NCBI GenBank assembly: GCA_028875575.1
Contig: JAPPDF010000080.1
Coordinates: forward strand, 93,940 to 157,939
From: Acidobacteriota bacterium
GTDB taxonomy: Bacteria > Acidobacteriota > Terriglobia > Versatilivoradales > Versatilivoraceae
Reading direction: 5' to 3'
Length of the DNA stretch: 64,000 nucleotides
Part shown: one piece after another, positions 1 to 64,000 of the stretch
Layout of the letters: each line of letters starts with the position of its first letter
How positions within the stretch are numbered: the stretch's first letter is position 1
The notes under the pieces: model-generated
What the model saw: only the letters and a program-made list of their open reading frames with translations
What the model was told of the DNA's origin: nothing
Database searches by the model: none
Translations under genes and position numbers: made by a program

Positions 1-1950
1 ATGCACCACCGAGCCCCATCCCAGTCCGGAGCGCCGGTAGACCTTGGCGTCGGTGAATCGGCCCTCCACGTAGACCTTCCTGGTTCCCACCAGGGCCGGG
101 ACCGGATCGGGTTGCCGCTCGGGAAGCCGCGCCAGGGTTGCCGGCGAGAGGCGTCCGATGGCTGCCAGCCGCAGGTTGACCACCTCGGTGGCAGCCTGCT
201 CGTCGTGGTATCCGTAGGTCTCCTGGTGCCGCTGGTGGAATCGCTGGACCAGGGGACCCAGGTCGGTCCAACCGGAGAGTTCCTCCAGCTCGAAGGAGAC
301 GGGAAGGGAGAATCCCTGCCCTTCATAACGGAGGTCGGAAGCGGTCACAAATGCCACCAGTCCGGAGGCAACTCCTTCCTTTTCCATCTGGGACAGGGCC
401 GACGACTGCAATTCTCGCAGCAGGTCCTTGAACTTGCCCAGGGAGGCCTGCTGCTGCTTCCACAACACCGTACGCACGTAGTCGTGGCGAAAGTCGGCCG
501 TGATCAGACCCAGGGCGGAGCTGACTCCCGGGACCGGCGGCACCAGCACCCGGGGGATCTGCAGATCGGCCGCAAGCTCGGCGGCATGCAGGGGCCCCCC
601 GCCGCCGAAACTGACCAGCGTGAACTCCCTGGGGTCGCATCCCTTCTCCACCGAGAGGCGACGAATGGCCTTGGCCATTACGGCATTGATCACTCGGATA
701 ATCCCTTCGGCAGCCTCGACCGGCTCAAGATTCAGCGGCGTGGCGACGCCGTCGCCGATGGCCCTCGCGGAAAGCTCGGCATCGATAGCCATCTCGCCTC
801 CCAGGAGGTAGTTGGCGTTCAAGCGACCCAGGACCACGTTGGCGTCGGTAACAGTGGGCCGGCTGCCTCCTCGCCGGTAGCAGGCGGGGCCCGGATGGGC
901 GCCGGCGCTCTGAGGGCCGACCTGCAGGGCTCCCCCGGAATCGACCCAGGCGATGCTGCCGCCGCCGGCCCCGACCGTGTTGATTTCGATGGCCGGGATC
1001 TTGAGGACCTGCCCGGCGATCTCGCTCTCCTCGGCAAAGTGGAGGTTGCCGTCGCGGGCCACGGCCACGTCGGCGCTGGTGCCTCCCACGTCGATGGAAA
1101 TGATGTGGTCCAGCCCGGCCTTTCGCCCCAGGACCAGTCCACTCAGGGCGCCGGCGGCCGGTCCGGAAAGCACCATGTGCACACAGTGGCTCTGGGCGGT
1201 CTCGGAGGTCATGATGCCGCCGTTGGACTGCATGATATGAAGTCCCGAGGGAACTTGCAGGGAGTCCAGCCCCTCCTCGAGCCGCTGGATATAGCTGCCC
1301 ACCGAGGGCAGCACGTAGGCGTTGACGGCCGTGGTGCTCAATCTCTCGAACTCCTTGAACTCGGGCAGGATGTCCGATGAGAGCGAGACCCGGGCCTCGG
1401 GAATCTCCTGCCGGATCCAGTCCCGGAGCGTTCTTTCGTGGGACGGGTTCACATAGGAGTGCAGCAGGCAGACGGCGATATCCCGGACTTCCAGTTCCTT
1501 CAGCCGGCGCAGCAGCTGTCGGGCGGGCTCCTCCTGCAGGGGCAGGCTGACCTCACCCGAGTAGAGCATGCGTTCCGGGACTTCAAAGCGGCGCTCCCGC
1601 GGGATCAGGGGCTGGGGACGCTGCTGGAAGTAGTCGTAGAGGCGGGGCCGGTCCTGCCGCATGATGTAGGGCACGTCCCGGAAGCCGGCGGTGACCAGCA
1701 GGGCCACCTCGGCTCCCTTGCGCTCCAGGATGGTGTTGGTGGCCACGGTGGTCCCGTGAATGAAGAACCCCACCGACTCGGCGGGAACCTCGAACTGGCT
1801 CAGGACGCGGCGAGTTCCCTCGATGACGGCCGCGCTGGGCCGCTCGGGCGTGCTGGGAACCTTCAGCAGCCTGAAGTCCCCCTCTTGCTCGTCAAAGCAG
1901 ACGATGTCGGTAAAGGTTCCCCCGACGTCGACTCCGATTCGGACGGACAT
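1..1950 (-). CDS. Hydantoinase/oxoprolinase family protein (HyuA-like A subunit type); C-terminus runs off the window start
   Basis: Absent from the supplied ORF track because there is no stop inside the window. Reverse-complement reading from the ATG at 1948-1950 gives MSVRIGVDVGGTFTDIVCFDEQEG...HGTTVATNTILERKGA...IDVGGTSADVAV, the ASKHA-type motifs of hydantoinase A/oxoprolinase. The frame stays open for 650 codons to nt 1. The 459-aa + ORF 1..1380 is its antisense shadow. Confidence 0.8.
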   Translation of the reverse strand, partial: MSVRIGVDVGGTFTDIVCFDEQEGDFRLLKVPSTPERPSAAVIEGTRRVLSQFEVPAESVGFFIHGTTVATNTILERKGAEVALLVTAGFRDVPYIMRQDRPRLYDYFQQRPQPLIPRERRFEVPERMLYSGEVSLPLQEEPARQLLRRLKELEVRDIAVCLLHSYVNPSHERTLRDWIRQEIPEARVSLSSDILPEFKEFERLSTTAVNAYVLPSVGSYIQRLEEGLDSLQVPSGLHIMQSNGGIMTSETAQSHCVHMVLSGPAAGALSGLVLGRKAGLDHIISIDVGGTSADVAVARDGNLHFAEESEIAGQVLKIPAIEINTVGAGGGSIAWVDSGGALQVGPQSAGAHPGPACYRRGGSRPTVTDANVVLGRLNANYLLGGEMAIDAELSARAIGDGVATPLNLEPVEAAEGIIRVINAVMAKAIRRLSVEKGCDPREFTLVSFGGGGPLHAAELAADLQIPRVLVPPVPGVSSALGLITADFRHDYVRTVLWKQQQASLGKFKDLLRELQSSALSQMEKEGVASGLVAFVTASDLRYEGQGFSLPVSFELEELSGWTDLGPLVQRFHQRHQETYGYHDEQAATEVVNLRLAAIGRLSPATLARLPERQPDPVPALVGTRKVYVEGRFTDAKVYRRSGLGWGSVVH

Positions 1951-2134
1951 GATTCTCCAATGCCGGTGGGGCGGAGCGCCCGGAGACACGGAGGGCGCCG
2001 ATGCCAGACTGGGCTCATGAGCCAGGCCAGCTATTGTAAACGGGAGGAGCGGAGGACGCCAGCAGACTGTTGGCCCGGAAGCAATACCGATGCCGAAGCG
2101 GCATGCTCAGGATGACTGACAGTATTCAAATGAT

Positions 2135-2161
2135 TTGAGATCAACCATTTGGTTCTATAAT
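2135..2161 (+). promoter_or_regulatory. Candidate sigma70-type promoter for the VWA gene
   Basis: TTGAGA (2135-2140), 15-nt spacer, TATAAT (2156-2161), about 40 nt upstream of the ATG at 2201. The spacer is shorter than the 17-nt optimum. Confidence 0.3.
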
Positions 2162-2200
2162 AGAGTAGTAACCAATCCCGATTCCAACAACTCGTTCAAG

Positions 2201-4372
2201 ATGATGTCTTCTCGACTCTGCCATCGTGTCTTCATCCGCCCCGTAGCCTTCTGGCTGATCTTGAAATTGATGGCTCCGGCTTCTGCGTCCGGCTCGCCAC
2301 AGAGGCCGCCGATCGATCCCGATTCAGCCAAGGAATCGCAGCCATCCCCACCCTTTACCGTCAGAGTGCCGGTGAACACCGTGTTGGTGAACGTCACTGT
2401 CACCGACAAAGCCGGGAAGCCGGTCACAGATCTGACTATCGATGACTTCACGCTTTACGAAGACGACAAACGTCAAGAGATTCAAAGCTTCGAGCTGGAG
2501 TCCGGCCGGCCGATCGTCGGTCCGGAAGCGGGGCATTCAGCCAGCGACCAGGCTGGAGGGCAAACTCCGCGGGTGCGATCTCCAGAGGACATCCAGGGTG
2601 AGCCAACCCGCCTCATCAGTTGCTTCATTGACGACCTGACTGCGCACACTCCCAGGTACTATGCCTGGACCGTCTCTGCGCTGAAAAAATTCGTCGCAGA
2701 AGAAATGGGGCCTCATGATCGGGTGGGCATTTTCTCGGCCTCCGGGAACGTCCGAATACCCTTTACCAACGACCGCAAGCAATTGCAGGACCGGATTGAC
2801 GATCTAGTACCAGGGAATCTGCAACTGTCCCGTCCTCTCCTGCACAGAGAGTTTGGATTTTCAGTCATCAGGCGCATCCGGGCGGCTATTCGTAGGCTCC
2901 TGGCAAGTCTGGATCAGCATCTTCTCTTCCTGCGGCATGTCAGGGCGAACAAGTCATTGATCCTTCTGTCCCAAGGATTTGTTCCAGGGCCGGCAATGCG
3001 ATGGAGGCTGGATCGGTTGATCGACCAGGCCCTGCGATCCCGCGTGACCCTCAACACCGTCGACATGAAGGGCCTTCACACCGCGAACCTGGGCCGATAC
3101 CGAGTCCTCTTGGACCGCTACCTGGAACAGCTGGCCGTGGACACCGGGGGCATCTATTTTCGTGACAGCAACGATCTCTTCGAGGGCCTCAGACAGATCC
3201 ACAACGCCCGGTCCTTCTACTATGCGCTCTCCTACACTGCCCCCGATCCGGAGCCCAGCGGCAAATATCACAGGATCAAGGTGGAAGTGGACCGGCCCGG
3301 CCTGACACTCGGACACCGCAAGGGCTACTTTGCGCCCCGGGAAAAACCGTCCCTTGAGAACAGCAAGAACAAGGATCTTCAGCTCGCCCTCGAAGCACCG
3401 GTCGATTTCAACCAGATTCCGGTGCAATTGGACTATGAGTCTTCTCGGCTCAACGAGGATCGCTATCGCTTGAGCGTGTTGACCCACGTCAAGATCGAGG
3501 GGGTGCAATTTCTTCATCAGGAAGGGAAACACCGGAATCTGCTTCATCTGGTCACAATGGTTTACGACCAGAACGACGAGCACGTGGAAGGTTCCGAGCA
3601 GAAGGTGGAACTCAATCTAAGCGAGTCCAGCTATCTCACCATGCTCGATCACGGATTCACTTCCAAAACGGACGTGGAACTTCCTGCCGGCCAGTACAGG
3701 ATCAAGTCCATAGTCCGAGAAGGCAATCAGGCCAGGATGGGATCACTTGAAGAGACGGTCAAGCTTCCCATCCCGGAGAGGGAGGCAAGCCCCCCGGGCC
3801 CAATGGCAAAAGCAGAAGTCGTGGAGACGGCCAGGCCATCCGTTCCGGAGAGCGGAGCGGGAGCGAGTTCCGCCCAGGCAGACTTTGCAGAAGAAGAACT
3901 CGTTCCTTCCCCTTTCCCGGATGGCCTGGGAGGCGGTAATCTGGTGCTGAGCCAACAGCTCATTCCACTGGCTGATCTGAGCGGCGAACTGCGGCAAAGC
4001 CTGTTGGAGGACAGCGACTCGCTGATCTTCAAGGATATCCTGATTCTTCTTCCGATGGATGATCAGATCGACCGCAATTACCCGGTCACGATCTGTTACA
4101 GGCTTTACAACATCAACTATCCCGTTGAGAGCGATGGGATGACGGCTCAGATCCAACTCGCCGATGAAAGCGGCCGGGGCAGCCGATTCCCCCCGGTTCG
4201 TTTAGGGAAAGGCAGAACCCAGTCCCGGAGATCCGGAACTGTCGATGTGGGCTTTAACCTCTCCTTCAAAGACGTGGAGCCCGGCAGATACAAGCTGACT
4301 TTGTTGACGCGGGCCCCGGCAGCCGGCCGGCAAGCAGTAAGTTTCGAAACCACCATCATGGTCGTGGAGTAG
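2201..4372 (+). CDS. VWA domain-containing protein with VWFA-related Acidobacterial-type N-terminal domain, secreted
   Basis: ORF 2135..4372. ATG-ATG at 2201 precedes a signal-like segment (VAFWLILKLMAPASASG). PFTVRVPVNTVLVNVTVTDKAGKPVTDLTIDDFTLYEDDKRQEIQSFE fits the Acidobacterial VWFA-related domain pattern. A VWA-like core follows (LISCFIDDLT...DRVGIFSASGNVRIPFTND). Confidence 0.7.
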   Translation: MMSSRLCHRVFIRPVAFWLILKLMAPASASGSPQRPPIDPDSAKESQPSPPFTVRVPVNTVLVNVTVTDKAGKPVTDLTIDDFTLYEDDKRQEIQSFELESGRPIVGPEAGHSASDQAGGQTPRVRSPEDIQGEPTRLISCFIDDLTAHTPRYYAWTVSALKKFVAEEMGPHDRVGIFSASGNVRIPFTNDRKQLQDRIDDLVPGNLQLSRPLLHREFGFSVIRRIRAAIRRLLASLDQHLLFLRHVRANKSLILLSQGFVPGPAMRWRLDRLIDQALRSRVTLNTVDMKGLHTANLGRYRVLLDRYLEQLAVDTGGIYFRDSNDLFEGLRQIHNARSFYYALSYTAPDPEPSGKYHRIKVEVDRPGLTLGHRKGYFAPREKPSLENSKNKDLQLALEAPVDFNQIPVQLDYESSRLNEDRYRLSVLTHVKIEGVQFLHQEGKHRNLLHLVTMVYDQNDEHVEGSEQKVELNLSESSYLTMLDHGFTSKTDVELPAGQYRIKSIVREGNQARMGSLEETVKLPIPEREASPPGPMAKAEVVETARPSVPESGAGASSAQADFAEEELVPSPFPDGLGGGNLVLSQQLIPLADLSGELRQSLLEDSDSLIFKDILILLPMDDQIDRNYPVTICYRLYNINYPVESDGMTAQIQLADESGRGSRFPPVRLGKGRTQSRRSGTVDVGFNLSFKDVEPGRYKLTLLTRAPAAGRQAVSFETTIMVVE

Positions 4373-4519
4373 ATCGTTCCTCTCGGAGAAGTCACAGGCT
4401 TGAATCGTCCTGCGCGAGTAGGGGCAAACCACCAGCGTCTGGCTCCAAAGCGAGGCGGGCGGACGGCGATCCTCCGCCAGGAGCCACGCGAGTGCAACCG
4501 ACGTGTCAAGGTCGATCAC
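4202..4519 (-). pseudogene. PIN-domain (VapC-like) toxin remnant downstream of a Phd/YefM antitoxin
   Basis: GTG at 4517-4519 overlaps the antitoxin stop (GTGA). The first ~25 codons (VIDLDTSVALAWLLAEDRRPPASLW) resemble a PIN N-terminus. The rest has no PIN-like pattern and runs ~170 nt antisense into the 3' end of the VWA gene. Only ~147 nt of intergenic space is available. Confidence 0.35.
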
Positions 4520-4809
4520 CGGTCGCTTCGATCACTCTCCAATTCGGAGAGAAGGTCGCGGAGTGGCGCTACCGGCCCCGGTGTCTGAGGCTCCCCGGCA
4601 AGCGGCAGCAGGGGTGGCGTCAACCAGCCCTTGCGCACTGCTTCGGCCAGCAGCGCGTCAGCGAGAACCGGGCTCCTGGTTGATTTCGGCGGACCGATCT
4701 CCGCGACGACCCGGTCCCGGTTTGTCACCAGGACGGTTTCTCCAGAAGCTGCCAGCCGCACGTACTCGCTCAGGCGGTTGTTCAGCATCTTGATTCCGAC
4801 TGATCTCAT
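4516..4809 (-). CDS. Type II antitoxin, Phd/YefM family
   Basis: ATG at 4809. MRSVGIKMLNNRLSEYVRLAASGETVLVTNRDRVVAEIGPP matches the Phd/YefM N-terminal pattern. 97 aa. The stop overlaps the start of the PIN-like remnant. Confidence 0.75.
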   Translation of the reverse strand: MRSVGIKMLNNRLSEYVRLAASGETVLVTNRDRVVAEIGPPKSTRSPVLADALLAEAVRKGWLTPPLLPLAGEPQTPGPVAPLRDLLSELESDRSDR

Positions 4810-4864
4810 ACACCACAAGGTAGCGACTAGTTGCTACGATGTTCAAGGCGCAATTGACGTCGCG

Positions 4865-6037
4865 TCAGGAACACTGGCGTTTCCTCCCCTTCCAGTGGAC
4901 CCAGGACTGGATGCCTGTCGTCACCAGCACTACCAGGGCTACCGTGTGATAAGGCGCCCGGGACCCCAGCCACAGGCTCGCCAGGCCCCCGCCCAATGAG
5001 CCCGCGGCAAAGCCCACCGCCAGGCTGGCTTCGTGCATTCCGCTGACCAGTCCCTGCCGCTTCCGGTCGAAGGTGGTGGTGCTGTAGAAGATGCTGGAAA
5101 AGTAGTTGTAGCCCGACAGCAATGCAAACAGGATCAGGCCCAAAAGCAGGAACGGGACGGTTCGACTGTAGGCGAGCAGCATCAGTCCGGCCAGCGCGCA
5201 CAGTTGCGCCAGCAGGGCGGCCGAAAAACGGTAACGCCAGAAGGTCAACCAGAACATTAATGAATAGGTGACGATAACCATCGACCGGTTGGTGGCCACC
5301 ATCAGGCCGTGGATGGGAGCGCTGATCTCCAGTTCGGTTGCCAGATGGGGAAAGAGATGAATGATGACGCTCACCCCCATGGCGCTGGCCACGTTGGCCA
5401 GCCATCCCAGGTAGACGAAGGTGCGGGCGGACTTGGGAACCACGGCCATCTCCCGCTCGGAGGGAGGCAAGGCGGCGGGAGTGGGAGCAGCGATCGGGAA
5501 ACCGGTCCGAACCAGCACCCCCAGCATCAGCACCAACCCCACCAGCAGGGGCAGGGTGGGACCCCACGGAAAGAGCCAACCTCCCGCGGCCTGCCCCGCG
5601 ATCATTCCCAGGTTCCAGGACAGGCAGAACCGGAAGAGCCGCCGGCCCTGCAGCCTGGGGCCAAGCTGCTCCAGTCCTCCCCGCGTCAACCAGGCGATGA
5701 CCGGGGGAAGCATCACCCCGACCGAGGCGCCTCCAATCGGCGCATACAGGTAAAACCATTGATGGTCGGAATGCCATTGGATGCACGCCAGCAGGACCAA
5801 TGCCTGGGCGGTGGCGCCGACAGCGACGACGCGGCGCCCGCCCCAGACGTCGGAAGCCCAGCCTCCGATCGGAGCCCCCAGGCCGAAGCCAAGCGAGGAA
5901 ACCGCCCCCAGGATGCCCAGAGCCATCAGGCTGGCCTGCTGTTCGGCCATCAGCCGGGTCACCGTGAAGACGAACAACATGTAGGCGAAGTCCGCCGACA
6001 GGGCGATCCAGTAGAATTTCAGCTCGCGCTTAAGCAT
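4865..6037 (-). CDS. MFS transporter
   Basis: 390 aa with about 12 predicted hydrophobic helices. MFS-like loop motif (GGWASDVWGGRRVV). ATG at 6035-6037. Confidence 0.75.
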   Translation of the reverse strand: MLKRELKFYWIALSADFAYMLFVFTVTRLMAEQQASLMALGILGAVSSLGFGLGAPIGGWASDVWGGRRVVAVGATAQALVLLACIQWHSDHQWFYLYAPIGGASVGVMLPPVIAWLTRGGLEQLGPRLQGRRLFRFCLSWNLGMIAGQAAGGWLFPWGPTLPLLVGLVLMLGVLVRTGFPIAAPTPAALPPSEREMAVVPKSARTFVYLGWLANVASAMGVSVIIHLFPHLATELEISAPIHGLMVATNRSMVIVTYSLMFWLTFWRYRFSAALLAQLCALAGLMLLAYSRTVPFLLLGLILFALLSGYNYFSSIFYSTTTFDRKRQGLVSGMHEASLAVGFAAGSLGGGLASLWLGSRAPYHTVALVVLVTTGIQSWVHWKGRKRQCS

Positions 6038-6051
6038 ATGTAACCAGAAGA

Positions 6052-6429
6052 GTTATCCACGAAGGACCACTAGTGAATTGTTGAGCCTATCGCCAAAATC
6101 GTAGCGGGGCAGGTTCTCTTGCCGGCAATCTTGAGGATCTGCCTGTTTCGAAATCGGGTGCGACCTGGTAAAAAATGCTGGCTAACCACAAAAAGCACAA
6201 ATGTCACAATTTATTTTTTGTGCCTATTGTGGCCATTCCCGGTAAACGTCCCGCTGCCGAATTTTGCAAGAGGCCCTGTTGATTGTCGAATTCTGATTGT
6301 TGATTGGGGGATCAGGACACCCGATTTTGCGGAAATTCCAGAATCTACAATAAGCCTTCTGCAGAGTTTTGACCTGGGTGCGACTTCCTGTCCCTTGGTG
6401 GATCCCCTTCGTAGTCCCAAAGGGATAAC
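6052..6429. repeat. Word-array element A1 (10-nt/7-nt word arms, AT-rich hairpin core)
   Basis: Termini GTTATCC (6052-6058) and GGATAAC (6423-6429) are reverse complements. Left arm is GTTATCCACGAAGGACCACTAGTGAATTG and right arm is CTTGGTGGATCCCCTTCGTAGTCCC. Core 6092-6270 is ~80% identical by eye to 11281-11466. It includes the palindrome TTGCCGGCAA, an imperfect 16-bp hairpin (6186-6201 / 6217-6232) and an internal heptamer array GTTGATT GTCGAAT TCTGATT GTTGATT (about 6277-6305). Confidence 0.7.
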
Positions 6430-6488
6430 CCCGCAAATGGCCCCCCTTTTGCACTATCATAGCCCCGTTTGTAAACCGGGGGGACGGT

Positions 6489-7205
6489 GTGCCGGTACTC
6501 AGCGCCGAGGGAGTCGGAAAGACCTACACCCAGGGAGAGGCCCCCGTGGTTGCCGTGCGGGAGGTGAACCTGTCCCTGGAAAAAGGAGAGTTCGTCGCCT
6601 TGACGGGACCCTCCGGGTGCGGCAAGTCGACCCTGCTGCATCTTTGCGGGGGCATGGATTATCCCACCCGGGGACGCATCTGGCTGGACGGTACCGATCT
6701 CGGGAGCCTGGACGAAGGCCGGCTCACCCGAGTCCGCCGCCGTCAGATCGGCTTCGTCTTTCAATCCTTCAATCTTCTGCCCACCCTCACCGCCCTTGAA
6801 AACACGGCCCTGCCCCTCATGCTGGACGGCGTATCCCCTGACGTCGCCAGGCGGAAGGCCACCGGGTTGCTCGAGCGCCTGGGCCTGCTCCATCGTCAGG
6901 GCCATTACCCCCAGCAGCTCTCGGGAGGAGAGATGCAGCGGGTCGGCATCGCGCGGGCGGTGTGCCACGACCCCTTGCTGCTTCTGGCGGATGAGCCCAC
7001 CGGAAACCTGGATTCCGCCAACGGGGCCGATGTGCTGGAGCTTCTGCAGGCACTGAACCGCTCCCTGGGAGTCACTGTGCTGCTGGCCACCCACTCCGCC
7101 GAGATGGCGGCTGCCGGCCAGCGATTGTTGCACATGGTGGATGGCAGGATCGAGGCCGACCTCCAGTCCCGGCGGCCCATTGCCGGACACGATCCAGGCA
7201 ACTAA
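6489..7205 (+). CDS. ABC transporter ATP-binding protein (MacB/LolD/AttE-like)
   Basis: GTG start. Walker [10 protein letters not shown], signature [14 protein letters not shown], Walker [13 protein letters not shown]. Confidence 0.9.
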
Positions 7206-9778
7206 TGCATCTCTTCCGGACATTCATCCTGCGCCGCCTCCGCAAGGAAAAGCTGCGCGCTCTGGCAACCGTGTTGGGCGTTGCCCTGGGCATTGCCGTG
7301 GTGCTGGCGGTTCGGATGGCCAATCAGAGTTCTGTCCGCAGCTTCGAGACGGCCCTGGAAATGGTGGCCGGCAAGACCTCGCTGGAGATCGTCGGCTCAG
7401 GTCAAGGCCTGAGGGAAGATCGGCTGCTGGAGCTGGACTGGCTGGAGCAGTACGGACAGATCAGTCCTGTCATTGAAGGAGAAGCCAGGGCTTCACTCCC
7501 TTCGGGAACCACCGAATGGCTGAAAATCCTGGGGGTCGACATTCTCAGGGATGAGACCCTTCGGGACTACCGCCTGGTGCGTTTTGCCGATCGGCAACAG
7601 TCCCCCACCCCCAGGGAGTTTCTGCAACTGCTCAGCGACCCCGGGGCCATCGTGCTGACGCAGAAACTGGCACGACGGCACAACCTGGATCTCGGCTCCG
7701 GCCTGGACCTCGACATCGGGGATCGCCGGGAAACCTTGACGGTGCGCGGTCTGCTTCTGGACCGGGGGCCGGCCCGGGCTCTGAATGGAACCTTCGCCCT
7801 GATGGACATCGCAGCCGCCCAGTGGCTCTTCGGGCGTCTGGGTCGGATCGACCGCGTCGACCTGCAATTGAAACCCGAGATCTCCATCGACGGTGCCGAA
7901 GCCGCCATCGCCGCCCGGCTGCCGGAGGGATTGGCCGTCCAGCGTCCCTCCCGCCGCGGGCGCCAGGTGGAAAAAATGCTGGAGGCCTTTCACTTCAACC
8001 TGACCGCCCTTTCCCACATCGCCCTGCTGGTTGGCCTGTTTCTCATCTACAACACGGTGTCGCTGTCGGTCATCACCAGGCGCCAGGAAGTCGGGATCCT
8101 GCGGGCCGTGGGCGGCTCCCGGCGACAGGTGGCGGGGTTGTTCCTGGCCGAAGCCGGCCTGCTGGCGGCACTGGGATGCTCTCTGGGCATCCTGCTGGGG
8201 GGCTGGCTGGCCCGCGGCGCCCTCGGACTGACAGGCGCCACGCTGGATCGGCTCTACATCCGATCCGCCGCCGAACCGGTGTCGCTCGGTCCGGAACACC
8301 TGGTCCTGGCATTCGGGGTGGGCATCCCCCTGGCCTTGCTGGCGGCACTGCTTCCCGCCCTGGAAGCTTCACGGGTGGCGCCGACCGAAGCTGTCCGCGG
8401 CGCCGACCGGGTCGAGAGCCGTATCCGCTTGAGCTGGAGGCAACGCTGGCTTCCCCCGATCCTGTCCGCCCTGGCTGTCGGGTTCGCCTGCCTGGATTCG
8501 GTCGACGGCCTTCCCCTTTTCGGCTATGCAGCCTGCCTCGCCACCGTTTTCGCGGTCGCCTTTCTGGTCCCGGTGGTGCTGCATTTCTCAGGGAGGGCGG
8601 GTTCCTGGCTCACCAGGCGGCGGACGGGAGTGGAGGCCCTGCTGGCCAACGCCAACCTCAGCGGATCAATACCCCGCATTTCGATCTCGGTGGCCGCCCT
8701 GGCCGTGAGTCTTTCCATGCTTACAGCCATCGCCGTCATGATCGGCAGCTTCCGGGAGACGGTCCAGTACTGGGTGGAGCAGACGCTGAGAGCCGACCTC
8801 TTTGTGGCCCCGGCCACGCGTTCCAATGTCTATTCGGAGTCGACGCTCTCTCCCGAAGTCGTGCGACTGATATCCACAAACCCCCGGGTGGCTGCCGTCG
8901 ACCCCTTCACCAGTTTCAACATCGACTATCAGGACCGCAGGGTCTTGCTGGGATCCGGTGACTTCGAGGTGCACCTGAGCCGTTCAGGGCTGCTCTTCAA
9001 GGCTCCACGCCAGGGGCGATCGGCCATGAGAGCCGCCATCGGCGAGGACGCGGCGGTGGTTTCGGAAAGCTTTGCGCTCCGGCATCGGAAGGCGGTGGGA
9101 GACCGGCTGGTGCTCAACACGGACCAGGGGCAGCGTGCCTTTCGAGTGGCCGCCGTCTACTACGACTACTCGAGCGATCAGGGAGTCGTGGTATTGGACC
9201 GGAGCACCTTCCGCAAGTACTACGGAGACCGGCCTCCCCGCAGCCTGGCGGTCTATCTGAAGGCGGGACTCGACCCGGAACGGGTCCGCTCGGAAATGAT
9301 TGCGGGACTCCCGCCCCATTCGCGTCTGTTCGTGCATACAAATGCTTCTCTTAGGGCGGAAGTCCTGCGAATCTTCGACAACACCTTTACGATTACCTAT
9401 GCTCTGGAGATTATCGCCGTGGCCGTGGCCATCCTTGGGGTGGCCACCACCCTGGTCACCCTGATACTGGACCGCAAACCGGAGCTGGCCCTGCTGCGCT
9501 GGGCCGGAGCGGAGCAGCGGCAAATCCGGAAGATGGTGATCATCGAGGCGTCGCTGTTGGGGGCGGTGAGCCAGGGGCTGGGAGTGGTGGCCGGGATTCT
9601 GCTCTCTCTGATCCTGGTCTTCGTGATCAACGTCCAGAGCTTCAACTGGACCATCCAGTTTTACCTGCCGGCGGGCTTCCTGCTGCAGTCGTCCCTGCTG
9701 ATCCTGCTGGCCACAACCCTCTCGGGCATCTATCCCGCCTACCGTGCCGGGCGGATTCCGTCGGCCCGGGAAGCCTGA
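7205..9778 (+). CDS. ABC transporter permease with two FtsX/MacB-type modules (AttF/AttG-like fused)
   Basis: 857 aa. Two 4-TM FtsX-like blocks are separated by large extracytoplasmic regions. The start overlaps the upstream stop (TAATG). Confidence 0.85.
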   Translation: MHLFRTFILRRLRKEKLRALATVLGVALGIAVVLAVRMANQSSVRSFETALEMVAGKTSLEIVGSGQGLREDRLLELDWLEQYGQISPVIEGEARASLPSGTTEWLKILGVDILRDETLRDYRLVRFADRQQSPTPREFLQLLSDPGAIVLTQKLARRHNLDLGSGLDLDIGDRRETLTVRGLLLDRGPARALNGTFALMDIAAAQWLFGRLGRIDRVDLQLKPEISIDGAEAAIAARLPEGLAVQRPSRRGRQVEKMLEAFHFNLTALSHIALLVGLFLIYNTVSLSVITRRQEVGILRAVGGSRRQVAGLFLAEAGLLAALGCSLGILLGGWLARGALGLTGATLDRLYIRSAAEPVSLGPEHLVLAFGVGIPLALLAALLPALEASRVAPTEAVRGADRVESRIRLSWRQRWLPPILSALAVGFACLDSVDGLPLFGYAACLATVFAVAFLVPVVLHFSGRAGSWLTRRRTGVEALLANANLSGSIPRISISVAALAVSLSMLTAIAVMIGSFRETVQYWVEQTLRADLFVAPATRSNVYSESTLSPEVVRLISTNPRVAAVDPFTSFNIDYQDRRVLLGSGDFEVHLSRSGLLFKAPRQGRSAMRAAIGEDAAVVSESFALRHRKAVGDRLVLNTDQGQRAFRVAAVYYDYSSDQGVVVLDRSTFRKYYGDRPPRSLAVYLKAGLDPERVRSEMIAGLPPHSRLFVHTNASLRAEVLRIFDNTFTITYALEIIAVAVAILGVATTLVTLILDRKPELALLRWAGAEQRQIRKMVIIEASLLGAVSQGLGVVAGILLSLILVFVINVQSFNWTIQFYLPAGFLLQSSLLILLATTLSGIYPAYRAGRIPSAREA

Positions 9779-9803
9779 CAGTCAAGGAAATGGAACCGTG
9801 TTC

Positions 9804-11015
9804 ATGGTGTACCGCCGGGACGGTGGGGAGTTCTGGTCGCGTCGCTTTCCCGACAAGAAGCCTCATCCCTCGACGAAATTCCCGATCCCGCTCCGGCTCC
9901 GGCCACGACTCCTGCTGGCCGCGGCCTTGATTCCCTGCCTGCTGGCGGGCGCGGGCTGGGCCCAGACCTGGCGGCAGGCCCGGCCCGGCTACCGCATGCA
10001 GTTTCCCCGCGACCACGCCAGCCACCCGGAGTACCGGATCGAGTGGTGGTACTACACGGGAAATCTGGCGGACAGCAACTCGCGGCGGTTCGGCTTCCAG
10101 CTCACCTTCTTTCGGGTGGGTGTCCGGAACCGACCGGAAAACCCTTCCCGCTGGGCGGTAAGAGACCTCTTCATGGCCCACTTGGCGTTGAGCGACCTCA
10201 AGACCGGCGGCTTTCATTTTGCCGAACGGTTGAACCGGGCCGGGCCGGGATGGGCCGGGGCTTCTACCGAAACCTACCGAGTCTGGAACGAGAGCTGGGA
10301 GGCCGAGTTCGACAGCGGCGGCCGCCACCGGCTCCAGGCACGGGACGAGGACTTCGGGATCGACCTGGAGCTGGAACCCGGCAGGAAACCTCTCCTGCAC
10401 GGCCAGGCCGGACTCAGCCGGAAAGGAGCTCAGGACGGGAACGCCTCTCACTACTATTCTCTGACGCGCATGCCCACGCGCGGCCGAATCTGGGTTGACG
10501 GCCGGAAATTCGAAGTCAGCGGGCTGAGCTGGATGGACCATGAATTCGGCACCAGCTTTCTGGAACCGGACCAGATCGGGTGGGACTGGTTCGCCCTCCA
10601 GTTGGACAATGGCCAGGACTTGATGCTGTTCCAACTGCGGAGGTCCGACGGCCGGCTCGACCCCCATTCCGGCGGGACTCTGCTGGAGGCCTCCGGACAA
10701 TCCCGTGCCCTGGGCAGGTCCGACTTTACTTTGGATCCGGTGGGGACCTGGCAGTCTCCCCACAGCGGAGCCCGCTATCCGATCCAATGGCACCTGAGCC
10801 TTCCCGGCCAGAGACTCAGCCTGACGGTGACCGCCGCCCAACCGGACCAGGAGCTGCGCACGCCGAGCTCTACCCAGGTCACCTACTGGGAGGGCGCCGT
10901 GGTGGTGACCGGCACCCGCGGCGCCAATCCGGTTACAGGCCGGGGATATCTGGAGATGACCGGTTACGCCGGCCAGTCGATGGGCGACGTGTTTCGGGGA
11001 GGCAGTGGAGATTGA
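9804..11015 (+). CDS. AttH/CrtC-like lipocalin-type (hydroxyneurosporene synthase-like) domain protein, secreted
   Basis: FPRDHASHPEYRIEWWYYTGNL plus the WMDHEFG motif are typical of the AttH/CrtC family. Signal-like LLLAAALIPCLLAGAGWA. ATG at 9804 (GTG at 9798 is also possible). Confidence 0.75.
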   Translation: MVYRRDGGEFWSRRFPDKKPHPSTKFPIPLRLRPRLLLAAALIPCLLAGAGWAQTWRQARPGYRMQFPRDHASHPEYRIEWWYYTGNLADSNSRRFGFQLTFFRVGVRNRPENPSRWAVRDLFMAHLALSDLKTGGFHFAERLNRAGPGWAGASTETYRVWNESWEAEFDSGGRHRLQARDEDFGIDLELEPGRKPLLHGQAGLSRKGAQDGNASHYYSLTRMPTRGRIWVDGRKFEVSGLSWMDHEFGTSFLEPDQIGWDWFALQLDNGQDLMLFQLRRSDGRLDPHSGGTLLEASGQSRALGRSDFTLDPVGTWQSPHSGARYPIQWHLSLPGQRLSLTVTAAQPDQELRTPSSTQVTYWEGAVVVTGTRGANPVTGRGYLEMTGYAGQSMGDVFRGGSGD

Positions 11016-11048
11016 AGTGTGAAGGATGAAGGGTGAAGGGTGAAAAGA
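11014..11048. repeat. Solo heptamer word array starting inside the stop codon of the AttH-like gene
   Basis: GAAGTGT GAAGGAT GAAGGGT GAAGGGT GAAAAGA, five phased 7-mers. No inverted partner nearby. Confidence 0.7.
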
Positions 11049-11118
11049 GGTTAGCCGGGAGCTGAGCTCCCGTGCGGATCACTCGAGGAAAACCCGGCGG
11101 ACGTTTATGAAAATGAAC

Positions 11119-11523
11119 CACGAATGAACACGAATAGGCACGAATACACTTGGGCCTCCTTCAACCACAAGAGGCGCCAAAATGCCTCTACAACTCTGTT
11201 GACCTGGCATGACTTCCAGTCATTCGTCGATAACCCCCTCGATGTCGTTTGGCCCACGCCCCAATTGACAGTTCGAGCATTTTGCAAAATTCGCAACGGG
11301 GCAGGTAATCTTGCCGGCAAACCTGAGGTCTTGCCTTTTTCAATATTGGGTGCGACCTGGTGAAAAATGTTTTCCAACTACAAAAAGCACAAAAGTCGCA
11401 AATTGTGTTTTTGTGCCTTTTGTGGCCGTTCCCGCTAAACGTCCCGCTGCCGAATATTTCAAAATGATCAATTCATCAATCCGATAATTGATGTTCATTC
11501 GTGTCCATTTGTGGTTCGTCGTT
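11119..11523. repeat. Word-array element A2 (10-nt word arms, AT-rich hairpin core)
   Basis: Left arm CACGAATGAA CACGAATAGG CACGAATACA (11119-11148). Right arm TTCATTCGTG TCCATTTGTG GTTCGTCGTT (11494-11523) is the reverse-complement word type. Core 11281-11466 is homologous to 6092-6270 and carries the conserved hairpin 11378-11394 / 11409-11425. Confidence 0.7.
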
Positions 11524-11593
11524 TCTCTGAGTGGATGTGTGTTTTCCCGAGATTGTTGGTCTGAGGCGTCGCCTCGCTAAGAGCCAAGCCTAA

Positions 11594-14095
11594 ATGGAAA
11601 TCGACGATACTCCCATCCTGCAGGCCGTGAATATCCGGCGCACTTATCCCGGAGTCGTGGCCCTTGGCGGCGTTTCCCTGGACTTGAATCCGGGAGAGGT
11701 GCACGCCCTGGTCGGCGAGAACGGCGCCGGCAAGAGCACCCTGATCAAGATCATCTGTGGGGCGCTGGCTCCCGACACAGGGGAGTTGTTCTTTCAGGGC
11801 CTTGCGGTGGCTTGGCCCAACCCCGTCGCCGCCCGAACCCGGGGGATCGTCACCGTCCACCAGGAACCTGAGCTGTTCCCCACCCTTTCGGTTGCCGAGA
11901 ACATGGCCATGGCCAGTGGGCTGCCGTTGCGCGGCTCCGGACTGGTGGATTGGAACCGTGTGAACCGGGAAGCGCGGGAAACGGTCCGGCAGATCGGGGA
12001 GAGGATCGACGTCCGTCAGCCAGCCTCCCGTCTCAGCGTGGCTCATCGCCAGATGATCCAGGTGGCGGCGGCCATTCTGCAGAATGCCAGGGTGGTGGTG
12101 CTGGACGAGCCCACCAGCGCCTTGAGCGAAGAGGAAGCCCGCTGGTTGTTCCAGCAGATCGAGCGTTTGAAGGCGGGCGGAGCCGGCATCCTCTACATCT
12201 CCCATCGCCAGGAAGAGATCTTTCGCCTGGCCGATCGTATTACGGTCCTGCGGGACGGACTCAGGGTGTGGACTCGGGCCAGACAGGCCGTCGGTCCCGA
12301 GGAGACCATCGAGGCCATGGTTGGGCGGCCGGCTTCGACCGTGGGAGCTTCTCCCGCCGGCCAGGCAGGCTCGCCCACTCCCAAGGAGGGTCCCGTCCGC
12401 TTGCAGGTCAGCGGGTTCACCGACCGAAGTGGTCGCTTTCGACAAATCGATCTGGAGGTGGGCTCGGGTGAAATCGTGGGGATCTATGGCCTGGTGGGGG
12501 CCGGGCGTAGCGAGTTTGCCCGGGGCGTGTTCGGTCTGAGGCCCGCCGACGGCCTGGTCCGGATAGACGGCAACGCCTGCGAGATTCGCCGGCCCCGTGA
12601 AGCGCTGCAGGCCGGTATCGCCTACGTCCCCGAGGACCGCCTGAGCCAGGGACTCTGCCTGGGCCTGCCCGTTCGCTCCAACGCGGTGCTTTCGACCCTG
12701 AGACGCTGGACTCGGGGCCTCTTGGCCAGCAGGACCCGCGAGCAGCAGGCGACGCGCCTGGTCGCCGGACGGCTGGCGGTGCGTTACCGCTCCACCGAGC
12801 AGCCGGTCCAACAACTGTCAGGCGGCAACCAGCAGAAAGTGGTCCTGGGGCGCTGGCTGTTGGCTCAGCCCAAGGTGCTCATCCTGGACGAACCCACTCG
12901 CGGAGTGGACGTAGGAGCCAAAGCCGAGATCCACCGGCATTTGCGCCTCCTTGCGGGGGAGGGCTGCGCCATCCTCCTGATCTCTTCGGAACTGCCCGAG
13001 GTCATGGAACACGCCGACCGGGTGGTGGTCTTTCGCGAGGGGGAAATTGGCGGGGAGTTCGATCCCCGCCAGACCGGCCCCGCCCGGGTCGCCGCCGTGG
13101 CCCTGCCCCGCCAGAGCACGGAGGAGCTGTCCGCCGCAGAGTCTCGATCCGCCGAATCCCGCTTTCGGGGCCGCTCCTTCAACGAACTGGCGCTGCTAAT
13201 TTGCGTAGCGGGGCTCGGCCTGTGGCTGACGGTTTCCACCGAGGGGTTCAGCCTGTTGAACCTGCTGACTCATGCCTCTCTTTGGGCCATTCTGGGACTG
13301 GCAGCCGCCTCGGTCATCGTGGGCCGGGGTATCGACATTTCCATCGGCTCGATGGTTGCTCTGTCGGCGGCTTCCGCCGCCATGGTCCTGAAGCTGCCCT
13401 ATTCGGCCGAGATCTTGATTCCGGTCGCCATTTTGGCCGGACTGCTGGCCGGAACGGCGGCAGGCGTTCTCAACGCGGTTCTGGCGCTGCTGGGAGGGCT
13501 GCACCCTATCGTGGTCACTTTGGGGACCCTGACCATCTATCGCGGATTGGTGATCGCCATGCTGGGGGGGAAACCCATGACCGGACTGCCGCCCGAGTTC
13601 GGCCGGCTGGCCATCGATCCGGCAACCGGGTTCCGGGGCGCGGTGGCGGTGGCTGTCCTGGTCGTCCTGCTGGTTTATCTCTGGATGGCGCACACCCGCA
13701 GCGGCCGGCAGGTCTACGCACTGGGCTCGTCCCCCCGAGCCGCCGGACTGCTGGGTCTTTCCAGGGCACGCCTCTGGCCGGTCACCTTTGGTCTGGGTGG
13801 ACTGCTGGCCGGCGTGGCCGGAGTGCTCCAGCTCTCCATGGGCCAGCAGATGCAAGCCCGCCTTGGAGCCGGCTGGGAGCTGAGCGCCATCGCCGTGGCC
13901 GTCATCGGCGGCGTGGGAATCACCGGCGGCCGCGGAACGGTGCTGGGTGTGGTGCTGGGCGCTCTCCTGCTGCGACTGGTCAACAGCGCTCTGGTACGCT
14001 GGGGCGTCTCGGATCAACAGACGGACCTGGTGGTGGGCAGCCTGATCCTGGCGGCGCTGCTGCTGGATCTGGCCTGGCGGGGGTGGAAGCGATGA
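11594..14095 (+). CDS. CUT2-type sugar ABC importer, fused double-NBD ATPase plus permease
   Basis: Single open frame of 833 aa. NBD1: GENGAGKST, LSVAHRQMIQVA, VVVLDEPTSAL. NBD2: GLVGAGRSEF, LSGGNQQKVVLGRWL, ILDEPTRGVD. A linker is followed by an RbsC/AraH-type permease (GIDISIGSMVAL, multiple TM helices). Confidence 0.85.
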   Translation: MEIDDTPILQAVNIRRTYPGVVALGGVSLDLNPGEVHALVGENGAGKSTLIKIICGALAPDTGELFFQGLAVAWPNPVAARTRGIVTVHQEPELFPTLSVAENMAMASGLPLRGSGLVDWNRVNREARETVRQIGERIDVRQPASRLSVAHRQMIQVAAAILQNARVVVLDEPTSALSEEEARWLFQQIERLKAGGAGILYISHRQEEIFRLADRITVLRDGLRVWTRARQAVGPEETIEAMVGRPASTVGASPAGQAGSPTPKEGPVRLQVSGFTDRSGRFRQIDLEVGSGEIVGIYGLVGAGRSEFARGVFGLRPADGLVRIDGNACEIRRPREALQAGIAYVPEDRLSQGLCLGLPVRSNAVLSTLRRWTRGLLASRTREQQATRLVAGRLAVRYRSTEQPVQQLSGGNQQKVVLGRWLLAQPKVLILDEPTRGVDVGAKAEIHRHLRLLAGEGCAILLISSELPEVMEHADRVVVFREGEIGGEFDPRQTGPARVAAVALPRQSTEELSAAESRSAESRFRGRSFNELALLICVAGLGLWLTVSTEGFSLLNLLTHASLWAILGLAAASVIVGRGIDISIGSMVALSAASAAMVLKLPYSAEILIPVAILAGLLAGTAAGVLNAVLALLGGLHPIVVTLGTLTIYRGLVIAMLGGKPMTGLPPEFGRLAIDPATGFRGAVAVAVLVVLLVYLWMAHTRSGRQVYALGSSPRAAGLLGLSRARLWPVTFGLGGLLAGVAGVLQLSMGQQMQARLGAGWELSAIAVAVIGGVGITGGRGTVLGVVLGALLLRLVNSALVRWGVSDQQTDLVVGSLILAALLLDLAWRGWKR

Positions 14096-15075
14096 GCTGG
14101 CTCGAGAGGGTGAGCGCGGGGGCGGAGACTGCCCCGCCGGCCGGGCGTTCCAATCGCCGGGTATTCGGTCTGCTCCCATGGGTATTGTTGGCCCTGGCCC
14201 TGTTGCTGGTCTTCTCCCAGGTCCGGCGGCCGGCTTTGCTGGTGGAGGTCTGGGTTCCGTGGATCGAGGTGGGGATCCTGGCCTTCGTCATGACCGCCAT
14301 CATACTGACCGGCGGCATCGATCTGTCGGTGGGCTCCATGGTAGCCCTCACCGGCATGGTTCAGGCCGTGCTGTGGCAGGACTGGGGCTGGTCCATCGAA
14401 GCCGCGGCCGGCGGCGCCCTGCTGGCCGGGGCGATGGCCGGGGGTTTGAACGGCCTGCTGGTGATTGCCGGCCTCTCGCCCCTGGTGGCCACCCTGGCCA
14501 CCATGGCTCTCTATCGCGGGCTGGCCATCACCGTCGCCGGCGGGGACCGCATCACCGGTTTTCCGCAGTCCTTTCTGGACATGGGACGGCTGTTGGGAAT
14601 CCCCAGCCAGTTCTGGCTGGCAGGCCTGGTGCTCGCGGGAATGGTCCTGCTGGTGCATCACAGCCGCTTCGGGCGCTGGTGCTTCGCCATGGGAGACAAC
14701 CGCCAGGCCGCGCGTTTTGCCGCCGTTCCCGTCAACAAAGTCGAAGGGGTTCTGTATACTATCAACGGTCTGGTGGCCGCCTCGGTGGCCGTTCTGGGAG
14801 CCATGCGGCACGACGCGTCCATCCCGGACGCCCACATCGGCACCGAGCTGCAGGTCATTGCCTGCGTGGTGGTGGGAGGCACCCTGATCACCGGCGGCAG
14901 AGGCAGCGTGCACCGCTCGTTGCTGGGGCTGGCCGTCATCTCCCATCTGGACGTGGGCCTTCAGTTTCTCAGTTCCCGTCTGGCCTGGCTGACCGCCGAG
15001 TCCCGGCTGATTGCCATCGGCATCCTGCTGATCCTGGTTGCCGTCTGGAACCAACGGAGCCAGAAGGAGAGTTGA
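14092..15075 (+). CDS. Sugar ABC transporter permease (RbsC/RhaQ-type)
   Basis: ATGA overlap with the upstream stop. GGIDLSVGSMVALTG and about 9-10 TM helices. In-frame portion of ORF 13201..15075. Confidence 0.85.
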   Translation: MSWLERVSAGAETAPPAGRSNRRVFGLLPWVLLALALLLVFSQVRRPALLVEVWVPWIEVGILAFVMTAIILTGGIDLSVGSMVALTGMVQAVLWQDWGWSIEAAAGGALLAGAMAGGLNGLLVIAGLSPLVATLATMALYRGLAITVAGGDRITGFPQSFLDMGRLLGIPSQFWLAGLVLAGMVLLVHHSRFGRWCFAMGDNRQAARFAAVPVNKVEGVLYTINGLVAASVAVLGAMRHDASIPDAHIGTELQVIACVVVGGTLITGGRGSVHRSLLGLAVISHLDVGLQFLSSRLAWLTAESRLIAIGILLILVAVWNQRSQKES

Positions 15076-15103
15076 CTTTGCGGGCCGGTGGGAAGGAGGA
15101 GCC

Positions 15104-16120
15104 ATGAAGCACGGAAGCGTCAGGAGGAATGGAGGCTTGATGCTGGTGGTCCTGCTGGCCGCCCTGGGCATCCGCTGTGCCGGGCCCGAAGGAGACGAAG
15201 CCCTGCGGATCGCCATGATTCCCAAGCTGGTGGGCATCGGCTATTTCGAAGCGACCGAGCAGGGAGCCCGGGAAGCCGCCCGGGAACTGGATGTCGAGCT
15301 CGTCTATGACGGCCCCACCGACGCCCGCACCGAGGACCAGATCAAGATGATCGACGGGTGGATGGCCCAGGGGTTCGAGGTGATTGCGGTGGCTCCCAAC
15401 GACCCAGAGGCCATCTCCCGAACGCTGCGCAGCGCCGGGGAGAGCGGCGCCCTGGTCCTCACCTGGGACACCGATGCCAATCCTGAACTCTCGCGGCGCT
15501 CCGTCTTTGTGAACCAGGCCCCCAATCGGGCGATCGGCCACACCCTGGTCGACATTATGGCCGAAGGAGTCCGGGCGCAGGGCGCTTCCCTGCCGGGCGA
15601 TTACCTCATCGTCAGCGGCACGCCCACGGCGTCCAACCAGAACACCTGGATGAAATACATGCGGGAGCGGATTCGAGAGAAATACCCGGAAATGCGGCTG
15701 CTCCAGCATCTGACCCCCGGGGAGGACCAGCAGAAATGCCAGGAGCAGACGGCCGAAGCCCTCAGCGCCTACCCGGATCTGAAGGGCATCTGGGGCATCA
15801 CCTCCGTCTCATTTCCCGCAGTGGCCAAGGCCGTGCGTGACGCCAACAAGATCGGTCAGATTGAGGTGACCGGGCTGGGCATGCCCGAGGAGATGCGGGA
15901 ATATGTCAAGGATGGAACCGTCCGCGAGTTCTGCCTCTGGGATCCGGTCGACCTGGGTTATCTGACCATTCGGGTGGCCCATCGGCTCAAGCAGGGCCCA
16001 CTGCCTCCGGGGCGCTATGACTTCGGCAGGCTCAAGGGGGTGGAGGTGCGGGAAGGGGAAGTCCTGCTGGGCCCGCCGCTAATTTTCGACGCCGGCAATA
16101 TCGACAACTACAACTTCTGA
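15104..16120 (+). CDS. Sugar ABC transporter substrate-binding protein (RhaS/LsrB-like periplasmic binding protein type I)
   Basis: ATG at 15104. Signal/lipobox-like LLAALGIRCAG. RIAMIPKLVGIGYFEATEQGAREAARELDVELVYDGPT...VIAVAPNDP resembles rhamnose/AI-2-type binding proteins. Confidence 0.75.
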   Translation: MKHGSVRRNGGLMLVVLLAALGIRCAGPEGDEALRIAMIPKLVGIGYFEATEQGAREAARELDVELVYDGPTDARTEDQIKMIDGWMAQGFEVIAVAPNDPEAISRTLRSAGESGALVLTWDTDANPELSRRSVFVNQAPNRAIGHTLVDIMAEGVRAQGASLPGDYLIVSGTPTASNQNTWMKYMRERIREKYPEMRLLQHLTPGEDQQKCQEQTAEALSAYPDLKGIWGITSVSFPAVAKAVRDANKIGQIEVTGLGMPEEMREYVKDGTVREFCLWDPVDLGYLTIRVAHRLKQGPLPPGRYDFGRLKGVEVREGEVLLGPPLIFDAGNIDNYNF

Positions 16121-16213
16121 GGGCGCCGAAAAATTTTGCCGGCAAGGTGCCCTCCCGCTCCCGGCAGATCCTGTCCTGGTACGGATTTCCCTGTTTCACC
16201 GAGGATCGCATTC

Positions 16214-17047
16214 ATGCGCCATTCAAGAATTCACCTCTGCCTGGTGGCGGCCTTGCTGCTGGCGGCTTCGGGTTGCGGTCCCGAGGAGCCGGCCGATTCC
16301 GGCAAAACGCGCCTGTTGCTGATCGGCCAGGGCCCTGACGGCCATCCCCCCGGGACCCACGAGTTTCTGCCCGGTGTGCGCATCCTGAATCACTGCCTGA
16401 GGCAGTTCCCCGACCTGGAGGCGGTGGTGGTTTCGGCAGACGAGCCCTGGAGCGAGGGTCCGGCCCTGCTGGATTCGGCCGCCGGCCTGGTTCTCTTTGT
16501 TTCGCAGGGAGCCAAGTGGCTGAGCAACGACGCCGACCGTTTGGCGGCCATGCAGCGATTCGCCCGCAAGGGCGGGGCGATGGTGGTGCTTCATTGGGGA
16601 ATGGGCACGGTCGAAGCCGCCAACATCGCCAATTTCGTCAAGCTGTTCGGCGGCTGCCACGGCGGCCCGGACCGCAAGCACGACACCCTGGAGGTGACGG
16701 CCAGGATCCCGGCGCCCAACCACCCGGTCACCCGGGGCATTACCGATTTCACCGTCCACGACGAGTTCTACTACCGCCTCAAGTTCGTACAGCCCACCTC
16801 GAGCATCTTCCCGCTGGTGCAGGCCGACATCGAGGAAAAGCGGGAGACCGTGGCCTGGGCCTGGGAACGCGGCGACGGGGGGCGCTCGTTCGGCTTCAGC
16901 GGCTTGCATTTCCACAGGAACTGGCGACTGGAGCCCTACCGCCGGCTGGCGGTTCAGGCCGTTTTGTGGGCGTTGCGACTGCCGGCCCCGGAGAGCGGGA
17001 TCGACCTGGGTGTCCCCGAGGAGTTGCTGAACCTGTCGTCGAGTTGA
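16214..17047 (+). CDS. ThuA domain-containing lipoprotein
   Basis: ATG at 16214. Lipobox LLLAASGC. ThuA-like class I glutamine-amidotransferase-like fold pattern (LLLIGQGPDGHPPGTHEF...MVVLHWG...HPVTRGI..F...DEFYY). Confidence 0.7.
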   Translation: MRHSRIHLCLVAALLLAASGCGPEEPADSGKTRLLLIGQGPDGHPPGTHEFLPGVRILNHCLRQFPDLEAVVVSADEPWSEGPALLDSAAGLVLFVSQGAKWLSNDADRLAAMQRFARKGGAMVVLHWGMGTVEAANIANFVKLFGGCHGGPDRKHDTLEVTARIPAPNHPVTRGITDFTVHDEFYYRLKFVQPTSSIFPLVQADIEEKRETVAWAWERGDGGRSFGFSGLHFHRNWRLEPYRRLAVQAVLWALRLPAPESGIDLGVPEELLNLSSS

Positions 17048-17398
17048 ACTGTCTCACCGCCGATCGGCCCCGCCGGCCGGTGAGGGCCGAACCCCTGCTC
17101 CGGCCCTGTCCTGGTGTTCTACCTCAGAAACAGGGTTGCCATCTTTGGGAGCGCAACGGCGCCGGATTCCAGGAGCGACGAGGAGCCAATGCTCATTCAT
17201 TGCGAGGAGGAGCGACGACGAAGACGGTGCCGTTCCGCCCGAACCCGGAGGGCCGATGGAGGTCCCCGGGAGGGAGAGCAGAATGGCGACGGTTTCGCTG
17301 AAACGTAACGGGCCACTACTAGAGACCGTTTCGCGGTGGAACCTCCATCGGAGATGGTAATCCTATTTCTGAGACAGGACACCAGGGAGTTGACTGGG

Positions 17399-17689
17399 AT
17401 GAAAATCTGGTTCTACCGCTTCACGGCGGTCCATTTTTGCCTGACGGCGCTCACTGGGATGATCCTCTACTTCCGCCCCCATAGCGGAAGTGAAGGCTGG
17501 TACTCCGAACAGACCAAGGAATGGCTGGTTGGCCTGCACAACGGGGAACTCTGGAGCGATCTCCTGCTCGGCAACGGCCTCCTTTCCGGGATAGCGATCG
17601 GCCTGGTGCTGTCAGCAACCCTCATCCTCTTCTCGGTCAGGAGTCTCAGGGGCCGGCAGCGGAAAGGCTCCGAACAGGGAAACGGGTGA
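17399..17689 (+). CDS. Small membrane protein (PepSY-TM-like), function unknown
   Basis: ATG at 17399. 96 aa with two hydrophobic helices (FTAVHFCLTALTGMILYF; LLSGIAIGLVLSATLILF). Ends 4 nt before the next gene. Confidence 0.5.
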   Translation: MKIWFYRFTAVHFCLTALTGMILYFRPHSGSEGWYSEQTKEWLVGLHNGELWSDLLLGNGLLSGIAIGLVLSATLILFSVRSLRGRQRKGSEQGNG

Positions 17690-17693
17690 CCCC

Positions 17694-19256
17694 GTGACGC
17701 TCCAGCAGCCGTGGATCCTCGGCACGGCCCTGCTCTTGTTGGCCGTCAGTCCCTTTCCAGCCTGTGCCCCAGCGCCGGTCACCGCCCCTGAAGACGCGCT
17801 TGCCTTGGGCAGCCGGCGGCAACTCTTCCTCGACGACAACCTCACCCGGTCGATGACCGGGCTTACCCGCGTTCTGCACCAACCTGAAAAGGTCTCGGGC
17901 AACCCACTGCTTTCACGCATTCCCAAGGAGAGCGGCGCCTGGGACGCCGGCATGTTCATCGGGTTTTCAAGCGTCCTCTACGACCGGCAGGAGGGGCTGT
18001 TCAAGATCTGGTACGGCCTCCACCCTGGAGAGGGAGGGGACGAACTGTCCCGTCTCTGCTATGCCACAAGCCGGGACGGGGTGCATTGGCAAAAGCCCCT
18101 GCTGGGAATGATTGAAGCGGACGGCAGCAAGCGCAACAACGTCGTCATGCCCCATAGTGGGGTGGCCAGCGGGGTCTTCCTCGACGAAAGGGAGCCCGAT
18201 CCGAACCGTCGGTACAAGATGTTGCACATGTGGAAGGGCTACAAGGTCCACGCTTCCTATTCCGCCGACGGCTTGAAGTGGAAACCCTACAACCAGGGGC
18301 GTCCGGTGCTGTTCGTTCCACCCGGCCACGACAGCCACATGGCGCCCTACTGGGACGAGACCCTCGGCAAGTACGTGGCCATCGTGAGGGACCGCACCGG
18401 ACGCATTTCGGAGGTGCGGCCCCGCCTGACCACCGACCCGGAGGCCGTCGAAACCTGGCGGCAGCTCTGGGACCCCCGGCGCGAGCGCCATCCCCGCAAT
18501 CACAGCCTGCGTCGAGTGGGCCAGGCGCTCAGCCGGGACTTCGTGCATTGGACCGACTACCGCCCCATCCTGGGAGCGGACGCCCAAGACCCTCTCAATC
18601 GGGACCAGTTCTACAACATGGAGGTCCTGGCCTACGACGGCCTGCGCCTGGGCCTGATGACGGTCTTCAGCTACGACCCCGAGTACTGCCGGGGAGCGGT
18701 GCAGCTCACCTACAGCCGGGACGGCAGGAACTGGCTGCGGGCCGGCGACCGCCGGGTGTTCCTGCCGCTTTCCCAAAGGCCGGGAGACTTCGACTGGGGC
18801 ACCATCTATCCCCTGCAGGCGCCGCTGCTGGTGGGGGATGAAATCTGGATCTACTACACCGGCTTCGGGGTAGATCACAACCACAGACGCCCGCCGGGGA
18901 TCTCCCGCGTGACCAACGGCATCGGCCTGGCCAAGCTCAGAATGGATGGATTCGTCTCGCTGGAGGCCGGTTCGGCCGAGGGAAGCCTCACCACCAGGCC
19001 CTTCACCTTCGAAGGGGAGCGCCTGACCATCAACGCCGCCGCTCCTCGAGGTCGGGTCCAGGTGGAGATCCTCGGCAGTGACGGTCTCCCCCTGGAGGGG
19101 TACGGCAAGGGCGAGTGCCTGATGGAGCGTTTTGATGAGACCCGGCAGGTGGTTCGCTGGAACGGAAGGGAAGGCCTCGGTCACCTGCAGGAACAGGTTG
19201 TTCAATTGAAGTTCACGCTGCAGCAGGCCAGGCTCTATTCATTCAGGTTCTTTTGA
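17694..19256 (+). CDS. Secreted beta-propeller glycoside-hydrolase-like protein (GH43/32/130-like superfamily guess)
   Basis: GTG start with a signal-like N-terminus. Repeated blade-like motifs (ATSRDGVHWQKP, YSADGLKWKPY, YSRDGRNWLR). The family assignment is by eye only. Confidence 0.45.
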   Translation: MTLQQPWILGTALLLLAVSPFPACAPAPVTAPEDALALGSRRQLFLDDNLTRSMTGLTRVLHQPEKVSGNPLLSRIPKESGAWDAGMFIGFSSVLYDRQEGLFKIWYGLHPGEGGDELSRLCYATSRDGVHWQKPLLGMIEADGSKRNNVVMPHSGVASGVFLDEREPDPNRRYKMLHMWKGYKVHASYSADGLKWKPYNQGRPVLFVPPGHDSHMAPYWDETLGKYVAIVRDRTGRISEVRPRLTTDPEAVETWRQLWDPRRERHPRNHSLRRVGQALSRDFVHWTDYRPILGADAQDPLNRDQFYNMEVLAYDGLRLGLMTVFSYDPEYCRGAVQLTYSRDGRNWLRAGDRRVFLPLSQRPGDFDWGTIYPLQAPLLVGDEIWIYYTGFGVDHNHRRPPGISRVTNGIGLAKLRMDGFVSLEAGSAEGSLTTRPFTFEGERLTINAAAPRGRVQVEILGSDGLPLEGYGKGECLMERFDETRQVVRWNGREGLGHLQEQVVQLKFTLQQARLYSFRFF

Positions 19257-19286
19257 CTCTTCGTGGTTCACCGTGGTCCTTCGTGG
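19257..19286. repeat. Solo decamer word array directly after a stop codon
   Basis: CTCTTCGTGG TTCACCGTGG TCCTTCGTGG. This is the reverse-complement word type of class A (CCACGAAGG). It begins 1 nt after the TGA at 19254-19256. Confidence 0.65.
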
Positions 19287-19330
19287 GTATTTTCCCCCTT
19301 CATTGCTTTCCGGTCTGAAGCAGCGGTTGA

Positions 19331-19894
19331 CTAGCGCGCCAATCCGAACGTCACCGACAAACTGCTACGTGTAGTGTATCTGACGCCTATTGTGTAGCCG
19401 GATCTCTTCCCCTTGATGGTGAACAGCATTCCGCCTCCGGAATTGAAATAATTGGCCGTCTGGTAATCGATAAAACTGTCGGAGAACGCCTGATCCGGAT
19501 TCTGTCCGGGATTGAATCTTCTGCAGGCACCCGGTATGCGATCCACGCACCTCGCGCTCCCGGCCCAGCCGACCAGTCCATAGGTAGTCCAGGTGACTCG
19601 GGACGACAACGGGATGGAAACGCCAATGGGAAAGTTCATCTCCAACTCAGACTCAAAATCGGAAGGTGGTTTCGGCTTGTTCAACGCCAACTCCATTCCA
19701 AGATAGAGCCCTTTGCGCCTCCCGACACCCGCGCCCAATCCAATACTTCTCTGACCTCCGACCAGGTAAGCGTGCGAAAAGGAGGGTTTGCCCGTCTCAG
19801 ACGCCTCCTGGCCAAGTACCCATGACTCGGAACAGATCAGAGCCATCCCGGAAACAATCACAATCGTTAAACTTCGGCTGAGTCTCGGATTCAT
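19331..19894 (-). CDS. Small secreted beta-barrel-like outer membrane protein, paralog 1
   Basis: 187 aa. Signal-like IVIVSGMALICSESWVLGQ, alternating beta-strand-like pattern, conserved Cys pair (CVDRIPGAC). SD GAAGGGGG upstream of the ATG. Confidence 0.6.
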   Translation of the reverse strand: MNPRLSRSLTIVIVSGMALICSESWVLGQEASETGKPSFSHAYLVGGQRSIGLGAGVGRRKGLYLGMELALNKPKPPSDFESELEMNFPIGVSIPLSSRVTWTTYGLVGWAGSARCVDRIPGACRRFNPGQNPDQAFSDSFIDYQTANYFNSGGGMLFTIKGKRSGYTIGVRYTTRSSLSVTFGLAR

Positions 19895-19958
19895 CGTTCA
19901 CCCCCTTCACAACGTCCTTTTTCCCCTTCATTGCCGGCCGGTCTGAAGCGTCGCCCGG

Positions 19959-20525
19959 CTAGAAGGTGATTCCGAAAATCATGGAGAAACCGCTGCGCCT
20001 GGTGGCTCTGACGCCTATCGAGAAGCCGTGCTTTTTCCCCCTGAAGGCGAACTCCATACCGCCTCCGCCATTAAAATGAGTGGCCTCCCTGTAATCGAGC
20101 AGGCCGTCGGAGAACCGATGTTCCGGATACTCATCGGGCATGAAAATTCTGCAGGACCCCGGTACGCGGTCTATGCACTTGGAACTCATGGCGTAGCCGA
20201 GCAGCCCGTAGGGTGTCAAGGTGACCCGGGACGACAAGGGAAAGGAATAACCAATCGGAAAGTTGATCTCCGTCTCGGACTCGAATTCGCTGGGTGGATT
20301 CGGGCTTGGATTCCACACCATCTCGATTCCGCCATAGGGCCCCTTGTATTTGCTGTGGCTCACACCCCATCCGACACTCCGGCTACCTCCGATCAGGTAG
20401 AAGCGCCCAAAGCCGGGTTTGTCATTTTCGGACGGGTCCTGGCCTAGCGCCCAAGACTCGGAGAACATCACAGCCATCCCGGAAACAATTACAACTGTGA
20501 AACTTCCGAAGAGACTCAGCTTCAT
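19959..20525 (-). CDS. Small secreted beta-barrel-like outer membrane protein, paralog 2
   Basis: 188 aa and a paralog of 19331..19894. Shared blocks: VIVSGMA, SESWxLGQ, FESExExNFPIG, PLSSRVT, CxDRxPGxC. C-terminal aromatic residue (GITF). Perfect SD AAGGAGGTG upstream. Confidence 0.65.
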   Translation of the reverse strand: MKLSLFGSFTVVIVSGMAVMFSESWALGQDPSENDKPGFGRFYLIGGSRSVGWGVSHSKYKGPYGGIEMVWNPSPNPPSEFESETEINFPIGYSFPLSSRVTLTPYGLLGYAMSSKCIDRVPGSCRIFMPDEYPEHRFSDGLLDYREATHFNGGGGMEFAFRGKKHGFSIGVRATRRSGFSMIFGITF

Positions 20526-20906
20526 TGTTCACCTCCTTCACAACGTCCTTTTCTCCGGCCCCACCCGACCGATCAACCGAACGGCCTCGGGAAAAGACAG
20601 GCTGTTGTCCGTGAGGTCGTTACTAAGGAGATGGCCGGCTATACTCTTCTGTTGCCTTTAGACTGGTTCCGGCGTGGGCCACGCAAGACACCTGCACACT
20701 TGGATGACCTGAGTGTAGATTGATGGTGTTCACCTGACATTCGGCTATCATGGCGGTGGTCGCTCCGCAGTCCTGCCGGCATTTGATTAGTGACAAGCCA
20801 GATTGGACGGGACGGACATACAACCGCCGCCTGGGAAATTGCGTGCGGCTGGTCTCGCTGGAGATTTCTTGGACCAGTCGACAATCACGCCAGAAAGGGG
20901 ATTCTC

Positions 20907-22193
20907 ATGAAACACGGGGTCCAACCAGGGCAGGTCGAGCCTCGGGAGTCCGAAACCGGCGTCACCGATGTGTTCCGGTTGGTCCCCGAACCCGTGAAGT
21001 GCGGGATCTTTCTTGGGTTGATGGCGGTCGTGGGCGTCGCCGGCCCGGGCTGCCGCCCCCGGGTCGAGGACCATCGGGTCCGGGTCGAGATCGAGGGGGA
21101 GGTGGAGATCGTTCCTCCGGGAAGCGGTCAGGGGCGAGGGATGCTGGGAATCGTTCGGCACCCGGACGGGTCGATCTTTGTCAACACTCAGAGCCGAGGG
21201 CTGGTCAGGAGCACCGACAACGGCCGGACCTGGGAGGCGATGGAGGCGGAGAACGCCTTCGCCCTAGGAGTCACCCGAGACGGTCGGCTGTGGCTGGCCG
21301 GTCCGAAGGCAGAGGATGCGGTTTCGGTTTCCTATTCGGCGGACCGGGGCCGGAGCTGGAAGGCCGCCCTGGTGGACGGCGCCGCTCTGGCCCCGTCTTC
21401 AAAGCGGCCCTACGACTGGGTGGGAGACGACTACAACACCTTCCTGGAGAGTCCCGACGGCACCCTGATGCTGGGGGTGGGCGCCCGCTATCTGCCCTGG
21501 TACTATCAGGACCCCGACCTCATGCAGGACGGCCTGGTCCGGCCGGACGCGGACATCGGGGGCCTGTTTCTGATTCGCAGCACCGACGGCGGCAAAAGCT
21601 GGGGAGACCCGACCCTGATGCATCCCTTCGTCTGTGAAGTCGGTCTGGCAGCCGACCCCTTCAACCCGGACCGTCTGCTGGCCATGACCCGCGTTCAGCG
21701 GCCGCTGCTGGCCGGAGAGGATCGGAAGACCACGCTGGAGAAGACGGGATGTCCTGCCGATGTGCCTTCCGCTGAGCCCTCCATCTACAAGAACGGTCTT
21801 CTGTTGGAGTCCCACGACCGAGGCCGCACTTTCCGCGAGGTGCCCGGCAGCCTCACCGGCTACTACGAACACCGGGGGACCATTCTTTGGACCGGCGATA
21901 ACGTCGTGGTGGTGACCCACCAGGCAGGCAACCAGAGCCCGCGATGGGGGGCTCTATTCGCACGGATCAGCCTGGACGGAGGAAAGACCTGGGCGGACGG
22001 GTCTCCGTCAGGGACGCCCCGGATGAACCAATCCACCCGCTTCGAGCTGGTCCCCAAGCCTCCCGGCCACTCCTTTACCGCCCCCACCCTGGAACTGTCC
22101 CGGGACCGGTTCCTGACTCCCTACCTCCACGGGAGCATCGCCGCCGGCACGGCAACCGTCACCGGCGTCTTCTGGCGCCTCGAGCGGCAATAG
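20907..22193 (+). CDS. BNR/Asp-box repeat (sialidase-like beta-propeller) protein
   Basis: ATG at 20907. Four Asp-boxes: STDNGRTW, SADRGRSW, STDGGKSW, SLDGGKTW. No FRIP-type motif was seen, so catalytic sialidase activity is uncertain. Confidence 0.7.
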   Translation: MKHGVQPGQVEPRESETGVTDVFRLVPEPVKCGIFLGLMAVVGVAGPGCRPRVEDHRVRVEIEGEVEIVPPGSGQGRGMLGIVRHPDGSIFVNTQSRGLVRSTDNGRTWEAMEAENAFALGVTRDGRLWLAGPKAEDAVSVSYSADRGRSWKAALVDGAALAPSSKRPYDWVGDDYNTFLESPDGTLMLGVGARYLPWYYQDPDLMQDGLVRPDADIGGLFLIRSTDGGKSWGDPTLMHPFVCEVGLAADPFNPDRLLAMTRVQRPLLAGEDRKTTLEKTGCPADVPSAEPSIYKNGLLLESHDRGRTFREVPGSLTGYYEHRGTILWTGDNVVVVTHQAGNQSPRWGALFARISLDGGKTWADGSPSGTPRMNQSTRFELVPKPPGHSFTAPTLELSRDRFLTPYLHGSIAAGTATVTGVFWRLERQ

Positions 22194-22198
22194 CCCGG

Positions 22199-22423
22199 TC
22201 ATGGTGCCCGGCGAGCCCATGCCACGGCCTCGGCCACATCGGCCTCGGACATGCCGAGTTCAGCCAACTTGGCCCGCACTGCATCGGCACGGTTCAGGCG
22301 CACGGGCGTCAGCACAATGCGGCCATTCGCCTTGGTTACATCGAAATACTCGTAGCCTCGGAAATCGTCGACCACGGCTTTGGGAAGGGTCAACCGGTTC
22401 TTGGACGTCAGCTTGGCAAGCAT
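22199..22423 (-). CDS. AbrB/MazE/SpoVT-type antitoxin-like DNA-binding protein (orphan)
   Basis: MLAKLTSKNRLTLPKAVVDDF is a SpoVT/AbrB swapped-hairpin motif. 74 aa from the ATG at 22423. There is no room for a downstream toxin, since the stop lies 5 nt from the convergent BNR gene stop. Confidence 0.6.
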   Translation of the reverse strand: MLAKLTSKNRLTLPKAVVDDFRGYEYFDVTKANGRIVLTPVRLNRADAVRAKLAELGMSEADVAEAVAWARRAP

Positions 22424-22550
22424 GAAATGCTCTCCAAAGCGACAGAACGGGAACAAGAACAATTAATTCCCCGTCAATGGTAACCAAATTTGGTGGGGCT
22501 TATGTTTCCGAGAAGTCAGGGGTGGCATACAGGTGCCTGGCTCTGCCCAC

Positions 22551-23882
22551 TCAGGCAGTGACGATGCCCAAGGGCTGTCTCTCCTTCCACCCGCCACGGG
22601 TGAAATCGGGGAAATGGACCGGTTGGTTCCGGCTGGCGAGGGAGCGCTCGCTGAGAGGGGACACGGCGCTCAACGCCGCGGCGTCGTATACGTCCATGTC
22701 GAGGGGAGTGCCCCGGCGCAGGCACTGGATCAGACGGTAGTCCTCGATGTAGTCCATGCCTCCGTGGCCGGCTCCCCTGGACTGTTCTTGCATGGCCTTC
22801 CACAAGGGGTGCTCGAACTCCGGGCCGTAATTGGAAAGGGGTTCCCACTGGTGCTCCGGGGAGCGTCCCTCGATGTAGATCTTCTCCTCGGGATACTTGC
22901 GGACCAGGCCCCGGGTTCCCTGCACGTTGACGTCCCGGCTGTAGGGCCTGGGGGAATCGGTATCGTGCTTGACCACGATAGTTTGTCCGGCGGTGGTCTG
23001 GATCAGGGTGGTGACCACGTCCCCCAGCGCATACCGTTTTCGGGCTTCCGTACTGTCCGGGCCGAACTTCTTTTCCGCAAACAGATTGAGTCCCCGGGAG
23101 GGGCTGCTCATGGAAACCAGGCGGGTGAACTGGTTGCCGCGATTGATGTTCATGCACTGAGCCACTGGCCCCAGCCCGTGAGTCGGATAGAGGTCCCCAT
23201 TGCGCGTCACCGAATGGGCCAGCCGCCACAAACCCTCTCCCTCGTCGCTGAACTTGATGTCGCGCAGGTCGTGCAGATAACCGCACTCGGCGTGGAGCAA
23301 CTCTCCCAGCAGCCCCTTGCGAACCATGTTCAGAATCATCAACTCCACCCGGTCGTAACAGCAGTTCTCCATCATCACGCAATGCCTGCCGGTACTCTCT
23401 GAAGTCTCCACCAGTTGCCAACACTCCTCCAGCGTGACCGCCGCCGGCACTTCGGTGGCCGCATGCTTGCCGTTCTTCATGGCGGCGATGCAGACGGGGA
23501 CGTGCCAGCGCCAGGGCGTGGCCGTGTAGACCAGGTCCAGGTCTCCCTCGGCGCACAGACGCTCGAAATCGCGCTCGCCCCTGGTATAGAGCCTGGGCGC
23601 CGGCTGCCCGGCCTCCTGTACCATGGCGGCAGCGCGCCTTGCATGCTCTTCCCGGATGTCGCAGATGGCCGTGATGGCCGCGCCCTCGATGCGGACCAGG
23701 TTCCGGATATGCCCGGTCCCCATTCCGCCCACGCCCACGAATCCCACCCGGACCGTTTCCATGGAGGGTTGGTGAGCCAGCGCCCTTTGGCCGGCCGCCA
23801 GGCCAAGTCCGGCGGCGGCTCCTGATTTCACGAATTCTCGCCGGTTGATGAATGAGCCGAGGGGCCGGTGTTCCATGCTCAT
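22551..23882 (-). CDS. Tat-exported Gfo/Idh/MocA family oxidoreductase, GH109-like
   Basis: ATG at 23882. Twin-arginine motif INRREFVKSGAAAGLGLAA. Rossmann motif VGFVGVGGMGTGH. The MMENCCYD block is typical of NAD-dependent GH109-like enzymes. Confidence 0.7.
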   Translation of the reverse strand: MSMEHRPLGSFINRREFVKSGAAAGLGLAAGQRALAHQPSMETVRVGFVGVGGMGTGHIRNLVRIEGAAITAICDIREEHARRAAAMVQEAGQPAPRLYTRGERDFERLCAEGDLDLVYTATPWRWHVPVCIAAMKNGKHAATEVPAAVTLEECWQLVETSESTGRHCVMMENCCYDRVELMILNMVRKGLLGELLHAECGYLHDLRDIKFSDEGEGLWRLAHSVTRNGDLYPTHGLGPVAQCMNINRGNQFTRLVSMSSPSRGLNLFAEKKFGPDSTEARKRYALGDVVTTLIQTTAGQTIVVKHDTDSPRPYSRDVNVQGTRGLVRKYPEEKIYIEGRSPEHQWEPLSNYGPEFEHPLWKAMQEQSRGAGHGGMDYIEDYRLIQCLRRGTPLDMDVYDAAALSAVSPLSERSLASRNQPVHFPDFTRGGWKERQPLGIVTA

Positions 23883-24040
23883 GGGATTTCCTTTCCTGCG
23901 GGCAGCTTGAGGATTCCTGCCCTTCTTGCGAGATGGCTGCTTACAGGTTGCAATTATATGCCAGGCGCGCAGTTTGACGGCTGATCGATGATGAAAGCGA
24001 ACCACGAACGGCCCAGACGTCGCGGAATGAAGCCCCACGG

Positions 24041-24236
24041 GAGCGCGGGCGTCCCGCCCGCATGCACTCCCGTTGCCTGCCGCTCAGTTTCCCCGCGATG
24101 GGGCACCCGGGCACCCTGCCGGCGGGAACGGCAGGGGATGGACCGAAGCAGAGTCCTGGCGCCGTTGCCGTTCGAGCCGGGTGGAGGAGATGGGCCAAGC
24201 TGTGCCAGGACTTGTGCGGGCGGGACGCCCGCGCTC
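24041..24236. repeat. Perfect 22-bp inverted repeat pair flanking 152 bp
   Basis: GAGCGCGGGCGTCCCGCCCGCA (24041-24062) and its exact reverse complement TGCGGGCGGGACGCCCGCGCTC (24215-24236). Each arm contains the 17-bp near-palindrome GCGGGCG-TCC-CGCCCGC. Confidence 0.85.
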
Positions 24237-24477
24237 CCGGGGGGACCCTCCTCCCATCACTCTTGCTGCTTGAGGGGGCACGCGCCATCTTGCCGGGCCA
24301 AAGTCCTGCCGGTCGGATCATCTGAGAGCGAAACAGCTTTGTTTCAGGCAAGACACACCTTCGCCAATCGGGGACGAAACGGTGTATCCTTTCCGGTAAT
24401 CTACCAACCAGGACGGGATCGGATTTCGTTCGATGGCGGGCCGCCAGTGAAGAGGCGGCCAGGGAGGATGGGTCAAC

Positions 24478-25620
24478 ATGAACATTAACAGGGCAGCGCT
24501 GCTGCTGTCTCTCGGGCTCCTTTTAAATGGTTGCGCGGCCAAGCAGGAGGTCAGCCAACAAGAGATCAGCCACGTGGACGTATTCACCTCGGGCCAGGAC
24601 GGCTACCACACCTACCGTATCCCAGCAGTAGAAACCGCTGCCGACGGATCGGTGCTGGTCTTTACCGAAGCTCGCAAGTACAACCGGCACGATCCCGGCA
24701 CCCACGGCAATGACATCGATCTGGTCTACAAGCGCAGCACGGACGCCGGCAAGACCTGGTCGGACATGATGGTGCTGGACGATCCCGGGGAGCGCTGGGC
24801 CTCCTGCAATCCGGTCACCCTGCTGGATCGGACCACCAAGCGGGTGTGGCTGTTCCACAACCGGACTCGGCCGGACCGCAGCAGCGCGAGCGCCAGGGTC
24901 GGGACCGACGACTCCCAGGCCTGGGCACGCTACAGCCAGGACAACGGACTCACCTGGTCGGAGCCCATGGACCTTACCGGAATCGCCCGGGACGTCGAGC
25001 ACTGGGGAAGCTCATTCTTCGGTCCGGGGGGCGCCATTCAGAACGCCGCGGGGCGCCTGATCGTTCCGGTTTCCCAGACGACCGGCAAGGGCGACGGCGA
25101 CGACCGGTCCACTCCTACCACCTGGACGGCGTTCACCATCTACAGCGACGACCACGGAGAAACCTGGACTCGGGGCCAGTTGGTCTCCTCTGCCTCCAGC
25201 GAGAACCAACTGGTCGAGTTGGCCGACGGCAATCTCTTGATGGATGCCCGCCAGGACAAGGGTCCGACCCGGTGGATCTTCCTCAGCAGCGACGGCGGCC
25301 AGACCTGGTCTTCCCCCAGGACCGGGCAGGTGGTGCCACCCATCGCCTCGGGCATCGAGCGTTACTCGCTGGCGTCGGCCGGCGACGACCGCAACCGGAT
25401 CCTCTGGACAGGACCCAAGGGCCCCGGGCGGCAGACGCTGGTTCTTCGGGTCAGCTACGACGAAGGCCGGACCTTTACCAACGAACGGGTGATTTCAGAA
25501 GAGAAGGCGGCCTACTCCGACATCACCCTGCTGGCTGACCGGAGCATCGGAGTCATCTGGGAGCGTGGCGGTTACGCCTTCCTGACGTTCACCCGCTTCG
25601 ACCTGGGATTTGCCGAATAG
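24478..25620 (+). CDS. nanH: Exo-alpha-sialidase (GH33), lipoprotein
   Basis: Lipobox LLLNGC. FRIP-type motif YRIP. Asp-boxes STDAGKTW, SQDNGLTW, SDDHGETW, SSDGGQTW. Confidence 0.85.
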   Translation: MNINRAALLLSLGLLLNGCAAKQEVSQQEISHVDVFTSGQDGYHTYRIPAVETAADGSVLVFTEARKYNRHDPGTHGNDIDLVYKRSTDAGKTWSDMMVLDDPGERWASCNPVTLLDRTTKRVWLFHNRTRPDRSSASARVGTDDSQAWARYSQDNGLTWSEPMDLTGIARDVEHWGSSFFGPGGAIQNAAGRLIVPVSQTTGKGDGDDRSTPTTWTAFTIYSDDHGETWTRGQLVSSASSENQLVELADGNLLMDARQDKGPTRWIFLSSDGGQTWSSPRTGQVVPPIASGIERYSLASAGDDRNRILWTGPKGPGRQTLVLRVSYDEGRTFTNERVISEEKAAYSDITLLADRSIGVIWERGGYAFLTFTRFDLGFAE

Positions 25621-25849
25621 GTGCACCTCTTGTGGGTGCCCAATGCGCCTGCGAGCGGGCAAACGCGAACATCCGAGCACCCACGAGGGGCGCCCCTACG
25701 GTGGGGAGGCAACGCGCGATGCCCGATCCCCACCGCGGCGTCCTTGCCCCGCCCCGATCGACGGGTTAGAATTTCCCCGATTGGTCATATGGAATCAGTG
25801 CCGGATCAGGAAAAGACAGTCGAATCTGAAATCGGAAATCGAGGGTCCC

Positions 25850-28138
25850 ATGCGTGGAACAGTCCTGCTTGCCGCAATGATTTGGGCGGTGGTCGGTGGT
25901 GCAACCCCGGCTGCCGCGGAGGAAGGGTCCAGGAAGGAAAACGGGTTTCGAGACTCCTACGCCACTCTCAAACGAACCCTGTGGACCACCTCTCGGGTCA
26001 AGGGATCTCCCGATCCTCCCAACCCCTTCCGCACCGAGGTGGCCTTCCCCCACCTGAGGTTCGAGCAGCCGCTGGAGTTGACCATCGCTCCCGGCAGCGA
26101 TCGCCTGTTCGTGGTGGAGCGTTTCGGCAAGATTTTTTCTTTTGAAGTGGATCGAGAGACCACCGAGGCCGAGCTGCTGATCGACCTCGAGAAGACCACC
26201 TACGGGTTGGCGTTCCACCCCAGGTTCCAGGAAAACGGCTACTTCTACGTCACCTACGTGCTGCACCCCATCAAGACCCTCCCCAAGGGCACCCGGATTT
26301 CCCGCTTCCAGGTTCGTCCCGACAACCGCTTCCAGGCCGATCCCGACTCCGAAACCATCATCTTTGAATGGCCTTCCGGCGGACACAACGGGGGGTGTCT
26401 CCGGTTCGGCCCCGACGGCTATCTCTATATTGCCACGGGGGACGGCAGCGGCATCGCCGATGAGCTTGACACCGGACAGGATGTCTCCGACCTGCTGGCC
26501 TCCATTTTGAGGATCGACGTCGACCGCCCCGATCCGGGCAAGAAATACGGAATTCCCAAGGACAACCCCTTCGTGGGCCGGAAAGGGGCCCGTCCGGAGA
26601 TCTGGGCTTACGGCCTGCGCCAGATCTGGAAGATGAACTTCGACCGCGAGACCGGAAATCTGTGGGGCGGGGAAGTGGGCCAGGACCTGTGGGAAATGAT
26701 CTACCTGATCCAGCGGGGAGGCAACTACGGCTGGAGCGTCCAGGAGGGTAGCCACCCCTTCCGGCCCGATCGCCGCCTGGGGCCGTCGCCCATTCTGAAG
26801 CCCGTGGTCGAGCACGGACACGCCGATTTCCGTTCCATCACCGGAGGCTTTGTCTATCGCGGCGAACGGCTGCCGGAAATCGTCGGGACCTACGTCTACG
26901 GGGACTACGACACCGGACGGATCTGGGGCTTCCGGCATGACGGAGACCAGGTCAGCGAGCACCGGGAGCTGGTCGACACCTCCTTCCGCATCATCGATTT
27001 CGGACAGACCCACCAGGGCGCACTCTACGTGATGGACTTCATCGGCGGCCAGATTCATCGGCTGGTCCGCTCTCCGGCGGTGCACCAACCCAACCAGTTC
27101 CCCCTCCGGCTGAGCCAGACAGGGCTCTTCTCCTCGGTGCGGGAGCACAAGCCCGCCCCCGGCCTGATTCCCTACTCGGTGAACTCGGAGCTCTGGTCCG
27201 ATGCCGCCGTCAAGGAGCGCTGGATCGCCATTCCCGGGAACTCCCAGGTGGAATTCGACACGGTGGAGTACCCGCAACCCGCGCCCGGCGCCCCGCTGGG
27301 CTGGCGTTTCCCCGACGGCACGGTGATCGTCAAGACCTTCTCCCTGGAGCTGGAGGCGGGAAACCCGGACAGCCTCCACCGGGTGGAGACCCGCCTGCTC
27401 CACCAGGAGGCTCTGGGGGGAACCGAGGAAGTGGGAGACCAGTACTGGAAGGGATACTCCTACGTCTGGAACGAGGACCAGACCGACGCCACCCTGGTGG
27501 GAACGCGGGGCCTGGACCGAACCTACACCGTTTCCGATCCGGAGGCCACGGGCGGAAAGCGCGAGCAGGTCTGGCGCTTTCCCAGCCGTGCCGAATGCAC
27601 GCTCTGCCACACCGTGCCCGCCAAGTACGTCCTGGGCTTGAACACCCTGCAGATGAACAAGGAGCACGACTACGGATGGACCACGGCCAACCAGTTGGAG
27701 GTGCTGCACCGGTTGGGGGTGTTCACCGAGCCGTTGCCCAAGTCGCCGTCAGAGCTTCCCAGAATCTACGACCACCTAGACCGGAACCGATCTCTGGACG
27801 AGCGGGCCCGGGCCTACCTGCACTCCAATTGCGCCCACTGTCACCAGAAATGGGGAGGCGGCAACGCCGATTTTCTATTGCACGCAACCATCTCCCTGAA
27901 AGAGACCAGGACGTTGGACGTAACTCCCGGGCATGGAGATTTCGACATCGTCGACGGCCGCTTGCTGGCTCCGGGAGACCCGGATCGGTCCCTGATCCTC
28001 TTCCGCATGACCAAGCTGGGTCTGGGCCGCATGCCGCACATCGCCTCCAATGTGGTCGACCGGGAGGCCGTGGAGCTGATCCGGGATTGGATCTCCAGCC
28101 TGCCGGCTGAAGCCGAGGTCGCCGCCAACCGGCCCTGA
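25850..28138 (+). CDS. PQQ-dependent sugar dehydrogenase (soluble GSDH-type beta-propeller) with C-terminal di-heme c-type domain
   Basis: ATG at 25850 with a signal peptide. HNGGCLRFGPDGYLYIATGDG and GGNYGWS are GSDH-family motifs. Two CXXCH sites (CTLCH, CAHCH). Confidence 0.8.
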   Translation: MRGTVLLAAMIWAVVGGATPAAAEEGSRKENGFRDSYATLKRTLWTTSRVKGSPDPPNPFRTEVAFPHLRFEQPLELTIAPGSDRLFVVERFGKIFSFEVDRETTEAELLIDLEKTTYGLAFHPRFQENGYFYVTYVLHPIKTLPKGTRISRFQVRPDNRFQADPDSETIIFEWPSGGHNGGCLRFGPDGYLYIATGDGSGIADELDTGQDVSDLLASILRIDVDRPDPGKKYGIPKDNPFVGRKGARPEIWAYGLRQIWKMNFDRETGNLWGGEVGQDLWEMIYLIQRGGNYGWSVQEGSHPFRPDRRLGPSPILKPVVEHGHADFRSITGGFVYRGERLPEIVGTYVYGDYDTGRIWGFRHDGDQVSEHRELVDTSFRIIDFGQTHQGALYVMDFIGGQIHRLVRSPAVHQPNQFPLRLSQTGLFSSVREHKPAPGLIPYSVNSELWSDAAVKERWIAIPGNSQVEFDTVEYPQPAPGAPLGWRFPDGTVIVKTFSLELEAGNPDSLHRVETRLLHQEALGGTEEVGDQYWKGYSYVWNEDQTDATLVGTRGLDRTYTVSDPEATGGKREQVWRFPSRAECTLCHTVPAKYVLGLNTLQMNKEHDYGWTTANQLEVLHRLGVFTEPLPKSPSELPRIYDHLDRNRSLDERARAYLHSNCAHCHQKWGGGNADFLLHATISLKETRTLDVTPGHGDFDIVDGRLLAPGDPDRSLILFRMTKLGLGRMPHIASNVVDREAVELIRDWISSLPAEAEVAANRP

Positions 28139-28169
28139 GGCACCGCCTGGGCCTTCCCCGCAATCTGCC

Positions 28170-28550
28170 ATGAGGCCACCCGTCAATATCCTACGTTGGC
28201 CGAACCTGGTGATGGCATCGCTGTATCTCCTTTGCCTGGCCGTCCAGTACAACGATCCCGACCCCTGGCGCTGGGCCGGACTCTACGGCCTGGCCGTCCT
28301 GTGCTGCTGCCTGGCCGCTCTGGGAAGGGTTCCCCGAATCATGCCCCTGGTGCTGGCCCTGGGGTCGCTGGGCTGGGCCGGGATGCTGGCTGCACGCGTG
28401 TCCGGTGCGGTGCCGGCCTGGGAACTCCTGGCCTCCTTCGAGATGGCGAACCTGGAGGTCGAGGAAACCCGGGAGATGGTCGGCCTGCTTCTGGTCGGAC
28501 TGTGGATGGCCGTCCTGACCCTCTCCCCCGGACGCAGACTTCCGTACTGA
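28170..28550 (+). CDS. Transmembrane family 220-like small membrane protein
   Basis: 126 aa with four hydrophobic segments and a YNDPDPWRW motif. Function unknown. Confidence 0.5.
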   Translation: MRPPVNILRWPNLVMASLYLLCLAVQYNDPDPWRWAGLYGLAVLCCCLAALGRVPRIMPLVLALGSLGWAGMLAARVSGAVPAWELLASFEMANLEVEETREMVGLLLVGLWMAVLTLSPGRRLPY

Positions 28551-28579
28551 AAACGCGGAGGGACTTGAAAAGAAATAGA

Positions 28580-28624
28580 GTTATCCACGAAGGGACACGA
28601 AGGAAGACGAAGGGCCACTAAGGA
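28580..28624. repeat. Solo class-A-type left arm (decamer word array)
   Basis: GTTAT then CCACGAAGGG ACACGAAGGA AGACGAAGGG CCACTAAGGA. It starts with the same GTTATCCACGAAGG terminus as element A1. Only a degenerate possible partner is seen, near 28905-28935. Confidence 0.6.
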
Positions 28625-28932
28625 ACTGGAGAAGACTCGAGAGGAATCCGCCCAGGGTTGGGAAGTGGGAGGGCGAACCGATGCGGGCTTGCGGCAGGCG
28701 GCCAACCTGGCCCGCCGGGAAGATGCGTTTGGCGTTCAGGGCACCCCTGTTGCCACTGGTTGCGATCGATGCCGCAGGTCCAGTTCCAGTGAGCACGGGT
28801 GAACGGGAAGAACTTCAAGGAGGACTTCCGGCGTCGGCCGCAGGCAAGCCGGGGATCGGGATCCCAACCCTAGCCGGGTCCATGCTTGCATGCCATTCGG
28901 GTACGACCGCGACCCGCCTTGCGTCCTTGCCA

Positions 28933-28980
28933 GAAAAAAATGCCGCCGGACCAGCGGTCACTGACCGCTGGTCCGGCGGG
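28933..28980 (-). terminator. Rho-independent terminator of the 29003..29329 gene
   Basis: 18-bp perfect stem CCGCCGGACCAGCGGTCA (28943-28960) / TGACCGCTGGTCCGGCGG (28962-28979). On the minus strand it is followed by a run of seven T (complement of A-run 28934-28940). Confidence 0.85.
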
Positions 28981-29002
28981 CGGTTTCCAACGAGTATAAG
29001 TG

Positions 29003-29329
29003 TCAGCCCTTGATGCGGTTGACCGTCCATAACACCACAACCGTGGCAACAGCGGCGTTCAGCGCCATGCTGATCTTGCCGACGATGGTGTCCAGATGAC
29101 CGCCAATCCCGGGGATGGCCCCCAGCACGTCTGACCCGGCTGCAGTCGCGGCCGCAACGGCCAGCACCAGGAAGCCCGTGGCATCCTCGGCATCGAGAGC
29201 AGTGGCGGCATACACCACACCCGCGATGACCAGAATGATCCCAAGAACACCTTGATCCTGCAAGTCGGGGGCAAAGGCTTTCACAATTGCCACGACTGCC
29301 ACTACAGCGACGAGAATCCTAGTTAGCAT
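29003..29329 (-). CDS. Small (108 aa) multi-pass membrane protein, function unknown
   Basis: Good SD (GAGGGGAGAAGAAAATG) and a strong terminator. About 4 hydrophobic segments. No SMR-type glutamate in TM1. Lower GC than its neighbours by eye. Confidence 0.65.
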   Translation of the reverse strand: MLTRILVAVVAVVAIVKAFAPDLQDQGVLGIILVIAGVVYAATALDAEDATGFLVLAVAAATAAGSDVLGAIPGIGGHLDTIVGKISMALNAAVATVVVLWTVNRIKG

Positions 29330-29383
29330 TTTCTTCTCCCCTCGTAGTCACAAGTAAAGGTCACCACACACCACCGACTTCCC

Positions 29384-29422
29384 GCAATGAAAACAAGCCC
29401 CCACAAGCAATGGAAACAAGCC
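29384..29422 (-). promoter_or_regulatory. Two 16-nt direct repeats upstream of the small membrane protein gene
   Basis: On the minus strand: GGCTTGTTTCCATTGC (29422-29407) and GGCTTGTTTTCATTGC (29399-29384). There is 1 mismatch and 23 nt start-to-start spacing. They lie about 55-95 nt upstream of the ATG. Confidence 0.4.
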
Positions 29423-29865
29423 GCCATCAAGGGTCTTCAAGTAAATGTTGCGCAGCGTGAGTGGGAGATATATATCAAGGCTTCGTCGATTTGAATAGAA
29501 AAAAATGAAAGAAAAAAACGCCCCCCGGGAAAATGCCTTGACAGTTATGTGGGCCGCCTGCGGGAGATCCCCGAAACACCGCTCCAGGACTGCGATTTCA
29601 GCTATCCTTGATCCCTGCGCGATGGGGGTTGTCACTGGCTTGCACACACGGCTATCTGCCGGAGCGCCTTGACCGGTCGCAAACAAACTTAACACGTAGA
29701 GGTTCCCTAGTCACACAGACGGCCCCAACTCGATGGCCCGCGCCCAAAAAGGTCACGACACAGATGGGGAGAGCTGCGTAAAGAGGCTTGAAGGACGGAG
29801 TGAAAAAGCAGCAGGGTTCAGTGGACTTTCGAAGAGCTCTGACATGACCTGATCCCGCCCCTTGA

Positions 29866-30756
29866 TCAATCCCGGGTGATCGGTCGCAGCAGTTCCTGGT
29901 AGAGATCGGGGCGGCGCTTGCGCAGGGTGAAGTTGGTATTGGCCCGGGCCTTGGCAAAGGATTCGGCCGTCAGGTCGGCCACGGCCATGTCGGCTTCGAT
30001 CTTCCGGGTCTGGGACTCGGCCAGCAGTTTGCCGTCCGGAGCGAAGATCAGCGATCCACCGGCATGGTAGGGCTGGCGCCGGTATTCGGGACGATAGAAC
30101 TCCACCGTCCCCGCCGCGCCGGCCTGGTTGGTGATCACGGCGAAGACTCCGTTCTCGACGGCGCGGAAGCGGTAGAGGCTGAGCTGGTCCTTGGTCCGGC
30201 GGGCGACCGCCTCCTCGGTGTTTTCGGTCCAGGGGCCGCTGCGGCCGGCGCTCGCCATCAGCAGCACTTCAGCCCCCTTGAGGGTCAGGACGCGGGCGAC
30301 CTCGGGGTACATGGCGTCGTAACAGACGATGACGCCCACCTTGCACTTCCCCACGTCGTGCACGGGCAGAGCGCCGCCCCCCACGTACATCAGACCCTCG
30401 TCCTCCGACATGTGGACCTTGCGGGATTTACCCAGGTAGCCGTCGGGGCCGACCAGGACCTGGCAGTTGTAGACCAGGTCCCTCTCCTTTTCGGACATGC
30501 CCACCGCCAGCACCATGCGGAACTCGCGGGCGATCTGCTCCAGCCGGCGCACGCTGGGACCTCCCGGAACCGGCTCTGCAGCCGACCAGCACTCCTCGGC
30601 CATCCAGTGGCCATGGACGGCGAGTTCCGGAAACAGAGCCATCTCCACGCCCTGTTCGGCGGCCTTGCGGGTCCAGCGTTCCACCTCGGCCAGGTTCCGC
30701 TCGGCCTGCCCCAGGTATCCATTCATTTGAATTGCGGCCACTCTGACGGTCTGCAA
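29866..30756 (-). CDS. Carbon-nitrogen hydrolase (nitrilase superfamily amidohydrolase)
   Basis: TTG start 5 nt after GGAAGGAGG. VAAIQMN...FPEL...GKSRKVH...VIVCYD shows the Glu-Lys-Cys triad context of CN hydrolases. Confidence 0.8.
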   Translation of the reverse strand: MQTVRVAAIQMNGYLGQAERNLAEVERWTRKAAEQGVEMALFPELAVHGHWMAEECWSAAEPVPGGPSVRRLEQIAREFRMVLAVGMSEKERDLVYNCQVLVGPDGYLGKSRKVHMSEDEGLMYVGGGALPVHDVGKCKVGVIVCYDAMYPEVARVLTLKGAEVLLMASAGRSGPWTENTEEAVARRTKDQLSLYRFRAVENGVFAVITNQAGAAGTVEFYRPEYRRQPYHAGGSLIFAPDGKLLAESQTRKIEADMAVADLTAESFAKARANTNFTLRKRRPDLYQELLRPITRD

Positions 30757-30800
30757 GGGGTCCTCCTTCCCTTGCCTGGAACACCCATGTTCCAGGCATG

Positions 30801-30956
30801 AGTGGAGAGTGACTAGTGGATAGTGGTTAGTTGTGATTTGATCCGTGCGTCAAGCATCTTGTCGACCTCAGTGCAATGCTCGAGACGTGCATCCAGGTTA
30901 TCAGGCGCTTGCCGGTTACCGAAACCCGCCGCTGACCACTCTTCACTCTCCACCTA
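30801..30956. repeat. Word-array element B1 (heptamer arms)
   Basis: Left arm AGTGGAG AGTGACT AGTGGAT AGTGGTT AGTTGTG (30801-30835). Right arm CCGCTGA CCACTCT TCACTCT CCACCTA (30929-30956). The core shares AGTGCAATG and ATCAGGCGCTTGCC (30900-30913) with B3. Confidence 0.75.
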
Positions 30957-31023
30957 TTTGAAACGCCCCTGTTTCGCTCTGCATGATCCGTCCCTTCGTC
31001 GGGGACGGGGGGCGCCAATCGGG

Positions 31024-33558
31024 CTAAAACCGAATGCTCCAGGTTCCAGACTCCAGGTAGACGTCCAGGGCTACCCCCTTGAGATAGTCATAGCAGAAGT
31101 AGTTGAGGGCGCCCAGGGCGCCCAGGTCGGAGGGGTCCCGGACTGCTCCGGCCCAGTGCTGGATGGCCGACTTCAGCAGGGCCAGGGACTTCTCCAGCCG
31201 GCCGTTGGTCTCGTTCATGGCTTCTTCGTAGGCCGGGGCGTCCTTGCCGGCCAGCGCTTTCCTGGATCGCAGGTAGGACAGCCTGGCCCGGCGCACTTCC
31301 TGCACGGCGGCGATGTAGTCGGTACCGAAATGCAACTGTCCCAGGAGTTGCCGCAGATAGCTCTTCCCCTGGGGGCGGCTCTTCTCCAGTGCCGATTCCA
31401 CCAGCGGGGTCGCCTTGAGATAGTGCGCCCGCAACTCCTCCCATCCCGGGTTGGGACCCGAATCGGAATTCCAGTGCTTGCGCATCATGGTGGTGACCGG
31501 GAAGAGGAATCCCATGGCCACCCGGTCTCCGGTGAGAGTGGCCTCTTCCAGGATGCGGTAGACCTCCAGCATGTCGGAGACGGCCGCTTCCCCGCACACC
31601 TGCCGGACCTGATCCCGATAGACCGATTCGGGGGTGACCCGGGAGGACCAGGAGGCCTGAGCCATGTAGGCCGTTCCCGCCTCCAGCTTGGTGACCAGGA
31701 ACTGCCGCCCGAAGTAGCCGGAAACGTTGTAGCGCTCCATGGCCTGGAAGATGCGGTGGAGCGGCTGGGTGGGCAACTGGGGAAGGATGCCGATGTTGTC
31801 GTCGGCCAGCGTCGCCAGAATCGCCACCTTCATGGGACTGTGCTCGGCAAAGGCCAGCATTTCGGTGCGCTCGGCAGCCAGCGAGGTCAGGTAATCCATG
31901 GGGACCATCAACATGACCCGACCCGGGAAGATCCTGGGCATGACCGGATAGAATTCATCGCTGAAGGTGCTCACCACCACCGTGGCCTCGGGATTGGCCG
32001 TCTCTTTCAGGATTCCGCCCTGGTTGAGCAGCTTGTCGAGCGTGTCGGCGTTGGCGAGGGCACCCTTGAGCTCTTCCACCGGCCGGTCCCCCTTGCGCAC
32101 GCCCACCGGCAGGGTGTTGGCCTTGGCAGACTCCAGCATCCGATCCAGGCTGAACTCCGGTTCCAGACGGTACTTGCGGTCCAGGCGCTCCCACATCTCC
32201 CGGTACTGCTCTCCGCCTCCCGGCAGCTCCGGCTGGGTCAATCCGTAGAAGTCCGCTTCCGGATAGGTGTTGACGTGAGCCCGGATGATGGTCTTGTTCA
32301 ACTCCATGACGGCAGGGTTGTCAGGCGTCATGTAGGGAAACGCCTGCGGATCGACGGCGTATTCCGAGATCCCCAGGCGGGCGTTGCGCGCGCCCTTCAT
32401 CGCCTCCCCGGGGATGTACTTCCGGTCCGACCACTGGGGCAGCTTCCAGTTGAATTCGTTGGTGAACTGGTTGATCCTGAAGTTCAGCCCGGTCTGCATG
32501 CCCCGGCGTCTGGCGTAGGCAAACAGCTCGCGCAGCAGTCCCTGGGCGGCTCGCACCCGATCCCGGTAGGTGGTGGCGCCGGCCAGTTCCGGGTTCACCA
32601 GTTGGCTTCGCCCCTCGAAAAGCTCCCGGCCGATCGTCTCTGCGTGAATCGGCACCCTCCAACCGTAGTGCAAAACCCCGGTGACCTTGGGTTGGTCCCG
32701 CATCTGGTAGTGCACGAAGGGCTGGTGCGGATAGATCTGCGCATACAGCACATTGAACTTCATCTTGGCCAACTGATCGATCAGATGACGGTAGTCCTTC
32801 ATCCCATAGAAGATCAGCGAGGTGGCCAGGTTGTTGATGGCGCGGTAGGAACGAAAGCGGAAGCGGGGCTCCCGAACCAGGTCCAGTTGGCGAGGCGGGA
32901 ACGGCTCCGCAACCTCGGGGAATACGTCTTTTTCCAGCAGGAAACGAACGCCCGAGCGCTCCACCAGCTCGTAGACCGCCCACAGGACCGCCGCCGGACT
33001 GCCTCCCCCCAGGATGAGCAGTTCCCTGTCCCCGGCGCTCACCCGTTTCAGGACGATGCCCTGGTCGCTGACCCGCGGCCAGGTGTAATGGGCCGAGATG
33101 GATTGGAGGGCGGGATTGGTTTGGGGATTTCCCAGGAGGATTCCGAGCCCCGAACCGGCCTCCAGGGAACGGACCAACTCCGACCGGATGCCGTAGAGCT
33201 CTCTCAGATAGCGGACCAGCTCATGGGCGGCAAACACTTCCAGGTCGGGCGCTTCGGGACCCAGGACGATTGAGCAGCGCAGGGACCGATCGCGGGCCGA
33301 AGCCTCCTCAACCGCGGGAACGGCCCAGGCGCTCGCCGGGCTCAGCCAAAGGGCCGCCGCCAGCAGCGCCGGCAACCCAGCCCGCCACCAGCGAAGCACC
33401 GTTCGGAGAGAAATCCAATTCCTCGCTCCGGTTCGGCGCCCGACTCGCCCCCGGCTTACCCATGGAACCTGTTCAGCGATTTCAATGAGCGAGCACCAAG
33501 CCCACGACGGGGCAGCAGCCATGCAGGCGCACCGAGCTAGCCTACGGGCGTAATCCAT
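31024..33558 (-). CDS. Large secreted glycoside-hydrolase-like protein (GH67/GH115/GH20b-like N-terminal domain guess)
   Basis: 844-aa ORF with an SD (GAGGAAAGGA) before the ATG at 33558. An internal signal-like LPALLAAALWLSPASAWA suggests the true start may be further downstream. The N-terminal block ILLGNPQTNP...DQGIVLKRV...LLILGGGSPAAVLWAVYELVERSGVRFL resembles the alpha/beta N-domain of alpha-glucuronidase/hexosaminidase-type enzymes. The C-terminal part is helical. Confidence 0.4.
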   Translation of the reverse strand: MDYARRLARCACMAAAPSWAWCSLIEIAEQVPWVSRGRVGRRTGARNWISLRTVLRWWRAGLPALLAAALWLSPASAWAVPAVEEASARDRSLRCSIVLGPEAPDLEVFAAHELVRYLRELYGIRSELVRSLEAGSGLGILLGNPQTNPALQSISAHYTWPRVSDQGIVLKRVSAGDRELLILGGGSPAAVLWAVYELVERSGVRFLLEKDVFPEVAEPFPPRQLDLVREPRFRFRSYRAINNLATSLIFYGMKDYRHLIDQLAKMKFNVLYAQIYPHQPFVHYQMRDQPKVTGVLHYGWRVPIHAETIGRELFEGRSQLVNPELAGATTYRDRVRAAQGLLRELFAYARRRGMQTGLNFRINQFTNEFNWKLPQWSDRKYIPGEAMKGARNARLGISEYAVDPQAFPYMTPDNPAVMELNKTIIRAHVNTYPEADFYGLTQPELPGGGEQYREMWERLDRKYRLEPEFSLDRMLESAKANTLPVGVRKGDRPVEELKGALANADTLDKLLNQGGILKETANPEATVVVSTFSDEFYPVMPRIFPGRVMLMVPMDYLTSLAAERTEMLAFAEHSPMKVAILATLADDNIGILPQLPTQPLHRIFQAMERYNVSGYFGRQFLVTKLEAGTAYMAQASWSSRVTPESVYRDQVRQVCGEAAVSDMLEVYRILEEATLTGDRVAMGFLFPVTTMMRKHWNSDSGPNPGWEELRAHYLKATPLVESALEKSRPQGKSYLRQLLGQLHFGTDYIAAVQEVRRARLSYLRSRKALAGKDAPAYEEAMNETNGRLEKSLALLKSAIQHWAGAVRDPSDLGALGALNYFCYDYLKGVALDVYLESGTWSIRF

Positions 33559-33564
33559 TGGAAG

Positions 33565-33754
33565 TTCCTTTCCTCGGGCAGTGTCGTGGGTTAGGGGAGA
33601 GCTGCGAAGCTGCGGTCGACGTGGGTTACCCGGCGAAACGCCACCTACAAGACATCCTTATAGAGCAGCGCAGCTGCGGCCTCGTGTAGCCCCGGGCGGC
33701 AGCCCGGGGTCGTATGGGTCCCGCACCAACCTAGCCGCGAATGCGGCGAATAGG
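33565..33754. repeat. REP-like hairpin unit, copy 1
   Basis: CAGTGTCGTGGGTTAGGGGAGAGCTGCGAAGCTGCGG ... GTAGCCCCGGG-CGGCAG-CCCGGGGTCGT ... GCCGCGAATGCGGCG. Compared with copy 2 it contains an internal ~65-nt extra segment that repeats the GAGCAGCGCAGCTGCGGC motif. Confidence 0.7.
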
Positions 33755-33883
33755 AAGCACCCGTTCGGGAACGCATTGCGTTTCCAAAGATACGCCGCCC
33801 CACGTCACGGATACCTGCCGCCGGCGCTTCGCCGCTCCACTCGAACCACCAGGCCTAACCCCAGTAATCCAACAATTCAAGAA

Positions 33884-34009
33884 ATCCCTTCCCTCCGCAG
33901 TGTCGTGGTTTAGGGAAGAGCAGCGAAGCTGCGGCTCAGGGTAGCCCCGGCTGTCAACCCGGGGTCGTCTGAACCCTGCGCTGCCGCCGCCGCGAATGCG
34001 GCGGATTAG
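33884..34009. repeat. REP-like hairpin unit, copy 2
   Basis: CAGTGTCGTGGTTTAGGGAAGAGCAGCGAAGCTGCGGCTCAGGGTAGCCCCGGCTGTCAACCCGGGGTCGT...GCCGCGAATGCGGCGG. Same order of three GC-rich stem-loops as copy 1. Confidence 0.7.
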
Positions 34010-34102
34010 CAGCCGGGTCGCGGAAACCGCTGCCTCCCCAACACCACGCAAGACAGGTACCGCTTCCTGAGGGTGCAGGTCCCCCGCAGCCACCGCTTCC
34101 GA

Positions 34103-34861
34103 CTACGGTTGGCAGGCCCGGCGATAGTCGACCAGTCGTTCCGCCACGAAGCCCTCGAGGTTGACCGACTCGAAGAAGCGGGCGCCCTGGTCGTAGAGCT
34201 GCTTGACGTGCTCTTCGCTCTCGGGCGAGACGCCGACATGGATGCCGTGCCGCCCGCCGACTTCCAGGGCCTTGTCCAGGGCCTGCAGCACCAGGGGATG
34301 GCGGGTCTCGATGGGGTGTCCATAGGCGGTGGACAGATCCCAGGGACCCATGTTGAAGATATCGATGCCGGGAACGGCTGCAATGGCCTCCAGTTGCTCG
34401 ACGGCGGACGGCTCCTCCAGCATGAGCGCCACCAGGACCTCATCGTTGGCCTGATCGAGGTAGGCGCGGGCATCCCCCAGCCCATAGTCGATGGGGCGTC
34501 CGGGCCCGGCGCCGCGCCTTCCCTGCGGGGGGTACTTGCAAAGCGATACCGCCGCCCTGGCGTCCTCGACGCTGGTGATGTGGGGAAAGAGGATGCCGTC
34601 GGCTCCGTGGTCCAGGGCCTGCTTGACCAGGGTCCGCTCCACTCCCGGCACCCGTACGATGGGAGTGGCTCCGGTGGCCCGCACCGCCAGGATCATGGCG
34701 TCCAGGGTGTCGCTGCTGATGGTTCCGTGCTCGGCATCCAGCATGATGCACTCGTACCCTGCCAGACCAGCGATCTCGGCCAGGTTGGGATGCGGGGTTC
34801 GAATGGTGCAGGAAAATACGGCCTTGCCCTCGCGCAGCAAGGCCTTCATTCGGTTTTGCAT
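34103..34861 (-). CDS. HpcH/HpaI family 2-keto-3-deoxy-acid aldolase
   Basis: 252 aa. LDAEHG, PIVRVP and the GADGILFPHI..SVEDA motifs are typical of HpcH/HpaI (RhmA/GarL-type) aldolases. Confidence 0.8.
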   Translation of the reverse strand: MQNRMKALLREGKAVFSCTIRTPHPNLAEIAGLAGYECIMLDAEHGTISSDTLDAMILAVRATGATPIVRVPGVERTLVKQALDHGADGILFPHITSVEDARAAVSLCKYPPQGRRGAGPGRPIDYGLGDARAYLDQANDEVLVALMLEEPSAVEQLEAIAAVPGIDIFNMGPWDLSTAYGHPIETRHPLVLQALDKALEVGGRHGIHVGVSPESEEHVKQLYDQGARFFESVNLEGFVAERLVDYRRACQP

Positions 34862-34881
34862 GAGATCGAAACCCTCCGGTT

Positions 34882-35067
34882 AGTGATCAGTGGCTAGTGG
34901 ATAGTGGTCAGTTGTGGTCAGTGGAGCGATTTGGGGGCATACAAGCGCCTGGTGACCTAGTTGCACGCCTTGAAGGACCACGCCGAGATCAACACGATGC
35001 CAAACGCGTCGATCAAAAAAACTAACCACTAGCCACTAACCACTAGCCACTTGTCGGCTATCCACGC
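34882..35067. repeat. Word-array element B2 (heptamer arms, core inverted relative to B1/B3)
   Basis: Left arm AGTGATC AGTGGCT AGTGGAT AGTGGTC AGTTGTG ... AGTGGAG (34882-34926). Right arm CCACTAG CCACTAA CCACTAG CCACTTG TCGGCTA TCCACGC (35026-35067). The reverse complement of the core aligns with the B3 core (..TTGATCTCGGCG..GTGCAA..GGTCACCAGGCGCTTG..). Confidence 0.75.
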
Positions 35068-35127
35068 CTCCATCCTGTTTCCCCGGGACGGATCATACAG
35101 GGCAAAAAAGGGGCGTTTCCGCACCAC

Positions 35128-37029
35128 TCAATTCAACCCCGCCGGGAACCGGAATCCCTTCACCTTGGTCTGGATGGACCACACCGAGGACTGCCCCACC
35201 ATGTAGAGCACGTCGTAGTTCTCGCCGCCGAAGGTCAGGCTGACGGGAAACTGCGGGCACCAGATGGTTCCCACGTAGTTGCCGTCGGCGTCGAAAATCT
35301 GGGCACCGGAAAGTGTGGCCACGTAAATGCGGCCATCCTTGTCCACTGCCATGCCGTCGGCCTGGGAGTTGAAGCGGTCCTTCACTTCCTCGGCATCCAG
35401 CACGTCCGGTCCCAGGTTCAGCATGGCGAACTTGCGCTTGTTGTCGAGGGAGCCGTCCTCCTGGACGTCGTAGGCCCAGACGAAGTTCTCGCCCGGCTGC
35501 AGCCAGGTGTTGTTCACGTAGAAAGTCTTGCCGTCGGGTGAGATCTCCACTCCGTTGGGCATGGCGTACTCGCCCGCCGGGATCACCACCTTGCTCTTGC
35601 CCTTGGGATCGCGGTAGTAGACCTGGGTCCCCGGCATCTTCTTGGCGTCCGGGATGAACTGGGGATCGGTGACGTAGATGCCGCCTTTCAGATCCATCAC
35701 GATATCGTTGGGACCGTCGATGCGGGTGCCGCCGACCCTGGAGAGCACCGTCCTGAGGATCCTGCCGTTGTGGCGACTCATCTCGATGACTCGATGGCCG
35801 AACATGTCGCAGACCAGCAGATGCCCGCGCCTGGAGGCGATGGTGCCATTGGTCTGCATCCCCTTGGCGATCGCCTTCCATTTGCCGTCGGGCGACATGC
35901 GGATGGTTCGACTCTTGCTGACATCGGCCGACCAGTCGGCTCGGAAGTGCATGTCGGAGAAATAGAGATTCCCCTTCAACCAGGTGGGACCCTCGGTAAA
36001 GACGAATCCCTCGGCCAGCTTGACGGGCTTGACCCCCGGGTCGATGACTTCCCGGTAGAGAGCGTTCTGCTTCTCCGCGTAGGAAATGTAGTCGGGGCGG
36101 ACCGGCCAGAAGATGTCCAGGGCATCGGCTCCGTGCTCTCCCATGTGGCCCGAGTGGACCATCCCGCCCGGCAGCAGGTGCGTGTGCTGCTCCTTGCCGT
36201 TAATGGGATGGCGGGCATCCAGGATGCCCTGCTCCAGCGAACCGCGCAGGGTGACCATCAGCTGATCCTCGGGGTGGATGTGGAGCGGGAAATTGGAGTT
36301 GGGGTCCATGCGAATCCAGCTCAGCATGACGTTCTTCCCCCAGATCAGCCGGGAGAGGGCCGCGCTGCGCTTGTAGGTCTTGTCCTTAACCGGCGGGGTC
36401 AGGCCCGTCCACTGGATCTCGTTGAGGTTGTAGACCTTGTTGGGCTCGATGGACGGAGTCACGCCCTGGTCGGGGAAGGACACCCGGGTGTTCTCGCCGT
36501 GCGCTTTGCCGGCCAGGCTCAAGTGGTCCAGCCGAACCGGAGAGAAGACCTCGATGGCCTTGAGTCCGTTTTCGCCCGCCTTGAGAGAACGCTTGCTGCC
36601 GGGCGTCAGGTAGAGCAGGCTGTCCTTGGCCAACTCGAAGGTTTCCTCCCCGGCCGTAACGGTCGCGGAGCCCTCTTCCACCAGCGTGATCACCTCTTCA
36701 GCCAGCGCCTGCTCGGGATAGCTGCTGCCCGCCTCCATGCTGAGGCGCTCCATCAGAACGCCCTCGCCCCAGGCCACGCTGGCCTGGACGCCTTCGGCGA
36801 TCTGTATCACCGGAAGCTCAGACGAGAGAACGGGCTTGCCCGCCTCCAGGCTGGGCGTAACCTGGGTATGGGGGATGTCCCGCTCCCGTCCCTTGACGTT
36901 GTGCTCCTCGATGACCTCCTGGTTGAGGGCCCGCCACCCGTTTCCGGCGGTGCAGCCGGCAAGGCCGGAAATCAGCACCCCGCAAACCAGCAGAACCAAC
37001 AGTGGTGAATCTCGGTGTACCCGCTTCAT
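35128..37029 (-). CDS. Lipoprotein with two cupin-like domains fused to an SMP-30/gluconolactonase/LRE-like beta-propeller
   Basis: Strong SD AAGGAG. Lipobox ISGLAGC. Cupin-like block FPLHIHPEDQLMVTLRG. The C-terminal ~300 aa carry lactonase-family motifs (FTEGPTW, NGTIA, GPNDIVMD, PNGVEISPDGKTFYV, ADGMAVDKDGRIYVA). Confidence 0.75.
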   Translation of the reverse strand: MKRVHRDSPLLVLLVCGVLISGLAGCTAGNGWRALNQEVIEEHNVKGRERDIPHTQVTPSLEAGKPVLSSELPVIQIAEGVQASVAWGEGVLMERLSMEAGSSYPEQALAEEVITLVEEGSATVTAGEETFELAKDSLLYLTPGSKRSLKAGENGLKAIEVFSPVRLDHLSLAGKAHGENTRVSFPDQGVTPSIEPNKVYNLNEIQWTGLTPPVKDKTYKRSAALSRLIWGKNVMLSWIRMDPNSNFPLHIHPEDQLMVTLRGSLEQGILDARHPINGKEQHTHLLPGGMVHSGHMGEHGADALDIFWPVRPDYISYAEKQNALYREVIDPGVKPVKLAEGFVFTEGPTWLKGNLYFSDMHFRADWSADVSKSRTIRMSPDGKWKAIAKGMQTNGTIASRRGHLLVCDMFGHRVIEMSRHNGRILRTVLSRVGGTRIDGPNDIVMDLKGGIYVTDPQFIPDAKKMPGTQVYYRDPKGKSKVVIPAGEYAMPNGVEISPDGKTFYVNNTWLQPGENFVWAYDVQEDGSLDNKRKFAMLNLGPDVLDAEEVKDRFNSQADGMAVDKDGRIYVATLSGAQIFDADGNYVGTIWCPQFPVSLTFGGENYDVLYMVGQSSVWSIQTKVKGFRFPAGLN

Positions 37030-37135
37030 GGTTAAAACTCCTTATTTGGTCGGAATCGAAGCAACAATCAAACTGGAATTTCCGGGGCGCCCCCTGCATT
37101 CCTGAAACGGAAAGGGGGACCCGGGATGGAACGGT

Positions 37136-38851
37136 CTATCCGCCGCGATAGCTCACGTGAATCTCGACGCTCTGAACCGTCAGAGGCGGCCGGATGCGGG
37201 GATCGCGCTTCAGCAACCGCACCTGGACGTGGTGGATGCCCCGGCCGGCCTGATCCGGCGACAGGGGCCAGACCAGCCAACTGTCCTCGTCCACGTCGGA
37301 GGGATCGTTCGGGTCTTCGGCAGCCACGTTTCGTACCTCGGGCTTGGGAAGCAGGTTGCCATCCAGCCTCACCTCGACGCGGTCGTTCACCGAACGGTTC
37401 TTGAGCTCCAGCTGCAACTCGATCTTGTCCAGACTCCCGGCCCGGGCTTCCTTTCGGGTGTCGTCGTAGACCCCCACATGAAAGCCGGGACCCTCCTCGG
37501 TCAGGGTGGGATAGAGCTTGACGGGAGTCTCTCCGTAGATGCGGTCGTGCAGGTCGGCCCCGGCCCAGGCCCCCTCCTTGGGCTCGCTGAAGGGCCAGCC
37601 TCCGACGTGTCGATGGAGGGTGGCGTACACCTTGTCGGTCCGCTTCAGGGTCTCTGGGGCCCCGATGGTGGTGAGCAGGGGACGCCGGGTCTTCTCGTTG
37701 GCATGCCAGTTGAAGACGTACATGCCGTCGGCTCCCCGTTCCCAATAGGCGTTGGCCGCCGCCCGCACCATGGCGGTATTCCACTGCCGGCGGGGCAGCA
37801 GGCTCTTATGGGGGCCCCAGAAGCCGGAGTCGAACCCGGGGTAAAAGGGAATCCCCGAATCCTTGAGCAAGTCCTGGAAGGCCTCCACCTCCACGCCGTA
37901 ATCGGTGCCGGCTCCTCCCCCGGCGATGACCAGGTCGCAAAGCCCCTCCTTGATCCAGACGGGCAGGTCGTAGCCGATCCGCCCGCAGGACTCCAGGGTG
38001 GTGGCCACCCGGACCGCCACGTGAAAGGGCCTGCCCCGTTCCCGGCCAATCTGCTCGGTCATGCGGCGCAGCGCTCGCTGCAGGTCGGTGAGGGTGTAGC
38101 GCAGCCGGTAGGCGTCGTCCAGGGGCAGGTGGAAAGCGTGCCGCTGCCAGTCCAGCTCGACGCCGTCCCAGTCGGCCAGGCGGCAGACCTCGGTCACGTG
38201 GCGCAGACGGTGCTCCCGCACCTCGGGGATGGCGAAGTTCCAGGAGGCCGCGAACCACTTGGGTGCCTGGCGCGGACCCAGGCACCACTCCGGGTGGTCG
38301 CGCCGCAATTGGGTCAGTCCCCGCATCTGCGTATCCGCCATCTCGGAGACCTGCATGCCCCGGAAGTGGTTGTCGTTCATCCGGATGGAGGCATAGACCT
38401 GCATCCCCAGCTCGTGGCCCCGGTCGACCACCGCCTGGTAGGGGTTCTCGCCCCGTTCGAGCATGGCCCGCACCCCTTCGCTGTGGCGCATGGAGCGGAC
38501 GCTGTCGTACTTGCGGTCCACGGTGTCGCCGACCATCTCCATGAACTGGGACGCCCACTTGGCCTCATGGGTACCCAGGCACCAGAAGTGGGCCCCCACC
38601 TGGGTGTCCTTCATGGGGGCGTAGACCTTGTCCAGGAACTGTTCCTGAGACTGCGGGAAGTCCGAGTAGTCGTGGGGGGCGCCGTCCCAGTTGTAGATGA
38701 TGCGGTAAGCGGGGGGCTTGGGGCGTCCGGCGCCACCCGGACGGGCGGCCGGTTTTGTGCCAGAGGCCGCTGCAGGGGTGGCCAGCGCGTTTCCGAGAGC
38801 GGCCGCTCCCAGAGCCCCGGCTCCCAGAAAAGTCCGGCGGGTGTGCTCCAT
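37136..38851 (-). CDS. Tat-exported TIM-barrel-like putative glycoside hydrolase (family not recognised)
   Basis: Twin-arginine motif TRRTFLGAGALG. 571 aa. Repeated beta/alpha-like blocks (MQVYASIRMND, DGVELDWQRH). The functional call is weak. Confidence 0.4.
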   Translation of the reverse strand: MEHTRRTFLGAGALGAAALGNALATPAAASGTKPAARPGGAGRPKPPAYRIIYNWDGAPHDYSDFPQSQEQFLDKVYAPMKDTQVGAHFWCLGTHEAKWASQFMEMVGDTVDRKYDSVRSMRHSEGVRAMLERGENPYQAVVDRGHELGMQVYASIRMNDNHFRGMQVSEMADTQMRGLTQLRRDHPEWCLGPRQAPKWFAASWNFAIPEVREHRLRHVTEVCRLADWDGVELDWQRHAFHLPLDDAYRLRYTLTDLQRALRRMTEQIGRERGRPFHVAVRVATTLESCGRIGYDLPVWIKEGLCDLVIAGGGAGTDYGVEVEAFQDLLKDSGIPFYPGFDSGFWGPHKSLLPRRQWNTAMVRAAANAYWERGADGMYVFNWHANEKTRRPLLTTIGAPETLKRTDKVYATLHRHVGGWPFSEPKEGAWAGADLHDRIYGETPVKLYPTLTEEGPGFHVGVYDDTRKEARAGSLDKIELQLELKNRSVNDRVEVRLDGNLLPKPEVRNVAAEDPNDPSDVDEDSWLVWPLSPDQAGRGIHHVQVRLLKRDPRIRPPLTVQSVEIHVSYRGG

Positions 38852-38914
38852 TTCGAATCTCCCTTCCTGTCCGGCCTGAAACCCGGACCCGGTGAAATGT
38901 CCCTGCCGAGAAGA

Positions 38915-40180
38915 TCAGGCCCTGCAGAAATGAGAGCCTTCAGGCGGCTGGTAACTGATCTGCAGCTCGGGAGTCTCCAGCTTGCGGTTGCCCTGGACCT
39001 TGGATTCCAGGCAGTGGTCCAGGATCCCGCTGACGATCAGGGTCCGCTCCGCCGGGAAAGGAGCCCGGCCCGTCTCGATCATCTCCTCGATCTTTTCCGC
39101 CAGGCAGGCGGAATAGGTGACGTTGGGCACGGGCGGCAGTTGGAACAGCAACGACTGCGGTTCCTCCATCCCCTGAAGCTTGGCGGCAAAGGTCCGGTCC
39201 TGCACGCCGCCGTTCAGCATGAGCAGGGTGGACTGCAGGCCGTCGGCATGCTCGATGAAGTAGGCTGCCGGTTCCTTGACGATCTTGGGCAACTGTCCGT
39301 TGTTGGCCAGGTCCTGGGGCCGGGCATCGATCAGCGTGTCTCCCAACAGCTTGTTGGAACGCGACAGCGCCGCCTCCAGCAGCCTCTTGGACCAGCGGCC
39401 CTCCTCACCGGCCTTCCAGACGGCATCGCCCTGGATCAGTTGCACCGACTTGACCCCCGATTCTCCTCCCCGGCGCCGCTCCACCATGCACTGCATGGCC
39501 TCCAGAGCGTGGTAGTCGCTGGCGTCGGAGGAGCCGACGCCCACCATCAGGGCTTCCTCGATGACGCAGTCCAGGGGGAACTCGACGGCCGGGATTCTCC
39601 AGGTCACCGGGAGGGACGATCCCGCCAGCAGGGGGAACCCCAGCCGCTTGGCATCGGCCACCATCTTCTTGGCCTTGGCCGTGTCGTAGGAGAGGTGCTT
39701 GTCGTTGAACACCGGAACGGCGCGCCCGTCCTGCTCGAAGACCTCCACCACCTGCTGGAACATCTCATAGCGCGGATAGAGCACCTGTCCCTTGGCGTTG
39801 CGGGGATAGTCTCCGTGCTCGATGATCAGCAAAACGGCATCCACCGCCAGCTTGTCGCCGCCGCACCTCAAGGCCTCCTGGATTGTGGGGTAGACCTGAA
39901 AGCCGAACTCGTCGGCCCGGGCCTGGCTTTGATCTCCCTCGGGCTTCTGGTGGACGTAGAGGGAGACCACGTCCATTTCCGGGCGATGCCACCGGCCCTT
40001 GCGGGGGTAACCCACCAGAAAGCGGTCCCCGAAATGCTGCGCATGGGAGAGGTATCTCCAAATGGAGGCGACGATGGCCAGTTTCTTTCGTTTTTTGGCG
40101 GGTGGTCCAACGGAGCAGCCCAGATGGGCCGCCAATCCGGAGGCCGCGGTGATTTCCAGGAAGGTCCGTCTGCTGAGCAT
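38915..40180 (-). CDS. Tat-exported conserved hypothetical protein, degenerate Gfo/Idh/MocA-like layout, paralog B
   Basis: ATG at 40180 shares one nt with the upstream TGA (TGATG). Tat motif SRRTFLEITAASG. 421 aa. Paralog of 40180..41472. Confidence 0.65.
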   Translation of the reverse strand: MLSRRTFLEITAASGLAAHLGCSVGPPAKKRKKLAIVASIWRYLSHAQHFGDRFLVGYPRKGRWHRPEMDVVSLYVHQKPEGDQSQARADEFGFQVYPTIQEALRCGGDKLAVDAVLLIIEHGDYPRNAKGQVLYPRYEMFQQVVEVFEQDGRAVPVFNDKHLSYDTAKAKKMVADAKRLGFPLLAGSSLPVTWRIPAVEFPLDCVIEEALMVGVGSSDASDYHALEAMQCMVERRRGGESGVKSVQLIQGDAVWKAGEEGRWSKRLLEAALSRSNKLLGDTLIDARPQDLANNGQLPKIVKEPAAYFIEHADGLQSTLLMLNGGVQDRTFAAKLQGMEEPQSLLFQLPPVPNVTYSACLAEKIEEMIETGRAPFPAERTLIVSGILDHCLESKVQGNRKLETPELQISYQPPEGSHFCRA

Positions 40181-41472
40181 CAACTCCTCCAGAAAGTGGA
40201 CTCTTGAGTCGGTTGGTAGCGGATGTTCAGATGGGGTGTCTCCAGGCGCTTCTGCCCCTGCCAGACGGATTCGACGCCGGCCGCAGTCAGACCGGTGGTC
40301 AGCAGGGTGCGCTCCACCGGGTAGCCGGCCTTCCCGGTAAGGAACATCTGCTCCACGTGATGACACTGCGGATTGAAGAAGTTGCAGACCTCCCGGGGCG
40401 GCAGAAACATCTGGGTGGAGATCACCTCGCCCCCCTTGAGGCGGGCGGCGAAGGTGAAGTCCATCACCAGTCCCTCCATCAGCAGGATGGTCCCCTTGAG
40501 GCCATCCAGATATTCGAAGCGATAGGCAACCGGCGCGCGCTCAGGGATCAGCCCCGGGACCTCCTCCAGGCTGGGCAGGACGTGGTTGAACCCCTCGCGG
40601 CTGGGAGTCAGGCTGTGGCTGCGGCAGAGGCAGGCCTGGAACAGCTCCGGATCCCACCCGCCCGCCTGCCAGGATCCGGCATTCATGGCCTGGTAGACGG
40701 GATCTCCCTTGAGGCCGTGGATGGATGCCGCCCCGGTTTCGCCCCCGCGCCGGCGCTCGACCATGCACTGCAGCCCTTCCAGGGCGTGGATGTCGTATCC
40801 GTCCATCCCTCCCACGGCCAGGCAGAGCGCCTCCTCGATCTCCACTCCCAGGGGCATGTCGATGGAAGGCAGCCGGGGCGTCACCGGCACCGAGGAGCCC
40901 GCCAGGAAGGCAAAATCCAACTCCCTGGAGATGTCCACCATCTCCTTGGCCCATTCCCACTTCCAGGAAAGGTGCTTGTCGTTGAACACGGGGACGCTCC
41001 TCCCGCTGTCACGGAAGACCTGGACGATTTCCTTGAACCACTCGTAGCGGGGATAGAGCGTCTGGCCCTTCTCGTTCTTGGGATAGTTGCCGTGCTCGCC
41101 GATCAGCAGCACACCGTCCACGGCCAACCGGCTCCCCCCCTGAGTCAAGGCCTCGGCAATGGTCGGATACATCTTCATCTTCGGGAATCGCCGCAGGCGG
41201 TCGTGGATGAGGGTGTTTTTCGGAGTTTGATCGACATACACCGAGACCACGTCCATGGGAGGGCGATGGTGGCGGTTGCCCCAACCGTAACCCCACAGGA
41301 ATCGATCCACGATGTGCTGGGCGTGAGAGTAGCGGCGGTATTCGCTGACCACCGCGGCGATGCGGGGCCTCTTTCGGGAGGGAACAGCGGCGGCCATTCC
41401 TCCGGCGGCCGCCAGCGGTGCGGCCGAAAGGAAGTTCCTTCGAGACAATCCAGGTAAGGGCGCCCGGGACAT
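40180..41472 (-). CDS. Tat-exported conserved hypothetical protein, degenerate Gfo/Idh/MocA-like layout, paralog A
   Basis: ATG at 41472 inside ORF 40180..42435. Tat motif SRRNFLSAAPLAAAG. 430 aa. Blocks shared with paralog B: YPRYExF, VPVFNDKHLS, LAGSSxPVT, QCMVERRRGGExG, LETPxLxIxYQP. Confidence 0.65.
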   Translation of the reverse strand: MSRAPLPGLSRRNFLSAAPLAAAGGMAAAVPSRKRPRIAAVVSEYRRYSHAQHIVDRFLWGYGWGNRHHRPPMDVVSVYVDQTPKNTLIHDRLRRFPKMKMYPTIAEALTQGGSRLAVDGVLLIGEHGNYPKNEKGQTLYPRYEWFKEIVQVFRDSGRSVPVFNDKHLSWKWEWAKEMVDISRELDFAFLAGSSVPVTPRLPSIDMPLGVEIEEALCLAVGGMDGYDIHALEGLQCMVERRRGGETGAASIHGLKGDPVYQAMNAGSWQAGGWDPELFQACLCRSHSLTPSREGFNHVLPSLEEVPGLIPERAPVAYRFEYLDGLKGTILLMEGLVMDFTFAARLKGGEVISTQMFLPPREVCNFFNPQCHHVEQMFLTGKAGYPVERTLLTTGLTAAGVESVWQGQKRLETPHLNIRYQPTQESTFWRS

Positions 41473-41623
41473 GGCTGAACTCCTGCAAGCGCAAGACAAA
41501 GACTGAAAAGGACCTTTCGCAGGGCTACAAAGCATAATCAAGCGGTTCGAACAAAGCAACTGGTTTCCGGGAGGGCCCGAAGGCCCACCCGGGAGGCCCC
41601 CTTTGGGGTGAGATATCCCTACT

Positions 41624-41652
41624 TTGACTGAGCCGAGGGGCTTTCCTACAAT
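41624..41652 (+). promoter_or_regulatory. Candidate sigma70-type promoter of the GT9 gene
   Basis: TTGACT (41624-41629), exactly 17 nt, TACAAT (41647-41652), about 64 nt upstream of the ATG at 41716. Confidence 0.5.
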
Positions 41653-41715
41653 CTTCGCCGGCAGTCTCGAAACCCGACGGGCAGGGAGCCCATCGGGAAC
41701 CGGATTCCCACTTCC

Positions 41716-42744
41716 ATGGTCACTCTCTCCGACGTATCCAGGATTCTGGTCATTCGCTACGGACGACTGGGAGACCTGGTCCTCCTGATCCCCGCCTTGC
41801 GGGCACTGCGTCAGCGGTTCCCCTCGGCCCACATTTCCGCCCTGGTGGACCAACGTTACGCCGCCGTTCCGGAGATGTGCTCCGCCGTCGACAGGGTGAT
41901 TGCGTCGGACCGCATCGGCATGCGCGACAGCCCCTGGTGGTCGGGAGCGCTCAGCGCACTCCGCTCGGCCCATGAGCTTCGCAAAGCCGGCTACGACCTG
42001 GTGATCGATTTCCACGGTTTTCGGGAAACCAACCTGCTGGCCTGGTACAGCCGGGCCCCCTGGCGGATCGGCCTCGAGAGGAACGAGCCCTCCTACCTGC
42101 CCTTCTGCTTCAACCTGGACCCGGTGCCGGAAGACCAGAACCTGCACGTGGCCGATCGGTTCGATTCCCTGGTGGAAGCCTTGGGGGTGAGCCCCGGCGC
42201 CCGGGACATTCAGCTCGAGGTCCCTTCCGAAAACCGAACCAGGGCGGAACGATTCTTGCGAGAAAAGGGGATGAATGGATTCCCCTGCCTGATCGGAATG
42301 AACCTGGGCGCCAGCGCGACCGACAAGATGTGGCCCGCTACGCGCTTTGCCGCCCTGGCCGACAAGCTGGCCGACCGGTTCGACCTGGGTGTCATCCTGC
42401 TCTGCGGACCCGGGGAGGAGGCCCTTCTCAGGCAAGCCGAGTCGTCACTGAGAACCGACCGCTACGCCCTGGCCGGTCAACTTGGACTCAAGGACCTGGC
42501 CGCGGTGATCGGCCGCTGCCACCTGCTGGTAAGCAACGACTCCGGCCCCATGCACTTCGGCCCCGCCCTGGGCGTTCCCACCCTGGGCCTGTTCAGCCTG
42601 AGCGACCCCCTGCACTACCGGCCGCTAGGCGACCGCAGCCGCGTGATCAGAAAGGTCCCGGTAGGAGACATCGAGGTGCAGGAAGTCGTCGAGCAGGTCG
42701 TGGAGATGCTGGCGCCGGGCTTTCGCTTGCAAAGGAAAGAGTAG
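41716..42744 (+). CDS. Glycosyltransferase family 9 (LPS heptosyltransferase-like)
   Basis: ILVIRYGRLGDLVLLIPALRALRQRFP N-terminus and the C-terminal NDSGPMHFGPALGVPTLGLF motif are typical of GT9 heptosyltransferases. Confidence 0.8.
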   Translation: MVTLSDVSRILVIRYGRLGDLVLLIPALRALRQRFPSAHISALVDQRYAAVPEMCSAVDRVIASDRIGMRDSPWWSGALSALRSAHELRKAGYDLVIDFHGFRETNLLAWYSRAPWRIGLERNEPSYLPFCFNLDPVPEDQNLHVADRFDSLVEALGVSPGARDIQLEVPSENRTRAERFLREKGMNGFPCLIGMNLGASATDKMWPATRFAALADKLADRFDLGVILLCGPGEEALLRQAESSLRTDRYALAGQLGLKDLAAVIGRCHLLVSNDSGPMHFGPALGVPTLGLFSLSDPLHYRPLGDRSRVIRKVPVGDIEVQEVVEQVVEMLAPGFRLQRKE

Positions 42745-42820
42745 CCCTGGGCTTCCTTACCCTTTTCCCCTTGGCAGGAGCCAAACCTCAGGCAATCAAA
42801 TACAGGGGGAGATTGTTGAG

Positions 42821-43171
42821 TTAGGTGAGAAACTTGTAAAGCAAGCCAAGCATGGGAATGAACAGCAGGCTGATGAGCGTCCAGATGAACTTGTTCAGGG
42901 CGTTCATTTCCGTGCGGAGCGAAGTGAATTGAGTCTGCATCTCCGCCCGAAGCTCGGTGATCTGAGTTTGCAAGTCGGACCGGAGTTCCTTGATCTGAGT
43001 TTGCGTGTCGGACCGGAGCTCGGTGATTTGAGCGCCGATGGCGGTGATGACGTTCTGCCCACTCAAGTTGCGCATCTCCTCGATGGCGGGATGAATCAGC
43101 TTGGGGTCGGCGCTGCTGTCGATCAGGACCCGATGGATTGCGTTGGTTTCAGGTTTGGATGAGGCTGGCAT
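42821..43171 (-). CDS. Tail-anchored coiled-coil protein with 11-aa repeats, function unknown
   Basis: ATG at 43171 preceded by AAGGGGAG. Three 33-nt DNA repeats (42941-43040) encode QI(T/K)ELRSDxQTQ-type units. Single C-terminal TM (FIWTLISLLFIPMLGLLY). Confidence 0.55.
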   Translation of the reverse strand: MPASSKPETNAIHRVLIDSSADPKLIHPAIEEMRNLSGQNVITAIGAQITELRSDTQTQIKELRSDLQTQITELRAEMQTQFTSLRTEMNALNKFIWTLISLLFIPMLGLLYKFLT

Positions 43172-43400
43172 CGACTTTCTCCCCTTACGGATGGGGTGAT
43201 TTCGCTCACCCAACCCGTGGATACGATTCAATCCAACGAGGGAGAAAGGTGTGGCCACGCCGGGGACGGCCAGGGCCGACCGGCACCGGCAAAACCATAC
43301 CTTGAACAGTATACCCTGACAGCCTCGCTCCTGCCGCCACCAATCCTCGCGCTGTTTCCCTGCCTCCGCATCCTGGCCAACGCGAACAACCGGGCAACCA

Positions 43401-45050
43401 CTAATGCCTCGGGTCAGGCGGCAGAGCCTGCATGTAGGCGACGATGGCCTTCATGTCTTCGGGGGGGAAATCGTAGGGAGGCATGACGCTTTGGGGGTCG
43501 AACTTCTGGGGGTCGCGGAAGTGGTCTTCGAGCCATTCTGCCGTGCGGCGCTGGCCGACGCCGTTGAGAGGGGGGCCGCTCTCCTCTCCGCTTCCATTGA
43601 CCACATGGCAGGCGCCGCATTGGCTTTCCTGGTAAATCACAGCCGCTCGCATGGCATAGGCAGGCACTGCCTCCAGAGCGGCGGCGTTTGTCGGTGTCAG
43701 CTTTAACACGAAGGCGGCCAGGCCGTTCGATTCCTCGTCGGAAATGGTCGTGGCCGGCATGGGACTGCCCGGCACCGCTTCGGATGGATTTCCGAAATGT
43801 CCCATGAGCCATTCGGTGGGCTTTCGCAGGGAAACCGTGGCCAGCGTGGGTCCCATCTTGGGCTCCCCCTCGGACAGGTTGTGACAACCGGCGCATTTCT
43901 CCCGCTGGAAATAGGCTCGGCCGGCCAGCTCGACCGGCGTCAGGAGACGCCAGTCCGCGGAAGCTGGACTCGTCTCCCGAGCGGACTCCACCGGCTCGGG
44001 GGTGGTCAAGTCCGCCGCCACCGTCAGGGCCAGCCAACCGGCCAATACCACGCCCACCACGGCGAAGGCCAGCGTCCGCTGCTGGATGCGCTTGACCTTG
44101 GCGCGATCCAGAAAAGGGACGACCAGCAAGGCAAGCACGGCCAGGGTGGGCAGGATCACCGCCCCTACCACTTCCCAGCGACCTTCGAAGAACTTGAGCA
44201 TCTGAAAGAGAAAGAGGAAGTACCACTCCGGCCGGGGGACGTAGGTGCTGTCACTGGGGTCCGCCAGACGCTCCAGGGGCACGTCCACGGTGGCCGCCAG
44301 AACAAACAGGAGGATGAAGACCGCGAAAAAGGCCATCAGGTCCTTGAAGGCCTGCCCGGGATAGAACTTCTTCTTGGGCTGACCGATCGCCCGGGGAGAG
44401 GGAGTGACCCCGTGCTTTCGCACCAGGTGGATGTGGAGCATCATCAGGAGCACGGTCAAGGCCGGCAGCATCAGCACGTGCAGGGTGTAAAAACGGGTGA
44501 AGGTGGAAACGCCAACGCCCTCGGTGCCGCCCAGAAACTCCAGCATGTACTCCCCGACCAGCGGCGCCAGGCCGGCAATCTCGATGGTCACCACCGTGGC
44601 CCAGTAGGCCCGGTTGTCCCAGGGAAGCAGGTAGCCGGTCAACCCGAAGGCCAGAACCAGCAGCAGCAGCAGCACCCCCAGAATCCAGGTCGCCTCCCTC
44701 GGTTTCTTGTAAGCTCCCCACAAGGCCACCTGGACCATGTGCAGCCCAACCACCACCACCATGAGGCTGGACCCCCAGTGGTGAAGCCCCCGGATCAGGC
44801 GTCCGCCGGTGATCTCATTCACAATGTATTGGAGACTGTGGTAGGCATCTCCGGGCTGGGGGGCGTAGTTGAAGGCCAGCAGAACGCCGGTAAAAGCCTG
44901 GACAAAGAAGAGGAAGAGCGCAACGCTGCCGAAGACCTGGTGCCAGCCGCTGGAAGCGGGGATGTCTTCGTAGAGGAAGTTCTTGACGGCCGTCTCGAAC
45001 CCGGTGCGATGATCCACCCAATCCAGGATTCTTCGAATCAGGTCCCTCAT
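43401..45050 (-). CDS. Cytochrome b (bc-complex type) fused to a C-terminal di-heme cytochrome c domain
   Basis: ATG at 45050 (ATGA overlap with the Rieske gene stop). Cytochrome b motifs GRLIRGLHHWGSSLM, PWDNRAYWA, FYTLHVLMLP. Two CXXCH sites (CAGCH, CGACH). Confidence 0.85.
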   Translation of the reverse strand: MRDLIRRILDWVDHRTGFETAVKNFLYEDIPASSGWHQVFGSVALFLFFVQAFTGVLLAFNYAPQPGDAYHSLQYIVNEITGGRLIRGLHHWGSSLMVVVVGLHMVQVALWGAYKKPREATWILGVLLLLLVLAFGLTGYLLPWDNRAYWATVVTIEIAGLAPLVGEYMLEFLGGTEGVGVSTFTRFYTLHVLMLPALTVLLMMLHIHLVRKHGVTPSPRAIGQPKKKFYPGQAFKDLMAFFAVFILLFVLAATVDVPLERLADPSDSTYVPRPEWYFLFLFQMLKFFEGRWEVVGAVILPTLAVLALLVVPFLDRAKVKRIQQRTLAFAVVGVVLAGWLALTVAADLTTPEPVESARETSPASADWRLLTPVELAGRAYFQREKCAGCHNLSEGEPKMGPTLATVSLRKPTEWLMGHFGNPSEAVPGSPMPATTISDEESNGLAAFVLKLTPTNAAALEAVPAYAMRAAVIYQESQCGACHVVNGSGEESGPPLNGVGQRRTAEWLEDHFRDPQKFDPQSVMPPYDFPPEDMKAIVAYMQALPPDPRH

Positions 45051-45553
45051 TGGCCGCCGTTCTCCGGGATGGGACGAACCCGACCGAGCCAGAGGCGGTT
45101 CCCTTCCGTTCGAGTTTCGAAGCGGTCCAAGGGCCGAGGAGCGGGGCCTTCCAGCACCTCTCCCGTCATGGAAAAGCCGGAGGTGTGACAGGGGCAGACA
45201 AACCGATCGCCGTCGGTTTCCCAGTGGTAGCCGCAACCCAGGTGGGTGCATCGGGGAGAAAAGGCGATCAGTTCCTGCTCGGTCCTGACCACCCAGGCGG
45301 TGGCCCTCTCGTTGGAGGTCTTCCAACCGTCAACCCGTTTGCGCTGAAAAGCGAGTTCCCGGGGTTCATTCAGGGGGAGAGCCGATACGTCGCCGGCGTC
45401 CGTCCAGCCCTTGTGGGCGTCTCCCTTTCTTCGAGACGGAAACAGGTAGCCGACGGCAGGCACTGTCAGCGAGGCCGCGATCAGGCTGCTCACGCCGTAG
45501 ATCATCCGCTGGTAGAAGGTTCTGCGCGAGCTGGACTGTGGGTCCTTTCCCAT
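45047..45553 (-). CDS. Rieske (2Fe-2S) protein of the bc-type complex
   Basis: CTHLGC ... CPCH cluster-binding boxes. N-terminal Tat-like/TM segment SRRTFYQRMIYGVSSLIAASL. ATG at 45553. Confidence 0.85.
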   Translation of the reverse strand: MGKDPQSSSRRTFYQRMIYGVSSLIAASLTVPAVGYLFPSRRKGDAHKGWTDAGDVSALPLNEPRELAFQRKRVDGWKTSNERATAWVVRTEQELIAFSPRCTHLGCGYHWETDGDRFVCPCHTSGFSMTGEVLEGPAPRPLDRFETRTEGNRLWLGRVRPIPENGGQ

Positions 45554-45823
45554 ACCTTGAGTTCCCCGGGAGCGTCGAGACAGAGGCAGGAAGCCAAACC
45601 GGCGCCTATTATGACAGACCTGGAGGATCGATCTGAAGGACAAAACGCCCAGGGGGGACCCATCCGGTTCCAATGAGTCGCAGCACCGGCTGCATCCCCT
45701 GCACTCTTCTCAAGGGCGGAACCCCCGGTGACCACAACTCTTTTCGCTTTTTCCGCACAGATCCTTCCACCCCGAAAAGAGTTTTTGGATTTCAGACCCG
45801 TTCAGTTGTACCCTATTAGCGAT

Positions 45824-47881
45824 ATGCACCGATTGACTTGGCTGTGGGTGCTGACAGGGCTCCTGCTGGTTGCCCCTTCCGCCCTGGCGCAGGCCCAGTC
45901 CCCGACCTTCTCACTCACCCAAATCTCGGACCGGTTTCCCTCCCGCGGATTCGAACCCCGGGTAGCCTTCTGGCGGGCTGTCTTTAGCAAGTATGGCGCC
46001 AACCAGATCATCCTCCACGACACCGATGACTTGAGGCTGATCTACGAGGTGGTCGAGTTCAAACAGGGCCTCGGCCGCAGCAGAGCCGCCTCCAGGCGCC
46101 AGCGGAGGACGGTGCGCGCCCGCATTCACCGCCTGTCGGTTGCCATGAACCGCTTGCGGACCCACGGCCCCGATCCCAAGAATCCCGACGCGGTGCAACG
46201 TGGAATCCTGAAGGTAGTGCGCTCCGCGGGCCTGCAACCCACGCGGGCGCTTTTCAGAAGGCTGCGCCACAACATCCATGCACAGAGAGGCGTGAAGGAG
46301 CGGTTCCGGAAGGGCATCATTCGCTCGGGACGCTACCTGCAGACAATGGAGGCCATCTTTGAGAAACATGGTCTTCCCAAAGAACTGGTGCGCCTCCCTC
46401 ACGTGGAATCCTCCTTCAACTATGCCTCCCGCTCCAGCAAGGGCGCCGCCGGCATCTGGCAGTTCATGCCCCGGACCGGCAGGGCCTACAAGCTCCGGGT
46501 CGGCCGTAACGTCGATGAACGTCTGGATCCCATCGCCGCCACCGACGGCGCCGCTCGCTATCTGAAAGACGCCTATCGGAAACTGGGCAATTGGCCCCTG
46601 GCCATCACCTCCTACAACCATGGCCAGGCCGGGATGGCTCGAGCCAAACGCCGTCACGGGCCCAACCTGCTCACCGTCATCGACAAGTACCAGTCCAGGT
46701 CCTTCCGCTATGCCAGCAAGAACTTTTACGCCGAGTTTCTGGCCGCCGTGGAGGTCTCCGAGAACTACCGCACCTACTTTGGGCCGCTTGAGCTTCTGGA
46801 ACCCCACCGGTACCAGGAGATCTACCTGGACAAGTCGGTTCGTGTAAGCACCTTCACCACCATCGCGGGCCTCTCCCGGGATGTCCTGCGGGAATACAAC
46901 CCGCAGTTCAAGCGCCGCCTCTGGACCCGTACACGGGTCCTGCCGGCGGGTTTCAATCTCCGCATCCCGGCCGCCAAAGCGGAAGAAGCTCGAGTGGCCC
47001 TGGCCAGGGCCCCGGCCGTCCGCTGGCGCGGCGCCCCCGCCAAGGTGCCCCCGGACGGCTATCGAATCCGACGAGGGGATTCGTTGGGGGGCATTGCGCG
47101 ACGCTTCGGAACCTCCGTGAAGGCCATTCAACGGTTGAACGACCTGGAGGGAACCCGGATTTACGCCGGGCAGGTCTTGAGGATCCCCGGTTTGCGCCGA
47201 GCCTCGGCTGGCCAGGGTGGCTCGTCCGGGTCAAGGACGGCCGGAGGAGCTTCGGCCAGATCGGCCTCAACGCCGCCGGCAAGCTACCGGGTCCGGCGCG
47301 GCGACTCCCTGAGCGTGATTGCCCAACGATTCGGCACCTCCGTAGCAGCCATCAAGCGAATGAACGGCCTCAGGAGATCCCGCATCCACCCGGGCCAGGT
47401 GCTGAAGATATCCGAATCGCCTACGGCTCCGAAGCAGTCCGCCGGTCCCGACCCGACGGCGTCGGCCGAGGCCAAGGCTCGGTCCGGCTCGACGCAGGCG
47501 CCGGCATCCCGGGCCACGCTATATCGCGTCAGGCGCGGCGACTCGCTGATTATCATCGCCCGGCGTTTCGGGACTTCGGTCGGCGAAATACGGCGGGCCA
47601 ACCGACTGAAGGGGTCCCGCATTCTGGCGGGTCAGAAGCTGAAGATACCCGTCCGGGCATCGGCAAATGGAAATCGGCGAAGGGCCGGCGGCGAATCGAC
47701 TTCCGGCGCCGCCAACGGCCGCTACCGGGTGCGACGCGGAGACTCCCTGGACTCCATTGCCAGGAAATTCGGAGTCTCGGTCCGACAGCTCAGGACTGCC
47801 AACGCCATCCGCGGCCACCTGATCCATCCGGGCCAGACCCTGATCGTTCCCACGAACGCCACCACCCCGAAGGCCGACTAG
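45824..47881 (+). CDS. mltD: Lytic murein transglycosylase with four C-terminal LysM domains (MltD-like)
   Basis: Signal peptide. SLT-domain motif ESSFNYASRSSKGAAGIWQFMPRTG. Four LysM repeats starting YR(I/V)RRGDSL. Confidence 0.8.
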   Translation: MHRLTWLWVLTGLLLVAPSALAQAQSPTFSLTQISDRFPSRGFEPRVAFWRAVFSKYGANQIILHDTDDLRLIYEVVEFKQGLGRSRAASRRQRRTVRARIHRLSVAMNRLRTHGPDPKNPDAVQRGILKVVRSAGLQPTRALFRRLRHNIHAQRGVKERFRKGIIRSGRYLQTMEAIFEKHGLPKELVRLPHVESSFNYASRSSKGAAGIWQFMPRTGRAYKLRVGRNVDERLDPIAATDGAARYLKDAYRKLGNWPLAITSYNHGQAGMARAKRRHGPNLLTVIDKYQSRSFRYASKNFYAEFLAAVEVSENYRTYFGPLELLEPHRYQEIYLDKSVRVSTFTTIAGLSRDVLREYNPQFKRRLWTRTRVLPAGFNLRIPAAKAEEARVALARAPAVRWRGAPAKVPPDGYRIRRGDSLGGIARRFGTSVKAIQRLNDLEGTRIYAGQVLRIPGLRRASAGQGGSSGSRTAGGASARSASTPPASYRVRRGDSLSVIAQRFGTSVAAIKRMNGLRRSRIHPGQVLKISESPTAPKQSAGPDPTASAEAKARSGSTQAPASRATLYRVRRGDSLIIIARRFGTSVGEIRRANRLKGSRILAGQKLKIPVRASANGNRRRAGGESTSGAANGRYRVRRGDSLDSIARKFGVSVRQLRTANAIRGHLIHPGQTLIVPTNATTPKAD

Positions 47882-47983
47882 CAGTAGCGCGACCCTACCA
47901 GGGCCCGCTCCGGTCATTTTCCCCGAGGGAGCGGCCACTTCCCAAACCTCCCGTCACGGCGGCCCGGGCACCTGCCAGGATCC

Positions 47984-48961
47984 ATGGAATCCAACCCCAT
48001 CAGCAAGTTCGTTGGTCGTCACTTCCGCCACTTCAATGCGGCGGCCTTGTCCGATGCGGCTGACGGGTACCGGGAATTGATCGCGTCCGGGGGCCGCATG
48101 CTGATGACCCTGGCCGGGGCCATGAGCACCGCCGAAATCGGGGTCAGCCTGGCCGAGATGATTCGGCAGGACAAGATCCACGCCATCAGTTGCACCGGAG
48201 CCAACCTGGAAGAGGACCTCTTCAACCTGGTGGCCCACGACGAGTATCTCCGCATTCCCAACTATCGAGACCTGACCCCCGAGGCCGAGCAGGATCTCTT
48301 CAGCCGCTCCTTCAATCGAGTGACCGACACCTGCATTCCGGAAAAGGCCGCCATGCTGAAGCTCGATCACGCCATCCGGGAACTCTGGTACAAGGCCGAA
48401 GCCGAGGGAAAGAGCTATCTCCCGCACGAGTATGTGTATCAACTGCTGCGCAGCCGGACTCTGGACGACTCCTGCCAGATCGATCCCAAGGACAGCTGGG
48501 TGGCGGCGGCCTGCGAAAAGGACCTGCCCCTGTTCGTGCCGGGCTGGGAGGATTCGACCCTGGGGAACGTCTTCGCCTCCTACTGCATCAAGGGCACCAT
48601 CAAGAACCCCCAAACCGTGCGCGGCGGCATTGAATACATGGTGTCTCTGGCGGACTGGTACCGTGAGACTTCCCGCCAGGGCCCCATCGGCTTCTTTCAG
48701 ATCGGCGGGGGTATCGCCGGCGACTTCGCCATCTGCGTGGTTCCCATGCTCAAGCTGGATCTGAAGTTGGACGACACCCCGCTCTGGAGCTATTTCTGCC
48801 AGATCAGCGATTCTGTCACCAGCTTCGGCTCCTATTCGGGCGCCGTCCCCAACGAAAAGATCACCTGGGGGAAGCTGGCAGTGGACACCCCCCGCTACGT
48901 GATCGAATCGGATGCCACCATCGTGGCGCCCCTGATCTTCGCCTGCGTGCTGGAAGAATGA
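47984..48961 (+). CDS. Deoxyhypusine synthase family protein
   Basis: 325 aa. MTLAGAMSTAEIG...ISCTGANLEED...GWEDSTLGN resembles the deoxyhypusine synthase-like NAD-binding family. Confidence 0.75.
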   Translation: MESNPISKFVGRHFRHFNAAALSDAADGYRELIASGGRMLMTLAGAMSTAEIGVSLAEMIRQDKIHAISCTGANLEEDLFNLVAHDEYLRIPNYRDLTPEAEQDLFSRSFNRVTDTCIPEKAAMLKLDHAIRELWYKAEAEGKSYLPHEYVYQLLRSRTLDDSCQIDPKDSWVAAACEKDLPLFVPGWEDSTLGNVFASYCIKGTIKNPQTVRGGIEYMVSLADWYRETSRQGPIGFFQIGGGIAGDFAICVVPMLKLDLKLDDTPLWSYFCQISDSVTSFGSYSGAVPNEKITWGKLAVDTPRYVIESDATIVAPLIFACVLEE

Positions 48962-49052
48962 AGTTGGCCGGCGATTCCACGATAAACCCTTCCGAGTGTA
49001 CTTCGGTTTCATCCCGTATGGTCCGCCCGGTCGCTTGAGGCGGGGCCGGCCA

Positions 49053-49223
49053 AGTGGATAGTGGATAGTTGTCAGTGGTTAGTGAATTGATCGATGGGTT
49101 ACGTGGATTGTTGATCTCGGCGCAGTCCGTCAATAAGTGCAATGAGGTCATCAGGCGCTTGCCTGCTCCCGAAATACTCCACTAATCACTGACCACTGAT
49201 CACTAGCCACTAATCACAATCAC
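49053..49223. repeat. Word-array element B3 (heptamer arms)
   Basis: Left arm AGTGGAT AGTGGAT AGTTGTC AGTGGTT AGTGAAT (49053-49087). Right arm CCACTAA TCACTGA CCACTGA TCACTAG CCACTAA TCACAAT CAC (49179-49223). The right arm overlaps the stop codon of the symporter gene (49220-49222). Confidence 0.8.
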
Positions 49224-50710
49224 AGCTTCATCGGCGGCCTGCCCCAAAGGGTGAGTTCCGGCCTCGCCCGGGGACCCGAGACCAGGTGGCTGGCCAGGTA
49301 GCCCAGGCCGAAGCTGATTCCGAACGCGATGGGGAAGTAGTGGATGAAGTGCACCTCCGTCCAATTCTGCAGCCAGACCGAGACTCCGAGGGAGGGCAGC
49401 GTGCCCAGAATCCACCCGCGGAAATGGGCCCGCCGGGTCAGCATCCCCAGCAGGAACAGCGATAGCACGGGACCGCCGAAAAGACTCAGAAAGGCTGAGG
49501 CGGCCTTGAGAATCTCACCGATTCGGACCGTGTAGCAGGCGGCCCCGATGGCAAAGACGCCCAGAACCAGGGTCAGCGTCCGCGCCAGCTTGACCTCCGA
49601 GCTGCTGGAGACCGCCCGGCGCCGGAAGGGCTTGATGAAGTCGTTCATGATGACCGAGGAGAGCGAGTTGATTCCTGAATCCAGGCTCGACATGGCTGCC
49701 GCCAGGATGGCCGTGATCAACAGTCCGGAGACGCCGTCGGGAAGGGCGTGGATGATGTAAAAGGCCAGAATCCCGTCTCCAGTCACCCCCTCGGCCAGCC
49801 GTTCCGGAAAAGACTGAAAGTAGGCGAACAGGCCCAATCCCACGAACAGCAGCACGTTCATCAGGACGAGATCGATCAGGGAATTCAGGATGGCCGCCTT
49901 GGCCATGCCGCGGGCGTCCCGAACCGACAGGAGGCGCTGCACCGAGACCTGGTCGGTGCCATAGTCCTGCATCAACTGAAACAGGTAGGAGAGGGCCGCA
50001 CCCAAGGCCGTCATCTCGAACCATTTCAACTGCCACTGCCAGACGTCCAGCCGGGCCGTTTCGCCGGCCACGGCCATGATTTGCGCCACGCCGCCCGGCA
50101 CCCCGTGCATCAGAGCCAGGGCCACCCACAGCGCCCCGCCCGCCAGCAGGGCAAACTGGAGCACGTCGGTCCAGATCACCGCCGACAATCCACCCGCCGT
50201 GGCGTAGGCGGTGGCGATGATTCCCATCAGGAAGATGGCGGGATAGAGACCGATGCCGGTCATGACCGAGAGAGCCAGGGCCGGAGAATAGATGACTACT
50301 CCCAACCAGCCCATGCGGGCCAGGCAGAACAATCCGGCCACGCACAGGCGCGCCCCGCGGCCGTAGCGCAGATCCACGTACTCGTAAGCGGTGGTGACCT
50401 GCAACTGTCGATAGAAGGGGTAGAAGATCAGGATCAGCAGGGGAGCCACCAGCGGGCTCACAAGGCCCAGCACCACCATCGAGATGTTCTCGCGAAAGGC
50501 AACGCCCGGGACTCCCAGAAAGGAAGAGGCGCTGGTGAGGGAGGCGAACATGCTGACTCCAACCGCGAGCCAGGGCATGCGGCGCCCTCCCAGAAAGAAA
50601 TCCTCGGTGCTCCGCTGCTTTCCCGCCAGTCTCAGGCCGATCCAGACCAGGGCCGACAGGTAGACGACCAGCACCAGCAGGTTCAATCGACTGAATTCGA
50701 CGGCTTCCAT
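49220..50710 (-). CDS. Sodium:solute symporter (SSS/SLC5 family)
   Basis: 496 aa with about 13 TM helices. N-terminal FFLGGRRMPWLAVGVSMFASLTSASSFLGVPG motif. Confidence 0.85.
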   Translation of the reverse strand: MEAVEFSRLNLLVLVVYLSALVWIGLRLAGKQRSTEDFFLGGRRMPWLAVGVSMFASLTSASSFLGVPGVAFRENISMVVLGLVSPLVAPLLILIFYPFYRQLQVTTAYEYVDLRYGRGARLCVAGLFCLARMGWLGVVIYSPALALSVMTGIGLYPAIFLMGIIATAYATAGGLSAVIWTDVLQFALLAGGALWVALALMHGVPGGVAQIMAVAGETARLDVWQWQLKWFEMTALGAALSYLFQLMQDYGTDQVSVQRLLSVRDARGMAKAAILNSLIDLVLMNVLLFVGLGLFAYFQSFPERLAEGVTGDGILAFYIIHALPDGVSGLLITAILAAAMSSLDSGINSLSSVIMNDFIKPFRRRAVSSSSEVKLARTLTLVLGVFAIGAACYTVRIGEILKAASAFLSLFGGPVLSLFLLGMLTRRAHFRGWILGTLPSLGVSVWLQNWTEVHFIHYFPIAFGISFGLGYLASHLVSGPRARPELTLWGRPPMKL

Positions 50711-50871
50711 TTTCCGCCTTTGTCGGCCGCCCCCCTGATCTCAGGAAGTGGCAGCAGGCCCCGTCCAGTCCGCATCGGAGCGGCCTGGCCGGACTTGCCG
50801 GCCCGGAACGGCAAGCATACCATGCTGGAACCTGGCCGATACTCTCACCGAAATGCTGAAGCGGCAGCGGG

Positions 50872-51906
50872 CTAAAACCCGATGCCGAAGGCGCTGACCA
50901 ACCCGGAATCGTTCCGTCGCACCTGAACCGGAGGCCGGCTGACAAACCGGTCGTAGAAGGTCAGGCTCCAACTCAGATTCTTGGAGAACAGCAACCTCAA
51001 GGAACCGTCGAAGGCGAGGCGGTAATCTTCCGAACTACCCAGGTTGGGATGAGCAGTCAGCCTACTGCTCAGTTGAATCCTTTTCCTGAGCACCGTCTTC
51101 CACTCCACCCCCGCCAATCCTTCCCCGCCTCGCCGAACCGGCGGCTCGGAGGTCCCGGGTTCTCCGCGAAACCGTTCCCCGGTAAAGGTCACACCGCCCA
51201 ACAGCGCCAGCTCGTTCCTCTTGGTCTTCAACAGGGTCCGGCCCAGGCCGCCTCCCAGAACCGTTCGGAAATTGAGCCGCTGGCGATCGTTGTGTTCAAA
51301 GGTGCCCAGGGCGAAACGGAAGACGCGGGGATTGACGAACCAGTCGACGCGAAGACCCGCGGTCTGACGGCTGGTGGGGTCGGCATCGTCCTGGCGGCCG
51401 AAGATGGAGGAGACATCCCCCGATATCTTGAAGTGGCCCTTATCGTAGAGACCCTGCGCCAGGAACGAGGACTGATCGAGTTGCGAGTTGCCGCGGGTCA
51501 GGTTGTAGCCGAGGTCCAGGGTCCCCTCCACCTCCCTCCACAGGCTGCCTCGTTCCGTCTCGGCCTTGGGAGCCAGGCCCACCACCCGGTCCTTTTCGAC
51601 AGAAACCGTCTCCTTGGTGGTTGTAACCTCCAGCTTCCCTTTAGCCAGGACCAGCTTGCCCCGGTATTTGCGCCCGCGTTCGACCTCGACCTCGAACCGG
51701 CGGTCGCTGCTGAAGCCCTCCAGTTTCAGCCAATCGATCTGGATGGTGCCCGCATAGGCGGTCTCCAGAAACACCCTCTCGCCGGCCAGACTCTTTACCT
51801 CTCCGGTCAAGCGGTCGCCGTTCTCCATCGTGAGAACGTCGGCGGCAAGGCCAGGGGCCGTTCCGCAAGCCAGGAGCAGCCACGGGAGGAGGATGGAGAG
51901 GCGCAT
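50872..51906 (-). CDS. DUF481-like outer membrane beta-barrel protein
   Basis: ATG at 51906 with a signal peptide (LLPWLLLACGTAPGLAA). GYNLTRGNS and FEHNDRQRLNFR blocks are typical of DUF481/YdiY. C-terminal GIGF. Confidence 0.6.
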   Translation of the reverse strand: MRLSILLPWLLLACGTAPGLAADVLTMENGDRLTGEVKSLAGERVFLETAYAGTIQIDWLKLEGFSSDRRFEVEVERGRKYRGKLVLAKGKLEVTTTKETVSVEKDRVVGLAPKAETERGSLWREVEGTLDLGYNLTRGNSQLDQSSFLAQGLYDKGHFKISGDVSSIFGRQDDADPTSRQTAGLRVDWFVNPRVFRFALGTFEHNDRQRLNFRTVLGGGLGRTLLKTKRNELALLGGVTFTGERFRGEPGTSEPPVRRGGEGLAGVEWKTVLRKRIQLSSRLTAHPNLGSSEDYRLAFDGSLRLLFSKNLSWSLTFYDRFVSRPPVQVRRNDSGLVSAFGIGF

Positions 51907-51934
51907 GGTGTCGACGAGGCGCACGAGGCACTCC

Positions 51935-53257
51935 TTAGGGGTTGGGTTCGGAGGGGGGAGCGGTTTCCATTGTGAATACCTTCCGGGTGGCATCGATGGC
52001 CAGCCAGCACAATCCCGCGAAAACGTAGGCTCCGGCAATGGTTTGAAAGAGAATCGACCAACCCAGCCGTTGCTTGATCCAGCCCAGGAGGGGTCCCGAA
52101 ACAAAGGCTCCCACCGAGCCGGCCATGTTGACGGCTCCGAAGACCCGGCCCGAGAGCGGACCGGCAATGTCGGTAATGGTTCCCCAAACCGTGGGTTGAC
52201 TCCAGTCGGTCAGAAACTTGGCACCCGCCAGCAAAACCATGATCAGTCGGCCATCCTCCACGTCCAGGCTGATCAGAACCAGGATGGAAGCCAGCACCTT
52301 GCCCGTCAGCCCCACGGCTTTCCTGGCGAACTTGCGTCCCTTGAGGCGGATCAGCCGGTCGTTGAGCAACCCGGCAAAAGCCCCGCCGGCGGCTCCCCCC
52401 CAGAGGGGCAAGCTGGCGAAGATTCCCATCTGAACGGGGTCGAACCCCTTGGCCTCGCTTAGGAAAAGGGGGATCCAATAGACGTAGAGCATGTCGGCGC
52501 CGGCGCTGGCCACGCCGTGAAGCATGAGCATGGCCAGATTGCCCAGTGCCGGCCGGGTCAGGTCCAGACGCGGCGCAGCGCCGGATGTGGGCGATTGGAC
52601 CGGCTCTTCTCCATCCACCAGCGCCTGTTCCGCCGAATTGGCCCAGGGGTGGCCGGCCGGGCTGTCGGTGAACAGCAACCGAAAGGCAACGGCAAAGCAG
52701 ATCCCCGCCAGTGCCAGCCACCACATGGCCGCTCGCCACTCCATCTGCAGCCAGCCGAGCAGAAGGGTGCCGACGACCAAGGCGGCGCTGGCCCCGCCGG
52801 CCCGTCCGGAAAAAGATCCGATCAGGCCCTGGGCGGTGGTGCGCACAGACAAGGGGAACCAGCTTCGGGTCACCTTGGAGATATTGGAATAGGCTCCGGC
52901 CTGGGTCAGTCCGAACAGGGTCCGCACTCCGGCAAAGGACCAGGCCTGCCCGACCATGGCGGTGCCGGCCACGCAACCGGACCAGGCGAATATGATGACC
53001 GGAAGCACAATCGCCGGCCCCAGCAGGTCTCCCAGCAGGCCTCCGGGAACCTGGAACAGGGCATAGGAGAGATTGAAAGCGGAGTCCAGCCACCCCAATT
53101 GCGTGTCCGAGAATCCGAATTCCGACTTGACCTCCGGCTTGATGACGCCCCAGGAGTATCGGTGCAGGTAGAGGAGCCAACTGGTCACGCAGGCCAGGGC
53201 CAGGACCAGCCAGCGGATGCCGGTGGGTCGGGCGGCGGAGATGGGCTGCTCACTCAT
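51935..53257 (-). CDS. MFS transporter, anionic sugar-acid (ACS/hexuronate-type) subfamily
   Basis: 440 aa. Motifs LYLHRYSWGV, GWLDSAFNLSYALFQVPGGLLGD, TLFGLTQAG resemble ACS-family (glucarate/hexuronate) permeases. Confidence 0.7.
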   Translation of the reverse strand: MSEQPISAARPTGIRWLVLALACVTSWLLYLHRYSWGVIKPEVKSEFGFSDTQLGWLDSAFNLSYALFQVPGGLLGDLLGPAIVLPVIIFAWSGCVAGTAMVGQAWSFAGVRTLFGLTQAGAYSNISKVTRSWFPLSVRTTAQGLIGSFSGRAGGASAALVVGTLLLGWLQMEWRAAMWWLALAGICFAVAFRLLFTDSPAGHPWANSAEQALVDGEEPVQSPTSGAAPRLDLTRPALGNLAMLMLHGVASAGADMLYVYWIPLFLSEAKGFDPVQMGIFASLPLWGGAAGGAFAGLLNDRLIRLKGRKFARKAVGLTGKVLASILVLISLDVEDGRLIMVLLAGAKFLTDWSQPTVWGTITDIAGPLSGRVFGAVNMAGSVGAFVSGPLLGWIKQRLGWSILFQTIAGAYVFAGLCWLAIDATRKVFTMETAPPSEPNP

Positions 53258-53423
53258 GGCGAGGCGCCTATTCTACTTTGCAGGGAGTTTCCGGACTCCA
53301 TCGGCTCGACCGTGGGCGTCGCCCGCGTCTGACCGGATTCCCCTCACGGGAGAGCGATGTTGAGGAGCTGACCGGGGGGTGCAGTGGTCTTGTGTGCTAA
53401 TGGGCTTGCTGCAAAGGAAAAGA

Positions 53424-53498
<75 letters not shown>

Positions 53499-53620
53499 TC
53501 GTTCCTGCCCCACCACGGGGCGATGCGACAGGCTTCAATATAGTCGGTACGCTTCCCGCTTGCAAGAGTTCGGCCAGGAGAGTGCTTCCCCGGGCCGGTC
53601 GACGCCGGGACCGACGATCC

Positions 53621-55147
53621 TCAGGTAAAGACCGGCTCTGCCAGCTTGGACAACAGAATGGAGGATGCATTGTGCACGTCGGCGTGCAGTGAATTGCCGT
53701 GGGCGTCCATGGTGACGATGGCCGGCAGGTCCTTGACCCGCAGGTGCCACATGGCTTCGGGGATGCCGAACTCCAGCAGGTGGACGTCCACCACCTCCTC
53801 GATGCAGCGGGAGTAATACTGGGCTGCCCCGCCGATGGCGTTCAGGTAGACGGCGCCCGATGCCTTGAGCCCCGCCAGGGTCCTGGCCCCCATGCCTCCC
53901 TTGCCCATCACGGCACGAATGCCGAACCGCTCGATGATCTCCGCCTGGTAGGGTTCCTCGCGAATGCTGGTGGTCGGCCCGGCCGCAGTGATCCGGTAGT
54001 GGCCGTTGTCTTTCAGAACCACCGGGCCGCAGTGGTAGAGCACGCTTCCCTGCAGCTTCACCGGCGAATCGTTCTTCATCAGATAGGTGTGGACGGCGTC
54101 GCGGCCGGTGTAGATCTCGCCGTTGATCAGGACCACGTCGCCCATTTTGAGCCCGCGCACCTTTTCATCGGAGATGGGAGCCTCCAGGCGGACCTCCCTG
54201 CCCGTTTGCGGAAATCCTTCGCCGGCGGCCATGGGAACGGCGGGTTGGTCGTCGCGGTAGAGCCAGCGCTTCAGAGCCCCGGTCCCTGCGTCCAGAATGA
54301 CCCCCAGCCGCCGGAAGGCCCAGCAATCGTAGGCCACCGACACAAAAAAGCAGGCCGGCAGGCGGTTGAGGACACCCACCTTGCAGCCGATCAGCGTCAC
54401 CTGCCCCCCGAAGCCCATGGTTCCGATCCCCAGGGTGTTGCCGGCCTTCATGATGTAGTCCTCCAGCGCAGCCAGTTGAGGGTTGGGATTGGTGTCGTCC
54501 AGGGTCCGGAAGAGCTGTTCCTTGGCGTGAGTGTATCCGGAGGTGCGGTCGCCTCCGATACAGACGCCTAGCGCTCCCGCGCTGCACCCCTGTCCCTGGG
54601 CCTGCCAGACGGCATGCAGGATGCACTTGCGAACCCCGTCCAGGGTCCGGTCGGCTCTCCCCAGGTGAGGCAGCTCGCAGGGGACGGAGTACTGGATGTT
54701 CTTGTTTTCGCAACCTCCTCCCTTGAGGATCAGCTTGATCTCGATCTCTTCCGGGTTCTCCCACTGCTCGAAATGGACGATGGGGGTGCCGGCGCCCAGA
54801 TTGTCGCCGCTGTTCTTGCCCGTCAGCGAATCCACCGAGTTGGGGCGGAGCTTGCCCCTCCGGGTGGCCTCGGCAATGGCCTGGCGGAGGTCCCGCTGCA
54901 GGGCCAGTTGGTTGACGCCCACCGGGGTCTTGATCTTGAAGGTAGGCATCCCGGTATCCTGGCAAATGGGGCCCTCGTCCTCGGAAGCCATGTCGATGTT
55001 GGTGGCGATGACGTTGAGGGCTTGGGAAGCCTGAGTGGAGGGGGTCTCGCATCGCAGGCCGTCGGCCATGGCCCGCCGCACGTCCGGAGGAAGGTTGGTG
55101 GAGGTCTCGGTGATGAGTGCGAGCATACTCTCTTGAAACAAGGACAT
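53621..55147 (-). CDS. Class I (Fe-S) fumarate hydratase / L(+)-tartrate dehydratase, fused alpha-beta
   Basis: ATG at 55147 after AAGGAG. ICQDTGMP, KGGGCEN and C-terminal GKGGM motifs are typical of class I fumarase/TtdAB-type hydrolyases. Confidence 0.85.
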   Translation of the reverse strand: MSLFQESMLALITETSTNLPPDVRRAMADGLRCETPSTQASQALNVIATNIDMASEDEGPICQDTGMPTFKIKTPVGVNQLALQRDLRQAIAEATRRGKLRPNSVDSLTGKNSGDNLGAGTPIVHFEQWENPEEIEIKLILKGGGCENKNIQYSVPCELPHLGRADRTLDGVRKCILHAVWQAQGQGCSAGALGVCIGGDRTSGYTHAKEQLFRTLDDTNPNPQLAALEDYIMKAGNTLGIGTMGFGGQVTLIGCKVGVLNRLPACFFVSVAYDCWAFRRLGVILDAGTGALKRWLYRDDQPAVPMAAGEGFPQTGREVRLEAPISDEKVRGLKMGDVVLINGEIYTGRDAVHTYLMKNDSPVKLQGSVLYHCGPVVLKDNGHYRITAAGPTTSIREEPYQAEIIERFGIRAVMGKGGMGARTLAGLKASGAVYLNAIGGAAQYYSRCIEEVVDVHLLEFGIPEAMWHLRVKDLPAIVTMDAHGNSLHADVHNASSILLSKLAEPVFT

Positions 55148-55330
55148 GATCACTCCTTGAAAGCCGGATCCGGAATCGAAAATCGCCGGGAGCGGGAGCC
55201 CCCTGGGGGTATCCTCCAAATTATAGCCGAGTTGCCTTCCCCTCGGGCAAGAGCCCCCATGCAAGGGCGAAGCCCACAGTCGAGCCGGAAGCGGGCAAAT
55301 GCGAAGTCTCGCCGTTCACAGAAAAAATTA

Positions 55331-55484
55331 ACATCGATGCACAGGATATACAGGATTTTTTCTGACAGTCCGCCGTCCTGTATTCCTGGAAATCGGCAAA
55401 CCCCCACGCGATCATCGCCAGCGTCGGCTTCCCGTGCAGCAGCGTCTCGTCCTGGTTATCCTGTCCATCCTGTATATCCATGTC
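55331..55484. mobile_element. Word-array element C1 (9-nt word arms), MITE-like
   Basis: ACATCGAT GCACAGGAT ATACAGGAT ... GTCCTGGTT ATCCTGTCC ATCCTGTAT ATCCATGT. The core is homologous to C2. Flanked by A/T-rich DNA (GAAAAAATTA | ... | CCTTTTTTGTTTTTTTATCT). Confidence 0.7.
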
Positions 55485-55502
55485 CTTTTTTGTTTTTTTA
55501 TC

Positions 55503-55656
55503 TACATGGATGCACAGGATATACAGGATTTTTGCGAAAGTCCGTTGTCCGTTTTCCCGGAACTTCCGCAAGCCGGTTCCGGATCATCGCCCGAGCCGTG
55601 TTCCGGTGCATGAACCTTTCGTCCTGTGTATCCTGTGCATCCTGTGCATCGATGTT
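55503..55656. mobile_element. Word-array element C2 (9-nt word arms), MITE-like, tandem to C1
   Basis: ACATGGAT GCACAGGAT ATACAGGAT ... GTCCTGTGT ATCCTGTGC ATCCTGTGC ATCGATGT. The outer end CCTGTGCATCGATGT is the exact reverse complement of the C1 start ACATCGATGCACAGG. Confidence 0.7.
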
Positions 55657-55738
55657 CATAAGAATTCATCGATTCCCCGACGCCCACCAGTCACTGCTGA
55701 CATTGAACCTCAGACAGGGCACGCTCGCGGTCACGGCC

Positions 55739-55747
55739 TGCTATAAT
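55739..55747 (+). promoter_or_regulatory. Extended -10 promoter element (TGcTATAAT) for the SDR gene; near-leaderless transcript
   Basis: TG-C-TATAAT at 55739-55747, only 14 nt before the ATG at 55762. There is no SD between them and no good -35. Confidence 0.4.
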
Positions 55748-55761
55748 CGACGGGTTTCGCC

Positions 55762-56514
55762 ATGTCCAAACCCAAACTGCTCATCACCGGCATCAACGGT
55801 CTCATTGGAAGGGTCCTGCGAGACCCTTTGAGTGATTCCTTCGAGGTCTACGGGCTGGATCTCACGCCGCCGTTTTCCGACCGGGTCCTCCAGGCCGATA
55901 TCGCCGACGCCCGCCAGGTGTCGCAGGCTCTCGACAAGCTGGCGGCGGTCCGATACGTCGTGCATCTGGCGGCCCAGATCGCCGTCGATACCGCTTGGGA
56001 GCCTGTGCTCCGGGTGAACATCCAGGGGACCCGCAACCTCTACGAGGCCGCCCGGGTGTCGGGGGTCAAACGGGTGGTCTTCGCCAGCTCGAACCACGTC
56101 ACCGGCGCCTACGAAGGCTTCGCGCCCAACCTGAATCTCCACCGGCAGGCGGAACCGGTTCCCATCACGGTGAGCCACCCCATGCGCCCGGACAGCGACT
56201 ACGGCGTCAGCAAGGCCTTCGGCGAGATTCTGGCCCGCTACTACTGTGCCCGTTGGGGAATGGAATCGATCTGCATCAGGATCGGATCGGTGCGCCGGGA
56301 CGACGATCCCACCACCGATCCCAGGTTTCTGCGCACCTGGCTGAGCCACCGCGACCTGGTCCACCTGGTGGAGTGCTGTCTGAGCGCCAATGTCACCTAT
56401 GGCGTCTACTACGGCATATCCAACAACAAGGGAGCCTTCTGGGATCTTTCCAATGCCCGGGCCGAGCTGGGCTATGCCCCCCGGGACGACGCCTCGCGGC
56501 GCATTACCGGATAG
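55762..56514 (+). CDS. NAD-dependent epimerase/dehydratase-fold SDR, uronate dehydrogenase-like
   Basis: LLITGINGLIG, VVFASSNHVTGAYEG and RPDSDYGVSKAFGEILARYY...IRIGSV resemble the Udh-type pattern (VFASSNH...RPD..YGVSK.FGE.LAR.Y...RIGS). Confidence 0.65.
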   Translation: MSKPKLLITGINGLIGRVLRDPLSDSFEVYGLDLTPPFSDRVLQADIADARQVSQALDKLAAVRYVVHLAAQIAVDTAWEPVLRVNIQGTRNLYEAARVSGVKRVVFASSNHVTGAYEGFAPNLNLHRQAEPVPITVSHPMRPDSDYGVSKAFGEILARYYCARWGMESICIRIGSVRRDDDPTTDPRFLRTWLSHRDLVHLVECCLSANVTYGVYYGISNNKGAFWDLSNARAELGYAPRDDASRRITG

Positions 56515-56622
56515 GCGTGTGACTCCCCTCTCGAGGGGGAGTCGCGGAAGCCGTGCCGCGGCCGACGGCTGATGCAGCAAGGGGAGCAGCACCTTTATTT
56601 CCAACCAGGGTGAGGAGGAGCC

Positions 56623-57876
56623 ATGCAACCGAAAAACCGCCTTTGGGGCCGCCGCCGCTTCCTGTCGGGAGCTGCCTGGCTCTCGACGTCTCCGACTTGG
56701 CTGGCCGCCGCCGGGCTTGAACGGACAGCGACCTCGCCTCCAGGAACGGAAGACAATGTCTACAGCCGCCTGGGAGTCCCCACCTACATCAACGCCCTGG
56801 GGACGGTCACACGGCTGGGGGGAACCATCATGCCGGCCGAGGTGGTCCGGGCCATGGACGAGGCCGGACAGCACTTCGTCCCTATGGCCGATCTCCACGA
56901 AAAAGTGGGCGAGCGCCTCGCCCGACTGATTGGCGTGGAGGCCGCCACCGTCACCAGCGGGGCCGCTGGCGCCATCACCCAGGGAACCGCGGCTTGCGTC
57001 ACCCGGGGAGACCCGGACAGGATGGCCCAACTGCCCGACACCACCGGCATGCCCAACCAGGTCATCATCCAGAAATCACACCGGGAAGCCTACGAAGCCC
57101 AGATCAAGCTGGTGGGCACCCGGGTCGTGGAAGTCGAGACCATCGACCAGTTGGAAGCCGCCATCAATCCCGGGACCGCCATGCTCTTCTTTATCAACAC
57201 CTTCACCCCCAAGGGCCGGATCGATCGGCAAACCTGGGTTGCCATGGGAAAGAAGCATGGGGTTCCCACTTTCAACGACGCCGCCGCCGACGTGCCCCCC
57301 AAGGGGCGGCTGTCCGAGTATGTCAGTATGGGGTTCGACCTGGTGACCTTCAGCGGCGGCAAGGGCTTGCTGGGGCCCCAGAGTTCCGGCCTCCTGCTGG
57401 GCCGCAGGGACCTGGTAATGGCCGCCAGGCGGTGCGGGAGCCCTTGGGGCGGCATTGGCCGGGGCATGAAGGTCGGCAAGGAGGAGATGATCGGCCTGCT
57501 GGCGGCGGTGGAACGCTACCTCAAGATAGACCACCAGGCGGAGAAACGCCTTCTCCAGTCCCGGGTGGACACCATCGCCTCGTCTCTGGCCTCCATCCCG
57601 GGGGTGCACGCCGAGAGCTTTGTCCCGGAGATCGCCAACCACGTCCCCCACCTCAGCCTGGAGTGGGACTATGACCAGATCTCCATCACCACTGCCGAGG
57701 CCTCAGGGCTGCTCAAGCAGGGCAATCCGCCGATCGAGACGGGGGGCCACCGCTGGCTGCGGCCCAAGAGCCAATCCCCGAAAAACATGCAGGGCCTGAC
57801 CGTTTCCGTCTGGATGCTTCGACCGGGAGAGGACCGGATTGTTGCCGAGCGCCTGAAATCGCTGTTGGCCGGCTAG
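56623..57876 (+). CDS. Tat-signal SelA-like/DgaE-like PLP-dependent enzyme
   Basis: SD GAGGAGGAG. Tat motif GRRRFLSGAAWL. FSGGKGLLGPQSSGLL resembles the PLP-lysine region of the SelA / D-glucosaminate-6-phosphate ammonia-lyase family. Confidence 0.6.
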   Translation: MQPKNRLWGRRRFLSGAAWLSTSPTWLAAAGLERTATSPPGTEDNVYSRLGVPTYINALGTVTRLGGTIMPAEVVRAMDEAGQHFVPMADLHEKVGERLARLIGVEAATVTSGAAGAITQGTAACVTRGDPDRMAQLPDTTGMPNQVIIQKSHREAYEAQIKLVGTRVVEVETIDQLEAAINPGTAMLFFINTFTPKGRIDRQTWVAMGKKHGVPTFNDAAADVPPKGRLSEYVSMGFDLVTFSGGKGLLGPQSSGLLLGRRDLVMAARRCGSPWGGIGRGMKVGKEEMIGLLAAVERYLKIDHQAEKRLLQSRVDTIASSLASIPGVHAESFVPEIANHVPHLSLEWDYDQISITTAEASGLLKQGNPPIETGGHRWLRPKSQSPKNMQGLTVSVWMLRPGEDRIVAERLKSLLAG

Positions 57877-57890
57877 AGAGGACAACCAAG

Positions 57891-59228
57891 ATGCTTCATC
57901 AACGACTGGCTGAACTGGAGAGAGAGGGGCGGCCCATCCGGGTCGGAATCATCGGCGCCGGAACCTTCGGAACCCAAATCGTGGCCCAGACCTGCCGTAT
58001 ACAGGGCATGCGGGTCGCGGCCATTGCCGACCTCAAGCTGGAACGGGCAGTCCGGGCCCTGAGCCTCGGGGGTGTCCCCCGCGAGGACATCCAGGTCGCC
58101 AAAACGGCCGGCGAGATCGACCGGGCCATGGATGGGGATCGCCCGGCCGTGACCGCCGGAGCCGAAGAGCTGCTCGGCAGCCGGGTGGACGTGGTGGTGG
58201 AAGCCACCGGAATTCCCGAGGTCGGTGCGGCCAACGGCTATCGGGCTATCCGGCAGAAGAAGCACCTGGTCATGGTAACGGTGGAAGCCGATATCCTGGT
58301 GGGGGCCCTGCTCAAACGGATGGCCGATCAAGCCGGCCTTCTTTACAGCATGGCCTATGGTGACGAGCCCGCCCTTGCCGCCGAGCTCTGCGACTGGGCG
58401 CGGACGCTGGGGTTCAAGCTGATCGCCTCCGGCAAGGGCACCCGCTTCAAGCTGTCCTTCCGCAAGGCCAATCCAGACGACGTCCCCAGGATGTACGGCT
58501 TCAAGGGCAAGGACTACAACGCCAGCATGTTCTGCTCTTTCCTGGACGGCACCAAGCACTCCATCGAGATGGCGGCCCTCTCCAACGCCACCGGCCTGAT
58601 CCCCGACATCCGCGGGATGCACTTCCCCACGGCGGATTTGCGAGAAATCCCCGACAAGCTCTGCCGCAGGGAGCTGGGCGGCGTTCTGGAGAATGATGGG
58701 GTGGTGGAGGCCGTCAGCTCCATCTTTCCCGACGACTCCCCGGTGGAGCGCAGCCTGCGTGGAGGTCTCTATGCGGTGGTCGAAGGTCAGGACGACTTTC
58801 CGGTGGAGTCGATGGCCTCCTACGGAGAAATTACCGGCATGATCATCGGCGCCAGGAGCAAGCACGCCATGATCTACCGACCCCAGCACTTCATCGGGCA
58901 CGAAGTCCCCATCGGGATCGCGCGCATGATGATCCACCGGGAGCCGGTGGCCTCGGTGATCGGGCAGATTTCCGACGTGGTGGCGGCCGCCAAGAAGCCC
59001 CTGAAGGCGGGAACCGTTCTGGACGGAGAGGGGGGCTACGCTACCTATGGCATGGTCGAGCGTGCGGAGATAGTCCGGGAGGAACGATTGGTTCCCATCG
59101 GACTGACCCACGGCGCCGAAGTGCTCGAGGACATCCCGGAAGATGGCATGATCACTTACGACAACGTGAGGCTGGTGGATTCGGAGCTCCTGCAACTCAG
59201 AAAGAAACAGGACGAAATGGACGGATAG
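57891..59228 (+). CDS. NAD(P)-binding oxidoreductase with C-terminal SAF domain (homoserine-dehydrogenase-like, COG4091-type)
   Basis: VGIIGAGTFG Rossmann motif. The 445-aa length and the C-terminal KPLKAGTVLDGEGG SAF-like segment fit this type. Confidence 0.6.
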   Translation: MLHQRLAELEREGRPIRVGIIGAGTFGTQIVAQTCRIQGMRVAAIADLKLERAVRALSLGGVPREDIQVAKTAGEIDRAMDGDRPAVTAGAEELLGSRVDVVVEATGIPEVGAANGYRAIRQKKHLVMVTVEADILVGALLKRMADQAGLLYSMAYGDEPALAAELCDWARTLGFKLIASGKGTRFKLSFRKANPDDVPRMYGFKGKDYNASMFCSFLDGTKHSIEMAALSNATGLIPDIRGMHFPTADLREIPDKLCRRELGGVLENDGVVEAVSSIFPDDSPVERSLRGGLYAVVEGQDDFPVESMASYGEITGMIIGARSKHAMIYRPQHFIGHEVPIGIARMMIHREPVASVIGQISDVVAAAKKPLKAGTVLDGEGGYATYGMVERAEIVREERLVPIGLTHGAEVLEDIPEDGMITYDNVRLVDSELLQLRKKQDEMDG

Positions 59229-59457
59229 TCGAGCGGCTGTTGTCGGTTCCGAGCGAGACGTCCCATTGTCCCGGGTGGGCGCCGCGACCTGCTCCCGGTC
59301 GCCTCCAGGGCCCGGAAGCCGCTTGAGGCCCCCTTCCAAAAGGGCTATAGTTCTAATTGTTGTCACTTGCGAGGGGTCGTGGCGAGAAGCCACGGTCCGG
59401 TCAGCAGCTTGGCCTTGCAGCCGGACCGGGACCCATTCCCTGGAGTCCGTTGTGAAC

Positions 59458-61476
59458 ATGAGTGTCCGTACCCCCATCAGGCGTCGCCGGCCCAAGCAGG
59501 GACCGGTGGTGCTGGCGCTGTTTCTGCTGACGGTGATGGTCGGCTCTTACCAGGCCCCAGCGACCGTCCCCGTCCCGCAGGAAGGCCGGTCGACCCAGCA
59601 GGAACCCGCTGGCGAGAGCCCTCGTTTCACCTACCGGGGTGAACAGGGATGCGCCGACAACGATGGGGTTCAGGGGCTCAATCCCGATTTTCGAGGGGAG
59701 TGCGGCGACCTCCGGAAGGCTGATCTGTTCAAGACCGACCTGCAGGGCAGCAACCTGTCCGGCGCCAATTTGTCGGGCGCATCCCTGACCGACGTCAATC
59801 TCCAGGGAGCAAAACTGGTTGGAGCCAGGCTCATCGAGGCCATCCTCACACGAACCGACCTGCGGGAAGCCGACCTGACCGGCGCCGATCTGACGGGCGC
59901 CCACGTTTCGCGAACCCAGTTTCAGGGAGCCAGGCTCAATCGAGCCAACTTGAGCGAGGCCGTCATCCGAAACACCGACCTGCGGGGCGTCGAGCTGGAT
60001 CAGGCGCAGTTCTCACGGATGATCCTGTTCGGGGTCAACCTCAGCGGGGTCGACTTGAGCCAGAGGAGCTGGGAAGGAGTGGAAGTCTCTTCCTCCGACC
60101 TCAGCCGGGCGGTGCTCACCGGACTCAACTTTCGAAACGGGTTTTCCGACAAGGTGGACTTCATGCAGGCCGACCTCGGTCAGGCCGACTTCACCAAGGC
60201 GGAGGTGTACCGCGGCAACTTCATCGGAGCCAATCTTCGGGAAGCCAAGCTCTCCCAGAGCCAGCTGACTCAAGCCAATCTGACCGGGGCTCAGCTGGAG
60301 AAGGCCGATCTCAGCCAGGCCAACCTGACACAGGCCGACCTGAGCGACGCCTCCCTGGCCCAGGCAAACCTGAACAAGGCCACCCTGGACGAGGCGCTGC
60401 TGACAGGAGCCGATCTGCAGAACGCCGACCTGTCGGGAGCTTCCCTGTCGGGGAGCGATCTCAAGGAGACCGACCTGCGGGGAGCCGACCTGACCGGGGC
60501 GGTGGTCGGAGATGAGGGCCGAGTCCTGGCGACCGGCAACCCCGACGCTCCCCTGCTGCGCCCAACCGAAGTGGCGGGGGCAACCTGCGATCAGGCGACG
60601 CAACTGCCCGACAAGTTGCTATGCAAGAAGCAGGCCCTGGAATTTGTGGCCTCGGCCCGGGTGGTCAAGGTCTCCCGCAAACGCCCCCGGCGCGTCGCCG
60701 CCAAAGCGTCAGACCTGATGAAGCCGGGAACCAGGCCCACCAGCAAAAACTGGCCGCTGTTCCTGAAGACCGTTCGCGCCAGGACCTTTGACTATGAGCG
60801 CAAACTGCCTGAATTCGTCTGCAACCAGACCACCCGCCGCTACCGCCAGATCGGCCGGGGGGGATGGACGCAGGAGGATTTCCTGGCTCACGAACTCTCC
60901 TATCACGACAAGCAGAAGCATTACCGGAACGTGGGCGCCAGCAGAGCTGCTCCCCAGACGGCAGGCGAGTTCGGTCCCGCCATCGCCGAGCTCTTCTCCC
61001 CTCAATCCCAAGCCATTCTGGAACTGGAACGCCTGGAAAAAATCAGCGGCCGCGAAGTGGCGCGCGTCCGCTTTAGTGTCGCGTCCGAGCACTCCAAACG
61101 AACCCTCCGCGTCAGCGACGAGGAATCCGTCACCTTCGGGTATGAGGGACAATGTTGGATCGACCTCAAGGACTTCCAGGTGGTGCGGTTTCGCGCCAAG
61201 GACACCGAGATCCCCAAGGATTCCCCCATCAAGGCCTACGAGCTCAGCATCGACTACAAGAAGATTGGAATCGGCAAGCGATCCTACTACCTTCCGACCA
61301 GAATGCAGGAGACGGTGAGGACCAGCTTCATCGGAAACAGAAATCTAGGCCTGATTGCTTCTGAGGGAGGCCCGGGGTCCCCGGTGCAGTCGAGAAATTT
61401 CGACAACATTTCCACGCGGTTCGTGACTCTCTTCGGCAAGTACCGGGACTACGCGCAGCGCGCGAAGGCCAATTGA
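59458..61476 (+). CDS. Pentapeptide-repeat protein with N-terminal TM/signal and ~290-aa C-terminal domain of unknown function
   Basis: ATG at 59458. Hydrophobic VVLALFLLTVMVG. About 330 aa of A(D/N)LxG-type pentapeptide repeats (ANLSGASLTDVNLQGAKL...ADLTGADLTGA...). I do not recognise the C-terminal part (FDYERKLPEFVCNQTTRRY...). Confidence 0.7.
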   Translation: MSVRTPIRRRRPKQGPVVLALFLLTVMVGSYQAPATVPVPQEGRSTQQEPAGESPRFTYRGEQGCADNDGVQGLNPDFRGECGDLRKADLFKTDLQGSNLSGANLSGASLTDVNLQGAKLVGARLIEAILTRTDLREADLTGADLTGAHVSRTQFQGARLNRANLSEAVIRNTDLRGVELDQAQFSRMILFGVNLSGVDLSQRSWEGVEVSSSDLSRAVLTGLNFRNGFSDKVDFMQADLGQADFTKAEVYRGNFIGANLREAKLSQSQLTQANLTGAQLEKADLSQANLTQADLSDASLAQANLNKATLDEALLTGADLQNADLSGASLSGSDLKETDLRGADLTGAVVGDEGRVLATGNPDAPLLRPTEVAGATCDQATQLPDKLLCKKQALEFVASARVVKVSRKRPRRVAAKASDLMKPGTRPTSKNWPLFLKTVRARTFDYERKLPEFVCNQTTRRYRQIGRGGWTQEDFLAHELSYHDKQKHYRNVGASRAAPQTAGEFGPAIAELFSPQSQAILELERLEKISGREVARVRFSVASEHSKRTLRVSDEESVTFGYEGQCWIDLKDFQVVRFRAKDTEIPKDSPIKAYELSIDYKKIGIGKRSYYLPTRMQETVRTSFIGNRNLGLIASEGGPGSPVQSRNFDNISTRFVTLFGKYRDYAQRAKAN

Positions 61477-61719
61477 CCCCCTCCCCGGCCGGTGACGGCG
61501 GGGTCGACCCGACAGATCCGCAGCCGTTCTCCCGGATAGAGATCCCTGCCAGGAGAAGCCCTGGCCGGAATCGATGGCGCCATTGGACAAGCCAGTCAAT
61601 GCCATCGAGGTTGCCTGCGTGATAGTGAAGAAGGCACCGTGAGACACCTCAACCGAAGTACTGGTGGCGCCGGTTCATCGGCAGCCATCTTGAGAGGTAT
61701 CGATAATTCACCGGCGGGC

Positions 61720-64000
61720 CTACCCAAGCACGATTACTTCGGGTTCTTGCATGCCTAGCGTGGCTGCCGCCTTCTGAAAAAGATCGACGATCGTCGGATG
61801 GCAGGTAAAAACAAGCACTTGGTTGGACTGGGACAACTCCACGAAGGCTCGGGCGGCCCGCAGTCCGCGTTCGGGATCGAAGTTCACCAACGCCTCGTCC
61901 ACGATCACCGGCAGCGTTTCCGACCGCTGGCCCAACTCCCGGATAAGGCCGAACCTGAGCGACAGGAACAACTGCTCCCGCGTGCCCCGGCTAAGCTGGT
62001 TGGGCTGTTTGGAGACGCCCGAGGAATCGGTAACGTGTATCTCCGAACTACCAAGCGGGGAGAACACCGTTTGGTATCGCCCACCTGTAATGCCCTTGAA
62101 AAACGATTCGGCGTGGCGTACGACTTCAGGCTGGCGTTCTCTCTCAAACTTGGCCTGCGCATCCTTGAGTAGGTTCTGGGCCATGGTTCGAATGGCCCAG
62201 TCCCGCGCGTTGCCGCGGACCTCCTCCAACAGTCTCTGACGCTCCGCCCGCAGCTTTGACGATTCCTCCTCGCTGGTCAGATTCTTGAGGTCTTTTTGGA
62301 TCGATCCTTGCCTGTTGGACAACTCCCCTATATGTGCGTTGGCGTTGTCAATTTCTTTCTTGGCCGAGCTCGCTTGATCGCGGATCGCCTGGATATCCGT
62401 TTCGCCGAGTTGCTTCTTCAGGGCTTCGAGCGGGTCACCGGGACCGCTGAGGCGTTGTAACCGTCCCAGTGCGCCACGCCGCTCGTCTTCCAGTTCGGTT
62501 CGCCGGCGCACGATCTGTGCCCGCTTGCGAAAGTCCTCGGACTCATCGGCGCCGCCGGATTGGAGCAGACCTCTCATCTCTTCCTCCGCCCTCTGGAGAT
62601 CGCTCTCTCTCGCCTTCAATTGCTCCTCTGCCTTCCTGAAAGCGGCCTCCGCGTCCATCCGATCTCCCATTTTCTGCTCGACGTCGGCATGCATCTCGAT
62701 CAGCCTGTCAGCAGCCCCGGCCACCCGGCCCGACTCCGTCCTGTCCAATGGAATCTCGAAGGCCGCCGCCAAAGGCGTGGCGATAGCGACGTAGTTGTCG
62801 ATATCCCGCTGAATCGCGTCTATGCGCTGACGCCAGCGTTGCACATTGAGAAGCTGAGTCAGGCCGAGTTCCACCTTGCTCCGAAGCTCGACCACGGTCT
62901 CTGGAAGGAAGTCGTCCCGCAGACGGCGCGCTAGGAGCCACTTCCGCCATTTCCCCTGAACGGATGCGAGTGCGCGCTCAGTCTCTTCGGCAGCTTTCTG
63001 GGACTCCTCCACCCTGCTCTTCCTCCGCCGGGCCAACTCTCTGACACCATCAAGTTCTCTGGATAGACGTGCGTTTTCCGTGTCAGTACCGGTAGATGGC
63101 CAGCCGGATGCGAACAAGTAAGCCGCCACAGCCGCCAGCGCGACACCGGCGACAAGCCCTACGGGGAAAGCAGGTCCGCCAAGTACCGTCCCCAAGGCCA
63201 ACAGCGCGATGCCGGCAGCAACGCAGACGGCTGGCAACACCTTGCTGCCGTTCTTGCGACTGACCGGCTTGACAGCAGCCTCGAACTCCCGTTCGGCCTT
63301 GCCCTCAGCCTCAAGGGCGTCCTCCCACAGTGTCCTTTTCTGACTTTGATCGGACTTGCGCCGATCAAGTTCCTCGCGCGCCTCCCGCAGGCGTTCCCGG
63401 AATTGTGAGATATCCTCGCGGACGGCCAGGGACAGGTCGAAGCTCTCCAGGCGGGCTTGGTTCCAGTCAGGCCCCGGGTCCTTCAGGGTCGCGGACAGGG
63501 CGTTCTCGTGATCTTCGAATTCATCCTTGCGTTTGGGCAGGTCGCGGTCGGATTTACCGAAGGAGGTGCGATCCTGTTCCAGTTTTCGGATGTCAGTTGA
63601 ATAGTTGAGGATAGCCTCATGCTCCACCACCGCGTCCGCTTTGGCTTTGGCTTCCCCAACCGCCTCCTTTGCGGAGTCGTATTCCTCCTGCCTGGTCCTG
63701 ATCCGCTCTTCCAGTGTTTCCAGGCGGCCCACGCCGTTTACAGGAAAATCGTCAATAGCCGGCAACTCGGCCAGTTGCCCCTCGAACTGGTTGAGGTCGT
63801 TCCAGTCGTCCCAGGCACTCTCCAACTGCTTCTGGTGACCGAGTTCCGACTGATGCTCCTGGCGGTGTCCGCTCAGTCGCTCAAGCTCCTCGTCGACCTC
63901 CTTTAGTTGGGAGGTGAGGCTTGAGTAGACCTCAGCGTTGTCTGCAACTACCGCAAGCTTGGAGTCAATCTTGCTGAGTTCGTTGCCCGCCAGGATGATC
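61720..64000 (-). CDS. YhaN/SbcC-like SMC-type AAA ATPase with internal TM hairpin; N-terminus runs off the window end
   Basis: The frame upstream of the listed TTG (63825) stays open to nt 64000 (my translation: ...ELERLSGHRQEHQSELGHQKQLESAWDDW). Long coiled coils. Internal hydrophobic pair VLPAVCVAAGIALLALGTVL / VGLVAGVALAAVAAYLF. ABC-signature-like QLSRGTREQLFLSLRFGL and Walker B LPVIVDEALVNFD at the C-terminus. Confidence 0.7.
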   Translation of the reverse strand, partial: IILAGNELSKIDSKLAVVADNAEVYSSLTSQLKEVDEELERLSGHRQEHQSELGHQKQLESAWDDWNDLNQFEGQLAELPAIDDFPVNGVGRLETLEERIRTRQEEYDSAKEAVGEAKAKADAVVEHEAILNYSTDIRKLEQDRTSFGKSDRDLPKRKDEFEDHENALSATLKDPGPDWNQARLESFDLSLAVREDISQFRERLREAREELDRRKSDQSQKRTLWEDALEAEGKAEREFEAAVKPVSRKNGSKVLPAVCVAAGIALLALGTVLGGPAFPVGLVAGVALAAVAAYLFASGWPSTGTDTENARLSRELDGVRELARRRKSRVEESQKAAEETERALASVQGKWRKWLLARRLRDDFLPETVVELRSKVELGLTQLLNVQRWRQRIDAIQRDIDNYVAIATPLAAAFEIPLDRTESGRVAGAADRLIEMHADVEQKMGDRMDAEAAFRKAEEQLKARESDLQRAEEEMRGLLQSGGADESEDFRKRAQIVRRRTELEDERRGALGRLQRLSGPGDPLEALKKQLGETDIQAIRDQASSAKKEIDNANAHIGELSNRQGSIQKDLKNLTSEEESSKLRAERQRLLEEVRGNARDWAIRTMAQNLLKDAQAKFERERQPEVVRHAESFFKGITGGRYQTVFSPLGSSEIHVTDSSGVSKQPNQLSRGTREQLFLSLRFGLIRELGQRSETLPVIVDEALVNFDPERGLRAARAFVELSQSNQVLVFTCHPTIVDLFQKAAATLGMQEPEVIVLG

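Follow-up and report, generated by a model that had tools for sequence, protein, structure and literature searches.

The intervening sequence of the Coxiella 23S rRNA gene, an element with an S23p ORF, is bounded by a 28-bp terminal stem of tandem heptamers that vary in number; the ORF is decaying, and RNase III cleaves inside the stem (PMC4990558). Tandem heptamers are also described between genes as simple-sequence repeats, including the cyanobacterial STRR, TAACTGA of Beggiatoaceae, Cyanobacteria and Bacteroidetes (PMC4679880) and GGGAATC of Xanthomonas (PMC4692102). In Xanthomonas, 70-75 cases of the latter form convergent inverted pairs (PMC4692102).

Foldback elements of the window

In the present analysis, the window (the whole 64-kb stretch of DNA) probably contains many relics of small foldback insertions without a transposase, which belong to several unrelated families but follow one design, namely a pair of inverted arms that each repeat a single short word in tandem. 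The seven elements of the preliminary description were all recovered at the positions given there (Table 1; loci compared with the window bear L numbers). As described there, each is intergenic and consists of inverted short-word arrays around a core. The elements represent several hairpin-forming insertion families rather than the single family of common origin then considered: the cores of class B (7-nt words), class C (9-nt words), the decamer foldbacks and a further element, X, are mutually unrelated. Short strings common to different classes are trivial. In addition to the seven, the window contains three solo (unpaired) arrays, one of heptamers and two of decamers (Table 1), and two more foldbacks that lack word arrays (17110-17386 and 24033-24244).

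Table 1. Positions and sequence features of the elements and associated repeats in the window
Feature	Position	Strand	Description
A1	6047..6446	.	~400-nt insertion; ends GAGTTATCCACGAAGG... and ...GGGATAAC, degenerate decamer words
X copy in A1	6083..6269	+	MITE-like; inner hairpin of CACAAAAGN-type words
Solo heptamer array	11013..11047	+	TGAAGGG/AGTGAAG type, directly after AttH-family gene stop; TRF period 7, 4.6 copies
A2	11112..11520	+	Decamer-armed foldback, arms CACGAATGAA CACGAATAGG CACGAATACA / TTCATTCGTG TCCATTTGTG; X in loop
X copy in A2	11275..11462	+	Similar to the A1 copy
Solo decamer arm	19259..19290	-	GACCACGAAG-type words, just after stop of gene 17694-19256
Solo decamer arm	28578..28625	+	GAGTTATCCACGAAGGGACACGAAGGAAGACGAAGGGCCACTAAGG; TRF period 10, 3.8 copies
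B1	30799..30956	-	Heptamer-armed PF05635 cassette relic; last ~25 codons kept (..PDNLDARLEHCTEVDKMLDARIKS)
E module beside B1	30957..31023	-	Small repeat, ~70-90 nt; GGCCGGCC at the borders of other copies
B2	34878..35056	+	Class B, opposite orientation; relic frameshifted (DLVARLEG / HAEINTMPNASIKK); end 20 nt from a start codon
E module beside B2	35057..35127	+	Small repeat, matches the B1-side copy
E module beside B3	48962..49050	-	Position same as in the L450 cassette
B3	49051..49220	-	Class B; relic with frameshift and stop (DLIALIDG / CAEINNPRNPSINS); abuts symporter gene stop codon
C1	55327..55487	.	Nonamer-armed foldback, ends AACATCGATGCACAGGAT... / ...ATCCTGT..CAT; core ~100 nt
C2	55499..55664	.	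Tandem second C copy; best-preserved arms

The phased arrays of 7-, 9- and 10-nt words lie far above chance. With at most one mismatch, AGTGRNYAGTGR matches the window 25 times against 4.8 expected, a number reached by none of 100 shuffles, and 23 of the 25 matches are inside B1-B3. For ACAGGATNNACAGGAT there are 7 hits against 0.24 expected (six of them in C1/C2), and for CACGAANRNNCACGAA 12 against 2.1 expected; in the arms of A1, the decamer words are degenerate and number just one or two. The arms are paired in the predicted fold of every element. Relative to dinucleotide shuffles, the fold z-score is -1.8 for the minus strand of A1; all other strands and elements range from -3.2 to -7.7, and C1 and C2 folded together reach -10.8. 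The view that the elements are neither REP/BIME nor recognisable IS-derived MITEs was borne out, and the comparison with Rfam placed them in no family.

Class B elements are relics of a gene cassette

The class B elements derive by internal deletion from a cassette that carries a four-helix-bundle gene (PF05635/TIGR02436, the Avd-like "S23p" ORF of 23S rRNA intervening sequences). The design, earlier thought unfamiliar, is thus a gene-deleted version of a known one (PMC4990558), which here occurs between ordinary genes. The intact cassette is composed of a left heptamer array, about 25 nt, the ORF, about 20 nt and the reverse-complement heptamer array; the relics have lost about three-quarters of the ORF and kept its last ~25 codons. 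B1, inverted B2 and B3 align across arms and core with a mean column identity of 77%. The B3 site of a 95% relative (L450) is occupied by an almost complete cassette, whose PF05635 ORF encodes 96 aa and whose arms are complementary at 23 of 23 positions, and the alignment to this cassette runs through the arms, a deletion and then the 3' end of the gene. The preliminary description had suggested a search for a longer copy with a transposase or recombinase; the full-length form of class B has a four-helix-bundle ORF and not a transposase.

When the 87-nt 3' end of the L450 gene was compared with the 64-kb window by blastn, the three best matches were B2 (E 9e-5), B1 (0.004) and B3 (0.004), the next having an E value of 6.9. 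By tblastn, the 96-aa protein matched B1 as its top hit in the window (E 1.4e-4) and B3 with E 0.067. Where L126 holds two full cassettes, L123 has a mini element that retains the final 29 codons (E 4.5e-4). A profile built on 81 four-helix-bundle proteins aligned correctly to the B1 ORF, though at an E value no better than 3.6, and the Pfam and NCBIfam profiles gave no match to the class B relics.

Each class B element is accompanied by an E module, the B1-side copy of which is 89% identical over 35 nt to that of B2 and 84% over 56 nt to that beside the L450 cassette. The presence of the module at both B3 and the L450 cassette suggests their common ancestry. The B3 site is empty in L451, which comes from the same sample and encodes an identical symporter protein; common ancestry therefore requires precise loss in L451 or transfer by recombination, a point that counts against our explanation, as does the antisense orientation of B2 to its flanking genes. 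The filled/empty difference between L450 and L451 could be an assembly artefact.

The cassette design is general across phyla. Inverted arms flank 55 of 79 four-helix-bundle genes from many phyla, compared with 3 of 384 control windows, and the period of 7 is kept in 52 of the 55 armed cassettes, even where the word differs. The word follows the protein lineage: AGTGGNN accompanies proteins at least 60% identical to the query, and more distant proteins have AGTTTTG (L193), AGCTTAT (L201), GTGATAA (L204) or GGGGTAG (L205). Core-less mini hairpins are numerous in loci that bear such cassettes. The outermost ends are conserved within each family of elements (GTTATCCACGAA, CATCGATGCACAGGAT, ACAGTGAC).

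In DGRs, Avd-like proteins bind both nucleic acid and a reverse transcriptase. The fixed period, the lineage-specific words and the conserved ends would all suit arms that act as binding-site arrays, either for the four-helix-bundle protein itself or for a recombinase that pairs both ends, with the hairpin as a secondary feature. We regard this explanation as doubtful, though the likeliest of the alternatives: shared descent within each element lineage would make word and protein co-vary just as well, the characterised relatives are RNA stems cut by RNase III, the decamer and nonamer elements occur without a four-helix-bundle protein, and the arms of the intact cassette are perfectly complementary. 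The last point also bears on the word-level pairing that had been taken as a sign of protein-binding arrays. Since the near-intact cassette at the B3 site has perfect arms, compared with 73-81% complementarity in the window copies, the imperfect pairing is better read as the decay of a once perfect hairpin.

Composition of the class A and class C elements

Class A, previously regarded as one element, is a nested composite, in which the loop of a decamer-armed foldback has taken up another multicopy element with inverted repeats (X). The X copies of A1 and A2, which form the common core of the two, are 82% identical over 188 nt. Six copies of variable presence were found, the others being three in L208 and one in L450; the TIR, GAGCCTTTTGCAAAATTCG, is perfect over 19 nt in L450. 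In L450, X lies within the four-helix-bundle cassette, and in L208 it separates the genes of an ABC ATPase and its permease. A1 occupies the divergent spacer between an MFS gene (start 6037, minus strand) and an ABC ATPase gene (start 6489), with decamer-like words at 6058-6073 and 6385-6400. The arms of A2 (11115-11135 and 11497-11517) are 90% complementary (fold z = -7.4), and a paralogue without X is present in L123 (19698-19894). The solo decamer arm at 28578-28625 includes a 16-mer (GAGTTATCCACGAAGG) identical to the left end of A1 and has an 85% match elsewhere in L123.

The class C elements are nonamer-armed foldbacks, present in the window as a tandem duplication: C1 and C2 form a 172-nt tandem unit with 77% identity. 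The 35-nt arms of C2 are 83% complementary (95% in the inner 21 nt; fold z = -7.7). A third copy is located in a relative (L208, ~21800-21950). The analysis turned up neither a parent nor a cargo for the nonamer (C) and decamer (A) families; a single tightly flanked cargo gene came from a viral contig (L212).

Insertion, mobility and proposed mechanism

A1, A2, B1, B3 and the C family are insertions, as seen from their presence and absence at orthologous sites of close relatives; the comparison with these relatives yielded both further copies and this polymorphism. The A1 spacer is only 49 nt in L208 (an 89% relative), alignable on both sides of the insertion, and contains a different decamer element in L209. 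The A2 site is empty in L209 (86% relative), and the orthologous copy in L208 has a reduced core. The B1 site is empty in L126 and L127, with a variant element in L123. The spacer of B2 harbors a variant B element (L123), a core-less nonamer hairpin (L126) or an unrelated 82-aa ORF (L127). In L208, a C-type element occupies the spacer orthologous to 19259-19290; the L209 spacer is short (73 nt) and empty. The same spacers are thus hit repeatedly by different families. Word number also changes quickly: at the heptamer site 11013-11047, L208 has about 25 copies and L209 has 3, which indicates slippage.

"Mobile" denotes here presence and absence only, because no mobility enzyme or transposition intermediate was seen in the window or the relatives' loci, and the search for target-site duplications, also suggested earlier, gave none at the two clean empty sites. 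We propose that the elements spread, now or formerly, through a trans-acting mechanism that would recognise the hairpin or array ends and leave no visible target duplication. The arrays would grow and shrink through replication slippage, and arms that began perfectly complementary would decay to the "word-level" pairing of the window copies. By analogy with the rRNA-borne members of the class B parent family, stems of 25-35 bp, co-transcribed with the neighbouring genes, are probably RNase III substrates. Such cleavage would uncouple the flanking cistrons unharmed; it may no longer occur in the window copies, because of their incomplete complementarity.

Alternatively, the elements could be ordinary MITEs, derived from IS elements by deletion, for which a DDE or Y1 (IS200/IS605, RAYT-like) transposase from another part of the genome supplies the mobility. 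Small size, intergenic location, multiple copies, inverted ends and polymorphism between relatives all agree with this; X has a classical perfect 19-nt TIR, and hairpin ends that leave no target duplication would fit Y1 transposases. This origin appears improbable, given that no transposase occurs in the window, as initially observed, or in ~200 kb of the relatives' loci, that the full-length B form carries a four-helix-bundle gene instead, that the two clean empty sites lack a duplication, and that the arms are variable-length tandem arrays and not unique ends. A third possibility is RNA structures that the host keeps for their regulatory effect on neighbouring genes, as terminators, mRNA stabilisers, insulators or leader RNAs; X in particular would be a leader for the ABC transporter genes that follow A1 and A2. 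This reading would account for the strong stems, for the placement of X, in both elements, ahead of an ABC-transporter gene with which it shares its orientation, and for the B2 end that adjoins a ribosome-binding site, but it is very unlikely: relatives have the same genes without the elements (A1, A2 and B1 sites), X recurs within the L450 cassette and between the L208 transporter genes, orientation to the flanking genes varies, the arms are decaying, and Rfam matches none, with promoter and terminator signals not above shuffles. Most likely, the copies in the window are relics of neutral or near-neutral effect.

Comparison with known systems

The closest counterparts are the 23S rRNA intervening sequences of Leptospira and Coxiella (PF05635, TIGR02436), which have cargo from the same protein family and terminal inverted repeats that form a stem of ~25-30 bp. 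Their stem heptamers are likewise tandem and differ in number between strains, the ORF is prone to decay, and the distribution is sporadic and horizontally transferred (PMC4990558). Unlike these sequences, the window copies are located between protein-coding genes and not in rRNA helices, their ORF is reduced to ~25 codons, and mini, core-less and solo-arm derivatives are abundant.

The STRR, TAACTGA and GGGAATC repeats are similarly tandem intergenic heptamers of variable copy number. The passages of the TAACTGA and GGGAATC reports that were searched treat them as simple-sequence repeats and draw no link to a four-helix-bundle cargo or deletion derivatives.

REP/BIME elements with RAYT transposases are likewise palindromes, numerous between genes, that lack target duplications and may be clustered or nested; a REP, however, is one imperfect palindrome of 20-40 nt, which has a conserved head and is linked to a RAYT gene, and no such unit or gene was seen here. 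With the IS-derived MITEs (Correia/NEMIS, RUP, ERIC, Nezha), the elements share a small, non-autonomous, intergenic, multicopy and hairpin-forming character and a present/absent distribution, and X fits this group best. The differences are the clean empty sites without target-site duplication, the word-array arms of variable length and a B parent that encodes no transposase. The eukaryotic Foldback (FB) transposons have long inverted arms of tandem short repeats, variable in number, around a variable or absent middle; they belong to another domain of life, are much larger and have no sequence relation, and the likeness is an analogy of design.

Setting and reality of the word arrays

The window belongs to a scaffold assembled from a metagenome (ENA ERZ23496516, ROBB21-1 scaffold_143, 145.9 kb), and its G+C content is 63%; a MAG named Candidatus Versatilivoraceae (Acidobacteriota, Terriglobia) is among its close relatives. 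The gene map was drawn from codon-position G+C together with precomputed annotation for loci that overlap the window or are orthologous to it. The seven intergenic elements of the preliminary description (A1 and A2, armed with 10-nt words; B1-B3, with 7-nt words; C1 and C2, with 9-nt words) and the words quoted for them were all confirmed in the sequence, but the list was incomplete, since three solo arrays (unpaired word arrays) and two foldbacks (inverted arms around a core) devoid of words have to be added. The arrays exceed chance expectation, with 25 matches to the heptamer pattern against 4.8 expected, 7 to the nonamer pattern against 0.24 and 12 to the decamer pattern against 2.1; no shuffle reached the observed count for any of the three. 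Phasing, which had been ascribed to every element, holds in general, A1 being the weakest case. The arms are paired in the fold of each element, well below shuffled controls. B1, inverted B2 and B3 can be aligned over arms and core (77%), C1 and C2 form a tandem 172-nt unit, and A1 and A2 have a 188-nt core in common at 82%, the remainder being rearranged.

Elements, solo arrays and foldbacks, with their coordinates and setting
Feature	Coordinates	Setting and properties
A1		Between the divergent starts of an MFS gene and an ABC ATPase gene
A2		Between two plus-strand genes
B1, B2		Between co-directional minus-strand genes
B3		Between convergent stops
C1/C2		Inside a 614-nt divergent spacer
Solo arrays	11013-11047, 19259-19290, 28578-28625	Absent from the preliminary list
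Foldback without word arrays	17110-17386	35-nt arms (83% complementary), 207-nt core; between two plus-strand genes; absent from the preliminary list
Foldback without word arrays	24033-24244	G+C-rich; 30-nt arms (97% complementary, TGCGGGCGGGACGCCCGCGCTCCC type), 152-nt core; divergent spacer; absent from the preliminary list
E module (small repeat, ~70-90 nt)	Window: 30957-31023, 35057-35127, 48962-49050; L450: 12108-12200	Adjoins B elements

Class B as the relic of a four-helix-bundle cassette

Orthologous loci were obtained via homologues of three flanking proteins. The decisive case for the identity of class B is the site of B3, which is flanked by the stops of a sodium/solute symporter gene and of a deoxyhypusine-synthase-family gene. 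In the 95% relative (L450) this site holds a 712-nt spacer composed, in order, of (AGTGGAG)3, a nearly full gene for a four-helix-bundle (4HB) protein of the S23p family (PF05635/TIGR02436), an inserted copy of the MITE-like element X, (CTCCACT)n and the E module. The gene has a frameshift near its start, and the 96-aa ORF called in it has PF05635. A second locus from the same sample (L451), with an identical symporter protein, has a spacer of 6 nt at this site (GTAAT/GAACATCAG), and the window has B3 and the same E module as L450.

With the 3'-terminal 87 nt of the L450 gene as query, blastn recovered B2 (E 9e-5), B1 (0.004) and B3 (0.004) from the window, and nothing besides these below E 6.9. 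The 96-aa protein likewise matched B1 first (1.4e-4), followed by B3 (0.067) and B2 (0.77), in a frame reading ..C-A/T-E-I/V-N/D-x-M/I-L-x-A-x-I-K-S that lies directly before the right arm. In the alignment, the mini elements lack about three-quarters of the gene: the left arm is followed by the final ~100 nt of the gene and then by the right arm; B1-B3 retain just ~25 terminal codons. For the small ORFs in the cores of B and C, neither Pfam nor NCBIfam gave a match; a profile built from 81 members of the family placed B1 where expected (positions 96-118 of 123), but with an E-value of only 3.6. The window relics are by themselves too short, and the family libraries are silent on them.

The same story is told by a second site, between a cytochrome bc gene and a glycosyltransferase gene. 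Two loci (L126 and L124) contain two tandem 127-aa 4HB genes (TIGR02436, E 9e-35; PF05635, E 4e-37), each preceded by long GTGACCG/GTGGCCA arrays; a locus from the same sample as L126 (L125) is without the two genes, and the 91% relative (L123) has a mini element with the last 29 codons only (55% identity, E 4.5e-4). An nhmmer profile of the B cores matched 4HB loci weakly (E 0.002-0.3), against control loci that are biased by construction, and a metagenome scan with the B-core 16-mer GGTYAYCAGGCGCTTG, a pattern too short for the purpose, yielded no B element among 120 loci, all of them unrelated. The L450 cassette and the specific matches of its 3' end and protein to B1-B3 support the descent of class B from a PF05635/TIGR02436 cassette, the window copies themselves being devoid of an intact ORF.

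Cassette design across phyla

With the 4HB protein of L126 as query, 80 loci were collected from species-representative genomes of Acidobacteriota, Chloroflexota, Pseudomonadota, Verrucomicrobiota, Planctomycetota, Bacteroidota, Cyanobacteriota and others. Inverted arms (local score of at least 26) flank 55 of the 79 4HB genes with enough flanking sequence, compared to 3 of 384 size-matched control windows, and 52 of the 55 armed cassettes exhibit period 7. The left arm ends ~20-35 nt 5' of the start codon, and the right arm starts ~20-30 nt past the conserved C-terminus (..LNGLKRSL). The usual word is (A/C)GTGGNN; more distant 4HB proteins are accompanied by other words (AGTTTTG, AGCTTAT, GTGATAA, GGGGTAG), the period always being 7. 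In the same loci, many arm pairs are merely 14-150 nt apart and represent mini or core-less (arms-only) hairpins. The idea that the heptamer arms provide stops in all frames was abandoned, since stop codons are lacking from many of the arms found in other phyla (CAGTGGCCAGTGG...).

Cassettes 62-79% identical to the query occur in many phyla, mostly at one position (L130 7456-10746, and L129-L167 generally), with flanks reading IFGEPDI...VHGVDVF. In L130, the sole locus of this group in which the ORFs were read, the cassette lies inside a 1096-aa ORF, putatively DNA-methyltransferase-like as judged by eye, which is open through arms and cassette in a frame different from that of the 4HB gene.

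Class A and the X element

Both A1 and A2 are insertions. The site of A1 in the 89% relative (L208) is a 49-nt spacer that can be aligned on both sides of window positions 6047-6446 with no duplication, and the site of A2 in the 86% relative (L209) is a 92-nt spacer. The A2 orthologue in L208 has the same arms and a reduced core, and a paralogue in L123 (19698-19894) consists of arms and flanking core without the 188-nt segment common to A1 and A2. Class A is composite: this segment, X, is a separate multicopy element. Its ends are GAGCCTTTTGCAAAATTCG and CGAATTTTGCAAAAGGCTC, a 19-nt perfect inverted repeat in L450, and its inner hairpin is likewise made of short words (CACAAAAGN). Copies of X were found in A1, in A2, at three places in L208 and inside the L450 4HB cassette; one L208 copy (9691-9985), with an enlarged inner loop, separates ABC ATPase and FtsX-permease genes that abut in the window (7205).

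The insertion of A2 (window 11100-11600) is at the original start codon of a gene for an 833-aa ABC transporter. L209 (13920-13967) reads ATGAATGTGAAC/GACAACCGTCCC and the window reads ATGAAAATGAAC/CACGAATG..., with a new ATG at 11594, downstream of A2.

Decamer foldbacks of this lineage have the conserved outer end GTTATCCACGAA, and those of viral contigs TAGCCACGAA. In viral contigs, the decamer pattern is found mainly in core-less hairpins between phage genes; in one case decamer arms tightly flank a 247-aa gene with no assigned family. Neither A1 nor C1+C2 had a match in a plasmid database.

Class C and nonamer hairpins

L208 contains a third relative of C1 and C2 (~21800-21950), whose core is homologous and whose ends (CATCGATGCACAGGAT...) are the same; at its site, L209 has a 73-nt spacer and the window nothing but a solo decamer arm. 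For the site of C1/C2 itself, a look-up by exact protein led back to the scaffold of the window alone. Nonamer hairpins without a core were identified at the B2 site of L126, in L204 (Pyrinomonadaceae) and in one metagenome contig. The C core shows a weakly conserved reading frame throughout and no family match. In viral contigs, the nonamer pattern mostly retrieved repeats that resemble, by eye, collagen-type coding repeats, and the pattern of the C terminus retrieved unrelated sequence only, with neither arm words nor a partner arm nearby. A GxxExxY or PD-(D/E)XK cargo of the 9- and 10-nt classes was considered and found no support.

Nesting and repeatedly occupied sites

The B2 spacer is occupied by B2 in the window, by a variant B element in L123, by a nonamer hairpin in L126 and by an unrelated small ORF in L127. 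X is located in the loops of other elements or beside their arms. In every copy the E module immediately adjoins a heptamer arm, be it of B1, B2, B3 or the L450 cassette, and it occurs on both sides of relics; two copies are bounded by GGCCGGCC. This nesting of X and E, together with the repeatedly occupied B2 spacer, suggests that hairpin-prone DNA itself is the preferred target.

Several further features were observed. A core-less perfect palindrome in L126 (21990-22030) is of the same type as the G+C-rich foldback of the table, and the corresponding divergent spacer of L123 holds two decamer elements instead. The ORF in the B2 spacer of L127 (8773-9021, 82 aa) looks coiled-coil, as does the translation of a small minus-strand ORF of the window (42821-43171) with a 33-nt tandem repeat (2.6 copies). 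Between a CN-hydrolase gene and a 108-aa ORF, a ~500-nt non-coding stretch (29330-29865; L123 14340-14860) looks unusually conserved in comparison with the 91% relative and might represent a leader or a non-coding RNA; beside it, L123 and L126 have an inserted PIN/PhdYeFM toxin-antitoxin pair, which the window lacks.

Hairpins or binding arrays

According to the preliminary description, the arms are complementary at the level of words rather than base for base, as would befit iterated protein-binding sites. The arms of the near-intact L450 cassette are complementary at 23 of 23 positions, compared to 73-81% in B1-B3, and the imperfect pairing elsewhere is read as decay. Taken over 25-35 nt, the arms of B1-B3 are 73-86% complementary, their folds have z-scores of -3.3 to -6.6, and all B arms contain period-7 arrays. 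Orthologous arms differ from one another by ~20-25%, and array copy number is unstable: the solo heptamer array after the stop of an AttH-family gene has 4 copies in the window, ~25 in L208 (13800-13965) and 3 in L209 (13848-13873). From the L450 arms and these shifts in copy number, word-level complementarity appears to be the residue of slippage and point mutation in once-perfect mirror arrays. The evidence favours a hairpin, of DNA or RNA, as the primary feature of the arms; a protein may also read the words.

Mechanism and significance

The elements would move by a trans-acting activity without target duplication. Their stems, where transcribed, may be cut by RNase III, by analogy with the rRNA-borne relatives; such cutting would free the cargo mRNA and allow insertions between cistrons, or in the loops of rRNA, to be tolerated. 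The window copies would be decaying relics, probably near-neutral.

Ordinary MITEs driven by a transposase are an alternative, as terminal inverted repeats are common to IS-derived MITEs and the window elements. A target-site duplication is absent from both clean sites (L451 compared with L450, and CCGTGACA/TTTGCAC of L208 compared with A1), and an autonomous transposase-bearing partner with the same ends was found neither in the window nor in ~200 kb of relatives' loci nor in the 80 4HB loci. The annotation of the window and orthologous loci bears out the earlier statement that the window has no transposase, and it shows no recombinase family in the window either. The full-length B form encodes the 4HB protein. 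Regulatory structures under host selection appear a weaker alternative; a promoter and terminator scan of A1 and A2 gave nothing that exceeds shuffles. Insertions lie in promoters, between cistrons and at a start codon (A2) and can therefore rewire expression.

Beyond movement by a trans-acting activity, we entertain, as a rather unlikely extension, that the 7-, 9- and 10-nt-armed elements form one unrecognised foldback superfamily of bacteria and phages, moving without a transposase of its own or target duplication, in which the word arrays would be the functional ends and the Avd-like 4HB protein the heptamer class's own mobility or processing factor. If so, the entry of intervening sequences (IVS) into rRNA genes would be explained, and also the cassette inside a putative DNA-methyltransferase ORF with the host frame open. 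How rRNA IVS originate and move, and what the very widespread S23p proteins do, have been open questions since the 1990s. Here, near-identical strains display at the same chromosomal positions a full cassette, its deletion relics, hairpins without a core, solo arms and an empty site, a series of the kind needed for reconstructing the cycle of insertion, decay and loss and for seeking the mobilising activity. For annotation, inverted pairs of phased heptamer arrays are a practical signature of cassettes and relics, and much "simple-sequence" heptamer DNA of other phyla may have the same origin.

Comparison with known systems

The preliminary description had recognised no known family, and Rfam, Acido-1 and Acido-Lenti-1 included, has no match on the elements: at the gathering threshold, the whole window yields only a tRNA and an Acido-Lenti-1 motif (33664-33709), outside every element, and E-value scans of A1, A2 and 30700-35300 gave nothing on the elements. 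The Acido-Lenti-1 motif (minus strand, 42.2 bits) has a second, also minus-strand copy at 33919-33964 (35.8 bits; gathering score 37); the pair lies upstream of an 844-aa gene, within a duplication (33561-33751 and 33881-34006) with a spacing of ~255-320 nt.

REP/BIME elements are conserved imperfect palindromes of 20-40 nt with a RAYT gene, unlike the 7-10-nt word arrays around 100-330-nt cores described here, and the Y1 transposase family was absent from all annotated loci of the window and its relatives. Heptamer intergenic simple-sequence repeats (STRR, TAACTGA, GGGAATC) are likewise tandem, intergenic and variable in copy number, a likeness by description only; words and phyla differ.

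The closest counterpart is the Coxiella 23S rRNA IVS, the only published description of an armed 4HB cassette found in a limited literature search; it has a 28-bp terminal stem in which RNase III cuts, tandem GACAGAT heptamers whose number varies among strains and an S23p ORF in decay (PMC4990558). As far as that search goes, there is no description of S23p cassettes existing outside rRNA, of period 7 in the arms as a hallmark shared across phyla, of a full-to-solo relic series or of parallel 9- and 10-nt families. Long-stem terminal inverted repeats are a feature of IVS/S23p cassettes as well as of B1-B3 and L450, and stem heptamers of variable number recur in the B arms. IVS are located in helix 9, 25 or 45 of 23S rRNA, whereas all window copies lie between protein-coding genes, in a window without rRNA. 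The parent of class B is of a known kind, an IVS/S23p element.

Follow-up and report, generated by a model that had tools for sequence, protein, structure and literature searches.

Two AT-rich segments upstream of ABC transporter genes in a sponge-associated Acidobacteriota bacterium are very probably copies of a small non-autonomous DNA transposon (MITE)

Two similar segments upstream of ABC transporter genes

The window (the whole 64-kb stretch of DNA analysed here) is of sponge-metagenome origin and syntenic, at 94–98% identity, with contig L034 of Ca. Versatilivorator vitaminiformans. Two of its intergenic regions, each immediately upstream of ABC transporter genes, contain an AT-rich segment. 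The first lies between a divergent MFS gene and ABC operon 1, whose ATPase and MacB-type permease genes overlap at 7205, and the second is flanked by a CrtC/lipocalin-like gene on one side and a fused ABC ATPase-permease gene on the other; downstream of the latter are genes encoding a permease, then a periplasmic binding protein and then a ThuA-like protein. The features of both regions are as follows.

4865-6037, minus strand: divergent MFS gene
6079-6082: left target-site duplication of copy 1, TGTT
6083-6276, plus strand: copy 1 of the element, 194 bp
6083-6108, plus strand: left terminal inverted repeat of copy 1, GAGCCTATCGCCAAAATCGTAGCGGG, degenerate with respect to the consensus
6186-6232, plus strand: subterminal inverted repeats of copy 1 (the "hairpin"), with arms CCACAAAAAGCACAAA (6186-6201) and TTTGTGCCTATTGTGG (6217-6232)
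6250-6276, plus strand: right terminal inverted repeat of copy 1, CCCGCTGCCGAATTTTGCAAGAGGCCC
6277-6280: right target-site duplication of copy 1, TGTT
6489-7205: ABC ATPase gene of operon 1
7205-9778: MacB-type permease gene of operon 1
9744-11015: CrtC/lipocalin-like gene
11085-11535 (approximate ends), plus strand: composite repeat of ~450 bp, with copy 2 nested inside
11115-11147 and 11492-11521: inverted ends of the composite repeat, GAACCACGAATGAACACGAATAGGCACGAATAC and TGTTCATTCGTGTCCATTTGTGGTTCGTCG, made of CACGAAT-type units
11275-11469, plus strand: copy 2 of the element, 195 bp
11275-11300, plus strand: left terminal inverted repeat of copy 2, GAGCATTTTGCAAAATTCGCAACGGG
11378-11425, plus strand: subterminal inverted repeats of copy 2, with arms at 11378-11393 and 11410-11425
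11443-11469, plus strand: right terminal inverted repeat of copy 2, CCCGCTGCCGAATATTTCAAAATGATC, its outer end degenerate
11594-14095: fused ABC ATPase-permease gene

The resemblance between the two segments had been estimated by eye at about 80% in a first-pass annotation of this DNA, and it is real: the mean column identity of copies 1 and 2 was 86% over ~195 columns (alignment; also repeat families D5/D9). The limits proposed at that stage, 6092-6270 and 11281-11466, marked genuine segments, the true ends of which are slightly wider (6083-6276 and 11275-11469). Both copies lie on the plus strand, at 213 nt (6276 to 6489) and 125 nt (11469 to 11594) from the respective ABC_tran gene, in agreement with the shared orientation and the 130–220 nt spacing first described. 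All the conserved blocks listed then were also found, namely TTGCCGGCAA (6119-6128), GGGTGCGACCTGGT, the pair CCACAAAAAGCACAAA / TTTGTGCC(T/A)TTTGTGG, and GTCCCGCTGCCGAAT, and the AT-richness of the segments was borne out by a GC content of 0.45–0.50 vs 0.63 for the whole window. A repeat search of the 64-kb window revealed no copies beyond these two.

Copy 1 aligned end to end with a 195-bp family consensus at 89% identity, and copy 2 matched it at 92%. In the aligned copies the unit of ~195 bp begins with GAGCYTTTTGCAAAATTCGCAGCGGG and finishes with CCCGCTGCCGAATTTTGCAAAAGGCTC, and terminal inverted repeats of ~26 bp, imperfect and with the consensus GAGCYTTTTGCAAAATTCG(G)CAGCGGG, are present at both ends of every full-length copy. 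The left arm, of ~100 nt, runs from GGCAGG through the palindrome TTGCCGGCAA to the block GGGTGCGACCTGGTGAAAAA, while the right arm spans ~45 nt, and the subterminal inverted repeats consist of CACAAAA(A)G units. No conserved ORF was detected in the alignment, the sole ORF differing in frame and start codon between copies. Copy 1 is bounded by a perfect TGTT duplication, and the flanks of copy 2 show no clean target-site duplication (GTTC vs AATT). Both AT-rich segments are thus very probably copies of a ~195-bp non-autonomous DNA transposon (MITE). The early suggestion of a "mobile-element core" was right as to the mobile element and wrong as to the "core", since both segments are complete MITEs with terminal repeats and duplications.

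Copies in other genomes and at orthologous sites

One genome per species was scanned with a pattern of 19 specified bases, GGGTGCGACCTGGTNAAAAA. The MITE was present in 30 of the 39 loci recovered, all of them from Ca. Versatilivorator, a Terriglobia MAG and other Acidobacteriota MAGs, the remaining loci being chance matches inside genes. The exact 19-nt core alone was found as 13 copies in 12 loci of OX638355.1 and at 14 loci in JAPVWS01. Further copies are carried by the sponge-metagenome contigs LXNI01/LXNJ01, and at least 40 full and partial copies were recovered overall from Ca. Versatilivorator, Terriglobia, other Acidobacteriota MAGs and sponge metagenomes. In the sponge metagenomes X2 and X4 the sequencing depth over the MITE exceeded that of its single-copy flanks by a factor of 29–50, and assembled contigs are interrupted within it.

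The family comprises size variants of 195, 250 (L017), 337 (many OX638355.1 copies) and ~580 bp (L050), all of which have both arms in common and differ in the interior alone. ORF listing of the long variant revealed no transposase ORF, and tblastn with a related transposase gave no match in any variant. A "long" version in OX638355.1 was considered as a full insertion sequence and rejected, as ORF listing and BLAST resolved it into the 337-bp non-coding variant lying amid other repeats. The 337-bp variants (L007, L010, L011, L016, L024, L025, L027, L028, L038; OX638355.1) sit in a mosaic of repeats, with identical flanks in many OX638355.1 copies and a ~140-nt tandem unit in L027; parts of the OX638355.1 mosaic were likewise seen at 24013-24328 and 28572-28622 of the window. 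The left end is missing from several copies (L015 2606-2730, L021 5577-5701, and also L019, L023, L030 and L039), and two independent left-truncated copies share exactly the same first base (ATCGGGTGCGACC...), a coincidence that may point to a favoured site of truncation or to an alternative terminus.

Evidence for transposition came from the flanks of the copies. Among 20 independent insertions, seven have identical 4-bp flanks (ATCA, AATG, AAGG, TGTC, GCAG, TGTT and GAGA) and six further ones agree at three of the four positions. Controls at shifted offsets gave 0–1 matches, and the binomial probability of such agreement by chance was ~1e-12.

Orthologous regions of three related genomes, fetched through the CrtC-like protein, allowed both insertion sites to be compared in their filled and empty states. 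L114 and L115 represent JAPVWS01 and a JGI sample, L116 is a 2.3-Mb contig and L117 is OX638355.1.

Site 1 (MFS gene / ABC operon): filled in the window, L034, L114 and L115; empty in L116 and L117
Site 2 (CrtC-like gene / ABC gene), window: spacer of 579 nt including the MITE
Site 2, L114 and L115: 423 nt of unrelated sequence
Site 2, L116: 83-nt left-arm fragment in the opposite orientation
Site 2, L117: MITE absent, spacer of 93 nt

At site 1, L116 contains GAATTGTTG uninterrupted, where the window reads GAATTGTT-[MITE]-TGTTG; removal of the MITE and of one TGTT from the window sequence restores the L116 sequence around GAATTGTTG. L116 holds another copy, of ~231 bp and reverse orientation, at 3162-3392, between the ATPase and MacB-type permease genes of ABC operon 1, and this insertion alters the C-terminus of the ATPase ORF. 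These differences between filled and empty orthologous sites are what a transposable element would be expected to leave, and they imply that the MITE is not a conserved part of either ABC operon.

The occupancy data bear directly on the proposal, made in the first-pass annotation, that the two segments form a shared cis-regulatory module, be it a leader, a riboswitch-like RNA or an operator array, co-regulating the two ABC operons. That both window copies share one orientation and lie 125–213 nt before ABC genes would fit such a module, but the orthologous operons of L116 and L117, and that of L114 at site 2, do without the MITE.

Neighbouring genes, RNA folding and regulatory readings

The surroundings of the other copies were tabulated with a crude greedy ORF caller, which mis-called some genes (for instance, a spurious antisense ORF was chosen in place of the ABC ATPase gene at copy 1), and only the overall pattern and the Pfam-verified neighbours were used from this table. 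The other copies are intergenic, in both orientations, and lie at 5' ends, at 3' ends or between convergent genes. The neighbours checked with Pfam have unrelated functions: MFS, amidohydrolase, FG-GAP/ASPIC, gluconolactonase, radical SAM, aconitase, esterase, NAD-synthase-like, SSF symporter and enolase-like proteins, among which ABC transporters are not enriched. Such a range of neighbours, on either side and in either orientation, is hard to reconcile with a module dedicated to two ABC operons.

The DNA flanking the MITEs has a GC content of 0.50 vs 0.61 for the loci and is often made of other short intergenic repeats. Insertions land in AT-richer intergenic DNA, frequently within other short repeats, which makes the position upstream of ABC genes a matter of chance at insertion; the placement of the MITE before two ABC operons is coincidental. 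Copy 2 itself is nested inside the composite repeat listed above, of which further instances, with the MITE placed identically inside, were found in L001 (485-946) and L015 (5578-5984). As the outer flanks are unrelated in these cases, the composite seems to have been moved or copied as a unit.

Other features of the surrounding DNA were recorded. Near-tandem modules of 7–8-mers (TGATTGT, GAAGGGT, AGTGGAT, GATGCACAGGAT, CACGAAT, GATGAAT) crowd intergenic DNA, in the window at 6277-6310, 11015-11050, 30801-30849, 34882-34916, 49039-49087, 55331-55360 and 55504-55533. They also flank MITEs in L005, L006, L017, L026, L029, L032 and L039, and MITE copies very often lie within or beside them; the modules may be another repeat class or an insertion hotspot. 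A motif TTGACCTGG-N3-4-GACTTCC-N-GTC(C/A)TT occurs in the window at 6368-6395 and 11198-11225, in the L116 orthologue of site 1, and in L020, L001 and L015. At site 1 it follows the MITE and precedes the start codon of the ABC gene; since it is kept in the MITE-free L116 orthologue, it may be native to the operon, as a piece of the promoter or leader region of ABC operon 1. Neither CTGCCGAATTTTGCA nor the GACCTGG..GACTTCC motif was accepted as a sigma-54 promoter, the GG-N10-GC spacing being a misfit by eye. An extra GGGTGCGAC at 6376 was dismissed as being at chance level (4 matches vs 1.2 expected, with 4 of 100 shuffles reaching 4). Elsewhere in the window, an Rfam match to the Acido-Lenti-1 RNA (33664-33709, minus strand, 42 bits) falls within a ~320-nt tandem unit (33566-33758 / 33885-34013, minus strand, 74–84% identity), the second copy of which is below the Rfam threshold for this RNA. 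Finally, two adjacent minus-strand ORFs of 187–188 aa at 19290-20552 share ~71–73% DNA identity, which indicates a putative tandem gene duplication.

Alternatively, the segments had been proposed to encode an sRNA or leader. Their RNA is indeed predicted to fold well (z-scores of -3.4 and -4.6), a property that would suit the cis-regulatory module too, but stable folding is a trivial consequence of having inverted repeats at the termini and next to them. No Rfam family matched either copy, at the gathering threshold or at E values up to 10, and simple scans of the plus strand detected neither a sigma-70-like promoter nor an intrinsic terminator. From an alignment of 24 copies, RNAalifold predicted only the hairpin and a small stem, with no compensatory changes among 18 pairs and an unfavourable covariation term of +0.52. 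When the full fold was considered, helix 1, formed by the terminal repeats, was paired in 89.5% of cells, and double-sided changes were present in 6 of 78 pairs vs 6–10 in slid controls. The test of covariation that had been recommended for the hairpin therefore gave a negative result. The mismatch noticed in copy 1, where copy 2 was correctly said to have a proper pair, stems from a T-to-A change private to copy 1 of the window, a T being present both in the orthologous L034 copy and in the family consensus; the consensus of the hairpin itself holds a conserved A·C mismatch. Moreover, in the longer variants the hairpin arms are 141–390 nt apart, showing that the tight hairpin is a property of the short deletion variant and not a conserved stem-loop. 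GGGTGCGACCTGGT looks invariant only because copies were ascertained through the search pattern: L068, which was found through its terminus, differs there.

The first-pass annotation had itself stated that a scatter of copies irrespective of gene type and orientation, together with a hairpin free of covariation and of transcription signals, would speak against its regulatory and sRNA readings. This is what was found, and it speaks against both readings. The shared cis-regulatory module, in particular, is very improbable.

A related possibility is a mobile gene for a small RNA, or a MITE that has been domesticated and provides a promoter facing outwards or a structured transcript, so that its copies would do more than spread selfishly. 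In both termini a TTGCAA hexamer, resembling a -35 box and directed outwards, lies 7 nt inside the end, the ~100-nt left arm is well conserved between short and long variants, and contigs of the metatranscriptome X26 hold pieces of the MITE from other loci. However, the fragments present in two metatranscriptomes, including run X26, are diverged pieces of other copies, at most ~90% identical, which read-through or DNA carry-over could explain. With the plus strand devoid of the promoter and terminator sought, covariation absent and the constancy of GGGTGCGACCTGGT accounted for by ascertainment, we consider this possibility unlikely, if slightly less so than the cis-regulatory module.

Terminal sequences, the putative transposase and comparison with known elements

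The MITE is probably moved by a DDE transposase supplied in trans, which would bind the terminal repeats, excise or copy the element, and insert it at a 4-bp staggered cut, the repair of which would generate the 4-bp target-site duplication. A scan of metagenomes with the terminus CGAATTTTGCAAAARGCTC returned 71 loci. Pairs of inverted terminal repeats 0.7–3 kb apart were absent from the genome loci, and among the metagenome loci the one in L086 was the only real insertion sequence. Two homologues of the L086 transposase, examined more closely, belong to further insertion sequences, L112 and L113.

L086 240-1668: insertion sequence of 1429 bp, termini GAGCCTTTTGCAAAATTCG... and ...TTTTGCAAGAGCCTC, TAAT duplication
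L112 948-2868 and L113 948-2878: insertion sequences of 1.9 kb, each with a divergent DUF6788 ORF and a DUF772/DDE_Tnp_1 transposase

The L086 transposase has 375 aa and contains the Pfam domains DUF772 and DDE_Tnp_1. The outermost 19 nt of the MITE are identical to the L086 terminus GAGCCTTTTGCAAAATTCG, and the duplication is of 4 bp in both elements. The termini of L112 and L113 read GAGCC[TG]CTTGC[AG]AAA and their duplications are TATA and ATAT. Homologues of the L086 transposase number in the thousands, some of them bearing the JGI label "IS5 family transposase", and one (L111) comes from an Acidobacteria MAG. For elements of the L111-L113 type, the protein clusters have up to 608 members, which makes this element very abundant in some long-read metagenome assemblies; its transposase reaches neither the IS1182 nor the IS5 cut-off of NCBIfam. 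We consider an IS5/IS1182-like DDE transposase (DUF772 + DDE_Tnp_1) the likely mobiliser of the MITE, although, since the L086 protein scores under the NCBIfam cut-offs of its nearest family, IS1182 (124.7 bits, cut-off 270), and of the next, IS5 (IS5_4, 78.6 bits, cut-off 140), the class that can be claimed is only the broader IS4/IS5-type DDE superfamily.

Searches of the window, the fetched loci and the recognisable Versatilivorator chromosome contigs (P0001, P0092 searches) yielded neither a homologue of the L086 transposase nor an autonomous element with the subterminal arms of the MITE, so that the evidence for this assignment consists of the 19-nt terminus and the length of the duplication. 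All-versus-all BLASTP of the ORFs beside the 19-mer in the other metagenome matches revealed no common transposase, implying that most non-sponge matches to the 19-mer are unrelated or due to chance. On the sponge contigs LXNI01/LXNJ01, at least four other small elements (~170–535 bp) combine the GAGCCTTTTGCAAAATTCG terminus with unrelated interiors. Small elements with this terminus were seen in L047, L053, L087, L100, L071, L098, L075, L059 and L107, one of them (L098 1357-1875) with an exact AGAA duplication. The shared terminus suggests that several MITE families may use one transposase in the sponge community.

The properties of the termini also serve to weigh another identity, that of a REP/BIME-type palindromic repeat mobilised by a tyrosine-type (RAYT) transposase or of an IS200/IS605-like palindrome-associated element. 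The MITE is intergenic, multicopy, hairpin-forming and often found amid other short intergenic repeats, as such elements would be, but these classes have neither long terminal inverted repeats nor target-site duplications, both of which are present here, and the terminus matches DDE-type insertion sequences. The probability of this explanation is practically negligible.

Bacterial MITEs are non-autonomous deletion derivatives of insertion sequences, examples being Correia in Neisseria, RUP in Streptococcus pneumoniae, ERIC/IRU, and Nezha in cyanobacteria. The present element shares with them its small size, non-coding nature, terminal inverted repeats and a short target-site duplication of fixed length, as well as tens of intergenic copies per genome, size variants, insertion polymorphism and nesting in repeats; it shows every structural feature by which a bacterial MITE is recognised. 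It differs from them in constituting a new sequence family, in an uncultivated sponge-associated Acidobacteriota host, with asymmetric arms (~100 nt left, ~45 nt right) and CACAAAA(A)G subterminal units, and in that a co-resident autonomous parent was not found. With the IS5/IS1182-like elements of L086, L112 and L113 it has in common a terminus beginning with GAG and 4-bp duplications, whereas it lacks a transposase gene and shares nothing with them beyond the terminus. Furthermore, their duplications are AT-only (TAAT, TATA, ATAT) and those of the MITE are mixed and less AT-rich, and they come from other metagenomes and lineages. A literature search returned nothing on Versatilivorator, nor on MITEs in sponge Acidobacteria. 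We therefore regard the sequence family as new, and the kind of element as well known.

A more adventurous reading would make the family a portable source of promoters, operators or structured RNA, maybe mobilised by a transposase of an undescribed type. The conserved, asymmetric left arm of ~100 nt and the outward TTGCAA hexamers in both termini are its basis, and an undescribed transposase is conceivable because none was found in the host genomes. We regard this as a long shot, if one with somewhat better prospects than the alternatives above; were it true, insertions before ABC operons would rewire transporter expression in sponge symbionts. The MITE family as such implies no biology of a new kind. 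In practical terms, the two segments and the dozens like them in Ca. Versatilivorator and related sponge-associated Acidobacteriota should be masked as a MITE family in genome annotation and not scored as regulatory or RNA motifs, and the MITE breaks short-read assemblies of sponge symbionts. The terminus common to several small elements points to an IS5/IS1182-like transposase acting in the sponge community. Moreover, insertion polymorphisms of the MITE, one of them inside the ABC operon of a relative, could be used as population markers in strain typing.

Follow-up and report, generated by a model that had tools for sequence, protein, structure and literature searches.

The bacterial elements that most closely resemble those described here are MITEs derived from insertion sequences, such as the Correia elements of Neisseria or IS630-derived MITEs; the REP/REPIN repeats, which are associated with RAYT genes of the IS200/IS605-type Y1 (HUH) class; and selfish PD-(D/E)XK nucleases, namely homing endonucleases such as I-Ssp6803I, and TnsA of Tn7. 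Our comparisons with these systems rest on general knowledge. The protein family that proved relevant to the locus is GxxExxY (TIGR04256/PF13366), for which the function is listed as unknown and which forms mixed clades with multiple transfers (PMC3424549). Our searches place 27,210 clusters at 50% identity in this family (E <= 1e-3). In the literature searchable here, there is no account of GxxExxY as the gene of a unit bounded by inverted repeats, of a repeat-encoded leader, or of MITE derivatives; as far as we could find, the family has never been described as mobile, and its identification as the parent of a MITE family is new.

The locus lies within a stretch of 64,000 nucleotides (hereafter, the window), in the 614-bp gap (55148-55761) between a minus-strand gene for class I fumarate hydratase (53621-55147; 508 aa as called) and a plus-strand gene of the NAD-dependent epimerase/dehydratase (SDR) family (55762-56514), referred to below as the dehydrogenase. 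A first-pass annotation had placed here two tandem, MITE-like copies of about 154 bp, ending at 55656 and separated by a 19-nt T-rich spacer. Both copies are where it put them, with slightly different dimensions: C1 (55331-55483) and C2 (55504-55655), both on the minus strand, measure 153 and 152 bp, and the spacer (55484-55503; CCTTTTTTGTTTTTTTATCT; no strand assigned) is T-rich as described and 20 nt long. The pair with its spacer takes up 325 bp, or 53%, of the gap, most of which it had indeed been said to fill. The reverse complement of the spacer, AGATAAAAAAACAAAAAAGG, resembles AGAAAAAAACACAAAGA, the spacer between units of a sponge metagenome array (L143), a likeness that is no more than suggestive, given the low complexity of the sequence. 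The GC content of the three 20-nt flanks (35%, 20% and 30%, against ~63% for the window) agrees with the A/T-rich surroundings noted previously.

Each element ends in an ACATSGAT tip followed by 9-bp units NNACAGGAT, so that inverted arrays of the form ACATSGAT(NNACAGGAT)n are present at both ends of C1 and of C2, with arms of 26-35 nt that are 76-90% complementary. As annotated, the outer ends are exact reverse complements (the start of C1, ACATCGATGCACAGG, and the end of C2, CCTGTGCATCGATGT), as are the inner ends ATCCATGT and ACATGGAT. The arms are also asymmetric, although not in the ratio of two to four 9-mers originally given: the counts are three and four with the tip, or two and three without it, the short arm consisting of the tip and two units (26 nt) and the long arm of the tip, two units and a degenerate third unit NNNCAGGAC (35 nt). 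The gene-proximal array of C1 (55449-55483, minus strand; ACATGGAT AT ACAGGAT GG ACAGGAT AAC CAGGAC) contains an ATG, from which C1 reads MDIQDGQDNQDETLLHGKPTLAMIAWGFAD..., and encodes M-D-I-Q-D-G-Q-D-N-Q-D, and that of C2 (55621-55655, minus strand; ACATCGAT GC ACAGGAT GC ACAGGAT ACA CAGGAC) has the start codon mutated to ATC in the tip ACATCGAT. The distal arrays (55331-55356 in C1 and 55504-55529 in C2, both minus strand), each a tip plus two units in the opposite orientation to the proximal array, are 96% identical to one another. The cores, already recognized as homologous, are 70% identical over 127 nt without gaps. The window contains four matches to GCACAGGATATACAGGAT with no more than three mismatches, where 0.01 would be expected by chance, and five to the two-unit pattern, where 0.02 would be; every one of them is at the C1/C2 locus.

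The origin of the arms and core from a nuclease gene went unnoticed in the first-pass annotation. On the minus strand, the end array includes an ATG from which M-D-(x-Q-D)n can be translated, and in intact units of ~465-474 bp elsewhere it runs in frame into a PD-(D/E)XK nuclease of 130-140 aa that is a clear GxxExxY member (E 1e-42 to 1e-44 for TIGR04256 and Pfam PF13366 PDDEXK_3). The parent layout comprises the 5' array of ACATGGAT and 9-bp units NNACAGGAT with the start codon, a single gene, and an inverted array after the stop codon. The in-frame end, the intact PF13366/TIGR04256 gene and the inverted array are found together in units from Planctomycetia (L119, 464 bp) and Opitutales (L115, 463 bp, from ACATGG to CCATGT). 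The same architecture is seen in the L143 unit (2999-3470; 472-474 bp depending on the boundary call), whose gene product P0241 (140 aa, MDAQDAQDNQDGRLLHEKLTGSIIGCAFEV...) matches PF13366 with E 7e-42. Judged from its sequence, L143 with P0241 is an intact acidobacterial parent of the 152-bp family. The translated C1 is identical to P0241 at 17 of 33 residues (BLASTP, E 2e-8), and alignment of the DNA with the 5' end of intact L143 gives 73 matching bases of 103 for C1 and 64 of 103 for C2. Remnants of nuclease codons ~12-30 could be assigned on the minus strand at 55392-55448 in C1 (ETLLHGKPTLAMIAWGFAD; from alignments and BLASTP) and at 55564-55620 in C2 (ERFMHRNTARAMIRNRLAE), with greater decay in the latter; in C1, the adjoining segment at 55357-55391 (minus strand) lies past the family deletion junction and aligns with the region that follows the stop codon of the intact element. 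Collectively, these alignments establish, as far as sequence comparison can, the descent of C1 and C2 from a GxxExxY nuclease gene. Neither copy encodes a PF13366/TIGR04256 protein, as the intact parents do, only the first ~30 codons being left; their peptides matched no Pfam or NCBIfam model, and the 64-kb window contains no intact GxxExxY gene.

The deletion junction, CGGATGTC[C/G]AGGA, is common to most of the 16 members aligned, which come from various loci and genomes (one of the 16, L119_4159_4298, is a different deletion derivative), and therefore the short form spread as such. The family would have arisen from the ~470-bp parent by a single internal deletion that spared both arrays, ~30 gene codons and the stretch past the stop codon. 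Deletion intermediates are represented by L080 (329 bp), P0243, P0244, P0247, P0253 and P0264. Target-site duplication apart (see below), C1 and C2 meet the definition of MITEs: they are shorter than ~500 bp with terminal inverted repeats, lack a mobilizing-enzyme gene of their own, have many copies with unrelated flanks, are absent at this site in relatives, and share their ends with longer gene-bearing elements (L143, L119 and L115, with L080 and P0247 as intermediates). We consider it probable that C1 and C2 were inserted independently of each other and belong to a non-autonomous ~152-bp family whose parent is a nuclease-gene element of ~470 bp.

The search for further copies that had been proposed was amply rewarded. 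The 26-nt end turned up at more than 120 loci in the genome collection; these span at least 11 phyla and include many sponge symbionts, whereas ~0.1 chance matches are expected by our own estimate from the information content of the pattern. Complete chromosomes of sponge symbionts are among the carriers of the family (e.g., OX638355, OY762429, CBDAOQ010000003 and OZ241970), and 62 paired elements with diverse flanks were delineated. In sponge metagenomes, word depth at element ends is ~30-90 times that of flanking unique DNA, and the origin of the elements explains a repeat at which short-read contigs break in the metagenomes examined; element-like sequence is present in metatranscriptome contigs as well. 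The multi-copy, cross-phylum spread of the end and of the element is thus demonstrated by sequence matches. A phage vector did not emerge: only five viral contigs carry the end, all of them as mini-elements without the gene. Tandem arrays are frequent, and some include shared flanking sequence (L131, L135-L142); therefore, part of the multiplication seems to be local duplication with deletion in place and not transposition. In the planctomycete subfamily, homology extends ~30 nt upstream and ~18 nt downstream of the arrays, making the ends fuzzy.

Being 9 bp long, the unit preserves the reading frame, and translation of the array gives M-D-(x-Q-D)n. When homologues were collected with the core domain alone and their N-termini surveyed, MDxQD was found in 84 of 120 and MDxQDxQD in 63 of 120. 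Among the x residues, 119 of 126 are residues for which NNA codons are available, and the translated units of the 5' array reappear untranslated at the distal end. These comparisons demonstrate a constraint on the arrays that acts at the level of DNA, and the disordered M-D-(x-Q-D)n leader is a by-product of this DNA signal. The odd M-D-x-Q-D-x-Q-D N-termini of annotated proteins can accordingly be explained as translated DNA signals and, less firmly, those of the MNADERR type: in one distant GxxExxY gene, whose leader is MNADERR, the 30-nt inverted repeat on either side is built from another unit, the 10-nt GCAGATGAAC. The end repeats thus seem to differ between GxxExxY clades, with thin DNA support that comes from a single locus. 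Selection for a hairpin was rejected: the arms pair, yet the variable NN positions are mostly non-complementary between arms in three mini-elements inspected by eye, which points to protein-binding sites and not to a hairpin. DnaA boxes were rejected as well, by inspection and on general knowledge: the 9-mers (e.g., TTATCCTGT) have TTATCC in common with the DnaA box, TTATCCACA, but not the last three bases.

The GxxExxY protein looks like a functional nuclease, as predicted from its sequence and structure model: all 37 homologues compared have the putative catalytic residues E41, D80, E90 and K92, the model has a pLDDT of 87 with leader residues 1-13 disordered, and a fold search matched Cas4, MGME1, lambda exonuclease and Hjc. 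Searches by sequence found no solved structure, and PADLOC and PHROGs returned no matching defence or phage protein family. Our best guess, inferred and not demonstrated, is that the elements are moved by this nuclease acting in trans: produced from an intact copy, it would recognize the iterated end units of mini-elements and cut there, both recognition and cutting being inferences, and the rest of the move would fall to the repair or replication machinery of the host. In its general form, the hypothesis is that GxxExxY nucleases are the mobilizing enzymes of an unrecognized class of autonomous DNA elements, very small in size (~420-470 bp), in which a lone PD-(D/E)XK domain of ~120 aa reads clade-specific units of 9-10 bp at both ends and breaks the DNA, leaving the host to finish, and which have spread over a dozen or more phyla, seeding large MITE families such as that of C1 and C2. 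We put this forward tentatively, as a possibility that the present evidence does not yet make probable. We know of no precedent for a lone nuclease serving as a transposase.

The traces of insertion do not reveal the chemistry. The flank consensus over 62 elements is W-W-T-T-A, element, T-A-A-W-W, which fits the AT-targeted insertion suggested by the first-pass annotation. No direct repeat of 2-9 bp exceeded chance at any offset, and flank co-variation, direct or inverted, did not rise above that in shuffles. The palindromic TTA/TAA consensus could itself hide a TA or TTAA duplication. No recent pair of filled and empty sites was found in the fetched loci, the sponge metagenomes or the one metatranscriptome, and the exact ends and the chemistry remain undetermined; candidate empty sites among the fetched loci were rejected, all junction-spanning matches being tandem-array artefacts.

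Alternatively, an unrelated transposase encoded elsewhere, either of the IS630/Tc1-mariner type with a TA target or piggyBac-like with a TTAA target, might mobilize the elements, with the GxxExxY gene as mere cargo. The flank consensus, TTA before the element and TAA after it, is compatible with either target without being diagnostic, and no TA or TTAA co-variation between flanks was detected. To our knowledge, PD-(D/E)XK enzymes act on DNA by hydrolysis, and strand transfer is not known among them. Iterated subterminal sites whose number differs from one end to the other are reminiscent of Tn7 and Mu. A Mu/Tn7-like transposase gene does adjoin GxxExxY copies in L133/L134; however, that transposon has different ends of its own (TTCTAATTGTCGCGGG sites) and interrupts a GxxExxY copy. 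We found no longer element that combines these ends with another gene: the 1177-bp L072 pair contains no relevant gene, the 522-bp L118 pair only repeat-like frames (the 3811-nt L052 pair was left out), and no DDE-bearing element with these ends is present in the 144 loci fetched, which do not amount to a whole-genome census. Furthermore, homologues from different phyla mostly have their start codon within the end array, and the distant clade with its own, different end repeats fits a cognate pair of protein and site better than it fits cargo. On this evidence, we regard mobilization by an unrelated transposase as unlikely and retain the trans-acting nuclease as the working hypothesis.

At the locus itself, relatives show the site without the elements. 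The comparison of orthologous gaps that had been suggested yielded gaps of 277 bp in L123 (dehydrogenase 82% identical) and 276 bp in L124 (78% identical), with no trace of an element, and in L122 (90% identical) the corresponding place is occupied by other MITEs, C1 and C2 being absent. The MITE reading would have been refuted had all relatives carried the same sequence or had no other copies existed, and neither was the case. The pair, described earlier as tandem, is not a tandem duplication: C1 and C2 are closer to copies elsewhere than to each other, the 5' core of C1 being 84% identical to the L037 copy and that of C2 86% identical to the L058 copy (3605-3755), compared with 67% between C1 and C2. 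Their membership of different sublineages indicates two insertions and not one duplication. On this reading, C1 and C2 inserted into A/T-rich DNA that separates the diverging promoters of fumarase and dehydrogenase in a sponge-associated acidobacterium (class Terriglobia), after its split from the relatives with 78-82% identical dehydrogenases. The suggestion that they supply or disrupt promoters found no support. The elements sit between the two conserved -10 boxes, TATAAT at 55220-55225 (minus strand, on the fumarase side) and at 55742-55747 (plus strand, on the dehydrogenase side), which lie 105 and 87 bp outside them and are left intact, and a strict sigma-70 scan found no promoter-like site across 55100-55800, elements included.

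Host co-option of the pair, as an insulator or terminator, a small RNA or a micro-protein from the 50-codon frame of C1, has to be weighed against this background. Both copies fold into long terminal stems (-61.4 and -67.6 kcal/mol, z-scores -4.8 and -6.8), which nevertheless follow trivially from inverted ends. Rfam has no match at 55331-55655, the only matches in the window being one tRNA and one Acido-Lenti-1 RNA, both elsewhere, and a known RNA family was rejected on this ground. Contigs of related strains (~4-7% mismatches; sponge metagenomes and one metatranscriptome) retain both copies, whereas the relatives compared above do without them; in the same data, no element-skipping form could be attributed to this locus, and contigs break at the repeats. 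The element-like metatranscriptome contigs could likewise not be assigned to C1 or C2. A micro-protein gene was rejected: C2 and about half of the family have ATC for ATG, the reading frames terminate at different places, and the peptides matched no family model. We consider co-option very improbable; most likely, the copies at this locus are passive passengers that form at most strong stem-loops in read-through RNA, a modest result in which two insertions widen a divergent promoter region. Least credible is the idea that C1 and C2 are the decayed remains of two full tandem nuclease genes whittled in place by slippage deletions, as might be envisaged from a tandem duplicate of gene and flanks with internal deletions between short direct repeats (L135-L142) and from the array in L131, because C1 and C2 share no flanks, belong to different sublineages and match most of the 16 aligned members elsewhere in junction and layout, and a junction common to other loci and genomes means that the deletion predates their arrival.

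Should the nuclease indeed move these units, they would rank as autonomous elements of unusual smallness, below the size of any insertion sequence that we know of, with an undescribed mechanism, and a function could be given to over 27,000 protein clusters whose present annotation is unknown. The cultured Pirellulaceae strain SH467 (CP197412; L131), in which one intact copy shares an array with at least four deleted ones, makes the idea directly testable.

In comparison with IS-derived MITEs, C1, C2 and their kin are similar in length (~150 bp), in terminal inverted repeats of ~26 nt, in their intergenic, A/T-rich sites, in having many copies with different flanks and a presence that varies among relatives, and in a shared internal deletion from a longer gene-bearing element. 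They differ in that the parent lacks a DDE, serine, tyrosine or HUH transposase and has a PD-(D/E)XK nuclease as its only gene, in that the ends are iterated 9-bp arrays, unequal on the two sides, within which the gene starts, and in that no target-site duplication is detectable. REP/REPIN and RAYT systems likewise place a small single gene between inverted copies of a short repeat that is scattered intergenically as inverted doublets, and the likeness extends to mini-elements of 58-70 nt, with the L071 gene lying between two of them. Here, however, the gene encodes a PD-(D/E)XK protein (PF13366, in agreement with the fold search) and not a Y1 enzyme, the repeat is a 9-mer array with unpaired variable positions and not a hairpin, and the end sequence is common to many phyla, whereas REPs are lineage-specific. 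With selfish PD-(D/E)XK nucleases, the elements share a small nuclease that accompanies a mobile DNA segment and could plausibly make the initiating breaks. Unlike these, they occur at many unrelated sites: homing endonucleases spread to one cognate allele, without inverted repeats or MITE offspring, and TnsA works only with the DDE transposase TnsB; here, the nuclease gene stands without a partner. The GxxExxY family itself includes the parent gene as a clear member, and this large, uncharacterized family can now be tied to a DNA architecture of iterated inverted arrays, a start codon within the array, and MITE offspring.

The class I fumarase gene (53621-55147, minus strand) is separated by 614 bp from a divergent gene of the NAD-dependent epimerase/dehydratase family (55762-56514, plus strand; hereinafter dehydrogenase), and this gap holds two related units in identical orientation, C1 (55331-55483, 153 nt) and C2 (55504-55655, 152 nt), separated by a T-rich spacer of 20 nt. 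Both have inverted arms, in which 9-bp units NNACAGGAT follow the tip ACATSGAT; the arm on the left of the plus strand includes the tip and two units (26 nt), and that on the right the tip, two units and a weaker third unit (35 nt). Within the 64-kb window, these end motifs are confined to this locus (4 matches vs 0.01 expected, and 5 vs 0.02). The first-pass annotation had described the pair accurately on the whole, apart from a spacer of 19 nt, units of 154 nt and an end that in fact lies at 55655. Its interpretation of the units as MITEs is also upheld by the tests for such elements, with the exception of target duplication, of which none is shown, the flanks being ambiguous.

The window DNA derives from a sponge metagenome, and within the Acidobacteriota its relatives fall in the class Terriglobia, near Candidatus Versatilivorator; an Acido-Lenti-1 RNA (33664-33709, minus strand, 42.2 bits) is consistent with an acidobacterial host, and a tRNA gene is located at 53427-53498 (minus strand). 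In three relatives (loci L122, L123 and L124), the divergent fumarase and dehydrogenase genes are followed by the same downstream genes. The gap is 277 bp long in L123 (dehydrogenase 82% identical) and 276 bp in L124 (78%), and both 8.7-kb loci lack the element throughout. Alignment of the gaps shows that ~200 nt on the fumarase side and ~45 nt on the dehydrogenase side are retained, including the TATAAT box of each gene (55220-55225, minus strand, and 55742-55747, plus strand), and that C1, the spacer and C2 occupy the unconserved middle, 105 and 87 bp from these boxes. Related strains, represented by contigs with roughly 4-7% mismatches in several sponge data sets, have both copies. As judged from these alignments, C1 and C2 are insertions. 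The closest relative, L122 (dehydrogenase 90% identical), has a 1091-bp gap (L122 2909-4001) that lacks C1 and C2 and contains other short inverted-repeat elements. The site is apparently a hot spot of small insertions. One repeat in the L122 gap, with inverted ends CCCGCATTTCTCACC, is located directly at the dehydrogenase gene start, and an array of CCTTCGTGN 9-mers is also present.

We searched a 596-Gb genome collection for the end pattern ACATSGATNNACAGGATNNACAGGAT (22 specified bases) and detected it at no fewer than, that is at least, 120 loci vs ~0.1 expected by chance (our estimate from information content). According to the record titles, the end is found in Chloroflexota (Dehalococcoidia, SAR202, Anaerolineae), Acidobacteriota, Latescibacterota, Planctomycetota, Gammaproteobacteria, Verrucomicrobiota (Opitutales, Pedosphaera, Kiritimatiellae), Burkholderiaceae, Nitrospirae, Gemmatimonadales, Hydrogenedentes, Sumerlaeota and Desulfobacteraceae; chromosome-level assemblies account for many of the records, and sponge symbionts are the source of many, with others from lakes, groundwater and soil. 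Pairing of the ends yielded 64 pairs, of which the 62 below 600 bp, those taken for the analysis of flanks, range from 58 to ~520 bp, with peaks near 60-70 and 152. In sponge metagenomes, word depth at the element ends exceeds that of the unique flanks by a factor of roughly 30 to 90, and contigs break at the ends. Thus, C1 and C2 are, by their ends, members of a very widespread repeat. Several of the shortest such units (mini-elements) also occur, without a GxxExxY gene, in a few IMG/VR contigs (L126, L128) classed as viral, a status that we did not check.

On the strand that places the 35-nt arm first, there is an ATG within the tip, and translation of the array gives M-D-(x-Q-D)n. In L119 (Planctomycetia), the array leads into an intact 136-aa frame of the GxxExxY nuclease family (PF13366 PDDEXK_3, E 1.6e-42; TIGR04256, E 4.3e-44), and an inverted array follows the stop codon, for a unit of 464 bp; L115 (Opitutales) has the same layout (463 bp, ACATGG to CCATGT), L023 (Latescibacterota) retains the 5' array only, and in L071 (Anaerolineae) the gene is flanked by two mini-elements of 58-59 nt. 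When homologues from many phyla were collected with the core domain alone, leaving out the leader, 84 of the best 120 started with M-D-x-Q-D and 63 with M-D-x-Q-D-x-Q-D. In 119 of 126 cases, x is an amino acid for which an NNA codon exists, a bias that is predicted by the conserved DNA unit NNACAGGAT and would not be by constraint at the protein level. The same 9-bp units recur at the far end without being translated, the structure model shows residues 1-13 (the leader) as disordered, and the 9-bp period keeps the frame at any number of units.

The minus strands of C1 and C2 read MDIQDGQDNQDETLLHGKPTLAMIAWGFAD... and IDAQDAQDTQDERFMHRNTARAMIRNRLAE..., respectively. A search seeded with the read-through of the 329-bp L080 intermediate, its ATC start rendered as M, retrieved P0241, an intact 140-aa protein MDAQDAQDNQDGRLLHEKLTGSIIGCAFEV... 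from another sponge metagenome (PF13366, E 7e-42), along with the partly deleted forms P0243, P0244, P0247, P0253 and P0264. Over the first ~103 nt, C1 matches the intact element at 73 of 103 DNA positions and C2 at 64 of 103, after which both skip to the stretch of ~35 nt behind the stop codon. By this homology, C1 and C2 descend from a GxxExxY nuclease gene. In L080, CGGATGTC[C/G]AGGA is found on both sides of the part missing from the 152-bp family, which identifies this family as the product of a deletion between two short direct repeats. The same junction is found in most of the 16 family members that were aligned, which come from different loci and genomes; one member, L119_4159_4298, is a different deletion derivative. 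Therefore, a single deletion event was followed by multiplication of the short form. Decay in place at the C1/C2 locus is opposed by the occurrence of this junction in family members elsewhere.

The distal arrays of C1 and C2 are 96% alike. The 5' cores are only 67% identical to each other, vs 84% identity of C1 to a copy from Versatilivorator sp. (L037) and 86% of C2 to a copy from another Terriglobia genome (L058); on sequence grounds, the pair is thus two insertions rather than one duplication. The junction between C1 and C2 (distal array, A-rich spacer, proximal array) resembles those within the array at L143, where the type II secretion genes gspE and gspF flank a head-to-tail run of one intact and three deleted copies, and therefore clustering is typical of the family. 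Local duplication with subsequent in-place deletion accounts for part of this clustering, as seen directly in the cultured Pirellulaceae strain SH467 and at a single locus represented in eight metagenomes (L135-L142). At the SH467 locus (L131 400-3000; CP197412), a tandem array with shared flanks comprises a single intact GxxExxY unit together with at least four copies that have internal deletions, and this strain could serve as an experimental system. Another cluster of GxxExxY units contains a Mu/Tn7-like transposon (L133 1997-3414, L134 1-1300) that encodes an 801-aa protein with PF22483 and has repeated TTCTAATTGTCGCGGG sites at its ends, one end abutting a truncated GxxExxY gene.

Several other repeats were noticed. 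A second, GC-rich MITE-like element of 212 bp (24033-24244), unrelated to C1 and C2, has 30-nt inverted ends CCCCACGGGAGCGCGGGCGTCCCGCCCGCA that are 97% complementary; copies of it with 81-85% identity adjoin 9-mer elements in L080, L040, L035, L048 and L055, and one lies within the orthologous fumarase/dehydrogenase gap of L122. The motif GGATCATCTGAGAGCGAAACAGC at 24316-24340 resembles part of a ~130-nt block, ...GCGGATCATTCGAGAGTGAAACAAC..., that in Terriglobia genomes (L010, L016, L035, L085, L112 and others) is conserved on the upstream side of many 9-mer ends and matches no Rfam family. A further dispersed repeat, or else a conserved non-coding element, may be represented by an intergenic region of ~260 nt (17126-17385), which shares 85% identity with L111 2539-2797 of Versatilivorator sp. 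Additional arrays of short iterated units, located next to or within the 9-mer loci, suggest that more such families may exist; among them are NNCACAGAG units in inverted pairs at L036 2195-2330, and arrays of the CACGGAT type in L083 and the CACGAAT type in Terriglobia loci (L016, L035, L111, L112).

The nuclease retains the invariant PD-(D/E)XK site residues E41 (in the GxxExxY motif), D80, E90 and K92, and its predicted fold (pLDDT 87) matches Cas4 SSO0001, MGME1, lambda exonuclease and archaeal Hjc resolvases with TM-scores of 0.4-0.5; no match to defence or phage families and, by sequence, no solved structure was found. A GxxExxY gene of a distant clade (L144 793-1222; leader MNADERR, ATG inside the array) belongs to an element bounded by a 30-nt inverted repeat of a different 10-nt unit, GCAGATGAAC. 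By its insertion, this element separates the AGGAG ribosome-binding site from the ATG of flhA, so that the nuclease gene is now behind the ribosome-binding site of flhA. Variation of the end repeats with protein clade would be the expected appearance of a cognate protein-site pair. In the best-supported reading, the nuclease would bind the iterated units and cut at the ends, and C1, C2 and other short copies would rely on nuclease made elsewhere. This nuclease-driven step is only inferred because no target duplication was found in the 62 pairs shorter than 600 bp (the flanks have a symmetric W-W-T-T-A consensus on both sides, without co-variation between the sides); no recent empty site was found in sponge metagenomes, one metatranscriptome or the fetched loci; the ends of the planctomycete subfamily are fuzzy, with homology reaching past the arrays; and we know of no precedent for a lone PD-(D/E)XK enzyme acting as a transposase.

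The local biology of C1 and C2 is ordinary, and it is the origin of these elements that is of interest. With 27,210 clusters (50% identity, E<=1e-3), the GxxExxY family is large, PF13366 is listed as of unknown function with multiple transfers (PMC3424549), and no account of inverted-array GxxExxY units was found in the searchable literature. In its logic, the parent of C1 and C2 is like the parents of IS-derived MITEs, but it carries no known transposase type. In layout, it is like REPIN-RAYT, from which it differs in the enzyme and in the non-hairpin repeat. In enzyme, it is like the selfish PD-(D/E)XK nuclease genes, whereas those genes have neither inverted repeats nor MITE offspring.
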